DNA of 64,000 nucleotides from Squalus acanthias (Eukaryota): NCBI GenBank assembly GCA_030390025.1, contig JASTWF010000034.1, positions 3,968,001 through 4,032,000 of the forward strand, given 5' to 3'. The translations under genes were made by a program, and so were the position numbers. Positions within the stretch are counted from its first letter, which is position 1, and every line of letters begins with the position of its first letter. Under the pieces are notes generated by a model that saw nothing but the letters and a program-made list of their open reading frames with translations, was not told the origin of the DNA and ran no database searches. Below are positions 1-64,000 of this stretch, piece by piece.

Positions 1-168
1 CCAGCATTCCCAGGGCAGGTATAATACAGAGCTCCCTCGACATTACCCTGACAGTGTCCCCCCACTTTATACCCAGTGTCAGCATCCAGCACTCCCAGGG
101 CAGGTACAATACAGAGCTCCCTCTACATTACCCTGACATTACCACTGTTACTCCCTCCCGCTCCATTC

Positions 169-276
169 CATTTCTGTTCCTGACTCTGCTCCAGCTCGGG
201 TTCCCCAGCCACAGTTCCTCTGCCGTTTGTTCCAGGTATTCCAGGGTACACTTTGCTGGACAGGTCACAGCGGGGT
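169..276 (-). pseudogene. PEX5: PEX5 pseudo-exon (the exon following ...EFIAQVT)
   Basis: DPAVTCPAKCTLEYLEQTAEELWLG + (1-nt frameshift) EPELEQSQEQKW versus PEX5 [29 protein letters not shown]...W. Acceptor reads cg, donor reads ga, and the Trp of WxxEY is mutated to Cys. Confidence 0.88.
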
Positions 277-356
277 CGAAGGTTAGAGGATAATTCAGAA
301 GTCAAACACCATTTAAAGTGAAATAGTCAGAGGGGCCGTAATCACCCTCAGGACCT

Positions 357-2622
357 TAACCACAATGCTCGGTGTCAGTGTCCCTGTACCCACAATACCC
401 AGGGTCAGTGACCCTGTACCCACAATGCCCAGTGTCAGTGACCATGTACCCACAATGCCTGGGGTCAGTGGCCCTGTACCCACAATGCACAGTGTCAATG
501 TCCCTGTACCCACAATGCCCAGGGTCAGTGACCCTGTACCCACAATGCCCAGGGTCAGTGACACTGTGTCCACAATGCCCAGTGTCAGTGTCCCTGTACC
601 CACAATGCCCAGGGTCAGTGACTCTGTACCCACAATGCCCAGTGTCAGTGACTCTGTACCCACAATGCCCAGGGTCAGTGACCCTGTACCCACAATGTCC
701 AGGGTCAGTGACTCCAGTACCCACAATGCCCAGTGTCAGTGACTCCATACCCACAATGCCCAGTGTCAGTGACACTGTACCCACAATGCCCAGTGTCAGT
801 GACTCTGTATCCATAATGCCCAGGGTCAGTGACTCTGTACCCACAATGCCCAGGGTCAGTGAACCTGTGTCCATAATGCCCGGGGTCAGTGACCCTTTAC
901 CCACAATGCCCGGGGTCAGTGGCCCTGTACCCACAATGCCCAGTGTCAATGTCCCTGTACCCACAATGCCCAGTGTCAATGTCCCTGTACCCACAATGCC
1001 CAGCGTCAGTGACCCTGTACCCACAATGCCCAGGGTTAGTGACACTGTGTCCACAATGCCCGGGGTCAGTGGCCCTGTACCCACAATGCCCAGGGTCAGT
1101 GACTCTGTACCCACAATGCCCAGGGTCAGTGACCCTGTACCCACAATGCCCAGTGTCAGTGACAATGTACCCACAATGCCCAGTGTCAGTGACTCTGTAC
1201 CAACAATGCCCAGTGTCAGTGACACTGTACCCACAATGCCCAGTGTCAGTGACTCTGTATCCACAATGCCCGGGGTCAGTGGCCCTGTACCCATAATGCG
1301 CAGTGTCAATGATCCTGTGCCCACAATGCCAAGGCTCAGTGGCCCTGTGACCACAATACCCAGGGCGAGTGACTCTGTACCCACAATGCCCAGTGTCAAT
1401 GACCCTGTACAAACAATGCCCAGCGTCAGTGGCCCTGTACCCACAATGCCCAGTGTCAGTGACGCTGTACCCACAATGCCCAGCGTCAGTGGCCCTGTAC
1501 CCACAATGCCCAGGGTCAGTGGCCCTGTACCCACAATGCCCAGGGTCAGCGGCCCTGTACCCAGAATGCCCAGGGCGAGTGACTCTGTACCCACAATGCC
1601 CAGTGTCAATGATCCTGTACCCACAATGCCCAGTGTCAGTGACACTGTGTCCACAATGCCCGGGGTCAGTGGCCCTGTACCCACAATGCCCAGTGTCAGT
1701 GTCCCTGTACCCACAATGACCAGGGTCAGCGACTCTGTACCCACAATGCCCAGGGTCAGTGACTCTGTACCCACAATGTCCAGGGTCAGTGACGCTGTAG
1801 CCACAATGCCCAGGGTCAGTGACCCTTTACCCACAATGCCCAGTGTCAATGATCCTGTACCCACAATGCCCAGTGTCAGTGACACTGTGTCCACAATGCC
1901 CGGGGTCAGTGGCCCTGTACCCACAATGCCCAGTGTCAGTGGCCCTGTACCCACAATGCCCAGGGTCAGTGACTCTGTACCCACAATGCCCAGTGTCAGT
2001 GACCCTGTACCCACAATGCCCAGTGTCAGTGACTCTGTACCCACAATGTCCAGGGTCAGTGACTCTGTACCCACAATGCCCAGGGTCAGTGACCCTGTAC
2101 CCACAATGCCCAGTGTCAGTGACAATGTACCCACAATGCCCACTGTCAGTGACTCTGTACCCACAATGCCCAGTGTCAGTGACACTGTACCCACAATGCC
2201 CAGTGTCAATGGTCCTGTACCCACAATGCCCAGTGTCAGTGACTCTGTACCCACAATGCCCAGGGTCAGTGAACCTGTGTCCATAATGCCCAGGGTCAGT
2301 GGCCCTGTACCCACATTGCCCAGGGTCAGTGGCCCTGTACCCAGAATGCCCAGGGTCAGTGGCCCTGTACCCACAATGCCCAGGGTCAGTGGCCCTGTAC
2401 CCACAATGCCCAGGGTCAGTGGCCCTGTACCCAGAATGTCCAGGGCGAGTGACTCTGTACCCACAATGCCCAGTGTCAATGATCCTGTACCCACAATGCC
2501 CAGTGTCAGTGACTCTCTACCCACAATGCCCAGGGTCAGTGACGCTGTACCCACAATGCTCAGTGTCAATGATGCTGTGCCCACAATGCCCGGGCTCATT
2601 GACGCTGTACCCACAATGCTGA
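357..2622. repeat. 30-bp minisatellite (~75 units) in a PEX5 pseudogene intron
   Basis: Unit GTACCCACAATGCCCAG(G/T)GTCAGTGAC(C/T)CT; lies between the two PEX5 pseudo-exons. Confidence 0.98.
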
Positions 2623-2639
2623 ATGGCCCTTCCACATAC

Positions 2640-2677
2640 CGGTCACCTGGGCAATGAACTCCATTGACAAATCAGCC
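2640..2677 (-). pseudogene. PEX5: 3' remnant of a PEX5 exon (ADLSMEFIAQVT + gtatgt donor)
   Basis: Homologous to 28219-28256; the upstream part has been removed by deletion. Confidence 0.85.
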
Positions 2678-3255
2678 CTGTGGGAGTACCATCACCACAC
2701 GGACTGCAGCGGTTCAAGAAGGCGGCTCACCACCACCTTCTCAAGGGCAACTCGGAATGGGCAATAAATGCTGGCCTTGCCAGCGGTGCCCAGATCCCTT
2801 AAACGAATAAAACAAAATATATATCAGTAACGGATGAAAACGTTGGGTCTCTGTTCTCTTGAAGGCTGAGGGCTGAACTGATAAAGCTCTTTAAAATGAG
2901 GAAAGGTTTTGATGGAGTGGATACAGAGAGAATGTCTCCACTTGTGGGGAACAGCAAAATTAGAGGCCATCAATATAAGGTAGTCACCAAGAAATCAAAT
3001 AGGAAATTCAGAAGAAACCTCTTTACCCAGAGAGTGGTGAGAATGTGGAACTCGCTACCACAGGGAGTGGTTGAAGCGAATAGTATAGATGCATTTAAGG
3101 GGCAGTTAGATAAGCATATGTGGGAGAAGGGAATAGAGGGTTACGCTGATTGAATTAGATGAGGTAAGACGGGAGGAGGCTCGAGTGGAGCATAAACGCT
3201 GGCATGGACTGGTTGGGTCGAATGGCCTGGTTCTGTGCTGTGTACCCCATGTAAT
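2678..3255 (+). mobile_element. 3' end of a CR1-group LINE followed by a CR1 3' fragment (paralogs at 29650-30290 and 52144-52720)
   Basis: ggcaataaatgctggccttgccagc...gaataaaa terminus, then RNLFTQRVVRMWNSLP. Confidence 0.85.
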
Positions 3256-3261
3256 CCCCTG

Positions 3262-4000
3262 TTACAGAGTGAAGCTCTCATCAAATACCTCCAGGGCAGG
3301 TACAGTGGGTTAGATACAAAGTTCAGCTCCCTCTACGCTGCCCCACCAAACACTCCCAGGGAAGGTACAGCACGGGATAGAAACAAAGTAAAGCTCCCTC
3401 TACACTGTCCCATTAAACATTCCAAGGTCAGGGACAGCACGGGTTAGATACAGAGTAAAGCTCCCTCTACACTGTCCACCAAACAGTCCCAGGGCAGGTA
3501 CAGCACGGGTTAGATACAGAGTAAAGCTCCCTCTACACTGCCCACCAAACACTCCCAGGGCAGGTACAGCACGGGTCAGATAGAGAGTAAAGCTCCCTCT
3601 ACACTGCCCACCAAACACTCCCAGGGCAGGTACAGCACGGGTCAGATACAGAGTAAAGCTCCCTCTACACTGTCCCATCAAACATTCCCAGGGCAGGGAC
3701 AGCACGGGTTAGATACAGAGTCAAGCTCCCTCTACAGTGCCCCACCAAACACTCCCACGGCAGGGACAGCACGGGCAAGATACAGAGTAAAGTTCCCTCC
3801 AATTTGGTTCATCAACACAACCAACTCTGATACATCATGTGTTCAATGCAGCGTACAGCTCCCTTGACACTACCCAATGAAGCACAACCAGCTCGGGTAC
3901 AGCATGGGGTCAATACAGAATAAAGATCCCTCTACATGCAAGTGTCAAACACTCCCGGGTGAGGTACGGGCAAGGTTTATCTCCGAGTTAAGCTCCGCTC
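3262..4000 (+). repeat. 67-bp satellite array (paralogs at 30295-30835 and 52728-53465)
   Basis: Same unit, degenerating toward the gene cassette. Confidence 0.93.
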
Positions 4001-4117
4001 AACTTGCTACATCAAAGGCCGAGCCTGATGGCAGATGTTGAACAGCTCCCAGTATCTGGTTAGACTCTCACCTCAGCAAATTCCTGGACTGATGGGATTC
4101 TCAGTAAAGTTCCTCAC

Positions 4118-4600
4118 CTTTCCAATCATTGTTGAAGCTTCCCGTTTTATCCCGTCTCCGACACGGGGGTCTCGATCCCACCAGATCTGCTCTGTGAACC
4201 CAGCGACATTTTTCTAGTCCCAGTGAGTGTGGCGATGATTCAACTTCTCTCTCTCCACCTTCCTGAGATATTGCTCACTCCCAGAGACTGTCAATAGAAA
4301 AATGATTCATATTAATTCGAGAATCAGTAACTGGAATACAGTGGGCCTGTTTTTGTGACTGGGACTGTATCTAATTTCATTTTATTTGCAATTAATGTGT
4401 ATTTGAATTACTTACATTTATATTAAATTGTTCCTTTCAGCCCTTTGCCCTGTTTATTGGGACTAAACTCACCCCCAGTGTCAGCTGTCACTCCAGCTCC
4501 TCCCACACTGACATCCCACTGATGGGCCGTAACCAGGGGCGGGGCCCTGTTTCCAAGTGACATCACACAGGAGCTGGGAGCCAATCAATCAATGAGCAGC
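4118..4600 (-). pseudogene. Unidentified gene 5' cassette, copy a (promoter/exon 1 with donor after 4473; exon 2 4287-4118)
   Basis: GC box 4536-4545, TGACATCA 4558-4565, CCAAT 4581-4585; GG|GTGAGT donor; AT-rich intron; ttttctattgacag acceptor; AAG|GTGAGG donor. Exon 2 is 170 nt, 1 nt short of the 171-nt copies. Confidence 0.65.
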
Positions 4601-4651
4601 CTGGAAAAATGTTAAAGCGGCCAAGCCCCTCCCAATCCCCCCGGGGCAGGT

Positions 4652-7600
4652 ACATAACGAACATACGAATTAGGAGCAGGAGTCGGCAATTCGGCCCCTC
4701 AAGCCTGTTCCGCCATTCAATAAGATCATGGCTGATCTGATTACTCCACATTCCCGTCCAACCCCCGATAACCTTTCACCCCCTTGCTCATCAAGAATCT
4801 ATCTACGTCCGCCTTAAAAATATTCAAAGACTCTGCTTCCACCGCCCTCTGAGGAAGAGAGTTCCAAAGACTCACGACCCTCTGAGAAAAATCATTCTCC
4901 TCACCTCTGTCTAAAATGGGCGCTCCATTATTTTTAAACAGTGACCCCTCGTTCTAGATTCTCCCACAAGAGGAAACATCCTCTCCGCATCCACCCTGTC
5001 AAGACCCCTCAGGATCTTATAGGTTTCAATCAAGTCACCTCTTACTCTTCTAAACTCCAATTTCAACCTTTCCTCATAAGACAACCCGCCCATTCCAGCT
5101 ATTAGTCTAGTAAAACTTCTCTGAACTGCTTCCAACGCATTTACATCCTTCCTTAAATAAGGAGACTAATACTGTACTCAGTACTCCAGATGTGGTCTCA
5201 CCAATGCCCTCTATAACTGAAGCATAAACTCCCTACTTTTGTATTCAATTCCCCTCGCAATAAACGTTAACATTCTATTAGCTTTCCTAATTACTCGCAG
5301 TACCTGCATACTAACCTTTTGCGATTCATGCACTAGAACACCCAGAACCCTCTGCATCTCAAAGCTCTGCAATCTCTCACCATTTAGATAATATGCTTAT
5401 TTTTTATTTTTCCTGCCAAAATGCACAATTGCACATTTTCACACATTTTTCTCTATTTGCCAGATCTGTGCCCACTCACTTAACCTATTTATATACCTTT
5501 GTAGCCTCCATATGTCCTCCTCACAACTTACTTTCCTACCTATCTTTTTGTCATCAGCAAATTTTGCAACCATACCTTCGGTCCCTTCATCCAAGTCATT
5601 TATATAAATTGTAAAAAGTTGAGGCCCCAGCATTATCCCTGTGGCCCACTACACATTACATCTTGCCAACCAGAAAATGACCCATTTATGCTTACACTCT
5701 GTTTCCTGTTAGCTAGCCAATCTTCTATCCATGCCAATATGTTACCCCGACACCATGAGCTTTTATTTTCCGAAATAGGCTTTGATGTGGCACCTTATCA
5801 AATGCCTTCTGGAAATCTAAGTGCAGTACATCCACCGCTTCCCCTTTATCCACAGCACATGTTACTTCCTCAAAGAACTCCAATAAATTGGTTTCTCAAA
5901 GCCATGCTGACTCTGCCTGAATACCTTGAACTTTTACAAGTGCCCTGCTATAACGTCTTTAATAATAGTTTCTAGCATCTTCCCCAAGACAGGTGTTAAG
6001 CTAACTGGCCTGTAGTTTCCTGCTTTCTGTCTCCCTCCCTTTTTGAATAAAGGAGTTACAAACGCTATTTTCTAATCTAATGGAACCTTCCCCGAATCTA
6101 GGGAATTTTGGAAAATTAAAACCAACGCATCAACTATCTCACTAGCTACTTCTTTTAAGACCCTAGGATGAAGTCCATCAGGACCCGGGGACTTGTCAGC
6201 CTGCATCTCCAACAATTTCCTCAGTACTACTTCCCTGGTGATTGTAATTTTCTTGACTTCCTCCCACCCTTCCATTTCCTGATTTACAGCTGTTTCTGGG
6301 ATGTTACTTGTATCCTCTACAGTGAAGACCGATGTAAAATACCTGTTCAATTCAACTGCCATCTCCTTATTTTCCATTATTAATTCCCCAGACTCACTTT
6401 TTATAGGACCAACGCTCCCTTTGTGAACTCTTTTCTTTTTAGAATATCTATAGAAACTCTTACTATCTGTTTTTATATGTCTAGCTAGCTTTTTCTCATA
6501 CTCTAATTTTTTTCTCCTTATTAATCTTTTAGTAATTCTTTGCTGTTTGTTTATATTCTGTCAAATCTTCTGACCTGCCACCCATCTTTGCACAATTATA
6601 TGATTTTTCTTTAAGTTTGATACTATCTTTAACTTTTTTAGTTAACCACGGATGGTGGGTCCCCCCCTTGGAATTTTTCTTTCTCGTTGGAATGGATCTA
6701 TTCTGTGTATTCTGAAATATCCCATTAAATGTCTGCCACTGCAGCTCTATTGACCTATCGCTTACTCTAGTTTGCCAGTTCACTTCAGCTAGCTCTGATA
6801 TCATGCCCTCATAATTGCCCTTATTTATGTTAAAAAAACTAGTCTTGGACCAAATCTTCTCTCCCTCAAACTGAATGTAAAATTCAATCATATTCTGATC
6901 GCTGCGACCTAGGGGCACCTTCACTATGTGTTCATTAATTAATCTTATCTTGTTTCACAATACCAGGTCTACTATAGCCTGCTCTCTGGTTGGCTCCAGA
7001 ACGTGCTGTTCTAAGAAACTGTCCCAAAAACATTCTACGAACTCCTCATCTAGGCTACCTTTGCCCATCTGATTTTTCCATCTATATGTAGATTAAAATC
7101 CCCCATGATTATTGCCGTACCTTTCTGACAAGCTCCCATTATTTCTTCCTTTATACTCCATCCTAACGTGTGGTTACTGTTAGGGGGCCTGTACACCACT
7201 TCCACAAGTGACTTCTTGCCTTCATCATTTCTCATCTCTACCCAAACCGCTTCTACATCCTGGTTTCCTGAACTTAAGTCATCCCTCTATTGCGCTAATA
7301 CCATTATTAATTTACAGAGCCACCCCTCCACTTTTTCCTAAATATCATATACCCTTCAATATTCAGGTCCCAATGTTTGTCATCCTGCAGCCATGTCTCT
7401 GTAATGGCTATCAGATTGTACTTATTTAATTATATTTGCGCCATCAGTTCATCTGTTTTGTTTCGAATGCTACGTGCATTCAGATACAGAGCCTTTAGTT
7501 TTGTCCTTTTATTATTTTTGTAACCTTTAGCCTTATCTGTTGATTTACTCTTAGATTTGTACTCTCTATCCCTTCCCGTCACGGTCTGTTTATCATTTCC

Positions 7601-7872
7601 CATATTAATACCTTTCTCTCTTGTCTTGTTTCTACTCTTTGATTTACCACATCTTCCTAGATCTGATCCCTGGCTCCCAATATTTAGTTGAAAGCCCTCT
7701 CTACCGCCCTAGTTATATGACTCGCCAGAACACTGGTCCCAGCACGGCTCAGGTGAAGACCAACCCAACGGTACAGATCCCACTTTCCCGAGTACTGGTG
7801 CAGGTGCCCAGGAAGCGAAACCAATTTCTCCCATACCAGTCTTTGAGTTACGCATTCATCTCTCTAATTTGA
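4652..7872 (-). mobile_element. CR1 LINE (end of ORF1 plus fragmented ORF2)
   Basis: YRPPNS and MGDFN (APE); KSPGPDGLHPRVLKE, LGPQLF and KFADD (RT); 8-mer tail at 4652-4670. Confidence 0.95.
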
Positions 7873-7877
7873 TGGAC

Positions 7878-10635
7878 CAGGGTAGAGGGAGCTTTACTCT
7901 GTATCTAAACCGTGCTGTATCTGCCCTGGGAGTGTTTGATGGGTATTTGTAGAGGGAGCTTTACTCTGTATCTAACCCGTGCTGCAACAGCCCTGGGAAT
8001 GTTTGATGGGTATTTGTAGAGGGAGCTTTACTCTGTATCTAACCCGTGCTGTACCTGCCCTGGGAATATTTGAAGGGTCTTTGTAGAGGGAGCTTTACTT
8101 TGTATCTAACCCGGGCTGTATTTTCCTGGGAATATTTGAAGGGACAGTGTAGAGGAAGCTTTACATTGCATCAATCCCTGTGCTGCACCTGCCCTGGGAG
8201 TGTTCGATAGGTCTTTGTAGAGGGAGCTTTACTCTGTACCTAACGCTTGCACTACCTGCCCTGCGAGGCTTTAATGCGACAGTGTAGAGGGAGCTTTACT
8301 CTGTATCCAACCTGTGCTGTGCCTGCCCTTGCAGTGTTTGATGGGACAGTGTAGAGGGAGCTTTACTGTGTATCTAACCCGTGCTGTACCTGCCTTGGGA
8401 GTGTTTGATGGGACAGTGTAGAGGGAGCTTTACTCTGTATCCAACCCGTGCTGTACCTGCCCTTGCAGTGTTTGATGGGACAGTGTAGAGGGAGCTTTAC
8501 TGTGTATCTAACCCGTGCTGTACCTGCCTTGGGAGTGTTTGATGGGACAGTGTAGAGTGAGCTTTACTCAGTACCTAACCCTGTGCTGTACCTGCCATGG
8601 GGCTGTTTGATGGGACAGTGTAGAGGGAGCTTTACTCTGTATCTAACCCGTGCTGTACCTGCCCTGGCAGTTTTTGAAAGGACTGTGTAAAGGGAGCTTT
8701 ATTCGGTATCTAACGCAGGCTGTACCTGCCTGAGAAAGTTTGAGGGGACAGTGTAGAGCGAGCTTTACTCTGTATCTAACCCCGTGCACTACCTGCCCTG
8801 CGAGTGTTTGATGCAACAGTGTGGAGTGAGCTTCATTCCATATCTAATCCATGATGCACCTGCCCCGGGACTGTTTGATGGGACAGTGTTGAGGGAGCTC
8901 TACTCTATATCTAACCATTGTTGTATCTGCCCTTGGTGTGATTGATGGCACAATGTATAGTGAGCTATACTCTGTATCTAACCCGTGCAGTACCTGGCCT
9001 GGGAGTGTTTGATGTGATAGTATACAGGGAGCTTTACTCAGTATCTAACCCATGCACTAACTGCCCTGCGAGTGTTTGATGGGACAGTGCAGTGGGAGCT
9101 TTAATCTATATCTAACCATTGCTGTACCTGCCCTGGGTGTGTTTGATGGGATTCTGTAGAGGGATCTTTACTCTGTATCTTACCTGTGCTGTACCTGACC
9201 TGGGAGTGTTTGATGGGTTAGTATAGAGGGAGCTTTATTCGGTATTTAACCCGGGCTGTACTTGCCTGGGACAGTTAGATGGGACAGAGTGGAGGAAGCT
9301 TTACTCTGTATCTTACCCTGTGCTGTAGCTGCCCTGGGAGTGTGTGATGGGTCCGTTTAGAATGAGATTTACTCTGCAGCTAAACTGTGATATACCTGCC
9401 CTGGCCGGTATTGAAACGACAGTGTAGAGGGAGCTTTACTCGTTATCTAACGCATGCTGTATCTGCCCTGGAAGTGTTTGATGGGACAGTGTAGAGGGAT
9501 CTTTAATTTGTATCTAAACCGTACTGTTCCTGCCCTGGGAGTGTTTGATGGGACAGTGTAGAGGGATCTTTAATCTGTATCTAAACCGTGCTTTACCTGC
9601 CCTGGGAGTGTTTGATGGGACAGTGTAGAGGGAGCTTTCCTCTGTATCTAACCCGTGCTGTACCTGCCCTGGGAGTGTTTGATGGGACAGTGTAGAGGGA
9701 GCTTTACTCTGTATCTAACCCGTGCTGTACCTGCCCTGGGAGTGTTTGATGGGACAGTGTAGAGGGAGCTTTACTCTGTATCTAACCCGTGCTGTACCTG
9801 CCCTGGGAGTGTTTGATGGGACAGTGCAGAGGGAGCTTTACTCTGTATCTAACCCGTGCTGTACCTGCCCTGGGAATGTTTGATGGGACAGTGCAGAGGG
9901 AGCTTTACTCTGTATCTAACACCGTGCTGTACCTGCCCTGGGAGTGTTTGATGGGACAGTGTAGAGGGAGCTTTACTCTGTATCTAACCCGTGCTGTACC
10001 TGCCCTGGGAGTGTTTGATGGGACAGTGTAGAGGGAGCTTTACTCTGTATCTAACCCGTGCTGTACCTGCCCTGGGAGTGTTTGATGGGACAGTGCAGAG
10101 GGAGCTTTACTCTGTATCTAACCCGTGCTGTACCTGCCCTGGGAATGTTTGATGGGACAGTGCAGAGGGAGCTTTACTCTGTATCTAACACCGTGCTGTA
10201 CCTGCCCTGGGAGTGTTTGATGGGACAGTGCAGAGGGAACTTTACTCTGTATCTAACCCGTGCTGTAGCTCCCTGGGAGTGTTTGTTGGGACAGTGTAGA
10301 GAGAGCTTTACTCTGTATGTAAACCGTGCTGTACATTACCTGGGATTGTTTGATGGCATAATGTGGAGGGAGCTTTACTCTGTATCTAACCCGTGCTGTA
10401 CCTGCCCTGGGAGTGTGTTGGGACAGTGTAGAGGGAGCTTTACTCTGTATCTAAACCTTGCTGTACCTCCCCTGGGAGTGCAAAAACGGGCAGGATATTT
10501 GCGCTTTACTCTATATCTAACCCATGCTGTACCTAACCTGCGAGTGTTTGATGGGACAGTGCAGACGGATCTTTACTAAGTATATAACAAATGCTGCACC
10601 TGCACTGGGACTGTTTGATGGGAAAGTGTCGTGGG
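7878..10635 (-). repeat. 67-bp satellite array, reverse orientation
   Basis: Reverse complement of GGGCAGGTACAGCACGGGTTAGATACAGAGTAAAGCTCCCTCTACACTGTCCCATCAAACACTCCCA; period 67. Confidence 0.97.
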
Positions 10636-10639
10636 TGCC

Positions 10640-10940
10640 TTATAACTCTTTATAACGTTAGAATCATTAATAATCATTTACAAAAGGTGTATAATGGGTT
10701 ATTAAGGATTATAATGATTTATAAAGGGTCATGTCCCTTTATCATATTTTGCATCACTTTGAACCCCATTCAAATCCCTTTATAATCCTTTGTCAAACAT
10801 TACAACCCTTTATATTCCTTAACAATTCATCACAACACTTTATATTCTATTATCAAAATTTATATATCATTATAATACTTTATATTCATTTATAATAATT
10901 TATAACCCAGCATAATCCTTTATAACCCTTTATAAAGCGT
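10640..10940. repeat. AT-rich degenerate TTATAA repeat (paralog at 60090-60420)
   Basis: Repeated tttata/ttataa motifs at roughly 10-12 bp spacing. Confidence 0.7.
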
Positions 10941-10959
10941 CAGGATACAGCGTAGGGAT

Positions 10960-12006
10960 AATCGGTAGGTACTCAAATTGGCAGGATGTGACTCCTGGTG
11001 TCCGGCAGGGCTGTGTTTTGGGGCCTCAGCTATTCACAATAATTATTAATGACTTAGGTGATGTCATAGAAAGTCATATACCCAAATGTGCCGATGACAC
11101 AAAGATAGGCAGCATTGTAGGTAGTGTAGGTGAAACCATCAAATTACAAAGGGATATTGACAGATTAAGGGAATGGGCAAAACTATGGCAAATGGATTTC
11201 AATGTAAGCAATTGTGAGGTCAATCACTTTGGACCCTAAAAGGATAGAACAGGTGACTTTAAAAATGGTGAAAAGCTAAAAACAGTGGATGTCCAAAGAG
11301 ACTTGGGGGAGTCCAGGTACATAGATCATTAAAATGTCATGGACAGGTACAGAAAATAATCAAAAAGGCTAATGGAAAGCTGGTCTTTATATCTAAAGGA
11401 CGAGATTACAAGGGGGTAGAAGTTATTCTGCAGCTATACAAAACCCTGGTTAGACCACACCTGGAGTACTGTGAGCAGTTCTGGGCACCACACCTTAGGA
11501 AGGATATATTGGCCTTGGAGGGAGTGCAGCGCAGGTTTACCAGAATGAGACCCAGACTTCAAGGGTTAAGTTACGAGGAGATATTACACAAATTAGGGTT
11601 CTGTTCCCTAGAATTTAGAAGGTTAAGGGGTGATCTGAGCGAAGTTTTCAGGATATTAAGGGGAACAGATAGAGTAGATAGCGAGAAACTATTTCCATTG
11701 GTGGGGATACTAGGACTGGGGGCACAGTCTAAGAATTAGAGGCAGTCCTTTCAGGAGTGAAATTAGGAAACACTTCGACACAAAAAAGTGGTAGAAATTT
11801 GGAACTCTCTTCCACAAACGGAAGTGGATGCGAGATAAATTGTTAATTTTAAATCGGAGATTTATTGCTTTTTGTTAACCAAAGGTATGAAGGGATATGG
11901 GCCAAAGGTGGGTTTATGGCGTTAGATCGCAGATCAGTCAATGATCGCATTGAATGGGGCAACAGGCTCGAGGGGCTGAATGGCCGACTCCTCTTCCTAT
12001 GTTCCT
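10960..12006 (+). mobile_element. CR1 3' fragment (paralog at 60440-61485)
   Basis: GVRQGCVLGPQLF, ADDTK, RRLRGDL; tail ttcctatgttcct. Confidence 0.92.
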
Positions 12007-12099
12007 CAGTGTAGGATCCGTTGACTTGTTAGCCCTCCCCAAATGCATCACCTCACACTTCTCCGGATTGAATTCCATTTGAGACAATCTTCCTGCATG

Positions 12100-12660
12100 T
12101 AGCATGAGTTATACACAGAGTAAAGCTCCCTTTACACTGCCCAATCAAATAGTCCAAGGGCAGGTGCAGCACGGGTGATATAGAGAGATACAGAGTAAAG
12201 CTCCCTTTACACTGCCCAATCAAACAGTCCAAGGGCAGGTACAGCACGGGTTAGATGGAGAGATACAGAGTAAAGCTCCCTTTACACTGCCCAATCAAAC
12301 AGTCCAAGGGCAGGTACAGCACGGGTTATATAGAGAGATACAGAGTAAAGCTCCCTTTACATTGCCCAATCAAACAGTCCAAGGGCAGGTATAGCACGGG
12401 TTAGATAGAGAGATACAGACTAAACCTTCCTCTGCCCTGTCCACTCAAACACTCGCAGGGCAGGTACAGCGCGGGTGAGATGCAAAGCTCCCTCTAATAC
12501 AGCATGTGCAGCGTACAGCTCCCTTGACACGACCCAATGAAGCACAACCAGCTCGGGTACAGCATGGGATGAATACAGAATAAAGATCTCACTACATGTA
12601 AGTGTCAAACACTCCCGGGTGAGGTACGGGCAAGGTTTATCTCAGAGTTAAGCTCCGCTC
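12100..12660 (+). repeat. 75-bp variant of the 67-bp satellite (paralogs at 61575-62060 and 44940-45125)
   Basis: Units carry an extra gatagaga; period 75. Confidence 0.9.
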
Positions 12661-12777
12661 AACTTGCCACATCAAAGGCCGAGCCTGATGGCAGATGTTG
12701 AACAGCTCCCAGTATCTGGTTAGACTCTCACCTCAGCAAAATACTGGACTGATGGGATTCTCAGTAAAGTTCCTCAC

Positions 12778-13370
12778 CTTTCCAATCATTGTTGAAGCTT
12801 CCCGATTTATCCCGTCTCCGACACGGGGGGTCTCGATCCCAACAGATCTGCTCTGTGAACCCAGCGACATTTCTCCAGTCCCAGTCAGTCAGTGAGGCGA
12901 TGATTCGACTTCTCTCTCTCCACCTTCCTGAGATATTGCTCACTCCCAGAGACTGTCAATAGAAAAATGATTCATATTAATTCCAGAATACAGGGGGAGC
13001 ATTTTTGTGACCATAATTATATTCAATTTGATTATTTTTGCAATTAATCAGTGTGTTTGAATTACTTACTTTAATATTGAATAGTTCTTTTCTGTCGATT
13101 GCCCTGTTTATTGGGACTAAACTCACCCCCAGTGTCAGCTGTCACTCCAGCTCCTCCCACACTGACATCCCACTGATAGACCGTAACCAGGGGCAGGGCC
13201 CTGTCTCCAGGTGACATCACACAGCAGCCAGGAACAATGTCACAAAGCGGTCGGAGCCCCTCCCACTCGAGGTGTCACAGGGTCACATTGACCAGGCTCT
13301 GCTCCTGGTGTGCAGTCTCACTGGGCATGAACACAGGGTGTACAATCAGCCCCGTCTCCGGGAATGAACC
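12778..13370 (-). pseudogene. Unidentified gene 5' cassette, copy b (exon 2 12952-12778, 175 nt)
   Basis: Homologous to copy a; 4-nt insertion upstream of the putative ATG; splice signals intact. Confidence 0.65.
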
Positions 13371-13619
13371 GGGATCCTGCCCTATATCTCTCCCGAGTTT
13401 TATTTCCATCGGTGTAAAATGGGTGGCTGATTCACAATTACCCAGTTTGTACTACAGCACCTACTAAACGTCAAACTCCACCCCAGTATTTCTTACCTTC
13501 TCTACGTATCTGCTCCCTCACTGTCTCTGCCTCTCTCTCTCTCTCTCTCTCCACAGTGAGGGATGCGTCTGGGGCTGGGATCATACTGTGCGGAAAGGAT
13601 CAGAATTCCAGTTAGCCTC

Positions 13620-14700
13620 ACTTCCCGCTCCCACATCGTTACCTCTGGTGTCCCCCTAGGATCCATTCTTGGCCCCCCTCCTATTTCTCATCTACATGTT
13701 GCCCCTTGGTGACATCATCCAAAAACACAGCATCAATTTCCACATGTACGCTGACGACACCCAGCTCTACCTCACTACCTCTTCTCTCGACCCCTCCACG
13801 GTGTCTAAATTGTCAGACTGCTTGACCGACATGAGCAAAAGTTTCTCCAAGTAAATATTGGGAAGACCGAAGCCATTGTTTTCGGTCCCTGCCAACAACA
13901 CCGTTCCCTTGCCACAGACTCAATCCCTCTCCCTAACATCTGTCTGAGGCAGAACCACACTGTTCGCAACAATGGTGTCATATTTGACTCTGAAATGAGC
14001 TTCCAACCACATATCTGCAGCATAAAAAAGGCCATCTACTTCCACCTCCGTAACATCGCCCGTCTCCGCCTTTGCCTCAGCTCATCCGCTGCTGAAACCC
14101 TCATCCATGCCTTTGTTACTTCTAGACTTGAATTTTCCAACGCACTCCTGGCTGGCCTCCCACATTCCACCCTATGTAAACTTGAGGCCATCCAAAGCTC
14201 GGCTGCCCGTGTCCTAACTCGCACCAAGTCCCGTTCACCCATCTCCCCTGTGCTCGCTGACCTACACTGGCTCCCGGTTAAGCAGCACCTCGATTTCAAA
14301 ATTCTCATCCTTGTTTTCAAATCCCTCCATGGCCTCGCCCCTTCCTATCTCTAATCTCCTTCAGCCCCACAACCCCCCGAGATATCTGCGCTCCTCTAAT
14401 TCTGCCCTCTTGAGCATCCCTGATTATAATCGCTCAACATTTGGTGGCCGTGCCTTCTGTTGCCTAGGCCCTAAGTTCAGGAATTCACTGCCTAAACCTC
14501 TCCGTCTCGCTACCTCTCTTTCCTCCTTGAAGACGCTTATTAAAACCTTCCACTTTGACCAAGCTTTTAGTCACCTTTCCTAATTTATCCTTCTGTGGCT
14601 CAATTTCAAAATTGTTTGTCTTAAAATACTCCTGTGAAGCGACTTGGGACGTTTTACTACGTTGAAGGCGCTATTTAAATACAAGTTATTGTTGTTGTAC
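13620..14700 (+). mobile_element. L2 LINE 3' fragment
   Basis: [38 protein letters not shown]; (TTG)n tail. Confidence 0.93.
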
Positions 14701-14939
14701 ATCTCTGGCTCTATAGAATCATGGAATGGATACAGCACAGAAGGAGGCCTTACGGCCCATCGAGCCCGTGCCAGCTCTCTGCAAGAGCACTTCAGCAAGT
14801 CCCACTTATCCAATCCCCTTTTGATATACTCCACACCCCTCACTGTAACACTGATATGCCTCACACCCCTCACTATAACACTGAAATATCCCTCACTGTA
14901 ACACTCGCATCCCATAAACGAATATAAAAAAGTGTTTCT

Positions 14940-15314
14940 GCTGCAGTTGCACTGAGGGCCGCGCATGCGCCCTGACCCCGCCCTGTCCAAGATGGCGGCG
15001 CGGGGAAAAGTCCCGCCTTTCTTCACCAAGATGGCAGCCGGTTACCGGGGTAACCCGGGCCTGTCGGCGGGGACAAAGCCTTCAGCAAGTTGGCGGACAG
15101 TCGCTCCGCTCACACGAGGCCCCGCGGGGTCTTATTCGGGGCCTGAGGCCTAGACCGGGTGGTTGTGAAGCTTCCCAGACCCCGCGGCGCCTGTTCCTCC
15201 CCGGCCCTCAGAATCTCCTGCCGCCTCTTGAATCGTTTGTTCGGCTATTAGTCCAACAGGAAATGCTCTGACAAAGTTATCGACCAGAAACGTTGTCTGC
15301 CTTTTTCTCTCCCG
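14940..15314. promoter_or_regulatory. CpG island with NRF1, GC-box, two YY1 and RFX X-box motifs
   Basis: GCGCATGCGC 14961-14970; CCCCGCCC 14976-14983; CAAGATGGCGGC 14988-14999; CAAGATGGCAGC 15027-15038; palindromic GTTACCGGGGTAAC 15041-15054; CpG-rich against a CpG-poor background. Confidence 0.75.
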
Positions 15315-15402
15315 TGATGTGGAGATGCCGGCGTTGGACTGGGGTGGACAAAAATGAGAAGTCGCACAACACCAGGTTATAGTCCAACAGATTTATTTAA
15401 TG

Positions 15403-15440
15403 TTACAAGCTTTCGGAGCTGTCGCTCCTTCGTCAGGTAA
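15403..15440 (-). ncRNA. Minimal hammerhead ribozyme in the inverted pLTR
   Basis: Exact reverse complement of 16504-16541. Confidence 0.85.
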
Positions 15441-15722
15441 GTTAGCAATGAGAGAATCTCCCAGAATTCACAATTTAAACCCAGACAAAATCTATTCACA
15501 TTATTCGCTACAACAAAGAGCACAGCCAAGACAATGAGATGTGTCCCAGGGGGTCCAACGTGTCAAACCACCTGCTGGCTGCATATCCTGTCAATTTGTG
15601 TTCTTGTGTTAGCCTTTTTAAAAAAAAAACACCTGGGAAGACCGGCCATGATGTCAAGTCACGTTCTGTATCGTGACATGAACCCGATATCGCGATTGAG
15701 GCCATCCTCATGAGTGCGGAAC

Positions 15723-16273
15723 ACCTTGCTAAGGCCATCCCCACGCCTCCACTACTCGCCTTCAAGCAGCCGCCTAACCTCAAAAGTACCATCGTTCGCA
15801 GCAGATTACCCATCTTTCAGGAGAACAGCAACCAAGACACCACACAACCCTGCCACGGCAACCTCTGCAAGACATGCCAAATCATGGACACAGATACCAT
15901 CATTACACGTGAGGACACGACCCACCAGGTACACGGTACATACTCATGTGACTCGGCCAACGTTGTCTACCTGATACGTTGCAGTAAAGGATGCTCCAGA
16001 GCATGGTACATCGGCGAGACCATGCAGACACTGAGACAACGTATGAACGGACACCGCGCAACAATCGCCAGGCAGGAGGGTTGCCTCCCAGTCGGGGAAC
16101 ACTTCAGCAGCCAGGGGCATTCAGCCTCGGATCTGCGGGTAAGCGTTCTCCAAGGCGGCCTTCGAGATACACGACAGCGCAAAATCATAGAGCAGAAACT
16201 GATAGCCAAGTTCCGCACTCATGAGGATGGCCTCAATCGCGATATCGGGTTCATGTCACGATACAGAACGTGA
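15723..16273 (+). CDS. Penelope ORF C-terminus: GIY-YIG endonuclease (5'-truncated, RT missing)
   Basis: PPNLK linker, CxxxxCxxC, NVVYLIRC...YIGET...LRQRMNGHR, VGEHF...GH, EQKLIAKFRT...GLN; no stops. Confidence 0.9.
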
Positions 16274-16503
16274 CTTGACATCATGGCCGGTCTTCCCAGG
16301 TGTTTTTTTTTTAGTTTTTTTTTTAAAAAGGCTAACACAAGAACACAAATTGACAGGATATGCAGCCAGCAGGTGGTTTGACACGTTGGACCCCCTGGGA
16401 CACATCTCATTGTCTTGGCTGTGCTCTTTGTTGTAGCGAATAATGTGAATAGATTTTGTCTGGGTTTAAATTGTGAATTCTGGGAGATTCTCTCATTGCT
16501 AAC

Positions 16504-16541
16504 TTACCTGACGAAGGAGCGACAGCTCCGAAAGCTTGTAA
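16504..16541 (+). ncRNA. Minimal type I hammerhead ribozyme in the Penelope pLTR
   Basis: ttac-CTGAcGA-a-ggagc(gaca)gctcc-GAAA-GC-TT-gtaa: core boxes, 5-bp stem II, palindromic loopless stem III (AGCT), stem I ttac/gtaa. Confidence 0.85.
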
Positions 16542-16605
16542 AATTAAATAAATCTGTTGGACTATAACCTGGTGTTGTGCGACTTCTCATTTTTTTCTCT
16601 CCCCG

Positions 16606-16765
16606 CCATGTTCCTGCTGCCGCCATTGCCTCGTCTGCACCACTCGTACTGCGCATGGTCGGAGCACTCCCCGGCCCCGCGCCTGCGCACTGGACTCCTG
16701 TAGTCATTGATTGGGCACTTTCTGCCGCGCGGGGGATCGTGGGTCAACACACCGCCATTGAATGC
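16606..16765 (-). promoter_or_regulatory. Promoter and start-codon region of the gene interrupted by the Penelope element
   Basis: gcaATGGCGG Kozak start at 16626 on the minus strand; upstream GCGCCTGCGC (NRF1-like), CCAAT on the minus strand and ACTACA; the promoter part is duplicated at ~32895-33030. Confidence 0.6.
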
Positions 16766-16769
16766 CACA

Positions 16770-18570
16770 AAACAGAGAGTAGCTTTTCAGACCGGCAAAA
16801 GGTGGAAAGTGGTGTTCCACAGGGATCGGTGCTGGGACCACTGCTGTTCACAATTTACATAAACAATTTCGACTCGGGAATTTGAAGTACAATTTCAAAA
16901 TTTGTCAATGATACTAAATTGGGAGGTATTAGTTACTATTGATGAAGACTGTGACATAATACAAGAAGACATTAATAAACTTGTAGAATGGAAGTGTAAT
17001 TGGCGAATGAATTTCAATATAGATAAGTGTGAGGTGGCGCCTTTTGGTACGAAGAATAAGGAGGCCAGATACTGCATTGAAAATAAGAGTATAAATGGGG
17101 TAGAGGAGCAATGCGATTTCGGGGTACAGATACACAGAACACTAAAAGTAGCAATGGAGGTTAATAGGGCCATACAAAACAAACAAAGCACTGGGGTTGA
17201 TTTCCAGAAGGATAGAATTGCAAAGCAGGGAGGTTATGTTAAACTTGTACTGACCCTGGGTTCGATCATACTTGGAGTACTGTGAAAAGCTCCGGTCTCT
17301 ATATTATTACGAGGGGCCCAATGGCCTACTCCTGCTCTTATTTCTTATGTTCTTAATGGCCCAGAAATTGATCTCGCTCTGTTCCCGCGGGGGTAAGCCT
17401 TCCCCGCGATGTCTCACCTCGCTTATGCTTTTTCTGATCCAGCTCGCACGAACTTGATGTTCCAGACATCAGCTGTGCTGGGCTTGCGTATCCCAGCGGC
17501 GTAGTGAATTCGTGCGAGCTGTGGGATCACGTGACTCAGTTAGAGCCAATGGCAGCACACCATCTTCCATTCATAAGTCTCACAGCATGGCTGTGAGACT
17601 TATGAATCTTACACCCCCCCAAAATAACAGCTAAACCTCAATTAAATTAAAAAAAAACCATCACATTCATAAAATAAGTATAGTTAATTAAATTAACCAT
17701 TTTAAATAAAAAATTAAATTTTTGCAAAAATTTAAAATCTTTTAAAAAGTTATAAAAATAAACTTACCTGTCTTTAAAGTCTATAAAAAAGATATACCTG
17801 TAAAAAAAAATTCAAAAAAATACTTAATTCACTACTTACCTTCTTAAAAGCGGGTCTTACTCCTCCTTTTTACATTTCCAAAATCTTCCCTACTTACCTG
17901 CGCGTCCAAAGCATGAAGTGCACAGCGTGCGCGCAGCCTGTAGCGCGCACGCGATGCACCCAGGACCCGCCCCCTTTTCAGAAGAGCAATTGCCGGTTTT
18001 CAGCGCATGCGCAGGGCATGCAGAAAACCGGCAATTGGAGTGGGAATACGCGAGAGTACGCAGTGCGTACTCTCGCGTCCCGGGATCAATTTTCGGCCCA
18101 ATATAGAGGCACTGGAGAAGGAGATTTGTAAGGATGATCCTAGAACAGAGAGGATATACTTCTCAGGAAAGGCTGAACAGGCTGGGTCTTTTTTCTCTTG
18201 AAGAAAGAGAATGCTGATGGATGACCGGATAGAGGTCTTTAAGATTATGAGAAGGTTATAAAGGGTGGTCGTGGAGAAAATGTTTCCACTTGTGGGAGTG
18301 CAAAACTGGAGATCATCAATATAAGATAGTCACTAATAAATCCAATGGAGAATTCAGGAGAAATTCTTCACCCAAAGAGTGGTGAGAATGTGGAACTCGC
18401 TACCACAGGGAGTAGTGGAGACGGATAGTACAGATGCATTTAAGGAGAAGCTCGATAAACACATGAGGGAGAAAGGAATATAAGGTTATGCTAATAGAAT
18501 TAGATGAAGAGGGGTGAGAGGAGGCTTGTGTGGGGAATAAACACCGGCACAAACCAATTGGGCAGAATAG
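16770..18570 (+). mobile_element. Old CR1 fragments interrupted by the MITE (paralog at 33030-34085)
   Basis: [26 protein letters not shown] and FFTQRVVRMWNSLP-type segments. Confidence 0.88.
17358..18099. mobile_element. 742-bp non-autonomous DNA transposon (MITE), PIF/Harbinger-like, 3-bp TSD AAT
   Basis: Imperfect TIRs GGCCCAGAAATTGATC / GGGCCGAAAATTGATC; AAT on both sides; empty site ttcttAATatagagg at ~33611-33625. Confidence 0.88.
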
Positions 18571-20450
18571 GTCAGAGGCAGAGTAAATCTACCCCAACAC
18601 TGCCCCATCAAACTCCCCCAGGGCAGGCACAACACGACTTAGACACAGTGTAAATCTCCCTCAGCATTGTCCCATCAAACACTCCCAGGGCAGTTTCAGC
18701 AAAGGTTAGATACAGAGTAAAGGTCCCTCTACACTGGCCCAACAAACTCTCACAGGGCAGGTACAGCACAGGTTAGATACAGAGTAAAGCTCTCTCTACA
18801 CTGTCCCATCAAACACTCTCAGGGCAGATACAGCACGGGTGAGATACAGAGTAAAGCTCCCTCTATGCTGTCCCATCAAACTATCTCAGGGCAGGTACTG
18901 CAAGGAGTAGAAACAGAATAAAGCTCCCTCTACCATGTCCCATCAAACTCACCCGGGGCAGTTTCAGCAGGTTAGATACAAAGTAATTCTCACTCTACAC
19001 TGTCCCATCAAACACTCCCAGGGCATGTTCAGAACATGTTTGACAGAGAGTAAGGTTCCCTCTCAACTGTGCCGCCAAACACTCCCAGGGCAGGTGCAGC
19101 ACGGGTTAGATACAGAGTAAAGCTCCCTCTAAACTGTCTCATCAAATTCTCCCAGGGCAGGAACAGCATGTGTTCGATGCAGAGTGAAGCTCCCTCTTCA
19201 ATGTCCCATCAAACATTTAAAGGGCATGTACAGCAGGGGTTAGAAACAGAGTAAAGCCCCCTCAACACTGTCCCATCAAACTCCCCCATGGCAGGTACAG
19301 CACGGTTAAGATACAGAGTAAAGCTCCCTTTACACTGTCCCATCAAACACTCCCAGGGCAGGTACAGTACGGGTTAGATCCAGAGTAAAGCTCCCTCTAC
19401 ACTGTCCCATTGAACAATCCCAGGGCAGGTACAGCACGGTGTAGATACAGAGTGAAGCTTCCTCTTAACTGTCCCAGCAAACACTCCTGGGGCAGTTTCA
19501 GACCACGTTTGATACAGAGTGAAGCTCCCTCTTCACTGTTTTATGGCAGGTACAGCACGGTTAAGATACAGAGTAAAGCTCCCTTTCCACTATCCCATCA
19601 AACCCGTCCAGGACAGGCAGAGCACGAGTTAGACACAGAGTAAAGCTGCATCAACACTGTCCAATTTATCACTACCAGGGCAGGTACAGCATGGAGTAGA
19701 TACAGAGTAAAGCTTCCTCTACACTGTCCCATCAAACACCCGCAGGGCAGGAACAGCAGCGGTTAGATACAGAGTAAAGCTCCCTCTGCACTGTCCCATC
19801 AAACACTCCCATGGCAGGTTCAGATCACGTTTGATACAGATTAAAGCTCCCCCTACACTGTCACGTTAAACACTGCCTAGGGGAAGGTTCAGAACAGGTT
19901 AGATAGAGTAAATCTCCGTCTGAACTGTCCCAGCAAAACACCCCCAGGGCAGGTTCAGACCACGTTTGATAGAGTAAAGCTCTCTCTACACTGTTCCATT
20001 AAACCCATCCAGGTCAGGCAGAACAAGAGTAAGACAGATTAAAACTCCCTCGACACTATCCCATCAAACTCTCCCAGAGCAGGTACAGCATGTGTTAGAT
20101 ACAGACAAAAGCTGCCTCTACAGTGTCCCATCAAACCCTTCCAAGACAGGCACAACACGATTTAGACACAAAGTAAAGCTGCAACAACACTGGCCCATCA
20201 AACACTCCCAAAGCAGGTGCAGAATGGATTAGATACAGATTAAAGCTCCGTTTACACTGTCCCATCAAATTCTCCCAGGGCAGGTAAAGCACAGGGTAGA
20301 TACAGAGTGAACCTCCCTCTACAATGTAACATCAAACACTCTCAGGGCAGGTACAGCACAGGTTAGATACAGAGAAAAACTCTCTCTACACTGTCCCATC
20401 AAATACTCCCAGGGCAGGTTCAGACAATGTCTGGAACATAGTAAAGCTCT
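18570..20450 (+). repeat. 67-bp satellite array (shorter arrays at 21950-22437 and 23140-23557)
   Basis: Diverged 67-bp units. Confidence 0.95.
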
Positions 20451-21950
20451 GAAATGAATATTTCATAGAAATCAGGCAGGGGAATTGTGATATACTTGAA
20501 CAAATTAGTATTGAGAGGGAGGAGGTACTAGCGGTTTTAGCGGGTTTAAAAGTGGATAAAACCCCAGGCCCTGACGGGATGTGTCCCAGGCTGCTGTGTG
20601 AGGCAAGGGAGGAGACTGCAGGGGCTCGGACTCAAATTTTCAGAACCTCTCTGACCACAGGGGAGGTGCCAGAGGACTGGAGAACAGCTAACGTAGTACC
20701 ATTGTTCAAGAAGGGTAGTAGGGATAAACCAGGGAATTACAGGCCAGTGAGCCTCACATCAGTGATAGGGAAATTATTGGGAAAAATTCTGAGGGTCAGA
20801 ATTAGTCTCCACTTGGAGAGGCAAGGATTAATCAGGGATAGTCAGCATGGCTTTGTCAGGGGGAGATCATATCTAACCAATTTGATTGAATTTTTTGAGA
20901 GGGTGACTAGGTGTGTGGATGACGATAGTGCAGTTGATGTCGTCTACATGCTCTTCAGTAAGGCTTTTGATAAAGTCCCACATGGGAGACTGGTCAAGAA
21001 GGTAAGAGGCCATGGGATCCAGGGCAATTTGGCACAGTGGATTCAAAATTGGATTAGTGGCAGGAGACAGATGGCGATGGTCGAAGGTTGTTTTTGTGAC
21101 TGGAAGCCTGTGTACAGTGGTGTAACGCAGGGATCGGTGTTGGGTCCTTTGCTGTTTGTAGTGTACATTAATGATTTAGATATGAATGTAAGTTCGCAGA
21201 TGACACGAAAATTGGTGGAGTGGTAAATAGCGAGAAGGGAAGCCTCAGACTACAGGACGATATAGGCGGGATGGTTAGATTGGCAGAACAGTGGCAAATG
21301 GAATTTAACTCTGAAAAGTGTGAGGGGATGCATTTTGGGAGGACAAACAAGGCAAGGGAATACACAATGAACGGTAGGACCCTAGGAAGGACAGCGGACC
21401 CTTGGCGTGCATGTACATAGATCCCTGAAGGCAGCAGGACAGGTAGATAAGGTGGTTAAAAAGGCATATTGGATACTTGCCTTCATTAGCCGAGGCATAG
21501 AATATACGAACAGGGAGGTTATGATGGAGCTGTACAAGACGCTGGTTAGGCCACAGCTGGAATACTGTGTGCAGTTCTGGTCGCCACACTATAGGAGGGA
21601 TGTGATTGCATTGGAGAGGGTGCAGAGGAGATTCACCAGGATGTTACCTGGGCTGGAGCGTTTCAGCTGTGAAGAGAGACTGGACAGGATGGGGTTGTTT
21701 TCCTTGGAGCAGAGAAGGCTGAGACGGGACCTGATTGAGGTGTACAAAATTATGAGGGGCATAGCTAGGGTGGTAAAAAAGAAATTCTTCCCTTCGTAGA
21801 GGGGTCAATAACCAGGGAGCAACGTTTCAAGGTAAGGGGCAGGAGGTTTAGAGGGTATTTGTGGAAAAACTTTTTCACCCAGAGGGTGGTTGAAACCTGA
21901 AGCTCACTCCCTTAAAGGGTGGTAGAGGCAGGAACGCTCACAACATTCAA
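20450..21950 (+). mobile_element. CR1 RT fragment (paralog at 37028-37880 has an internal deletion)
   Basis: PGPDG, NYRPVSLTS, FSKAFDKVPH, QGSVLGP. Confidence 0.93.
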
Positions 21951-22435
21951 ATCACTCCCAGGACAGGTACAGCACGGGTTAGATACAGAGTAAAGCTCCC
22001 TCTACAATGTCCCATCAAACACTCCCAGGGCAGGTACAGCTCGCGTTAGATAGAGTAAAGCTATCTCGACACGGTCGCATCAAATACTCCCAATGCAGGT
22101 ACAGCACAGTTTAGACACAGAGCAAAGCTCCCTCTACAATGTCCCATCAAATGCTCCCAGGGCAAGTACAGCTTCTATTAGATGCAAATTAAAGCTGCTT
22201 CTACACTGTCCCATCAAATGCTCCCAGGGCAGGTACAGCTTGTATTAGATGCAGAGTAAAGCTGCCTCTACACTGTCCCATCAAACACTCCCAGGGCAGA
22301 TTCAGACCACGTTTGATACAGTGTAAAGCTGCTTCTGCACTGTCCCATCAAACACTCCTAGGGCAGGTAAAGCACGGGTTAGATAAAGAGTAAAGCTCCC
22401 TCTACAATATCCCATCAAACATTCCTCGGGCAGGT

Positions 22436-23140
22436 AGATCAGTAGTTGGGAAAATGCAGGAATCTATTATAAAGGATGCAATAACTGGGCACTTAGAAAC
22501 TAATAGTAAGATTGGGCAGAGTCAACATGGATTTATGAAAGGGAAATCCTGTTTGACAAACATATTGGAGTTCTTTGAGGATGTAACTAGTGGAGTAGAC
22601 AAAGGGGAACCGGTAGATGTGGTGTATCTGGATTTTCATAAGACCTTCGATAAGGTCCCACACAAGAGGTTGGTGAACAAAATGAGGGCACATTGAATTG
22701 GGGGTAATATACTAGCATGGATTGAGAATTGGTTAACAGACAGAAAACAAAGAGTAGGGAGAAACGGATCTTTTTCAGGATGGCAGGCTGCGACTTGTGG
22801 TGTACCGCAAGGATCGGTGCTTGGGCCCCAGCTAGTCACAATCTATACCAAGGATTTGGATGAGGGGACTAAATGTAACATTTCCAAATTTGCTGATGAT
22901 ACAAAGCTAGGTGGCAGTGTCAGTTGTGAAGAAGATGCGAAGAGACTTCAAGGGGATATCAAAGGGCTCAGTGAGGGGCGTGAACATGGCAGATGGAATA
23001 TAATGTCGATAAATGTGAAGTTATCCAGTTTGGTAGACAAAACAGAAAGGCAGAGTATTTCCTAAATGGTGAAAGATTGGGGAACGCAGATGCACAAATG
23101 GACCTGGGTGTCCTTGTACATGAGTCATTGAAAGTGAATG
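22436..23140 (+). mobile_element. CR1 RT fragment (paralog at 38232-38934)
   Basis: SQHGFMKGKSCLTN, YLDFHKTFDKVPH, KFADDTKL. Confidence 0.92.
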
Positions 23141-23555
23141 TGCAGAGTAAAGCTTCCTCTAAACTGCCCCATCAAACACTCCCAGTGCAGGTTCAGACCA
23201 CGTTTGATACAGAGTAATGCTCCCTCTACACTGTCCCATCAAACTTTCCCAGGGCAGGTACAGCGGGAGTTAGAAACAGAGCAAAGCTCCGTCTGCACTA
23301 TCCCATCAAACACTTCCAGGACACATTCAGACAAGGTGTGATACAGAGTAAAACTCCCTTTACACTGTCCCATCAAACCCGTCCAGGACAGGGAGAACAA
23401 GAGTTAGACAGAGTAAAGCTCCCTCTATACTGTCCCATCAACACTCGCAGGGCGGGTGCAGCATGGATTAGATACAGATTAAAGCTCCCTCTACTCTGTC
23501 CCATCAAACGCTCCCAGGGCAGGTGCAGTACACGTTAGATACAGCATAAAGCTCC

Positions 23556-23790
23556 CTCACTGGAAGGAGACACACCGCGGGACACACTCACTGGAAGTAG
23601 TCACACCACGGGACACACTCACTGGAAGGAGACACACCGCGGGACACACTCACTGGAAGGAGACACACCGCGGGACACACTCACTGGAAGGAGACACACT
23701 GCGGGACACACTCACTGGAAGGAGAGTCCGTGGGACACACTCACTGGAAGGAGACACACCGCGGGACACACTCACTGGAAGGAGACACAC
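23556..23790. repeat. 31-bp minisatellite (~7.5 units)
   Basis: CTCACTGGAAGGAGACACACCGCGGGACACA tandem; the unit spans the donor of the orphan exon. Confidence 0.95.
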
Positions 23791-23910
23791 GGTGAGAAGG
23801 GCGGGGCCCGGGGGCGAGGGAGGGGCCCGGGGGAGAGGTCGATGCCCAGGAGTGGCGCAGCGGGGTCGGGAGGACAACACTGCAGCTTATGAATCCCAGG
23901 CAGAGAGGAC
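23776..23910 (-). other. Orphan 135-nt internal exon of an unidentified gene
   Basis: Strong acceptor tcctcctccctcttcccgcag|G and donor CCA|GTGAGT; length divisible by 3; phase-2 frame SSLPGIHKLQCCPPDPAAPLLGIDLSPGPLPRPRAPPFSPCVSF. Confidence 0.65.
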
Positions 23911-23957
23911 CTGCGGGAAGAGGGAGGAGGACAGTAGGAGTGGGTTTGTGTGTGTGT

Positions 23958-26900
23958 GCTCGGCCGATGTAGCAGAGCCTGGTCTCCAATCGTCTTGGAT
24001 CCCCTTGCCATTGGACCAAGACCTTGCTCTGTCAAGCCTGTGTGGTAGCTGGTGTGCAACGGCCACCCCACGTTAAAAGAATTCACGCACAGTATCTTCG
24101 ACCCTTTAAAATGAAGTTCGGGTACTGGAACATCAGGACCCTCATGGACAAGCCCAACAGTGACAGACCGGAACGCCATTGTGCTATCGTTGCCCGGGAG
24201 CTCAGACGTTTCGACATAGACATCACCGCCCTAAGCGAGACCCAGTGGCCAGAGGAAGGCCAGCTCAAGGAGCAAGGCTGTGGTTACACCTTCTTCTTGA
24301 AAGGCAAACCTGAAGAAGAACGCCGCCTCCATGGGGTAGGTGTCGCCATAAAAAATGGGCTAGTTAAACGTCTCAGAGACTCCCCTTGTGTAATAAACGA
24401 ACACCTCATCACTCATGGCTCAACCTAGCCCGGAACCAGTGCGCTACGGTCATCAGTGCATACGCCCCAACACTGGAAGCCACAGACAAGACCAAAGACG
24501 AATTCTACTCCAGCCTCGAACAATCCCTGTCCTGAGTCCCAATGGTTGACAAGTTGATCCCCCTTGGCGACTTCAACACCAGAGGTGGAAAGGACACAGA
24601 CCTCTGGGGAGGTGTGATCGGCAGAGAGTGGATAGGGAAAGCCAACTCCAATGGTACCCTCCTCATGACGAAATGCTAAGAACATGGCATTGTCATAACC
24701 AACACCTTGTTCCGTCAGAGAGACAAGTACAAGGCTTCATGGCAACACCCTCGCTCCAAGCACTGGTATCTGTTGGACTACGTCATCGCCCGAGCGAGGG
24801 ACCGCAAGGACGTCCGCATCACCTGTGCCATGACAGGAGCTGACGACTGCTGGACAGCCCACTGCCTAATCAGCTCTGTCATCTCCATCAACGTAGCCCC
24901 AAAACAGCGGCGGCAACAGATGCAATGCCGCAGGAAAATCAACGCTGGAGCACTCAAAGACCCTGCTAAGAAAGCCCTATTCAGCCTGCGCCTCACAACC
25001 AACCTGACGACTCCCAGTGATTCAGAGACACAGAGTGTCCACGGCGCCTGGTCTGCACTCAAGGCCTCCATAATCAGCACCTGCGAAGAGACGCTCGGTC
25101 ACTCGACCAGGAAAAATCAAGACTGGTTCAACAAGAACGACCAGGAGATCCAGGAGCTAATAAGTCGCAAGGGCAAGGCATTGCTGATCTGGAAACAGTA
25201 ACAGAACTCGAGAGCCAGAAAGCAGCTCTACAGACATTGAAGGCCGAGGTCCAACAAAAAACTCGCGACCTAAGAACAGATGGTGGGTGGAGAAAGCGCA
25301 GGAGATCCAGCAGCTAGCCGACAACCACGACGTGCGTGGATTCTTTAGCGCATTCAAGACCACCTACTGCCCAAGCACCCATGGTCCTACCCCACTGCGG
25401 GCTAAGAATGGAGAGGTACTCATCAAGGACAGAGAGGCAGACAGTGCCCGCTGGAAGGAGCACTTCGAAGATCTCCTTAACCGAAACTCTGTCTTCGATG
25501 CGAGTGTCCTCAACTCCATCCCGCAGCATGCTACCCGCAACCACCTCAGCACAACCTCAGTCCGGCATGAGGTTGAAAAGGCCATCCGACAACTGAAGAA
25601 CAACAAGGCCTCAGGAGCAGATGGAATCCCCGCCGAGGCGCTAAAACATGGTGAAGAAGTATTATTGGTGCGAATACATGAACTCATTTCTCTTATTTGG
25701 AAGGAGGAGAGCATGCCAGGGGATCTCAGAGACGCCGTAATCGTGACCATCTTCAAGAAAGGTGACAAGTCTGATTGTGGTAATTACAGAGCAGTCTCCC
25801 TGCTGTCTGCCACAGGGAAAGTCAGCGCAAGAATCCTCCTCAATCGCCTTCTCCCAGTGGCTGAAGAGCTCCTCCCAGAGTCGCAATGCGGATTACGCCC
25901 ACTAAGGGGCACAATGAACATGATCTTCACCGCGCGTCAACTACAAGAGAAATGCAGGGAACAGCACCAACCGCTGTACATGGTCTTCTTTGACCTCATA
26001 AAGGCCTTCGACACCATCAACCGTGAGGGATTATGGAGTATCCTCCTCAAATTCAGCTGCCCTCAAAAGTTTGTCACCATCCTCCGCCTGCTTCACGACA
26101 ACATTCAAGCTGTAATCCTGACAAACAGATCCACCAGAGACCCAATTCATGTACGGACCGGGGTCAAGCAAGGCTGTGTCATCGCAACAACGCTCTTCTC
26201 GTTCTTCCTGGCTGCAATGCTCCATCTCACCCTCAGTAAGCTCCCCGCCGGAGTGGAGCTAATCTACAGAACAAATGGGAAACTGTTCAAACTCCATCGC
26301 CTCCAGTCCAGATCCAAGGTCGTTCCATCCTCTGTCATCGAATTACAGTATGCAGACGACGCTTGCATCTGTGCTCACTCAGCAGTCGAACTCTAAACCA
26401 TCGTCAACATCTTCACCGAAGCGTACGAGAGCATGGGACTTACGCTAAACATCCGTAAGACAAAGGTCCTCCACCAACCCGCCACATGTACTGTCCCCCC
26501 ATTATTAAAATCCATGGCGAGGCCTTGGACAACGTGGACCACTTTCCATAACTCGGGAGCCTACCGTCAACAAGGGGAGACGTCGATGACAAAGTCCAAC
26601 ACCGCCTTCAGTTTGCCAGTGCAGCCTTCGGTCGCCTGAGGAAGAGAATGTTTAAAGACCAGGACCTCAAACCCAGCCCCAAGCTCATGGTCTACAGAGC
26701 AGTAGTGATACCCAACCTCCTTTATGCTTCAGAGACATGGACCAGGGACAGCAGGTGCCTCAATGCACTGGAGACGTACCACCAATGCTACCTCCGCAAG
26801 ATCCTGCAAATCCATTGGCAGGATAGGTGCACCAACTTCAGCGTTCTCGCTCAGGCCAACATCCCCAGCATCGAAGCTTTGACCACGCTCGATCAGCCCC

Positions 26901-26960
26901 GATGGCCGGGCCACATCGTCCGCATGCCCGATAAGAGACTTCCAAAATTAGCGCTCTACT
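23958..26960 (+). mobile_element. RTE-clade LINE, decayed, 3' end deleted
   Basis: APE domain MKFGYWNIRTL...ALSET...GDFN; RT ORF 25287-26396 (GADGIPAE, FFDLIKAFD, GVKQGC, LQYADD); stops and frameshifts. Confidence 0.95.
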
Positions 26961-27022
26961 CAGAAGTCAAACACCATTTAAAGTGAAACAGTCAGAGGGG
27001 CCGTAATCACCCTCAGGACCTT

Positions 27023-28203
27023 AACCACAATGCCCAGGGTCAGTGGCCCTGTAACCACAATGCCCAGGGTCAGTGACCCTGTACCCACAATGCCCAGGGT
27101 CAGTGGCCCTGTACCCAAAATGCCCAGGGTCAGTGGCCCTGTAACCACAATGCCCAGGGTCAGTGACCCTGTACCCACAATGCCCAGGGTCAGTGGCCCT
27201 GTACCCAAAATGCCCAGGGTCAGTGGCCCTGTAACCACAATGCCCAGGGTCAGTGACCCTGTGTCCATAATGACCGGGGTCAGTGACCCTGTACCCACAA
27301 TGCCCAGGGCGAGTGAATCTGTACGCACAATGCCCAGGGCGAGTGAATCTGTACGCACAATGCCCAGGGCGAGTGACTCTGTACCCACAATGCCCAGTGT
27401 CAGTGACTCTGTACCCACAATGCCCAGGGCGCGTGACTCTGTACGCACAATGTCCAGTGTCAGTGACCCTGTACCCACGATGCCCATGTCAATGATCCTG
27501 TGCCCATATTGCCCGGGGTCAGTGACCCTGTACCCACAATGCCCAGTGTCAGTGACTCTGTACCCGCAATGCCCAGGGCGAGTGACTCTGTACCCACAAT
27601 GCCCGGGGTCAGTGACCCTGTACCCACAATTCCCAGGGTGAGTGACTCTGTACTCACAATGCCCGGGCTCAGTGACCCTGTACCCACAATGCCTAGTGTC
27701 AGTGACTCTGTACCCACAAAGCCCAGGGCGAGTGACTGTGCCCACAATGCCCGGGGTCAGTGACTCTGTACCCACAAAGCCCAGGGCGAGTGACTGTGCC
27801 CACAATGCCCGGGGTCAGTGACTCTGTACCCACAATGCCCAGTGTCAATGATCCTGTGCCCACAATGCCCGGGCTCAGTGGCCCTGTACCCACAATGCCC
27901 AGTGTCAATGATCCTGTGCCCACAATGCCCGGGCTCAGTGACGCTCTACCCACAATGCCAAGTGTCAGTGACTCTGTACCCACAATGCCCGGCGTCAGTG
28001 ACCCTTTGTCCAGAATGCCCAATGTCAGTGACTCCATACCCACAATGCCCGGGGTCAGTGGCCCTGTACCCACAATGCCCAGTGTCAATGATCCTGTGCC
28101 CACAATGCCCGGGCTCAGTGACGCTGTACCCACAATGCCCAGGGTCAGTGACTCTGTACCCACAATGCCCGGGCTCAGTGACGCTGTACCCACAATGCTG
28201 AGT
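27023..28203. repeat. 30-bp minisatellite (~39 units), same intron, second copy
   Basis: Same unit and same left flank (cagaggggccgtaatcaccctcaggaccttaacc). Confidence 0.98.
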
Positions 28204-28218
28204 GTCCCGTCCACATAC

Positions 28219-29073
28219 CGGTCACCTGGGCGATGAACTCCATTGACCAATCGGCTTCACTGTCGGCCTGCGATGTGTCTGCCGTCGGCTCGGTGGCCAG
28301 AAACTCCTCGACCCAGGTCCCCGACACCGCCAGGTCTGCCACAACGGGGGCTTGGGGTGTGAGAACAGGGCCCGAATCTGGGCAGGAAACACCCAGGCTC
28401 CATCTCCGGCCTGTGTTGATTTGGCCCTCTGCTCCCAGGGGTGATCTTACCTCGCTGCTAAGCCTGTCAAAGCCTTCAGTTCTCAACCTCCTGCATCTCC
28501 GCCAGCAGGTCGTCCATCTTGAACGTGTGGGGTGCGCGGGGCAGCAGCGGGCCATTCTGATCAGTCACGAACTCCGAGACTAACTGCAAGAGAGAGAGGC
28601 GGCAATTAGACCCACACAATGATGGGTGCCCACCCCTGAAATGTCCCCTCCCGGAGTGGGTACTGAGATCCCCCCACACACAGAGCAGGAAAGGCCCAGG
28701 CTCCATCCCCGGCCTGTGCTGAGTTAGCCTGATTCTCGCCCGGTGAGGGACTGTGACCCCCCACACAGAGCAGGAAAGACCCAGGCTCCATCCCCGGCCT
28801 GTGCTGAGTTTGCCTGATCTCCCCCGGTGAGGGACTGTGACCCCCACACACAGAGCAGGAAAGGCCCAGGCTCCATCCCCGGCCTGTGGTGCATTAGCCT
28901 GAACTCACCCGGTGAGGGACTGTGACCCCCACACACAGAGCAGGAAAGGCCCAGGCTCCATCCCCGGCCTGTGCTGAGTTAGCCTGATTCTCACCCGGTG
29001 AATGGAGCCTGGATTACAGGCTGACACAATAACCATCTTTGTCCTCTCAGGCAGATCCCAGTGGCTTGGAGAC
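28219..29073 (-). pseudogene. PEX5: Unprocessed PEX5 (PTS1 receptor) pseudogene, three consecutive exons: 29073-29038, 28583-28451, 28350-28219
   Basis: Spliced translation VSKPLGSA*EDK / [41 protein letters not shown] / APVVADLAVSGTWVEEFLATEPTADTSQADSEADWSMEFIAQVT matches the recalled vertebrate PEX5 N-terminus ([46 protein letters not shown]...APGVADLALSENWAQEF...DWSQEFISEVT), including the LVxEF and two WxxxF motifs. Canonical cag/gtaag and aag/gtatgt junctions, phases 0/1/1; four in-frame stops; the donor of the 36-nt exon is mutated. Confidence 0.95.
28670..29000. repeat. ~84-bp tandem repeat (4 units) in a PEX5 intron, probably from a tRNA-derived SINE head fragment
   Basis: CCCCCACACACAGAGCAGGAAAGGCCCAGGCTCCATCCCCGGCCTGTGCTGAGTTAGCCTGAT... 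x4; GGCTCCATCCC resembles a B-box. The tandem repeat is certain; the SINE origin is inferred. Confidence 0.85.
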
Positions 29074-30952
29074 CTGGAATATGGCATGGACTGGTTGGGC
29101 CGAATGGCCTGTTATCGTCAAAGAGACATTTTATAATTCTGAGGGAGAGGAATTGAGAGAGAGAGGCACAGGAGGCGTAAATATTATATTTATAGTCATA
29201 GATTTGCCTTACTGATTGATATTATTTATTATCTATTTCTAATAGCTCTTTAATGGGCATATAATTGGCAAATGAAATTTAAAACAGATGAATCTGAGGT
29301 ATTACATTTTGGTAAGAAATGTAGAGAGGTCACATATTACTTGGAAAATAAGAATCTAAATGGGGTAGAGGAGCAAAGGAATCTCGGAGTACAAATACAC
29401 AAATCACTGAAAGTAGCGACAGAGGTTAATAAGGCCATGAAAAGCAAACCCATCACTCGGGTTTATATCTGGAAAGGTAGAATTGAAAAGTAGTGAATTT
29501 ATGCTAAACTTGTATCGAACCTTGGTTAGACCACACTTGGAAAACTGCGTACAGTTCTGGTCGCTGTATTTTAAAAAGGATAGAGGCACTGGAGAGGGTG
29601 CAGAGAAGATTGACATGGATAATACCAGAAAAGCTAGGGTGATTTAGAAGTATATCGCTGATCTTTCATCGTCGCTGGGTTAAAATCCTGGAACTCCCTA
29701 CCTAACAGCACTGTGGGAGTACCATCACCACACGGACTGCAGCGGTTCAAGTAGGCGGCTCACCACCACCTTCTCAAGGGCAACTCGGAATGGGCAATAA
29801 ATGCTGGCCTTGCCAGCGGCGCCCAGATCCCTTAAACGAATAAAACAAAATACATATCAGGAACGGATGAAAACGTTGGGTCTCCTTTCTCTTGAAGGCT
29901 GAGGGTTGACCTGATAAAGCTCTTTAAAATGAGGAAAGGTTTTGATGGAGTGGATACAGAGAGAATGCTTCCACTTGTGGGGAACAGCAAAATTAGAGGA
30001 CATCAATATAAGGTAGTCACCAAGAAATCAAATAGGGAATTCAGAAGAAACCTCTTTACCCAGAGAGTGGTGAGAATGTGGAACTCGCTACCACAGGGAG
30101 TGGTTGAAGCGAATAGTATTGATGCATTTAAGGGGCAGTTAGATTAGCATATGTGGGAGAAGGGAATAGAGGGTTACGCTGATAGAATTAGATGAGGTAA
30201 GACGGGAGGAGGCTCGAGTGGAGCATAAACGCTGGCATGGATTGGTTGGGTCGAATGGCCTGGTTCAGTGCTGTGTACACCATGTAATCCTCTGTTACAG
30301 AGTAAAGCTTTCATCAAATACCTCCAGGGCAGGTACAGTGGGTTAGATACAGAGTAAAGCTCCCTCTACACTGCCCCACCAAACACTCCCAGGGCAGGTC
30401 CAGCACGGGTTAGATACAGAGTAAAGCTCCCTATATACTGTCCCATCAAACATTCCCAGGGCAGGTACAGCACGGGTTGGATACACAGTAAAGCTTCCTC
30501 TACACTGCCCCACCAAACAGTCCCAGGGCAGGTACAGCACGGGTTTGATACAGAGTAAACGTCCCTCTACACTGTCGCATCAAACTCTCTCAGGGCAGGT
30601 ACAGCACAGGTTTGATACAGAGTAAAGCTCCCTCCAATTTGGTTCATCAACACAACCAACTCTGATACATCATGTGTTCAATGCAGCGTACAGCTCCCTT
30701 GACACTACCCAATGAAGCACAACCAGCTCAGGTACAGCATGGGGTCAATACAGAATAAATATCACTCCACATGTAAGTGTCAAACACTCCCGGGTGAGGT
30801 ACGGGCAAGGTTTATCTCCGAGTTGAGCTCCGCTCAACTTGCCACATCAAAGGCCGAGCCTGATGGCAGATCTTGAACAGCTCCCAGTATCTGGTTAGAC
30901 TCTCACCTCAGCAAAATCCTGGACTGATGGGATTCTCAGTAAAGTTCCTCGC

Positions 30953-31530
30953 CTTTCCAATCATTGTTGAAGCTTCCCGTTTTTTCCCGTCTCCGACACT
31001 GGGATTCTCGATCCCACCGGATCTGCTCTGTGAAGCCAGAGACATTTCTCCAGTCCCAGTCAGTGTGGCGATGATTCGACTTCTCTCTCTCCACCTTCCT
31101 GAGATATTGCTCACTCCCAGAGACTGTCAATAGAAAAATGTTAAATATTAATCCCAGAATACAGGGGGAGCATTTTTGTGACCATAATTATATTCAATTT
31201 TTGCAATTAATCAGTGTGTTTGAATTACTTACTTTAATATTGAATAGTTATTTTCTGTCCATTGCCCTGTTTATTGGGACTAAACTCACCCCCAGTGTCA
31301 GCTGTCACTAAAGCTCTTCCCACACCGACATACCACTGATGGACCGTAACCAGGGGCGGGGCCCTGTCTCCAGGTGACATCACAAAGCAGCTAGGAACGA
31401 TGTCACAAAGCGGCTGGAGCCCCTCCCACTCGAGGTGTCACAGGGTCACATTGACCAGGCTCTGCTCCTGGTGTGCAGTCTCACTGGGCATGAACACAGG
31501 GTGTACAATCAGCCCCGTCTCCGGGAATGA
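30953..31530 (-). pseudogene. Unidentified gene 5' cassette, copy c (exon 2 31123-30953, 171 nt, GC donor)
   Basis: Reads MSLASQSRSGGIENPSVGDGKKREASTMIGK|gcgagg; lies directly upstream of the PEX5 exons on the same strand. Confidence 0.65.
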
Positions 31531-31779
31531 ACCGGGATCCTGCCCTGCATCTCTCCCGAGTTTTATTTCCATCGGTGTAAAATGGATGGCTGATTCACAA
31601 TTACCCAGTTTGTACTATAGCTCCTAGTAAACGTCAAACTCTACCCCAGTATTTCTTTCCTTCTCTACGTATCTGCTCCCTCACTGTCTCTGCCTCTCTC
31701 TCTCCCTCTCCACAGTGAGGGATCCGTATGGGCTGGGATCATAGTGTGCGGAAAGGATCAGAATATCTGTTAGCCTCTC

Positions 31780-32030
31780 TTCCCGCTCCCACATCGTTAC
31801 CTCTGGTGTCCCCCAAGGATCTCTCCTTGCCCCCACTCCTATTTCTCATCTACATGTTGCCCCTTGGTGACATCATCCAGAAACAGTCAGTTTCCACATG
31901 TACACTGACGACACCCAGCTCTACCTCACTACCTCTTCTCTCGACCCCTCCACGATGTCCAAATTGTCAGTCTGCTTGACCGACATGAGCAAAAGTTTCT
32001 CCAAGTAAATATTGGGAAGACCGAAGCCAT
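31780..32030 (+). mobile_element. L2 fragment, third copy, truncated
   Basis: Homologous to 13620-13877. Confidence 0.85.
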
Positions 32031-32410
32031 TAATCCCAGAATACAGGGGGGGCATTTTTGTGAACAAATTTATATTCAATGTGATTATTTTTGCAATTAA
32101 TGAGTGTTTGAATTACTAACTTTATTATTAAATTGTTCTATTCTGTCCATTGCCCTGTTTATTGGGACTAAACTCACTCCCAGTGTCAGCTGTCACTCCA
32201 GCTCCTCCCACACCGACATCCCACTGATGGGCCGTAACCAGGGGCGGGGCACTGTCTCCAGGTGACATCACACAGCAGCAAGGAGCGATGTCACAAAGCG
32301 GCCGGAGCCCCTCCCACTCGAGGTGTCACAGGGTCACATTGACCAGGCTCTGCTCCTGGTGTGCAGTCTCACTGGGCATGAACACAGGGTGTACAATCAG
32401 CCCCGTCTCC
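32030..32410 (-). pseudogene. Partial cassette copy (promoter/exon 1 and part of intron only)
   Basis: Homologous to 31148-31522; joined to an L2 fragment at ~32030. Confidence 0.6.
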
Positions 32411-32893
32411 GACCCCGCTCCCCTCATATGATGCGTACTGCTCAAACAACACTCAAGAAGCTCGACACCATCCAGGACAAAGCAACCCATTTGATTCACA
32501 ACCCATCCATCACCTTACACAGTCACTCCCTCCACCACCGGTGTACCGTGGCATCAGTGTGTCCCATCTACAAGATGCACTGCAGCAACCCGCCAAGACA
32601 TCTTCGCCAGCCCCACCCAAACCCGCAATCTCTTCCACCTAGAAGGACAAGGGCAGCAGACGCATGGGAACCCCACCACCTCCAGGTTCCCCTCGAAGTC
32701 ACACACCATCCTGACTTGGAGTATATCGCCAATCCTTCCTCGTTGCTGCTTGAAAATCCTGGAACTCCCTACCTACGGTCTACAGCGGTTCAAGAAGGCC
32801 GCTCACCACCACCTTCTCAAGGGCACGTAAGGATGGGCAATAAATGCTGGCCTTGCCAGCGACCCTCACATCCCATAAACGAATATTAAACAA
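32410..32893 (+). mobile_element. 3' fragment of a CR1-group LINE (clade uncertain)
   Basis: TTLKKLDTIQDKA...SLHHRCTVASVC post-RT segment; same terminus as 2678-2815. Confidence 0.8.
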
Positions 32894-34079
32894 AGTGCAC
32901 CAACTATCACTGCGCCTGCTCGGAGCACTCCCCGGCCCGACGCCTGCGCATGAGGCTCCTGTCGTCATTGATTGGGCACTTTCTGCCGCGCGGGGGATCG
33001 TGGGTAAACACACCGCCATTGAATGCCACAAAACAGAGAGCAGCTTTTCAGACTGGCAAAAGGTGGAATGTGGTGTTCCACAGGGATCGATGCTGGGACC
33101 ACTGCTTTTCACAATTTACATAAACAATTTCACCTCGGGAATTTGAAGTACAATTTCAAAATTTGTCAATGATACCAAATTGGGCGGTATAGTTACTATT
33201 GATGAAGACTGTGACATAATGCAAGAAGACATTAATAAACTTGCAGAATGGAAGTGTAATTGGCGAATGAATTTCCAATATAGGTAAGAGTGAGGTGGCG
33301 CCTTTTGGTAGGAAGAATAAGGAGGCCAGATACTGCTTTGAAAATAAGAGTATAAATGGGGCAGAGGAGCAATGCGATTTCGGGGTACAGATACACAGAA
33401 CACTAAAAATAGCAATGGAGGTTAATAGGGCCATACAAAACAAACAAAGCACTGGGGTTCATATCCAGAGGGATAGAATTGCAAAGCAGGGAGGTTATGT
33501 TAAACTTGTACTGACCCTGGGTTAGATCATACTTGGAGTACTGTGAAAAGCTCTGGCCTCCATATTATTACGAGGGGCCCAATGGCCTACTCCTGCTCTT
33601 ATTTCTTATGTTCTTAATATAGAGGCACTGGAGAAGGAGATTTGTAAGGATGATCCTAGAACTGAGAGGATATACTTATCAGGAAAGGCTGAACAGGCTG
33701 GGTCTCTTTTCTCTTGAAGAAAGAGAATGCTGATGGATGACCTGATAGAGGTCTTTAAGATTATGAGGTTATAAAGGGTGGTCGTGGAGAAAATGTTTCC
33801 ACTTGTGGGAGTGCAAAACTGGAGATCATCAATATAAGATAGTCACTAATAAATCCAATGGAGAATTCAGTAGAAATTCTTCACCCAAAGAGAGGTGAGA
33901 ATGTGGAACTCGCTACCACAGGGAGTAGTGGAGGCGGATAGCACAGATGCATTTAAGGAGAAGCTCGATAAACACATGAGGGAGAAAGGAATATAAGGTT
34001 ATGCTAATAGAATTAGATGAAGAGGGGTGAGAGGAGGCTTGTGTGGGGAATAAACACCGGCACAAACCAATTGGGCAGA

Positions 34080-37027
34080 ATAGGTCAGAGGCAGAGTAAA
34101 TCTCCCTCAGCACTGTCCCATCAAACACTCCCAGGGCAGTTTCAGCAAAGGTTAGATAGAGAGTACAGCTCCTTCTACACTGGCCCAACAAACTCTCAGT
34201 GCAGGTACAGCACAGGTTAGATACAGAGTGAAGCTCATCTCTGCACGTTCCCATCAAACACTCCCATGGCTAGTTCAGACCATGTTTGATACAGGGTAGA
34301 GCTCCCCCTACACTGTCCCTTCAAACCCGTCCAGGACAGGCAGACCACGAGTTAGACACAGATAAAGCTGCATCAACACTGTCCCATCAAACATTCCCAG
34401 GGCAGGTTCAGCACGGGTTAGATACAGAGTAAAGCGCTCTCTGCACTGTCCCATCAAACTCTCCCAGGGCAGGTACAGCTTGGGTAAGATACAGAGTAAA
34501 GCTCCCTCTACACTATCCCATCAAACACTCGCAGGGCAAGTACAGCAAGGATTAGAAACAGAATAAAGCTCCCTCTACACTGCCCCATCAAACACACCCA
34601 GGGCAGTTTCAGCACAGGTTAGATACAAAGTAATTCACACTCTATACTGTCCGATCAAACACTCCCAGGGCATGTTCAGAACATGTTTGACAGAGAGTAA
34701 AGTTCCCTCTAAACTGTCCCGCCATACACTCCCAGGGCAGGTGCAGCACGGGTTAGATACAGAGTAAAGCTCACTCTACACTGTCCCATAAAAGGACCTC
34801 AGGGCAGGTTCAGTCCATGTTTGAAACATAGAAAAATAGAGCAGGAGTCGGCCATTCGGCCTTTCGAGCCTGCTCCGCCATTCAACATGATCATGGCTGC
34901 TCCTCTATCTCAGTACCAAATTCCCGGTCGCTCCCCATACCCCTTGATGCCTTTTGTGTCTAGAAATCTATCTATCTCCTTCTTAAATATATTCAGTGAT
35001 TTGGACACCACAGCCTCTGTGGTAGAGAATTCCACAGGTTCACCACCCTCTGAGTGAAGATATTTCTCCTCATCTCAGTCCTAAATGTCCTATCCCGTAT
35101 CCTGAGACTGTGACCCCTCGTTCTGGACACGCCAGCCAGGGGAAACATCTTCCCTGCATCCACTCTGTCTAGCACTGTCAGAATTTTACACGTTTCAATC
35201 AGATGCCCATTCCTTCTTCTAATCTCTAGTGAATACAGGCCTACTCGACCCAACCTCTCCTAAAACGACAGTCCTGTCATCCCAGGAATCAGTCTGGTGA
35301 TCCTTCGCTGCACTCCATCTGTGGCAAGTATATCGTTTCTTAGGTAGGGAGACCAAAACAGCACACAGTACACCAGGTGTGGTCTCACCAAGGCCCTGTA
35401 TAACTGTAGTAAGACATTCTTGCTCCTGTACTCAAATCCTCTTGCAATGAACGCCAACATACCGTTTGATACAGAATAAAGCTTCTTCTACACTGTTCCA
35501 TCAAACCTGTCCAGGACAGGCACAACACAGGTTAGATACAGAGCAAAGATCCCTCTACACTGTCAAATCAAACACTGCCAGGGCAGGTACAGCATAGGTT
35601 AGATACAGAGTAAAGCTCCCTCTACACTATTCCATCAAATCGCTTCCAGGACACGTATAACACGGGTTAGATGCAGAGTAAAGTTCCCTCTTCACTGTCC
35701 CATGAAACACTCCCAGGACAGGTTGAGACCATGTTTGATACTGGTAAAGCTGACTCTAACTCTCCCAGGACAGGCACAACACGATTTAGCTACAGAGATA
35801 AGCGCCCTCGTCAATGTCCCATCAAACCCAATTAGGGCATTTTCAGCACAGGTTAGATACAGAGTAAATCTCACTCTACACTGTCTCATCAAAAACTCCC
35901 ACAGGAGGTTCAGAATATGTTTGACACAGAGTAAAGTTCCCTCTACACTGTCCCATTAAACTCTCACAGGGCAGGTACAGCACAGGTTATATACAGAGTA
36001 AAGTTCATCTCTGCATTGTCCCATCAAACACTCCCCTGGCAGGTTCAGACCATGTTTGATACAGTTTAGAGCTCCCTCTACACTGTCCCATCAAACCCGG
36101 CCAGGGCAGGTACAGCACTGGTTAGATACAGCACTGGTTAGATACAGAGCAAATCTCACTCTACATTGTCACATCCAACATTCCCAGGGCAGGTTCAAAC
36201 AATGATTGTTAAAGAGTAAATCTCTCACTACACTGTCCCATCAAACTCTCCCAGGGCAGGAACAGCATGGGTTAGATACAGAGTAAAGCTCCCTCGAAAC
36301 TGTCCCATCAAACACTCCCAGGGCAGGTACAGTACGGGTTAGATACAGAGTAAAGCTCCCTCTACACTGTCCCATCAAACACTCCCAGGGCAGGTACAGC
36401 ATGGGTTAGATATAGAGTAAAGCTTCCTCTACACTGTCCCATCAAACAACCCCAGGGTAGGGGCAGCACCGGTTAGATACAGAGTAAAGCTCTCCTCTAC
36501 ACTGTCCCATCAAACACTCCCATGGCAGGTTCAGACCACGTTAGATACAGAGTAAAGATCCCTCTACACTGTCCCATCAAACACTGCCTGGGCATGTTCA
36601 GAACAGGTTAGATAGAGTAAATCTCCCTCTGAACTGTCCCAGCAAAACACTCCCAGGGCAGGTACAGCATGTGTTAGATACAGACTAAAGCTGCCTCTAC
36701 AGTGTCCCATCAAACCCTTCCAAGACAGGCACAACACGAGTTACACACAAAGTACAGTTGCAACAACACTGGCCCATCAAACACTCCCAAAGCAGGTGCA
36801 GCATGGATTAGATACAGATTAAAGCTCCGTTTACACTGTCCCATCAAACTCTCCCAGGGCAGGTAAAGCACAGGGTAGATACAGAGTGAACCTCCCTCTA
36901 CAATGTAACATCAAACACTCTCAGGGCAGGTACAGCACGGGTTAGATACAGAGAAAAACTCTCTACACTGTCCCATCAAATAATCCCAGGGCAGGTTCAG
37001 ACAATGTTTGGTCCAGAGTAAAGCTCT
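34080..37027 (+). repeat. 67-bp satellite array (shorter arrays at 37880-38232 and 38935-39487)
   Basis: Diverged 67-bp units; interrupted by CR1. Confidence 0.95.
34823..35463 (-). mobile_element. CR1 3' fragment inserted in the 67-bp satellite
   Basis: LVRPHL and NIFTQRVVNLWNSLP; flanked by gtttga(a/t)aca on both sides. Confidence 0.9.
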
Positions 37028-39484
37028 GAAATGAATATTTTGCATCTGTGTTCACTGTGGAGAAGGACGATGGAGGCATAGAAATCAGGCAGGGGTATTG
37101 TGATATACTTGAACAAATTAGTATTGAGGGGGAGGAGGTACTAGCGGTTTTAGCGGGCTTAAAAGTGGATAAAGCCCCAGGCCCTGACGGGATGTCTCCC
37201 AGGCTGCTGTGTGAGGCAAGGGAGGAGACTGCAGGGGCTCGGACACAAATTTTCAGAACCTCTCTGACCACAGGGGAGGTGCCAGAGGACTGGAGAACAG
37301 CTAACGTAGTACCATTGTTCAAGAAGGGTAGTAGGGATAAACCAGGGAATTACAGGCCAGTGAGCCTAACATCAGTGATAGGGAAATTAGTGGAAAAAAT
37401 TCTGAGGGACAGAATCAGTCTCCACATGGAGAGGATTAATCAGGGAATAGTCAGCATGACTTTGTCAGGGGGAGATCATATCTAACCAATTTGATTGAAT
37501 TTTTTGAGGGGGTGACTGGGTGTGTGGATGAGGATAGTGCAGTTGATGTCGTCTACATGGTCTTCAGGAAGGCTTGTGATAAAGTCCCACATGGGAGACT
37601 GGTCAAGAAGGTAAGAGGCCATGGGATCCAGGGCAATTTGGCACATTGGATTCAAAATTGGCTTAGTGGCAGGAGGCAGATGGTGATGGTCGAAGGTTGT
37701 TTTTGGTGACAGGAAGCCAGTGTCCAGTAGAGGGGTCAATAACCAGGAGCATAGTTTCAAGGTAAGGGGCAGGAGGTTTAGAGGGGATTTGAGGCAAAAC
37801 TTTTTCACCCAGAGGGTGGTTGAAATCTGGAGCACACTCCCTTAAAGGGTGGTAGAGGCAGGAACGCTCACAACATTCAAATCACTCCCAGGACAGGTAC
37901 AGCAAGCGTTAGATAGAGTAAAGCTCCCTCTACACAGTCCCATCAAACACTCCCACTGCAGGTACAGCACGCGTTAGATACAGAGTAAAGCTCCCTCTAC
38001 AATGTCCCATCAAACACTCCCAGGGCAGGTACAGCACAGGTTAGAAACTGAGTAAAGCTCCCTCTGCACTGTCGCATCAAATGCTCCCAGGGCAGGTACA
38101 GCTTCTATTAGGTGCAAAGAAAAGCTGCCGCTACACTGTCCCATCAAACACTTCCAGGGCAGGTAAAGCACGGGTTAGATAAAGAGTAAAGCTCCCTCTA
38201 CAATGTCCCATCAAACATTCCTAGGGAAGGTAGATCAGTAGGTGGGAAAATGCTGGAATCTATTATAAAGGATGCAATAACTGGGCACTTAGAAACTAAT
38301 AGTAAGATTGGGCAGAGTCAACATGGATTTATGAAAGGGAAATCCTGTTTGACAAACATATTGGAGTTCTTTGAGAATGTAACTAGTGGAGTAGACAAAG
38401 GAGAACCGGCAGATGTGGTGTATCTGGATTTTCATAAGACCTTCGATAAGGTCCCACACAAGAGGTTGGTGAACAAAATGAGGGCACATTGAATTGGGGT
38501 AATATACTAGCATGGTTTGAGAATTGGTTAACAGACAGAAAACAAAGAGTAGGGAAAAACGGATTTTTTTCAGGATGGCAGGCTGCGACTAGTGGAGTAC
38601 AGCAAGGATCGGTGCTTGGGCCCCAGCTAGCCACAATCTATACCAAGGATTTGGATGAGGGGACTAAATGTAACATTTCCAAATTTGCTGATGATACAAA
38701 GCTAGGTGGCAGTGTCAGTTGTGAAGAAGATGTGAAGAGACTTGAAGGGATCTCAAAGGGCTCAGTGGGGGGCGTGAACATGGCAGATGGAATATAATGT
38801 CGATAAATGTGAAGTTATCCAGTTTGGTAGACAAAACAGAAAGGCTGAGTATTTCCTAAATGGTGAAAGATTGGGGAACGCAGATGCACAAAGGGACCTG
38901 GGTGTCCTTGTACATGAGTCATTGAAAGTGAATGTGCAGAGTAAAGCTTCCTCTAAACTGTCCCATCAAACACTCCCAGGGCAGGTTCAGACCACGTTTG
39001 ATACAGAGTAATGCTCCCTCTACACTGTCCCATCAAACTTTCCCAGGGCAGGTACAGCGGGAGTTAGAAACAGAGCAAAGCTCCCTCTACACTAACCCAT
39101 CAAACATTTCCAGGACACATTCAGACCATGCGTGATACAGAGTAAAGCTCCCTTTACACTGTACCATCAAACCCGTCCAGGACAGGGAGAACACGAGTTA
39201 GACAGAGTAAAGCTCCCTCTATACTGTTCAATCAAACACTCCCTGGGCAGGTGCAGCACGGATTAGATACAGATGAAAGCTGCCTCTACACTGTCCCATC
39301 AAATCACTCCCAGGACACGTATAATACGGGTTAAATGCAGAGTAAAGCTGCCTTTACACTGTCCCATCAAACCCTGTCAGGACAGGCACAACAAGAGTTA
39401 GATACAGAGTTAAGCTCCCTCTACAGTTTCCCATCAACACTCGCAGGGCATGTACAGTACACGTTGGATACAGCATAAAGCTCC

Positions 39485-39810
39485 CTCACTAGAAGGACAC
39501 ACACCACGGGACACACTCACTGGAAGTAGACACACCGCGGGACACACTCACTGGAAGGAGACACACCGCGGGACACACTCACTGGAAGGAGACACACCGC
39601 GTAACACTCTCACTGGAAGGAGACACACCGCGGGACACACTCACTGGAAGGAGACACACCGCGGAACACACTCACTGGAAGGAGACACCGCGGGACACAC
39701 TCACTGGAAGGAGACACCGCGGGACACACTCACTGGAAGGAGACACACCGCGGGACTCACTCACTGGAAGGAGACACACCGCGGGACACACTCACTGGAA
39801 GGAGACACAC
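39485..39810. repeat. 31-bp minisatellite (~10.5 units)
   Basis: Same unit, with some 29-bp variants. Confidence 0.95.
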
Positions 39811-39930
39811 GATGAGAAGGGCGGGGTCCAGGGGCGAGGGAGGGGCCCGGGGGCGAGGTCGATGCCCAGGAGTGGCGCAGCGGGGTCGGGAGCACCACAC
39901 TGCAGCCTATAAAGTCCAGGCAGAGAGGAC
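39796..39930 (-). other. Orphan 135-nt exon, second copy
   Basis: Same splice signals; SSLPGLYRLQCGAPDPAAPLLGIDLAPGPLPRPWTPPFSSCVSF. Confidence 0.65.
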
Positions 39931-39975
39931 CTGCGGGAAGAGGGAGGAGGACAGTAGGAGTGGGTTTGTGTGTGT

Positions 39976-42900
39976 GCTCGGCCGATGTAGCAGAGCCTGG
40001 TCTCCAATCGTCTTGGATCCCCTTGCCATTGGACCAAGACCTTGCTCTGTCAAGCCTGTGTGGTAGCTGGTGTGCAACGGCCACCCCACGTTAAAAGAAT
40101 TCACGCACAGTATCTTCGACCCTTTAAAATGAAGTTCGGGACCTGGAACATCAGGACCCTCATGGACAAGCCCAACAGCGACAGACTGGAACGCCATTGT
40201 GCTATCGTTGCCCGGGAGCTCAGACGTTTCGACATAGACATCACCACCCTAAGCTAGACCCAGTGGCCAGAGGAAGGCCAGCTCAAGCAGCAAGGCTATG
40301 GTTACACCTTCTTCTGGAAAGGCAAACCTGAAGAAGAACGCTGCCTCCATGGGGTAGGTGTCGCCATAAAAAATGAGCAAGTTAAACGTCTCAGAGACTC
40401 CCCTTGTGGAATAAACGAACGCCTCATCACTCATGGCTCAACCTAGCCCGGAACCAGTGCGCTACGGTCATCAGTGCATCCGCCCCAACACTGGAAGACA
40501 CAGACAAGACCAAAGAGGAATTCTACTCCAGCCTCGAACAATCCCTGTCCCGAGTCCCAATGGGTGACAAGTTGATCGCCCTTGGCGACTTCAACACCAG
40601 AGGTGGAAAGGACACAGTACTCTTGGGAGGTGTGATCGGCAGAGAGGGGGTAGGGAAAGCCAACTCCAATGGTACCCTCCTCCTGACGAAATGCTAAGAA
40701 CATAAGAACATAAGAAATAGGAGCAGGAGTAGACCAATCGGCCCCTCGAGCCTGCTCCGCCATTCAATAAGATCATGGCTGATCTGATCCTAACCTCAAA
40801 TCTAAAGAACACAAGAAGTAGGAGCAAGACCCGGCCACTCAGCCCCTGGGCCCGCTCCGCCACCCACAGGGCCCTGACCGATCCGAACTCAGCCTCATGT
40901 TCAATTTCCTGCCCGCTCACCGTAACCCGTATTTCCCTTTACCTCTAGGAAACTATCTATTTCTGTTTTAAATTGATTTAATGATGTAGCTTCCACAGCT
41001 TCCTGGGGCAGCAAATTCCACAGACCTACTACCCTCTGAGTGAAGAAGTTTCTCCTTTTCTCAGTTTTGAAAGAGCAGCCCCTTATTCTAAGATTATGCC
41101 CCCTAGTTCTAGTTTCACCCATCATTGGGAACATCCTTACCGCATCCACCCGATCAAGCCCCTTCACAATCTTATATGTTTCAATAAGATCGCCTCTCAT
41201 TCTTCTGAACTCCAATGAGTAGAGTCCCAATCTACTCAACCTCTCCTCATATGTCCACCCCCTCATCCCCGGGATTAACCGAGTGAACCTTCTTTGTACT
41301 GCCTCGAGAGCAAGTATGTCTTTTCTTAAGTATGGACACCAAAACTGTATGCAGTATTCCAGGTGCGGTCTCACCAATACCTTATATAACTGCAGCAATA
41401 CCTCCCTGTTTTTATAATCTATCCCACTAGCAATAAAAGCCAACATTCCGTTGGCCTTCTTGATCACCTGCAGCACCTGCATACTAACTTATTGATTTTC
41501 TTGCACTAGGACCCCCAGATCCCTTTGTACTGCAGTACTTTCCAGTTTCTCGCCATTAAGATAATAACTTGCTCTCTGATTTTTCCTACCAAAGTGCATA
41601 ACCTCACATTTTCCAATATTGTATTGCATCTGCCAAATCTCCGCCCACTCACCCAGCCTGTCTATATCCCCTTGTAGGTTTTTTATGTCCTCCTCACTTT
41701 CTACTTTCCCTCCCTGACCTTGTCATAACCAATACCTTGTTCCGTCAGAGAGACAAGTACAAGGCTTCATGGAAACACCCTTGCTCCAAGCACTGGTATC
41801 TGTTGGACTAGGTCATCGCCCGAGCGAGGGACCGCAAGGACGTCCGCATCACCTGTGCCATGACAGGAGCTGACGACTGCTGGACAGCCCACTGCCTAAT
41901 CAGCTCTGTCATCTCCATCAACGTAGCCCCAAAACAGCGGCGGCAACAGATGCAATGCCGCAGGAAAATCAACGCTGGAGCACTCAAAGACCCTGCTAAG
42001 AAAGACCTATTCAGCCTGCGCCTCACAACCAACCTGACGACTCCCAGTGATTCAGAGACACAGAGTGTCCACGGCGCCTGGTCTGCACTCAAGGCCTCCA
42101 TAATCAGCACCTGCGAAGAGACGCTCGGTCACTCGACCAGGAAAAATCAAGACTGGTTCAACAAGACGACCAGGAGATCCAGGAGCGAATAAGTCGCAAG
42201 GGCAAGGCATTGCTGATCTGGAAACAGTAACAGAACTCGAGAGCCAGAAAGCAGCTCTACAGACATTGAAGGCCGAGGTCCAACAAAAAACTCGCGACCT
42301 AAGAACAGATGGTGGATGGAGAAAGCGCAGGAGATCCAGCAGCTGGCTGACAACCACGACGTGCGTGGATTCTTTAGCGCATTCAAGACCACCGACTGCC
42401 CAAGCACCCATGGTCCTACCCCACTGCGGGCTAAGAATGGAGAGGTACTCATCAAGGACAGAGAGGCAGACAGTGCCCGCTGGAAGGAGCACTTCGAAGA
42501 TCTCCTTAACCGAAACTCTGTCTTCGATGCGAGTGTCCTCAACTCCATCCCGCAGCATGCTACCCGCAACCACCTCCGCATAACATCAGTCCGGCATGAG
42601 GTTGAAAAGGCCATCCGACAACTGAAGAACAACAAGGCCTCAGGAGCAGATGGAATCCCCGCCGAGGCGCTTAAACATGGTGAAGAAGTACTATTGGTGC
42701 GAATACATGAACTCATTTCTCTTATTTGGAAGGAGGAGTGCATGCCAGGGGATCTCAGAGATGCCGTAATTGTGAACATCTTCAAGAAAGGTGACAAGTC
42801 CGATTGTGGTAATTACAGAGCAGTCTCCCTGCTGTCTGCCACAGGGAAAGTCATCGCAAGAATCCTCCTCAATCGCCTTCTCCCAGTGGCTGAAGAGCTC

Positions 42901-44322
42901 CTCCCAGAGTCGCAATGCGGATTACGCCCACTAATGGGCACAATGAACATGATCTTCACCGCGCGTCAACTACAAGAGAAATGGAGGGCACAGCACCAAC
43001 CGCTGTACATGGTCTTCTTTGACCTCATAAAGGCCTTCGACACCATCAACCGTGAGGGATTATGGAGTATCCTCCTCAAATTCAGTTGCCCTCAAAAGTT
43101 TGTCACCATCCTCCGCCTGCTTCACGACAACATTCAAGCTGTAATCCTGACAAACAGATCCACCAGAGACCCAATTCATGTACGGACCGGGGTCAAGCAA
43201 GGCTGTGTCATCGCAACAACGCTCTTCTCGTTCTTCCTGGCTGCAATGTTCCATCGCACCCTCAGTGAGCTCTGCGTCGGAGTGGAGCTAATCTACAGAA
43301 CAAATGGGAAACTGTTCAAACTCCATCGCCTCCAGTCCAGATTCAAGGTCGTTCCATCCTCTGTCATCGAATTACAGTATGCAGACGACGCTTGCATCTG
43401 TGCTCACTCACCAGTCGAACTCTAAACCATCTTCAACATCTTCACCGAAGCGTACGAGAGCATGGGCCTTACACTAAACATCCGTAAGACAAAGGTCCTC
43501 CACCAACCAACCACAAGTACTGCTCCCCCATTATCAAAATCCATGACGAGGCCTTGGACAACGTGGACCACTTTCCATATCTCGGGAGCCTACCGTTAAC
43601 AAGAGGAGACGTCGATGACAAAGTCCAACACCGCCTTCAGTTTGCCAGTGCAGCCTTCGGTCGCCTGAGGAAGAGAATGTTTAAAGACCAGGCCCTCAAA
43701 TCCAGCCCCAAGCTCATGGTCTAGAGCAGTAGTGATACCCAACCTCCTGTATGCTTCAAAGACATTGACCATGTACAGCAGGTACCTCAAAGCACTGGAG
43801 AGGTACCACCAATGCTGCCTCCGCAAGATCCTGCGTTTTTGCTCAGGCCAACATCGAAGCTTTGACCACGCTCGATCAGCTCCGATGGACGGGCCACATC
43901 GTCCGCATGCCCGATAAGAGACTTCCAAAATTAGCGCTCTACTCGGAGCTCCGGCACGGCAAGAGAGCCCCAGGAGGGCAGAGGAAACGCTTCAAGGACA
44001 CTCAAAGCCTTCTTGAAAAAGTGCAACATCCCCAGCGACACCTGGGAATCCCCGGACCAAGACCGCACAAAGTGGAGGAAAAGCATCCGGGAAGGCGCCG
44101 AATACGTGGAGTCTCTTCGCCGGGAGCAAGTGGAAGACAAGCGCAAACAGCGTAAGGAGCACGTCAAACCAAGCACCCCACACACCCGCCCCTTCAACCA
44201 CCGTCTGCCCCACCTGTGACAGAGACTGTAGGTCCCGCATTGGACTCATCAGTCACCTGAGAACTCATTTTTAGTGTGGAAGCAAGTCATCCTCATTTCC
44301 GAGGGACTGCCTAAGAAGAAGA
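39976..44322 (+). mobile_element. RTE-clade LINE, near full length, interrupted by CR1
   Basis: Paralog of 23958-26960; RT ORF 42316-43425; C-terminal C2H2-like segment near 44206-44270; (AAG)n tail at 44313-44322. Confidence 0.95.
40704..41714 (-). mobile_element. CR1 LINE 3' fragment inserted into the RTE
   Basis: ORF 40901-41482 (LVRPHLEYC, RRMRGDLIE, RNFFTQRVV); (TTCTTATG)n tail; absent from the paralogous RTE. Confidence 0.95.
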
Positions 44323-44736
44323 CTCTGTGACTCCATCTGTGGAGTCCCTAAGTTTAGACCCACTCCTTGACTCCATCTGTGGAGTCCCGAAATATAGACC
44401 CACTCTGTGACTCCATCTGTGGAGTCCCTAAGTATAGACCCACTCTGTGACTCCCTCTGTGGAGTCCCGAAATATAGACCCAGTCTGTGACTCCATCTGT
44501 GGAGTCCCTAAGTATAGATCCACTCTGACACCCTCTGTGGAGTCCCTAAGTATAGACCCACTCTGTGACTCCATCTGTGGAGTCCTTAAGTATAGACCCA
44601 CTCTGTGACTCCCTCTGTGGAGTCCCTAAGTATGGACCCACTCTGTGACTCCCCCTGTGGAGTCCCTAAGAATCGACCCACTCTGACACCCTCTGTGGAG
44701 TCCCTAAGTATAGACCCACTCTGTGACACCCTCTGT
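44323..44736. repeat. ~40-bp minisatellite (~10 units)
   Basis: CTCTGTGACTCC(A/C)TCTGTGGAGTCCCTAAGTATAGACCCA. Confidence 0.95.
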
Positions 44737-45229
44737 GTGAGTTTGCGATTCATTCTGTTTCTGTCAGTCTCTGGTGCGGTGTGTGAGTGTGCGATTCATT
44801 CTGTATCTGACAATCTCTGATACTATGGGATCACTTGCCTTGTCAGCCCTTCCGAAACGCATAACCTCACAATTCTCCAGATTGAATTCCATTTGCCCCT
44901 TTTCTGCACAACTGACCAGTCCAGTGATTTCTTCCTGCATATATCATGCGTTATAAAGAGACTAAAGCTTCCATTAGACTGCCCAATCAGACAGTCAAAG
45001 GGCAGGTAAAGCACGGGTAAGATAGAGAGATGCAAAGTAAAGCTCCCTCTACAATGGAAACCCAAAACACTCTCTGGGCAGGCAAGGAATGGGTGACGAA
45101 CAGAGTAAAGCTCCCACTAATTTGGTTCAGCCGAGCCTGATGCGAGATGTTGACCAGCTCCCAGTATCTGGTTAGACTCTCACATTGGAAAAATCCTGGA
45201 CTGATGGGATTCTCAGTAAAGTTCCTCAC

Positions 45230-45660
45230 CTTTCCAATCATTGTTGAAGCTTCCTGTTTTATCCCTTTTCCGAAAATGGGGATCTCGGTCCCGCCGGATC
45301 TGCTCTGTGAACCCAGCGACATTTCTCCAGTCCCAGTCAGTGAGGCGATGATTCGACTGCTCTCTCTCCAACTTCCTGAGATATTGCTCACTCCTAGAGA
45401 CTGTTAACAGTAAAATGATTCATATTAATCCCATAATCTGTAACTGGAATGCAGTGGGACTGTTTTTGTGACTGATTATATTTAATTTGACGAAACTCAC
45501 TGCCAGTGTCAGCTGTCACTCCAGCTCCTCCCACACCGACATCCCACTGATGGGCTGTAAGCAGGGGCGGAAACCTGAGTCCAGGTGACATCACAAAGGA
45601 ACCGGGAGCCAATCACACAGCAGCGGGGAATAATGACACAAAGCGGCCATCGCCCCTCCA
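45230..45660 (-). pseudogene. Unidentified gene 5' cassette, copy d (exon 2 45400-45230, 171 nt); most divergent copy
   Basis: ttttactgttaacag acceptor, AAG|GTGAGG donor, exon 1 donor GCA|GTGAGT after 45501, CCAAT and TGACATCA upstream. Reads MSLGSQSRSGGTEIPIFGKGIKQEASTMIGK. Confidence 0.65.
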
Positions 45661-46960
45661 AAGTCAACATGGATTTACAAAAGGTAAATCGTGCTTGACT
45701 AATCTACTGGAATTTTTTGAGGATGTAACTGGTAAAATAGATAAGGGAGAACCAGTGGATGTGGTGTATTTGGACTTTCAAAAGGCTTTCGATAAGGTCC
45801 CGCATAAGAGATTAGCGTGTAAAGTTAAGGCACATGGGATTGGAGGGCAAGGTATTGACTTGGATAGAGAACTGGTTGGCAGACAGAAAGCAGAGAATAA
45901 GAATTAATGGGTCTTTTTCCGAGTGGCAGGCAGTGACTAGTGGGGTACCGCAGGGATCGGTCCTTGGACCCCAACTATTCAGAATATATATTAAATGATC
46001 CAGACAAGGGAACTAGATGTAATATCTCCAAGTTTGGAGATGACACAAAGCTAGGTGGGCGTGTGTGCTGTGAGGAGGATGCCAAGAAACTCCAGGATGA
46101 ATTGGACAGGTTGGGTGATTGGGCAGAAAGATGGCAGATGCAATATAACGTGGATAAATGCGAGGTTATCCACTTTGGTGTCAAAAACAGGAAGGCAGAT
46201 TATTATCTGAATGGCAACAGATTGGGAGAAGGGGAAGTGCAACGAGAACTGGGTGTCCTTGTGCACCAGTCACTGAAGGTAAGCTTGCAGGTGCAGCAGG
46301 CGGTTAAGATGGCAAATGGATGTTGGCCTTCGGAGCGAGAGGGTTTGAGTGCAGGAACAAGGATGTCTTGCTGCGGTTGCACAGGGCCTTGGTGAGACCA
46401 CATCTTGAGTATTGTGTGCAGTTTTAGTCGCCTGATCTGAGGATGGAGGTTCTTGCCATGGAAGGAGTTCAGCGAAGATTCACCAGGCTGGTACCTGGGA
46501 TGGCAGGAATGACGTATGAGGAGAGATTGGATCGATTGGGCTGATACTCGCTGGAGTTTAGAAGAATGAGAGGGGATCTCATTGAAACTTATAAAATTCT
46601 AACAGGACTGGAGAGACTAGATGCAGGAAGGATGTTCCCGATGGTCGGGGAGTCCAGAACCAGGGGTCACAGTCTAAGGATAAGGGGTAAGACATTTAGG
46701 ACAGAAATGAGGAGGAATTTCTTCAACCAGAGAGTGGTGAACTTGTGGAATTCTCTACCACAGAAGGCAGTAGAGGCCAATTCATTAAATATATTCAAGA
46801 AGGACTTGGATATATTTCTTAAACCTAAAGGGATCAAGGGATATGGGGAGAAGGCCGGGACAGGGTACTGAATTTGGATGATCAGCCATGAACGCATTGA
46901 ATGGCGAAGCAGGCTCGAGGGGCCGAATGGCCTGCTCCTGACCCTATCTTCTATGTTTCT
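45660..46960 (+). mobile_element. CR1 RT and 3' end
   Basis: YLDFQKAFDKVPH, FGDDTKL, MRGDLIETYK; tail ttctatgtttct. Confidence 0.93.
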
Positions 46961-46962
46961 CG

Positions 46963-47266
46963 CACTCCCAGTGCAGGTATGATACAGAGCTCCCTCTATA
47001 TTACCCTGACAGTGTCCCCCCACTTTATACCCAGTGTCAGCATCGTGCACTCCCAGGGCAGGTATGATACAGAGCTCCCTCTATATTACCCTGACAGTGT
47101 CCCCCCACTTTATACCCAGTGTCAGCATCGTGCACTCCCAGGGCAGGTACAATACAGAGCTCCCTCTACATTACCCTGACAGTGTACCCCCACTTTATAC
47201 CCAGTGTCAGCATCCAGCACTCCCAGGGCAGGTATAATACAGAGCTCCCTCTACATTACCCTGACA
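46963..47266. repeat. 85-bp tandem repeat (~3.5 units); also at 1-138
   Basis: CACTCCCAGGGCAGGTAYRATACAGAGCTCCCTCTAYATTACCCTGACAGTGTCCCCCCACTTTATACCCAGTGTCAGCATC recurs with period 85; its first half resembles the 67-bp satellite. Confidence 0.9.
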
Positions 47267-47296
47267 TTACCACTGTTACTCCCTCCCGCTCCATTC

Positions 47297-47404
47297 CATT
47301 TCTGTTCCTGACTCTGCTCCAGCTCGGGTTCCCCAGCCACAGTTCCTCTGCCGTTTGTTCCAGGTATTCCAGGGTACACTTTGCTGGACAGGTCACAGCG
47401 GGGT
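47297..47404 (-). pseudogene. PEX5: PEX5 pseudo-exon, duplicate of 169-276
   Basis: Essentially identical to 169-276 (offset 47128), with the same frameshift and splice lesions. Confidence 0.88.
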
Positions 47405-47486
47405 CGAAGGTTAGAGGATAATTCAGAAGTCAAACACCATTTAAAGTGAAATAGTCAGAGGGGCCGTAATCACCCTCAGGACCTTA

Positions 47487-50400
47487 ACCACAATGCTCGG
47501 TGTCAGTGACCCTGTACCCACAATGCCCAGTGTCAGTGTCCCTGTACCCACAATACCCAGGGTCAGTGACCCTGTACCCACAATGCCCAGTGTCAGTGAC
47601 CCTGTACCCACAATACCCAGGGTCAGTGACTCTGTACCCACAATACCCAGGGTCAGTGACCCTGTACCCACAATGCCCAGTGTCAGTGACCCTGTACCCA
47701 CAATACCCAGGGTCAGTGACTCTGTACCCACAATGCCCAGGGTCAGTGACCCTGTGTCCACAATGCCCAGGGTCAGTGACCTCTGTACCCACAATGCCCA
47801 GGGTCAGTGACTCCTGTACCCACAATGCCCAGGGTCAGTGACCCTGTACCCACAATGCCCAGTGTCAGTGACACTGTACCCACAATGCCCAGTGTCAGTG
47901 ACTCTGTACCCACAATGCCCAGTGTCAGTGACTCTGTACCCACAATGCCCAGTGTCAGTGACACTGTATCCATAATGCCCAGGGTCAGTGACTCTGTACC
48001 CACAATGCCCAGGGTCAGTGACCCTGTGTCCCTAATGCCCGGGGTCAGTGACCCTGTACCCACAATGCCCGGGGTCAGTGGCCCTGTACCCACAAATCCC
48101 AGTGTCAGTGACTCTGTACCCACAATGCCCAGTGTCAGTGACACTGTATCCATAATGCCCAGGGTCAGTGACTCTGTACCCACAATGCCCAGGGTCAGTG
48201 ACCCTGTGTCCCTAATGCCCGGGGTCAGTGACCCTGTACCCACAATGCCCGGGGTCAGTGGCCCTGTACCCACAATGCCCAGTGTCAGTGACTCTGTACC
48301 CACAATGCCCAGGGTCAGTGACCCTGTACCCACAATGCCCAGTGTCAGTGACTCTGTACCCACAATGCCCAGTGTCAGTGTCCCTGTACCCACAATGCCC
48401 AGTGTCAGTGACTCTGTACCCACAATGCCCAGTGTCAGTGACACTGTACCCACAATGCCCAGGGTCAGTGACTCTGTACCCACAATGCCCAGGGTCAGTG
48501 GCCCTGTAACCACAATGCCCAGTGTCAGTGTCCCTGTACCCACAATGCCCAGGGTCAGTGACCCTGTACCCACAATGCCCAGTGTCAGTGTCCCTGTACC
48601 CACAATGCCCAGGGTCAGTGACCCTGTACCCACAATGCCCAGGGTCAGTGACCCTGTACCCACAATGCCCAGTGTCAGTGACTCTGTACCCACAATGCCC
48701 AGGGTCAGTGACCCTGTACCCACAATGCCCAGTGTCAGTGACAATGTACCCACAATGCCCAGTGTCAGTGACTCTGTACCCACAATGCCCAGTGTCAGTG
48801 ACACTGTACCCACAATGCCCAGGGTCAGTGACACTGTGTCCACAATGCCCGGGGTCAGTGTCCCTGTACCCACAATGCCCAGGGTCAGTGACTCTGTACC
48901 CACAATGCCCAGGGTCAGTAACCCTGTACCCACAATGCCCAGTGTCAGTGACTATGTACCCACAATGCCCAGGGTCAGTGACCCTGTACCCACAATGCCC
49001 AGTGTCAGTGACTCTGTACCCACAATGCCCAGTGTCAGTGACACTGTACCCACAATGCCCAGTGTCAGTGACTCTGTATCCACAATGCCCAGGGTCAGTG
49101 ACTCTGTACCAACAATGCCCGGGGTCAGTGGCCCTGTACCCACAATGCCCAGTGTCAGTGACTCTGTATCCACAATGCCCAGGGTCAGTGACTCTGTACC
49201 CACAATGCCCGGGGTCAGTGGCCCTGTACCCATAATGCCTAGTGTCAATGATCCTGTGCCCACAATGCCCGGGCTCAGTGGCCCTGTGACCACAATACCC
49301 AGGGCGAGTGACTCTGTACCCACAATGCCCAGTGTCAATGACCCTGTACAAACAATGCCCAGCGTCAGTGGCCCTGTACCTACAATGCCCAGGGTCAGTG
49401 GCCCTGTACCCACAATACCCAGGGTCAGTGACCCTGTACCCACAATGCCCAGTGTCAGTGACCCTGTACCCACAATGCCCAGGGTCAGTGACTCTGTACC
49501 CACAATACCCAGGTTCAGTGACCCTGTACCCACAATGCCCAGTGTCAGTGACCCTGTACCCACAATACCCAGGGTCAGTGACTCTGTACCCACAATGCCC
49601 AGGGTCAGTGACCCTGTGTCAATAATGCCCGGGGTCAGTGACCCTGTACCCACAATGCCCAGGGTCAGTGACCCTGTACCCACAATGCCCAGTGTCAGTG
49701 ATTCTGTACCCACAATGTCCAGGGTCAGTGACTCCGTACCCACAATGCCCAGGGTCAGTGACCCTGTACCCACAATGCCCAGTGTCAGTGACACTGTACC
49801 CACAATGCCCAGTGTCAGTGACTCTGTACCCACAATGCCCAGTGTCAGTGACTCTGTACCCACAATGCCCAGTGTCAGTGACACTGTATCCATAATGCCC
49901 AGGGTCAGTGACTCTGTACCCACAATGCCCAGGGTCAGTGACCCTGTGTCCCTAATGCCCGGGGTCAGTGACCCTGTACCCACAATGCCCGGGGTCAGTG
50001 GCCCTGTACCCACAATGCCCAGTGTCAGTGACTCTGTACCCACAATGCCCAGGGTCATGACCCTGTACCCACAATGCCCAGTGTCAGTGACTCTGTACCC
50101 ACAATGCCCAGTGTCAGTGTCCCTGTACCCACAATGCCCAATGTCAGTGACTCTGTACCCACAATGCCCAGTGTCAGTGACACTGTACCCACAATGCCCA
50201 GGGTCAGTGACTCTGTACCCACAATGCCCAGGGTCAGTGGCCCTGTAACCACAATGCCCAGTGTCAGTGTCCCTGTACCCACAATGCCCAGGGTCAGTGA
50301 CACTGTACCCACAATGCCCAGTGTCAGTGTCCCTGTACCCACAATGCCCAGGGTCAGTGACCCTGTACCCACAATGCCCAGGGTCAGTGACCCTGTACCC

Positions 50401-52088
50401 ACAATGCCCAGTGTCAGTGACTCTGTACCCACAATGCCCAGGGTCAGTGACCCTGTACCCACAATCCCCAGTGTCAGTGACAATGTACCCACAATGCCCA
50501 GTGTCAGTGACTCTGTACCCACAATGCCCAGTGTCAGTGACACTGTACCCACAATGCCCAGGGTCAGTGACACGGTGTCCACAATGCCCGGGGTCAGTGT
50601 CCCTGTACCCACAATGCCCAGGGTCAGTGACTCTGTACCCACAATGCCCAGGGTCAGTAACCCTGTACCCACAATGCCCAGTGTCAGTGACTATGTACCC
50701 ACAATGCCCAGGGTCAGTGACCCTGTACCCACAATGCCCAGTGTCAGTGACTCTATACCCACAATGCCCAGTGTCAGTGACACTGTACCCACAATGCCTA
50801 GTGTCAGTGACTCTGTATCCACAATGCCCAGGGTCAGTGACTCTGTACCAACAGTGCCCGGGGTCAGTGGCCCTGTACCCACAATGCCCAGTGTCAGTGA
50901 CTCTGTATCCACAATGCCCAGGGTCAGTGACTCTGTACCCACAATGCCCGGGGTCTGTGGCCCTGTACCCATAATGCCCAGTGTCAATGATCCTGTGCCC
51001 ACAATGCCCGGGCTCAGTGGCCCTGTGACCACAATACCCAGGGCGTGTGACTCTGTACCCACAATGCCCAGTGTCAATGACCCTGTACAAACAATGCCCA
51101 GCGTCAGTGGCCCTGTACCTACAATGCCCAGGGTCAGTGGCCCTGTACCCACAATGCCCAGGGTCAGTGGCCCTGTACCCACAATGCCCAGGGTCAGCGG
51201 CCCTGTACCCACAATGCCCAGGGCGAGTGACTCTGTACCCACAATGCCCAGGGTCAGTGACACTGTGTCCACAATGCCCGGGGTCAGTGACTCTGTAGCC
51301 ACAATGCCCAGGGTCAGTGACCCTTTACCCACAATGCCCAGTGTCAATGATCCTGTACCCACAATGCCCAGTGTCAGTGACACTGTGTCCACAATGCCCG
51401 GGGTCAGTGGCCCTGTACCCACAATGCCCAGTGTCAGTGTCCCTGTACCCACAATGCCCAGGGTCAGTGACTCTGTACCCACAATGCCCAGTGTCAGTGA
51501 CCATGTACCCACAATGCCCAGTGTCAGTGACCCTGTACCCACAATGTCCAGGGTCAGTGACTCTGTACCCACAATGCCCAGGGTCAGTGACCCTGTACCC
51601 ACAATGCCCAGTGTCAGTGACAATGTACCCACAATGCCCAGTGTCAGTGACTCTGTACCCACAATGCCCAGTGTCAGTGACTCTGTACCCACAATGCCCA
51701 GTGTCAGTGACTCTGTATCCACAATGCCCAGGGTCAGTGACTCTGTACCCACAATGCCCAGTGTCAATGGTCCTGTACCCACAATGCGCAGTGTCAGTGA
51801 CTCTGTACCCACAATGCCCAGGGTCAGTGAACCTGTGTCCACAATGCCCAGGGTCAGTGGCCCTGTACCCAGAATGCCCAGGGCGAGTGACTCTGTACCC
51901 ACAATGCCCAGTGTCAATGATCCTGTACCCACAATGCCCAGTGTCAGTGACTCTCTACCCACAATGCCCAGGGTCAGTGATTCTACCCACAATGCCCAGG
52001 GTCAGTAACGCTGTACCCACAATGCCCAGTGTCAATGATGCTGTGCCCACAATGCCCGGGCTCATTGACGCTGTACCCACAATGCTGA
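47487..52088. repeat. 30-bp minisatellite (~150 units), third copy
   Basis: Same unit and flanks; contains an internal ~1.74-kb higher-order duplication. Confidence 0.98.
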
Positions 52089-52105
52089 ATGGCCCTTCCA
52101 CATAC

Positions 52106-52143
52106 CGGTCACCTGGGCAATGAACTCCATTGACAAATCAGCC
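52106..52143 (-). pseudogene. PEX5: 3' remnant of a PEX5 exon, duplicate of 2640-2677
   Basis: Same sequence and same deletion junction as 2640-2677. Confidence 0.85.
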
Positions 52144-53584
52144 CTGTGGGAGTACCATCACCACACGGACTGCAGCGGTTCAAGAAGGCGGCTCACCACC
52201 ACCTTCTCAAGGGCAACTCGGAATGGGCAATAAATGCTGGCCTTGCCAGCGGTGCCCAGATCCCTTAAACGAATAAAACAAAATATATATCAGTAACGGA
52301 TGAAAACGTTGGGTCTCTGTTCTCTTGAAGGCTGAGGGCTGAACTGATAAAGCTCTTTAAAATGAGGAAAGGTTTTGAAGGAGTGGATACAGAGAGAATG
52401 TCTCCACTTGTGGGGAACAGCAAAATTAGAGGCCATCAATATAAGGTAGTCACCAAGAAATCAAATAGGGAATTCAGAAGAAACCTCTTTACCTAGAGAG
52501 TGGTGGGAATGTGGAACTCGCTACCACAGGGAGTGGTTGAAGCGAATAGTATTGATGCATTTAAGGGGCAGTTAGATAAGCATATGTGGGAGAAGGGAAT
52601 AGAGGGTTACGCTGATAGAATTAGATGAGGTAAGACGGGAGGAGGCTCGAGTGGAGCATAAACGCTGGCATGGACTGGTTGGGTCGAATGGCCTGGTTCT
52701 GTGCTGTGTACCCCATGTAATCCCCTGTTACAGAGTAAAGATCTCATCAAATACCTCCAGGGCAGGTACAGTGGGTTAGATACAAAGTTCAGCTCCCTCT
52801 ACGCTGCCCCACCAAACACTCCCAGGGAAGGTACAGCACGGGATAGATACAAAGTAAAGCTCCCTCTACACTGTCCACCAAACAGTCCCAGGGCAGGTAC
52901 AGCACGGGTTAGATACAAAGTAAAACTCCCTCAACACTGCCCCACCAAACATTCCCAGGGCCGGTACAGCACAGGTTAGGGACAAAGTAAAGCTCCCTCT
53001 ACACTGCCCACCAAACAGTCCCAGGGCAGGTACATCACGGGTTAGATACAAAGTAAAGTTCCCTCTACACTGTCCCATCAAACACTCCCAGGGCAGGTAC
53101 AGCACGGGTCAGATACAGAGTAAAGCTCCCTCTACACTGTCCCATCAAACATTCCCAGGGCAGGGACAGCACGGGTTAGATACAGAGTCAAGCTCCCTCT
53201 ACAGTGCCCCACCAAACACTCCCACGGCAGGGACAGCACGGGCAAGATACAGAGTAAAGTTCCCTCCAATTTGGTTCATCAACACAACCAACTCTGATAC
53301 ATCATGTGTTCAATGCAGCGTACAGCTCCCTTGACACTACCCAATGAAGCACAACCAGCTCGGGTACAGCATGGGGTCAATACAGAATAAAGATCCCTCT
53401 ACATGCAAGTGTCAAACACGCCCGGGTGAGGTACGGGCAAGGTTTATCTCCGAGTTAAGCTCCGCTCAACTTGCTACATCAAAGGCCGAGCCTGATGGCA
53501 GATGTTGAACAGCTCCCAGTATCTGGTTAGACTCTCACCTCAGCAAAATCCTGGACTGATGGGATTCTCAGTAAAGTTCCTCAC

Positions 53585-54070
53585 CTTTCCAATCATTGTT
53601 GAAGCTTCCCGTTTTATCCCGTCTCCGACACGGGGGTCTCGATCCCACCAGATCTGCTCTGTGAACCCAGCAACATTTCTCCAGTCCCAGTCAGTGAGGC
53701 GATGATTCGACTTCTCTCTCTCCAGCTTCCTGAGATATTGCTCACTCCCAGAGACTGTCAATAGAAAAATGATTCATATTAATCCCAGATCCAGTACCTG
53801 GAATAGAGTGGGGCTGTTTTTGTGACTGGGATTGTATCTAATTTCATTATATTTGCAATTAATGTGTGTTTGAATTACTTACATTAATATTAAATTGTTC
53901 CTTTCAGCCCTTTGACCTGTTTATTGGGACTAAACTCACCCCCAGTGTCAGCTGTTACTCCAGCTCCTCCCACACTGACATCCCACTGATGGGTCGTAAC
54001 CAGGGGCGGCGCCCTGTTTCCAAGTGACATCACACAGGAGCAGGGAGCCAATCAATCAAAGAGCAGCCTG
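53585..54070 (-). pseudogene. Unidentified gene 5' cassette, copy e (exon 2 53754-53585, 170 nt)
   Basis: Paralog of copy a within the 47-kb duplication. Confidence 0.65.
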
Positions 54071-54117
54071 GAAAACTGTTAAAGCGGCCAAGCCCCTCCC
54101 AATCCCCCCGGGGCAGG

Positions 54118-57100
54118 TACATAACGAACATACGAATTAGGAGCAGGAGTCGGCCATTCGGTCCCTCAAGCCTGTTCCGCCATTCAATAAGATCATGGCT
54201 GATCTGATTACTCCACATTCCCGTCCAACCCCCGATAACCTTTCACCCCCTTGCTTATCAAGAATCTATCTACTTCCGCCTTAAAATATTCAAAGACTCT
54301 GCTTCCACCGCCCTCTGAGGAAGAGAGTTCCAAAGACTCACGACCCTCTGAGAAAAAACATTCTCCTCATCTCTGTCTCAAACGGGCGCTCCATTATTTT
54401 TAAACAGTGACCCCTAGTTCTAGATTCTCCCACAAGAGGAAACATCCTCTCCGCATCCACCCTGTCAAGACCCCTCAGGATCTTATAGGTTTCAATCAAG
54501 TCACCTCTTACTCTTCTAAACTCCAGTGGATACAAGCCTAGCCTGCCCAACCTTTCCTCATCAGACAACCCGCCCATTCCAGGTATTAGTCTAGTAAACC
54601 TTCTCTGAACTGCTTCCAACGCATTTACATCCTTCCTTAAATAAGGAGACTAATACTGTACTCAGTACTCCAGATGTGGTCTCACCAATGCCGTCCATAA
54701 CTGAAGCATAAACTCCCTACTTTTGTATTCAAATTCCCCTCGCAATAAACGTTAACATTCTATTAGCTGTCCTAATTACTTGCTGTACCTGCATACTAAC
54801 CTTTTGCGATTCTTGCACTCGGACACCCAGAACCCTCTGCAATCTCTCACCATTTAGATAATATGCTTATTTTTTATTTTTCCTGCCAAAATGCACAATT
54901 GCACATTTTCACACATTATACTCTATTTGCCAGATCTTTGCCCACTCACTTAACCTATTTATATACCTTTGTAGCCTCCATATGTCCTCTTCACAATTTA
55001 CTTTCCCAGCTATCTTTTTGTCATCAGCAAATTTAGCAACCATACATCCGGTCCCTTCATCCAAGTCATTTATATAAATTGTAAAAAGTTGAGGCCCCAG
55101 CATTATCCCTGTGGCACACGACACGTTCCATCTTGCCAACCAGAAAATGACACATTTATGCCTACACTCTGTTTCCTGTTAGCTAGCCAATCTTCTATCC
55201 ATGCCAATATGTTACCCCCGACACCATGAGCTTCTACTTTCCGAAATAACCTTTGATGTGGCACCTTATCAAATGCCTTCTGGAAATCTAAGTACAGTAC
55301 ATCCACCGCTTCCCCTTTATCCACAGCACATGTTGCTTCCTCAAAGAACTCCAAATAAATTGGTTAAACATGATTTCCCTTTCACAAAGCCATGCTGACA
55401 CTGCCTGATTACCTTGAACTTTTACAAGTGCCCTGCTATAACGTCTTTAATAATAGTTTCTAGCATCTTCCCTAAGACAGGTGTTAAGCTAACTGGCTTG
55501 TAGTTTCCTGCTTTCTGTCTCCCTCCCTTTTTGAATAAAGGAGTTACAATCGCTATTTTCTAATCTAATGGAACCTTCCCCGAATCTAGGGAATTTTGGA
55601 AAATTAAAACCAACGCATCAACTATCTCACTAGCTACTTCTTTTAAGACCCTAGGATGAAGTCCATCAGGACCCGGGGACTTGTCTGCCCCCATCTCCAA
55701 CAATTTCCTCAGTACTACTTCCCTGGTGATTGTAATTTTCTTGACTTCCTCCCTCCCTTCCATTTCCTGATTTACAGCTGTTTCTGGGATGTTACTTGTA
55801 TCCTCTGTAGTGAAGACCGATGTAAAATACCTGTTCAATTCAACTGCCATATCCTTATTTTCCATTATTAATTCCCCAGGACCAATACTCCCTTTGTTAA
55901 CTCTTTTCTTTCTAGAATAGCTATAGAAACTCTTACTATCTGTTTTTATATTTCTAGCTAGCTTTCTCTCGTACTCTAATTTTTCTCTCCTTATTAATCT
56001 TTTAGGAATTCTTTGCTGTTTGTTTATATTCTGTCCAATCTTCTGACCTGCCACCCATCTTTTCACCATTATATGCTTTTTCTTTAAGTTTGATACTATC
56101 TTTAACTTTTTTAGTTAACCACGGATGGTGGGTCCTCCCCTTGGAATTTTCTATCTCGTTGGCATGGATCTATTCTGTGTATTCTGAAATATCCCATTAA
56201 ATGTCTGCCACTGCAGCTCTATTGACCTATCGCTTACTCTAGTTTGCCAGTTCACTTTAGCTAGCTCTGCTATCATGCCCTCATAATTGCCCTTATTTAA
56301 GTTAAAAAAAACTAGTCTTGGACCAAATCTTCTCTCCCTCAAACTGAATGTAAAATTCAATCATATTATGATCGCTGCGACCTAGGGGCACCTTCACTAT
56401 GTGGTCATTAATTAATCTGATCTTGTTTCACAATACCAGGTCTACTATAGCCTGCTCTCTGGTTGGCTCCAGAACCTGCTGTTCTAAGAAACTGTCCCAA
56501 AAACATTCTATGAACTCCTCATCTAGGCTACCTTTGCCCATCTGATTTTTCCATCTATATGTAGATTAAAATCCCCCATGATTATTGCCGTACCTTTCTG
56601 ATAAGCTCCCATTATTTCTTCCTTTATACTCCATCCTAACGTGTGGTTACTGTTAGGGGGCCTGTACACCACTTCCACAAGTGACTTCTTGCCTTCATCA
56701 TTTCTCATCTGTACCCAACCCGCTTCGACATCCTGGTTTCCTGAACTTAATTCATCCCTCTATTGCGCTAATACCATTATTAATTTACAGAGTCAACCCT
56801 CCACTTTTTCCTAAATATCATGTACCCTTCAATATTCAGGTCCCAATGTTTGTCATCCTGCAGCCATGTCTGTGTAAAAGCTATCAGACTGTAATTATTT
56901 AATTCTATTTGCGACATCAGTTCAGCTGTTTTGTTTCGAATGCTTCGTGTATTCAGATACAGAGCCTTTAGTTTTGTCCTTTTATTATTTTTGTAACCTT
57001 TAGCCTTATCTGTTGATTTACTCTTAGATTTGTACTCTCTATCCCTTCCCATCACGGTCTGTTTATCATTTCCCATATTAATACCTTTCTCTCTTGTCTT

Positions 57101-57348
57101 GTTTCTGCTCTTTGAATTACCACATCTTCCCAGATTTGATCCATAGCTCCCAATAATAAGTTAAAAGCCCTCTCTACCGCCCTAGTTATATGACTCGCCA
57201 GAACACTGGTCCCAGCACGGTTCAGGTGAAGACAAACCCAACGGTACAGATCCCACATTCCCCAGTACAGGTGCTAGTGCCCCAGGAAGCGAAAACTATT
57301 TCTCCCATACCAGTCTTTGAGCTACGCATTCATCTCTCTAATTTGATG
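54118..57348 (-). mobile_element. CR1 LINE, paralog of 4652-7872
   Basis: Same motifs; ORF1 esterase-like end (WDLYRWVCLHLNRAGT) near 57190-57260. Confidence 0.95.
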
Positions 57349-57349
57349 G

Positions 57350-60090
57350 AACAGGGCAGAGGGAGCTTTAGTCTGTATCTAAACCATGCTGTACCTGCCC
57401 TGGGAGTGTTTGATGGGTATTTGTAAAGAGAGCTTTACTCTGTATCTAACCCGTGCTGTACCTGCCCTGGGAGTGTTTGATGGGTATTTGTAAAGAGAGC
57501 TTTACTCTGTATCTAACCCGTGCTGTACCTGCCCTGGGAGTGTTTGATGGGTATTTGTAGAGGGAGCTTTACTCTGTATCTAACCCGTGCTGTACCTGCC
57601 CTGATAGTGTTTGATGGGTCTTTGTAGAGGGAGCTTTACTCTGTATCTAACCCGGACTGTATCTTCCTGGGAATATTTGAAGGGACAGTGTAGAGAAAGC
57701 TTTACTTTGCATCAATCCCTGTGCTGTACCTGCCGTGGGAGTGTTCGATATGTCTTTGCAGAGGGAGCTTTACTCTATACCTAACCCGTGCACTACCTGC
57801 CCTGCAAGTATTTAATGCGACAGTGATGAGGGAGCTTTACTCTTTCAAAACAGTGCTGTACCTGCCCTGGGAGTGTTTGATGGGACGGTGTAAAGGGAGC
57901 TTTACTCTGTATCCAACCCGGGCTGTACCTGCCCTGGGAGTGTTTGTTGGGACAGTGTAGAGGGAGCTTTACTCTGTATCTGACCTGTGCTGTATTTTCC
58001 CTGCGAGTGTTTGGTGGGGCAGTTTAGAGGGAGCATTACTCTGTATCTAACCCCGTGCACTACCTGTCCTGCGAGTGTTTGATGGGGCAGTGTAGAGGGA
58101 GCTTTACTCTGCATGTAACCTGTGCTGCACCTGCCCTGGGAGTGTTTTATGGGGCAGTGTAGAGGGAGCTTTACGCTGTACCTCACCCGTGCACTACCTG
58201 CCCTACGAGTGTTTGATGGGGCAGTGTAGAGGGAGCTTTACTCTGCATGTAACCTGTGCTGCACCTGCCCTGGGAGTGTTTGATGGGACAGTGTAGAGGG
58301 AGCTTTATTCTGTATCTAACCAATGCAGTACCTGCACTGGGAGTGTATGATGGAATTCTGTAGACCTGTGCTGTACCTTTCCTGGGAGTGTTTGATGGGA
58401 GAGTTTAGAGGGAGCTTAACTCTGTATCTAACTCCGTGCACTACCTGCCCTGCGAGTGTTTGATGGGGCAGTGTAGAGGGAGCTTTACTCTACATCTAAC
58501 CTGTGCTGCACCTGGCCTGGGAGTGTTTGATGGGACAGTGTATAGGTAGCTTTACTCTGCATCTTACCTGTGTTGTACCTAAACTGGGAGTGTTTGATGG
58601 GACAGTGTAGAGGGAGCTTCATTCCATATCTAATCCATGCTGCACCTGGCCGGGACTGTTTGATGGGACAGTGTCGAGGGAGCTCTACTCTATATCTAAC
58701 CATTGTTGTATCTGACCTTGGTGTGTTTGATGGCACAATGTATCGTGAACTATACTCTGTATCTAACCCGTGCAGTATCTGGCCTGGGAGTGTTTGTTGG
58801 AACAGGATAGAGGGGTCTTTACTCTGTATCTCACCCGTGTTGTTCCAGAACTGGGAGTATTTGATGGGATAGTATACAGGGAGCTTTACTCAGTATCTAA
58901 CCCGTACTGTACCTGCCCTGGGAGAGTTTGATGGGGCAGTGTAGAGGGAGCTTTACTCTGTATCTAATCCGTGCTGTACCTGACCTGGGAGTGTTTGATG
59001 GGGCAGTGTAGAGGGAGCTTTACTCTGTATCTAATCTGTGCTGTACCAGACCTGGGAATATTTGATGGGACAGTGTAGAGGAAGCTTTACTCTGCATCCA
59101 GACCAGTGTTGTACCAGCCCTGCGAGTGTTTGATGGGACAGTGTAGCGGGAGCTTTACTCTGTATCTAACCCATGCACTTAGTGCCCTGCGAGTGTTTGA
59201 TGGGACAGTGTAGCTGGTGCTTTACTCTATATGTAACCATTGCTGTACCTGCCCTGGGAGTATTTGTTGGGATTCTGTAGAGCGATCTTTACTCTGCATC
59301 TAACCCGTGCTGTAACTGGCCTGAGAGTGTTTGATGCAACAGTGTATAGGCAGCTTTACTCTGCATCTTACCTGTGCTGTACCTGCCCTGGGAGTGTTTG
59401 ATGGGAATGTGTAGAGGGAGCTTTACTCTGTATCTAACCCGTGCTGTATCTGCCCTGGGAGTCATTGGTGGGAAAGTGTAGAGGCAGATTTACTCTGTAT
59501 CTTACTTGTATTGTACCTGACATGTGAGTGTTTGATGGGACAGTGCAGCAACAGCTTTACTCTGTATCTAACCTGTGCTGTAACTGCCCTGGAAATGTTT
59601 GATGGGACAGTGTAGAGGGATCTTTAATCTGTATCTCAACCGTACTGTTCCTGCCCTGGGAGTTTTTGATGGGACAGTGTAGAGGGAGCTTTACTCTGCA
59701 TCTAACTCGTGCTGCAGCTCCCTGGGAATGCTTGTTGGCACAGTGTAGAGAGAGCTTTACTCTCTATGTAACCCGTGCTGTACATGACCTGGGAGTTTTT
59801 GATGGTGTAATGTGGAGGGAGCATTACTCTTTATCTAACCCGTACTCAACCTGCCCTGGGAGTGTGTGTTGGGACAGTGTAGAGGGCTCTTTACTCTGTA
59901 TCTAAACCTTGCTGTACGTGCACTGGGAGTGCTTGACGGGCAGTGTATTGTGCGCTTTACTCTGTATCTAACCCATGCTGTACCTAACCTGCGAGTATTT
60001 GATGGGACAGTCCAGAGGGATCTTTACTAAGTATCTAACAAATGCTGTACCTGCACTGGGACTGTTTGATGGGACAGTGTAGTGGGAGCC
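57350..60090 (-). repeat. 67-bp satellite array, paralog of 7878-10635
   Basis: Same unit and same flanks. Confidence 0.97.
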
Positions 60091-60439
60091 TTATAACTCT
60101 TTATAACGTTATAATCCTTAATAATCATTTACCAAAGGTGTATAACGGGTTATTAAGGATTATAATGATTTATAATGGGTCATGTCACTTTATCATATTT
60201 TGCATCACTTTGTACCCCATTCAGATCCCTTTATAATCCTTTGTCAATCATTATAACACTTTATAAGCCTTTGTCGATCATTAAAACCTTTTATATTCCT
60301 TAACAATTCATCATAACTCTTTATATTCTATTATCAACCTTTATATATCATTATAATACTTTATATTCTTTTATAATAATTTATAACCCAGCATAATCCT
60401 TTATAACCCTTTATAAAGCGTCAGGATACAGCATAGGGA

Positions 60440-61485
60440 TAATGGGTAGGTACTCAAATTGGCAGGATGTGACTCGTGGTGTCCGGCAGGGCTGTGATTT
60501 GGGGCCTCAGCTATTCACAATATTTATTAATGACTTAGGTGATGTCATAGAAAGTCAGATACCCAATATTGCCGAGGACACAAAGTTAGGCAGCATTGTA
60601 GGCAGTGCAGGTGAAACCATAAAATTACAAAGGGATATTGACAGATTAAGGAAATGGGCAAAATTATGGCAAATGGATTTCAATGTAAGCAAATGTGAGG
60701 TCAATCACTTTGGACCCTAAAAGGATAGAACAGGTTACTTTCTAAATGGTGAAAAGCTAAAAACAGTGGTTATCCAAAGAGACTTGGGGAGTCCAGGTAC
60801 ATAGATCATTAAAATGTCATGGACAGGTACGGAAAATAATCAAAAAGGCTAATGGAAAGCTGGTCTTTATATCTAAAGGACTAGATTACAAGGGGGTAGA
60901 AGTTATTCTGCAGCTATACAAAACCCTGGTTAGACCACACCTGGAGTACTGTGAGCAGTTCTGGGCACCACACCTTAGGAAGGATATATTGGCCTTGGAG
61001 GGAGTGCAGCGCAGGTTTACCAGAATAATACCCAGAGTTCAAGGGTTAAGTTACGAGGAGAGATTACACAAATTAGGGTTCTATTCCCTAGAATGTAGAA
61101 GGTTAAGGGGTGACCTGAGCGAAGTTTTCAGGATATTAAGGGGAACAGATGGAATAGATAGCGAGAAACTATTTCCATTGGTGGGGATACTATGACTGGA
61201 GGCACAGTCTAAGAATTAGAGGCAGTCCTTTCAGCAGTGAAATTAGGAAACACTTCGACACACAAAGTGGTAGAAATTTGGAACTCTCTTCCACAAACGG
61301 AAGTGGAAGCTAGATAAATTGTTAATTGTAAATCGGAGATTTATTGCTTTTTGTTAAACAAAGGTATGAAGGGATATGGGCCAAAGGTGTGTTTATGGAG
61401 TTAGATAGCAGATCAGTCAATGATCGCATTGAATGGGGCAACAGGCTCGAGGGCTGAATGGCCGACTCCTCTTCCTATGTTCCTC
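60440..61485 (+). mobile_element. CR1 3' fragment
   Basis: Paralog of 10960-12006. Confidence 0.92.
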
Positions 61486-62180
61486 AGTGTAGGATCCGTT
61501 GACTTGTTAGCCCTCCCCAAATGCATTACCTCACACTTCTCTGCATTGAATTCCATTTGCCACAATTTTTCTGCATGGAGCATGAGTTATACACAGAGTA
61601 AAGATCCCTTTACACTGCCCAATCAAGTAGTCCAAGGGCAGGTACAGCATCGGTTAGATCGAGAGATACAGAGTAAAGCTCCCTTTACACTGTCCAATCA
61701 AACAGTCCAAGGGCAGGTATAGCACGGGTGAGATAGAGAGATACAGAGTAAAGCTCCCTTTACACTGCCCAATCAAACAGTCCAAGGGCACGAACAGCAC
61801 GGGTTGGATAGAGAGATACAGACTAAACCTTCCTCTGCACTGTCCACTCAAACACGTGCAGAGCAGGTACAGCGCGGGTGACATGCAAAGTACCGTCTAA
61901 TACAGCATGTGCAGTGTACAGCTCCCTTGACACTACCCAATGAAGCACAACCAGCTCGGGTACAGCATGGGGTGAATACAGAATAAAGATCCCTCTACAT
62001 GCAAGTGTCAAACACTCCCGGGTGAGGTACGGGCAAGGTTTATGTCCGAGTTAAGCTCCGCTCAACTTGCCACATCAAAGGCCGAGCCTGATGGCAGGTG
62101 TTGAACAGCTCCCAGTATCTGGTTAGACTCTCACCTCGGCAGAATCCTGGACTGATGGGATTCTCAGTAAAGTTCCTCAC

Positions 62181-62768
62181 CTTTCCAATCATTGTTGAAG
62201 CTTCCCGTTTTATCCCGTCTCCGACACGGGGGTCTCGATCCCACCAGATCTGCTCTCTGAACCCAGCGACATTTCTCCAGTCCCAGTCAGTGAGGCGATG
62301 ATTCGACTTCTCTCTCTCCACCTTCCTGAGATATTGCTCACTCCCAGAGACTGTCAACAGTAAAATGATTCATATTAATCCCAGAATACAGGGGGAGCAT
62401 TTTTGTGACCATAATTATATTCACTTTGATTATTTTTGCAATTAGGGAGTGTAATTGAATTACTTACTTTAATATTGAATAGTTCTTTTCTGTCCATTGC
62501 CCTGTTTATTGGGACTAAACTCACCCCCAGTGTCAGCTGTCACTCCAGCTCCTCCCACACTGACTTCCCACTGATGGGCCGTAACCAGGGGCAGGGCCCT
62601 GTCTCCATGTGACATCACACAGCAGCTAGGAACGATGTCACAAAGCGGCCGGAGCCCCTCCCACTCGAGCTGTCACAGGGTCACATTGACCAGGCTCTGC
62701 TCCTGGTGTGCAGTCTCACTGGGCATGAACACAGGGTGTACAATCAGCCCCGTCTCCGGGAATGAACG
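62181..62768 (-). pseudogene. Unidentified gene 5' cassette, copy f (exon 2 62350-62181, 170 nt)
   Basis: Positional paralog of copy b. Confidence 0.65.
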
Positions 62769-63720
62769 CTTACGACACCCAGCTCTACCTCACTACCTCT
62801 TCTCTCGACCCCTCCACGGTGTCTAAATTGTCAGACTGCTTGACCGACATCCAGTTCTGGATGAGCAAAAAGTTTCTCCAAGTAAATATTGGGAAGACCG
62901 AAGCCATTGTTTTCGGTCCCTGCCACCAACACCATTCCCTAGCCACAGACTCAATCCCTCTCCCTAACATCTGTCTGAGGCTGAACCACACTGTTCGCAA
63001 CATTGGTGTCATATTTGACCCTGAAATGAGCCTCCGACCACATATCCGCAGCATAACAAAGGCCGCCTACTTCCACCTCCGTAACATCGCCCGTCTTTCC
63101 CTTGCCTCCTCTCATCCGCTGCTGAAACCCTCATCCATGCCTTTGTTACTTCTAGACTTGACTATTCCAACGCACTCCTGGCTGGCCTCCCACATTCCAC
63201 CCTATGGAAACTTGAGGCCATCCAAAACTCGGCTGCCCGTGTCCTTACTCGCACCAAGTCCCGTTCACCCATCTCCCCTGTGCTCGCTGACCAACACTGG
63301 CTCCAGGTTAAGCAGCACCTCGATTTCAAAATTCTCATCCTTGTTTTCAAATCCCTCCATGGCCTCGCCCCTTCCTATCTCTAATCTCCTTCAGCCCCAC
63401 AACCCCCCGAGATATCTGCGCTCCTCTAATTCTGCCCTCGAGCATCCCTGATTATAATCGCTCAACATTTGGTGGCCGTGCCTTCTGTTGCCTGGGCCCT
63501 AAGTTCTGGAATTCCCAGCCTAAACCTCGCTACCTCTCTTTCCTCCTTGAAGACGCTCATTAAAACCTTCCACTTTGACCAAGCTTTTAGTCACCTGTCC
63601 TAATTTATCCTTCTATGGCTCAATGTCAAAATTGTTTGTCTTAAAATACTCCTGTGAAGCGCCTTGGGACGTTTTACTACGGTAAAGGCGCTATTTAAAT
63701 ACACGTTATTGTTGTTGTAC
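62769..63720 (+). mobile_element. L2 LINE 3' fragment (paralog of 13620-14700, 5' part deleted)
   Basis: ORF 62762-63451 YDTQLYL...KTEAIVFG...FHLRNIARL. Confidence 0.93.
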
Positions 63721-63887
63721 ATCTGTGGCTCTATAGAATCATAGAATGGTTACAGCACAGAAGGAGGCCATACGGCCCATCGAGCCCGTGCCGGCTCCCT
63801 TCAGGAGCACTTCAGCAAGTCCCACTCCCCCGCCCTTTCCCCAGAGCACTGCAATTGTTTTCCTTCAGGCACTTATCCAATTCCCTT

Positions 63888-64000
63888 TTGATATACCCCA
63901 CACCCCTCACTGTAACACTGATATACCCCACACCCCTCACTGTAACACTGATGTACCCCACACCCTCACTGTAACACTGATATACCCCACACCCCTCACT
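63888..64000. repeat. 30-bp minisatellite of a second family (degenerate paralog at 14822-14903)
   Basis: CTGATATACCCCACACCCCTCACTGTAACA tandem, running off the end of the window. Confidence 0.92.

Follow-up and report, generated by a model that had tools for sequence, protein, structure and literature searches.

The 64,000-base stretch of genomic DNA analyzed here (the window) comprises three head-to-tail units of a tandem array, and each unit very probably carries, as a passenger, a dead and unprocessed 5' fragment of the gene for PEX5, the peroxisomal PTS1 receptor. Four consecutive PEX5 exons (A to D) are found with their introns on the minus strand, corresponding to residues 50–186 of PEX5 from Heptranchias perlo (XP_067837825.1, P0002). 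The middle copy consists of exons A, B and C without D, and the outer copies each consist of D and a 37-nt remnant of exon C. The original prediction had described this arrangement from the sequence, and every one of its exon coordinates was confirmed by tblastn and profile searches (Table 1).

Table 1. Features of the window. Residue numbers refer to H. perlo PEX5 (P0002).
Feature	Position	Strand	Remarks
Block A1 of tandem unit	139..14905	+	matches 47267-63978 at 89-100% per block
Exon D, copy 1	276-169	-	108 nt; residues 150-186
30-bp minisatellite, copy 1, C-D intron	360..2619		75 units
Exon C 3' remnant, copy 1	2676-2640	-	37 nt; GT donor intact, W2 Trp lost
CpG-island-like stretch	14801..16900		upstream of PEX5 exons in their orientation
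Block B1 of tandem unit	16636..26964	+	LINE and 67-bp satellite DNA; matches 32896-43947 at 94-98%
3,479-bp deletion junction	26960..26964		exon D lost from middle copy
30-bp minisatellite, middle copy	27025..28198		39 units
Exon C, middle copy	28350-28219	-	132 nt; residues 106-150
Exon B, middle copy	28583-28451	-	133 nt; residues 62-106
85-bp repeat in 454-bp A-B intron	28671..29001		3.9 units
Exon A, middle copy	29073-29038	-	36 nt; residues 50-61
Block B2 of tandem unit	32896..43947	+	
Second, truncated promoter-like motif cluster	32896..33050	-	3.8 kb upstream of exon A; putative role
Segment deleted at 26960 in middle copy	43944..47422		end of a LINE, repeats of 40 and 85 bp, a LINE fragment and exon D
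Exon D, copy 3	47404-47297	-	identical to copy 1, lesions included
30-bp minisatellite, copy 3	47488..52085		153 units
Exon C 3' remnant, copy 3	52142-52106	-	37 nt; deletion junction as in copy 1

A protein search with exon B matched 30 proteins among 45 candidates (best E 6.3e-10), of which 29 are named PEX5 or PTS1 receptor and one is unnamed; a best match other than PEX5 had been set beforehand as grounds for abandoning the assignment. When H. perlo PEX5 was compared with the window by tblastn, E values of 4e-31 (exons B and C) and 9e-10 (exon D) were obtained; residue identities to that protein are 8/12 for A, 32/44 for B, 35/43 for C, and 18/24 and 8/11 for D. The window was also scanned with 33 sliding 40-column PEX5 profiles, using the reversed window as a control, and the seven that span these exons scored 5.9–62.5 bits, against a top control score of 0.1 bits. 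A representative search with exon B returned 13 matches, ten of which were looked up (four PEX5 or PTS1 receptors, five unnamed, and one repetitive archaeal protein that was taken as a chance match). Exon B matched no sequence in the PDB, and exon C found a single, weak match there, a PEX5 peptide (2w84_B, E 0.11); exon C alone drew eight candidates from the protein database, none of which scored, and gave no usable result in the ESM Atlas. The vertebrate paralog PEX5L was rejected as the source, as no protein of that name was matched in the exon B search or in a separate search for short proteins.

The ATG exon and the remainder of the gene were searched for in the same way. Two profiles spanning the ATG exon gave no match within the window, the exon with Cys11 was matched neither by tblastn nor by the sliding profiles, and all 23 profiles from residue 210 onward, which take in the TPR domain (residues 210-668 of Scyliorhinus torazame GCB80702.1, P0001, are spanned), scored -1.6 bits or less, which agrees with the earlier view that neither the ATG/Cys exon nor any TPR exon is visible in this region. 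The true exon D tail scored -2.2 bits and the 37-nt remnant -3.1 bits, so tiny or heavily decayed pieces of other exons may be missed. Cys11 is ubiquitinated and required for the cycling of PEX5 (bioRxiv 10.1101/2022.05.31.494222). The C-terminal TPR domain is the part that binds cargo. The features of a functional PTS1 receptor that were looked for in the window, i.e., the Cys11 exon, the TPR domain and the W motifs in an open frame, were not found there.

Exons B and C of the middle copy retain intact AG/GT splice sites, and exon A has an intact AG but GA in place of the expected donor GT. Exon A contains one stop codon (29049-47) and exon B three in-frame stops (28478-76, 28469-67 and 28460-58), while exon C is open. 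Exon D of copy 1 has CG at the acceptor and GA at the donor, and at 108 of 109 nt is one base short, giving a frameshift near 206-203. Over the four exons, the lesions amount to four stops, one frameshift and three lost splice sites (the exon A donor and both sites of exon D), those of A and D being known from the window sequence, where D is represented by two identical copies. Using the W0, W1 and W2 motifs as defined in PMC8086558, W0 is present in exon B, and W1 and W2 in exon C, of the middle copy, yet the three exon B stops come after W0. The predicted PEX14-binding motifs therefore stand for the middle copy but not for the outer ones, where the W2 Trp is lost from both exon C remnants and the W3 Trp codon of exon D has become Cys (250-248 in copy 1). 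Judged by these lesions, the three copies would yield no protein.

Introns are present in all three copies (in the middle copy, those between A and B and between B and C are 454 and 100 bp), and past the exon C donor each copy has a 30-bp minisatellite. The open reading frames of this repeat, of up to 822 aa, were dismissed as repeat artefacts, being open on both strands with a frame that shifts freely. A processed pseudogene, or a gene piece transduced by a LINE, was likewise rejected, since in none of the three copies have introns been removed or exons joined. Duplication at the DNA level is indicated because introns are kept and the copies neighbor each other in a head-to-tail array.

The array is built of LINE and satellite DNA, with units of about 30–33 kb before deletions, and the exon regions are now spaced 26.7 and 20.5 kb apart. 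The blocks A1/A2/A3 and B1/B2, which are collinear and on the same strand, are 1.7–5.1% apart outside the part that flanks PEX5; for example, 3997-7867 is 94.4% identical to 53464-57341, and 24690-26964 is 95.2% identical to 41720-43947. In a self-comparison of the window, 30,528 bases fall within matches of at least 88%. Segmental duplications are defined as at least 1 kb long and at least 90% identical, and blocks above both values are present, in tandem. Tandem repeats mask 24,772 of the 64,000 bases (39%). A gene piece captured inside a DNA transposon would have terminal repeats and a target duplication around the unit, but the array extends beyond the window. The original proposal of a partial PEX5 duplicate with introns, within a segmental duplication, is thus upheld by the kept introns, the PEX5 best match and the tandem blocks.

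The units also differ by their own insertions and deletions. The middle copy lost exon D through a 3,479-bp deletion that brought the C-D intron up against a truncated LINE, 2 bp of exact microhomology lying within a near match of 5 bp, and the upstream end of the exon C remnant in the outer copies is the junction of a 1,454-bp deletion, so that both events sit at short homologies. The exon losses described as complementary deletions are real, but they complement one another only by coincidence, as they are two among several independent deletions, which also removed non-exonic DNA, and the exons that they spared are each disabled. The sequence beside the minisatellite has 8 differences between the outer copies in 877 sites, where the 4.0% background predicts 35 (P=5e-8).

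Upstream of the PEX5 exons is a CpG-island-like stretch with what we take to be NRF1-, YY1-, ACTACA- and GC-box-like motifs, interrupted by an element (15347-16597) with inverted arms of 284 and 104 nt. It is a candidate relic promoter riding in the unit. A 53-codon ORF of the island gave no usable result in the ESM Atlas. ORFs of at least 58 aa, with each segment taken in one copy (190 of 298), were scanned for protein families; 13 matched LINE domains, two matched other families below the cut-off and 175 matched nothing, with no transposase family among them. Matches to tRNA genes or Rfam families were not found in the window, and little else in the unit looks to be under selection. We consider it very unlikely that the array acts through RNA, with read-through from the CpG island splicing exons A, B and C of the middle copy to exon D of copy 1 into a transcript that regulates PEX5, the complementary deletions having been kept for this reason. 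Read along the minus strand, the exons follow one another as such a transcript would need (A, B and C at 29–28 kb, D at 0.3 kb), exon A is preceded at 3.8 kb by a promoter-like cluster, and the RNA-type run X15 (see below) contains a contig identical to the window; however, exon A lacks a donor and exon D both an acceptor and a donor, no spliced window-type contig is among those listed, both deletions resemble others in non-exonic parts of the units, and in the DNA run X7 the depths of the two deletion types are unequal (29.5 vs 8.76).

Public sequencing contigs from the DNA runs X3, X6 and X7, and from X15, which is RNA by guess only, were compared with the middle copy; the other runs from X13 to X20, with small word shares, were left out. 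X15, X3 and X6 share an organism label, X6 comes from another study and X7 from another organism, and X3 may come from the same sample as the window. X15 contains spliced, open-frame PEX5 contigs, with the joint 28350/28451 at a depth of 123, that splice exactly where B and C of the window keep AG/GT and run on into exons A and D; a loose end at 28219, judged by eye, has exon C spliced to exon D. At the three exon B stop sites, these contigs encode Ser, Arg and Pro. An intact parent gene therefore probably exists. The window PEX5 is about 9% diverged from the expressed gene, with 12 differences in exon C, and among the 18 differences listed, from a table with 25 more rows, 3 are synonymous, where 23% would be expected in the absence of selection (P=0.37). 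Letters specific to the expressed gene (28260, 28280, 28541 and 28545) have zero depth in X3, X6 and X7, which, as the contig search filters records, is unexplained rather than contradictory to an intact parent. A 67-nt contig of X15 (depth 11.2) is identical to window exon B, which could mean transcription of window-type copies or else the presence of DNA in that run.

The DNA contigs also bear on the reading that a single, real PEX5 gene lies behind the window, with the triplication or the stops produced by errors of assembly or consensus. So much tandem repeat in the region, together with three positions (28327, 28363 and 28424) at which all or nearly all contigs disagree with the window, would fit such errors, as would X3 if it shares the window's sample. 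However, the units are 2–5% apart, with insertions and deletions of their own, X3, X6 and X7 all carry the exon B stops as their majority letters, a single 449-nt contig of X7 covers exons B and C with six differences, and X6 and X7 each show a loose end at the outer-copy deletion junction. The contigs thus largely refute an artefact, which we regard as extremely improbable. The exon B stops, feared at the outset to be consensus errors, are real, being carried by DNA contigs of three runs and two organisms, with the intact gene in X15, although the three disagreeing positions mean that the window carries private letters or errors. Contig depth, which is uncalibrated, hints at a copy number far above three, perhaps tens, and in more than one organism. 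The predicted threefold amplification accordingly holds as the window's own count of array units, but perhaps not as a total.

A second, multi-copy type of exon B, here called class 2 and absent from the window, is present in the contigs at depths of 176 (X3), 745 (X6) and 23.2 (X7). It raises an unlikely alternative, that the window copies belong as a dead branch to a wider, high-copy family of PEX5 fragments in this shark lineage, of which class 2 would be a constrained branch with a short, putatively PEX14-binding B-to-D product lacking Cys11 and the TPR domain. Over 28478-28586, class 2 differs from the window at ten sites, seven synonymous, two common to the expressed gene and one a private replacement; its private changes are 7/8 synonymous (P=2e-4 at 23%, 4e-3 at 35%), and it has open codons where the window has the three stops. 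In X15, a 119-nt contig (depth 7.5) joins class-2 exon B in frame to an exon D that has one mismatch in 30 from window exon D and retains the W3 Trp. On the other hand, class 2 is a composite of short contigs that are not phased, the 3' end is missing from its putative exon C, the start of which is altered, and in RNA it reaches roughly 5% of the depth of the main form (6.5–7.5 vs 123–157). The sequence upstream of its exon B in X15 has a poor consensus (agreement 0.54) and is absent from the window, and no start codon is among the known sequence. When the expressed gene's own differences are counted, the bias weakens to 8/11-12 synonymous (P=0.01-0.03 at 35%), and it also fits a duplicate that functioned for a time and then died. 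The short-protein search gave 15 matches of 30–223 aa among 20 candidates, none of them of the B-to-D build; the sole shark match is a partial Mustelus protein of ordinary sequence. That class-2 exon B is under purifying selection and exon C skipped, the resulting short W0+W3 protein acting as a natural decoy for, or modulator of, peroxisomal import, is similarly unlikely. If true, a selection-kept, truncated, PEX14-binding derivative of PEX5 would be a new kind of peroxisomal-import regulator, but class 2 carries no implication for the function of the three window copies.

Returning to the dead, unprocessed fragments in a tandem array, a plausible history would begin with a DNA-level duplication of the post-ATG PEX5 exons and introns, perhaps together with the CpG-island promoter. 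Function would then have been lost, with drift to about 9% and the gain of stops, a frameshift and broken splice sites. The unit may next have multiplied through unequal exchange, after which single units would have lost 1,454 bp (outer type) or 3,479 bp (middle) at short homologies and gained element insertions; lastly, the surroundings of the minisatellite were probably homogenized between the outer copies, presumably by conversion.

The example is small and clean, a housekeeping-gene piece carried along by a tandem array in the repeat-rich genome of a shark, and it opens no long-standing question. It does carry a warning for annotation, since exon-level PEX5 matches and read depth here blend the real gene with many fragments. 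Among the titles and abstract openings listed by searches of the open-licence literature, no shark PEX5 pseudogenes or paralogs are described.

Compared with the shark PEX5 proteins (P0002, P0001 and the partial Mustelus asterias sequence, P0047), the window exons share residues and order, but the copies lack the Cys11 exon and the TPR domain and bear the disabling lesions listed above. PEX5L (PEX5R or TRIP8b; PMC8919083) is a comparable case of PEX5-derived sequence that does not act as an import receptor; it is a full and old gene that binds PTS1 proteins in vitro, whereas the window has N-terminal PEX5 exons only. Retrotransposed or LINE-transduced gene pieces similarly involve a housekeeping-gene piece multiplied in a repeat-rich genome, but the window copies keep their introns and adjoin head-to-tail over tens of kilobases.

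Unprocessed (duplicated) partial pseudogenes in tandem segmental duplications are a well-known general class. The window copies show homology to a coding gene, introns at the parental positions and real disabling mutations, namely the exon B stops. With this class they share kept introns and splice positions, a partial gene, disabling mutations, copies more than 90% identical over kilobases, erosion by deletion and local homogenization, and probably an intact parent elsewhere. They differ in that the passenger is the housekeeping receptor PEX5 and the host a cartilaginous fish, and in the hint of tens of copies, in more than one organism.

The four consecutive PEX5 N-terminal exons (A-D) were all found on the minus strand at the predicted positions (table below), exons A to C in the middle copy and exon D, with the end of exon C, in the two outer copies. 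A query of 41 residues (exon B plus six residues encoded by the intron) retrieved 30 proteins out of 45 candidates, 29 with a PEX5 or PTS1-receptor name and one nameless, and PEX5 is its best match, as expected. The two top matches were from sharks, Scyliorhinus (E 6.3e-10) and Heptranchias (E 1.5e-9). Aligned to Heptranchias perlo PEX5, the exons cover residues 50-61, 62-105, 107-149 and 151-185, in order and without gaps, with identities of 8/12 (A), 32/44 (B), 35/43 (C) and 18/24 plus 8/11 (D). Heptranchias is nearer than Scyliorhinus for exons A, C and D (about equal for B), and nearer than Mustelus for C and D, suggesting a shark, or a lineage close to sharks, as host. Sliding profiles, 33 in all, were built from the 30 matches and run on the window, with the reversed window as control. 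The seven over exons A-D scored 5.9-62.5 bits (control, at most 0.1), the two covering the ATG exon found no match within the window, and all 23 from residue 210 onwards scored at most -1.6 bits there. This agrees with the predicted absence of the ATG/Cys and TPR exons, at a sensitivity where a genuine exon-D tail reached only -2.2 bits and very small relics could escape.

Features of the array unit and their window positions
Feature	Position	Strand	Remarks
Block A1	139-14905		matches A3, same strand
Block A3	47267-63978		matches A1, same strand
Block B1	16636-26964		matches B2, same strand
Block B2	32896-43947		matches B1, same strand
Block A2	26960-32031		shortened, same strand
PEX5 exon A	29073-29038	minus	middle copy
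PEX5 exon B	28583-28451	minus	middle copy
PEX5 exon C	28350-28219	minus	middle copy
Exon C, 37-nt end	2676-2640; 52142-52106	minus	outer copies
PEX5 exon D	276-169; 47404-47297	minus	outer copies
CpG-island-like stretches	14801-15400; 16551-16900		observed/expected 0.84-0.88 (window, 0.38)
CpG-rich motif stretch, truncated copy	32896-33050		3.8 kb upstream of exon A
Inverted-arm element	15347-16597		arms of 284 and 104 nt, 99-100% complementary; encloses ORF 15677-16270
742-bp insertion in B1	17358-18099		inverted ends, several perfect internal hairpins, 3-bp target duplication; empty site at 33616-33618
Duplicated LINE	25188-26393; 42217-43425		402-aa open reverse-transcriptase frame in both; RVT_1 match in first
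67-bp satellite	e.g. 7868-10629, 18579-20423, 35464-37026, 57342-60093	both	many arrays
C2H2 zinc-finger match	44017-44271	plus	sub-threshold; LINE 3' end, block B2

The PEX5 copies of the window are dead. A stop interrupts exon A, where GA stands in place of the donor; three further stops lie in exon B; and exon D has CG as acceptor, GA as donor and 108 bases where 109 are expected. A read-through splice from A-B-C to D is allowed by the exon order, but exon D has no acceptor. The PEX14-binding motifs expected in these exons are readable in the middle copy (W0, W1 and W2), but Trp is lost from W2 in the outer remnants and from W3 in exon D; the numbering beyond W0, assigned by order, is our assumption. 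Human PEX5 is described as having one LVAEF (W0) and seven WxxxF/Y motifs (PMC8086558). Missing from the window copies are the TPR domain and the exon for Cys11, a residue reported to be required for import cycling (bioRxiv 10.1101/2022.05.31.494222). These absences, together with the stops, the frameshift-type base loss and the lost splice sites, rule out a functional PEX5.

For 28200-28670, the run index returned 21 sequencing runs under several coded organism labels, with some words present in 20 and at least half of the words in seven, and the contigs of four (X3, X6, X7 and X15) were compared with the window. X3 is possibly the window's own sample, while X6 comes from another study and X7 from another organism. 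Stop letters dominate in these three DNA runs (the other letter at 28476 has depth 48.1/999.1 in X3, 0/2645.2 in X6 and 23.2/52.6 in X7), which rules out consensus errors, one of the outcomes that the original prediction named as its refutation; the exon-B lesions are real. At 28327, 28363 and 28424 the window's letter is found in few or none of the contigs, so some window letters are private or wrong, none of them at a stop.

A working PEX5 gene probably exists, judging from contigs of X15 (organism A; RNA type by our guess), a run covering exons only, one short repeat excepted. In its main contigs (depth 123-157) a GT-AG intron is spliced out between 28451 and 28350, and codons for Ser, Arg and Pro stand where exon B of the window has its stops. 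These contigs extend into sequence matching exon A and into sequence judged by eye to be exon D-like, which has more than 3 mismatches in 30 and no window match within that limit. Among the differences listed between the window and this expressed gene in exons B and C, 3/18 are synonymous against 23% expected without selection (P=0.37), and these changes are thus as expected without selection. At four positions (28260, 28280, 28541 and 28545) the expressed gene has a letter of its own with zero depth in X3, X6 and X7; no genomic copy of the parent was thus observed, possibly through filtering or low depth.

After masking of the tandem repeats (24,772 bases), the block order A1-B1-A2-B2-C-A3 is that of a head-to-tail array with the unit C-A-B, which would span about 30-33 kb once its deleted parts are restored. 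The same-strand blocks are 1.7-5.1% apart and a GT-AG intron is kept, bearing out the predicted intron-containing partial duplicate within a segmental duplication. Divergence from the expressed gene is greater, roughly 9% (exon C, 12/132), which suggests that the gene piece started to decay first and the units expanded later. The middle copy lost exon D in a deletion of 3,479 bp; the junction, where 2 bp match exactly, now puts the C-D intron next to a truncated LINE. The outer copies have in common a 1,454-bp deletion at a site where exon C and the intron upstream of it are imperfectly homologous over about 20 bp. The units differ elsewhere in similar ways: there are deletions at matches of 2-4 bp, about 8.6 kb of A2 appears to have collapsed between a pair of 580-bp repeat copies, and B1 has gained the 742-bp insertion. 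Each predicted exon loss is real, but because the exon deletions resemble these other differences, their 'complementary' pattern needs no special cause.

The flanks of the 30-bp minisatellite differ between the outer copies at 8/877 sites, against 35 expected (P=5e-8), and are identical over 139-359 and 47267-47487 (221 bases) and over 2620-2819 and 52086-52285 (200). The same units are otherwise 4% apart, with a twofold difference in minisatellite length (75 vs 153 units), and a far block has private changes in all three copies (9, 21 and 15 of 700). The near-identical flanks probably arose by local conversion or by a recent unequal exchange.

Amplification to three copies, as predicted, describes the window, but contig depths, which have no single-copy baseline and are not copy numbers, hint at tens. 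X3 has a 76-nt contig identical to window exon B at depth 449.6 (lowest contigs listed, 13.7-36.9). In X7, a run of only 172 million letters, a single window-type contig of 449 nt reaches depth 29.5 and the outer-type deletion junction 8.76, a hint that both deletion types are common to organisms A and B. X9 has 9 million letters, yet 32% of the words are present.

A second multi-copy exon-B type (class 2), from outside the window, has depths of 176 (X3), 745 (X6) and 23.2 (X7) and is open at all three stop sites. Over 28478-28586 it differs from the window at 10 positions: seven synonymous, two common with the expressed gene and one private replacement, so that 7/8 private changes are synonymous (P=2e-4 to 4e-3). 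The derived Pro (28541) is common to class 2 and the window, and the far greater synonymous change in class 2 is not explained by a simple clock. The exon-C type assigned to it, a pairing assumed from depth, breaks at 28235 and thus has no C donor; the sequence that follows resembles the 30-bp minisatellite, with 23 matches to the window when 3 mismatches are allowed, every one of them within the minisatellite arrays. The minisatellite thus probably predates the divergence of class 2 from the window class. A 119-nt X15 contig (depth 7.5) has class-2 exon B spliced in frame to an exon D with 1 mismatch in 30 to that of the window and its Trp kept. From these short, unphased contigs of low depth, class 2 may be an older duplicate that was functional for a time and then decayed; a short gene still under constraint is improbable. 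If true, the latter reading would deserve greater interest than the window copies.

The two CpG-island-like stretches, split by the inverted-arm element, contain motifs that we take to be NRF1-, YY1-, ACTACA- and GC-box-like, of the sort found in housekeeping promoters. Ten CpG-rich stretches of this kind were found, most inside LINEs or other repeats, so the island is only a candidate promoter and a candidate source of low-level transcripts. Its 53-codon ORF (14992-15150, plus strand) had no Atlas match, and the longer ORF enclosing this had no Pfam match.

Elsewhere the unit consists of debris from LINEs and satellites. The inverted-arm element looks young, and its ORF, with no Pfam match, presumably resembles a Penelope GIY-YIG endonuclease. 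A non-autonomous DNA transposon is the probable identity of the 742-bp insertion, and the beta-defensin match inside it (17893-18162), which is sub-threshold, was taken as chance. We take the duplicated LINE to be RTE-like. Outside the 30-bp minisatellite, most tandem-repeat sequence is 67-bp satellite, and 31-, 40-, 75- and 85-bp repeats also occur in the unit.

The window copies are neither processed pseudogenes nor PEX5L. Zebrafish is described as having one Pex5 and two Pex5-related proteins (PMC8919083), and no paper on shark PEX5 copies was found among those listed from the open-licence literature. Degraded or truncated PEX5 entries, judged by eye, occur in other vertebrates too (e.g. 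P0042 and P0043), and the feature in the window is of a known kind, an unprocessed partial pseudogene in a tandem segmental duplication.
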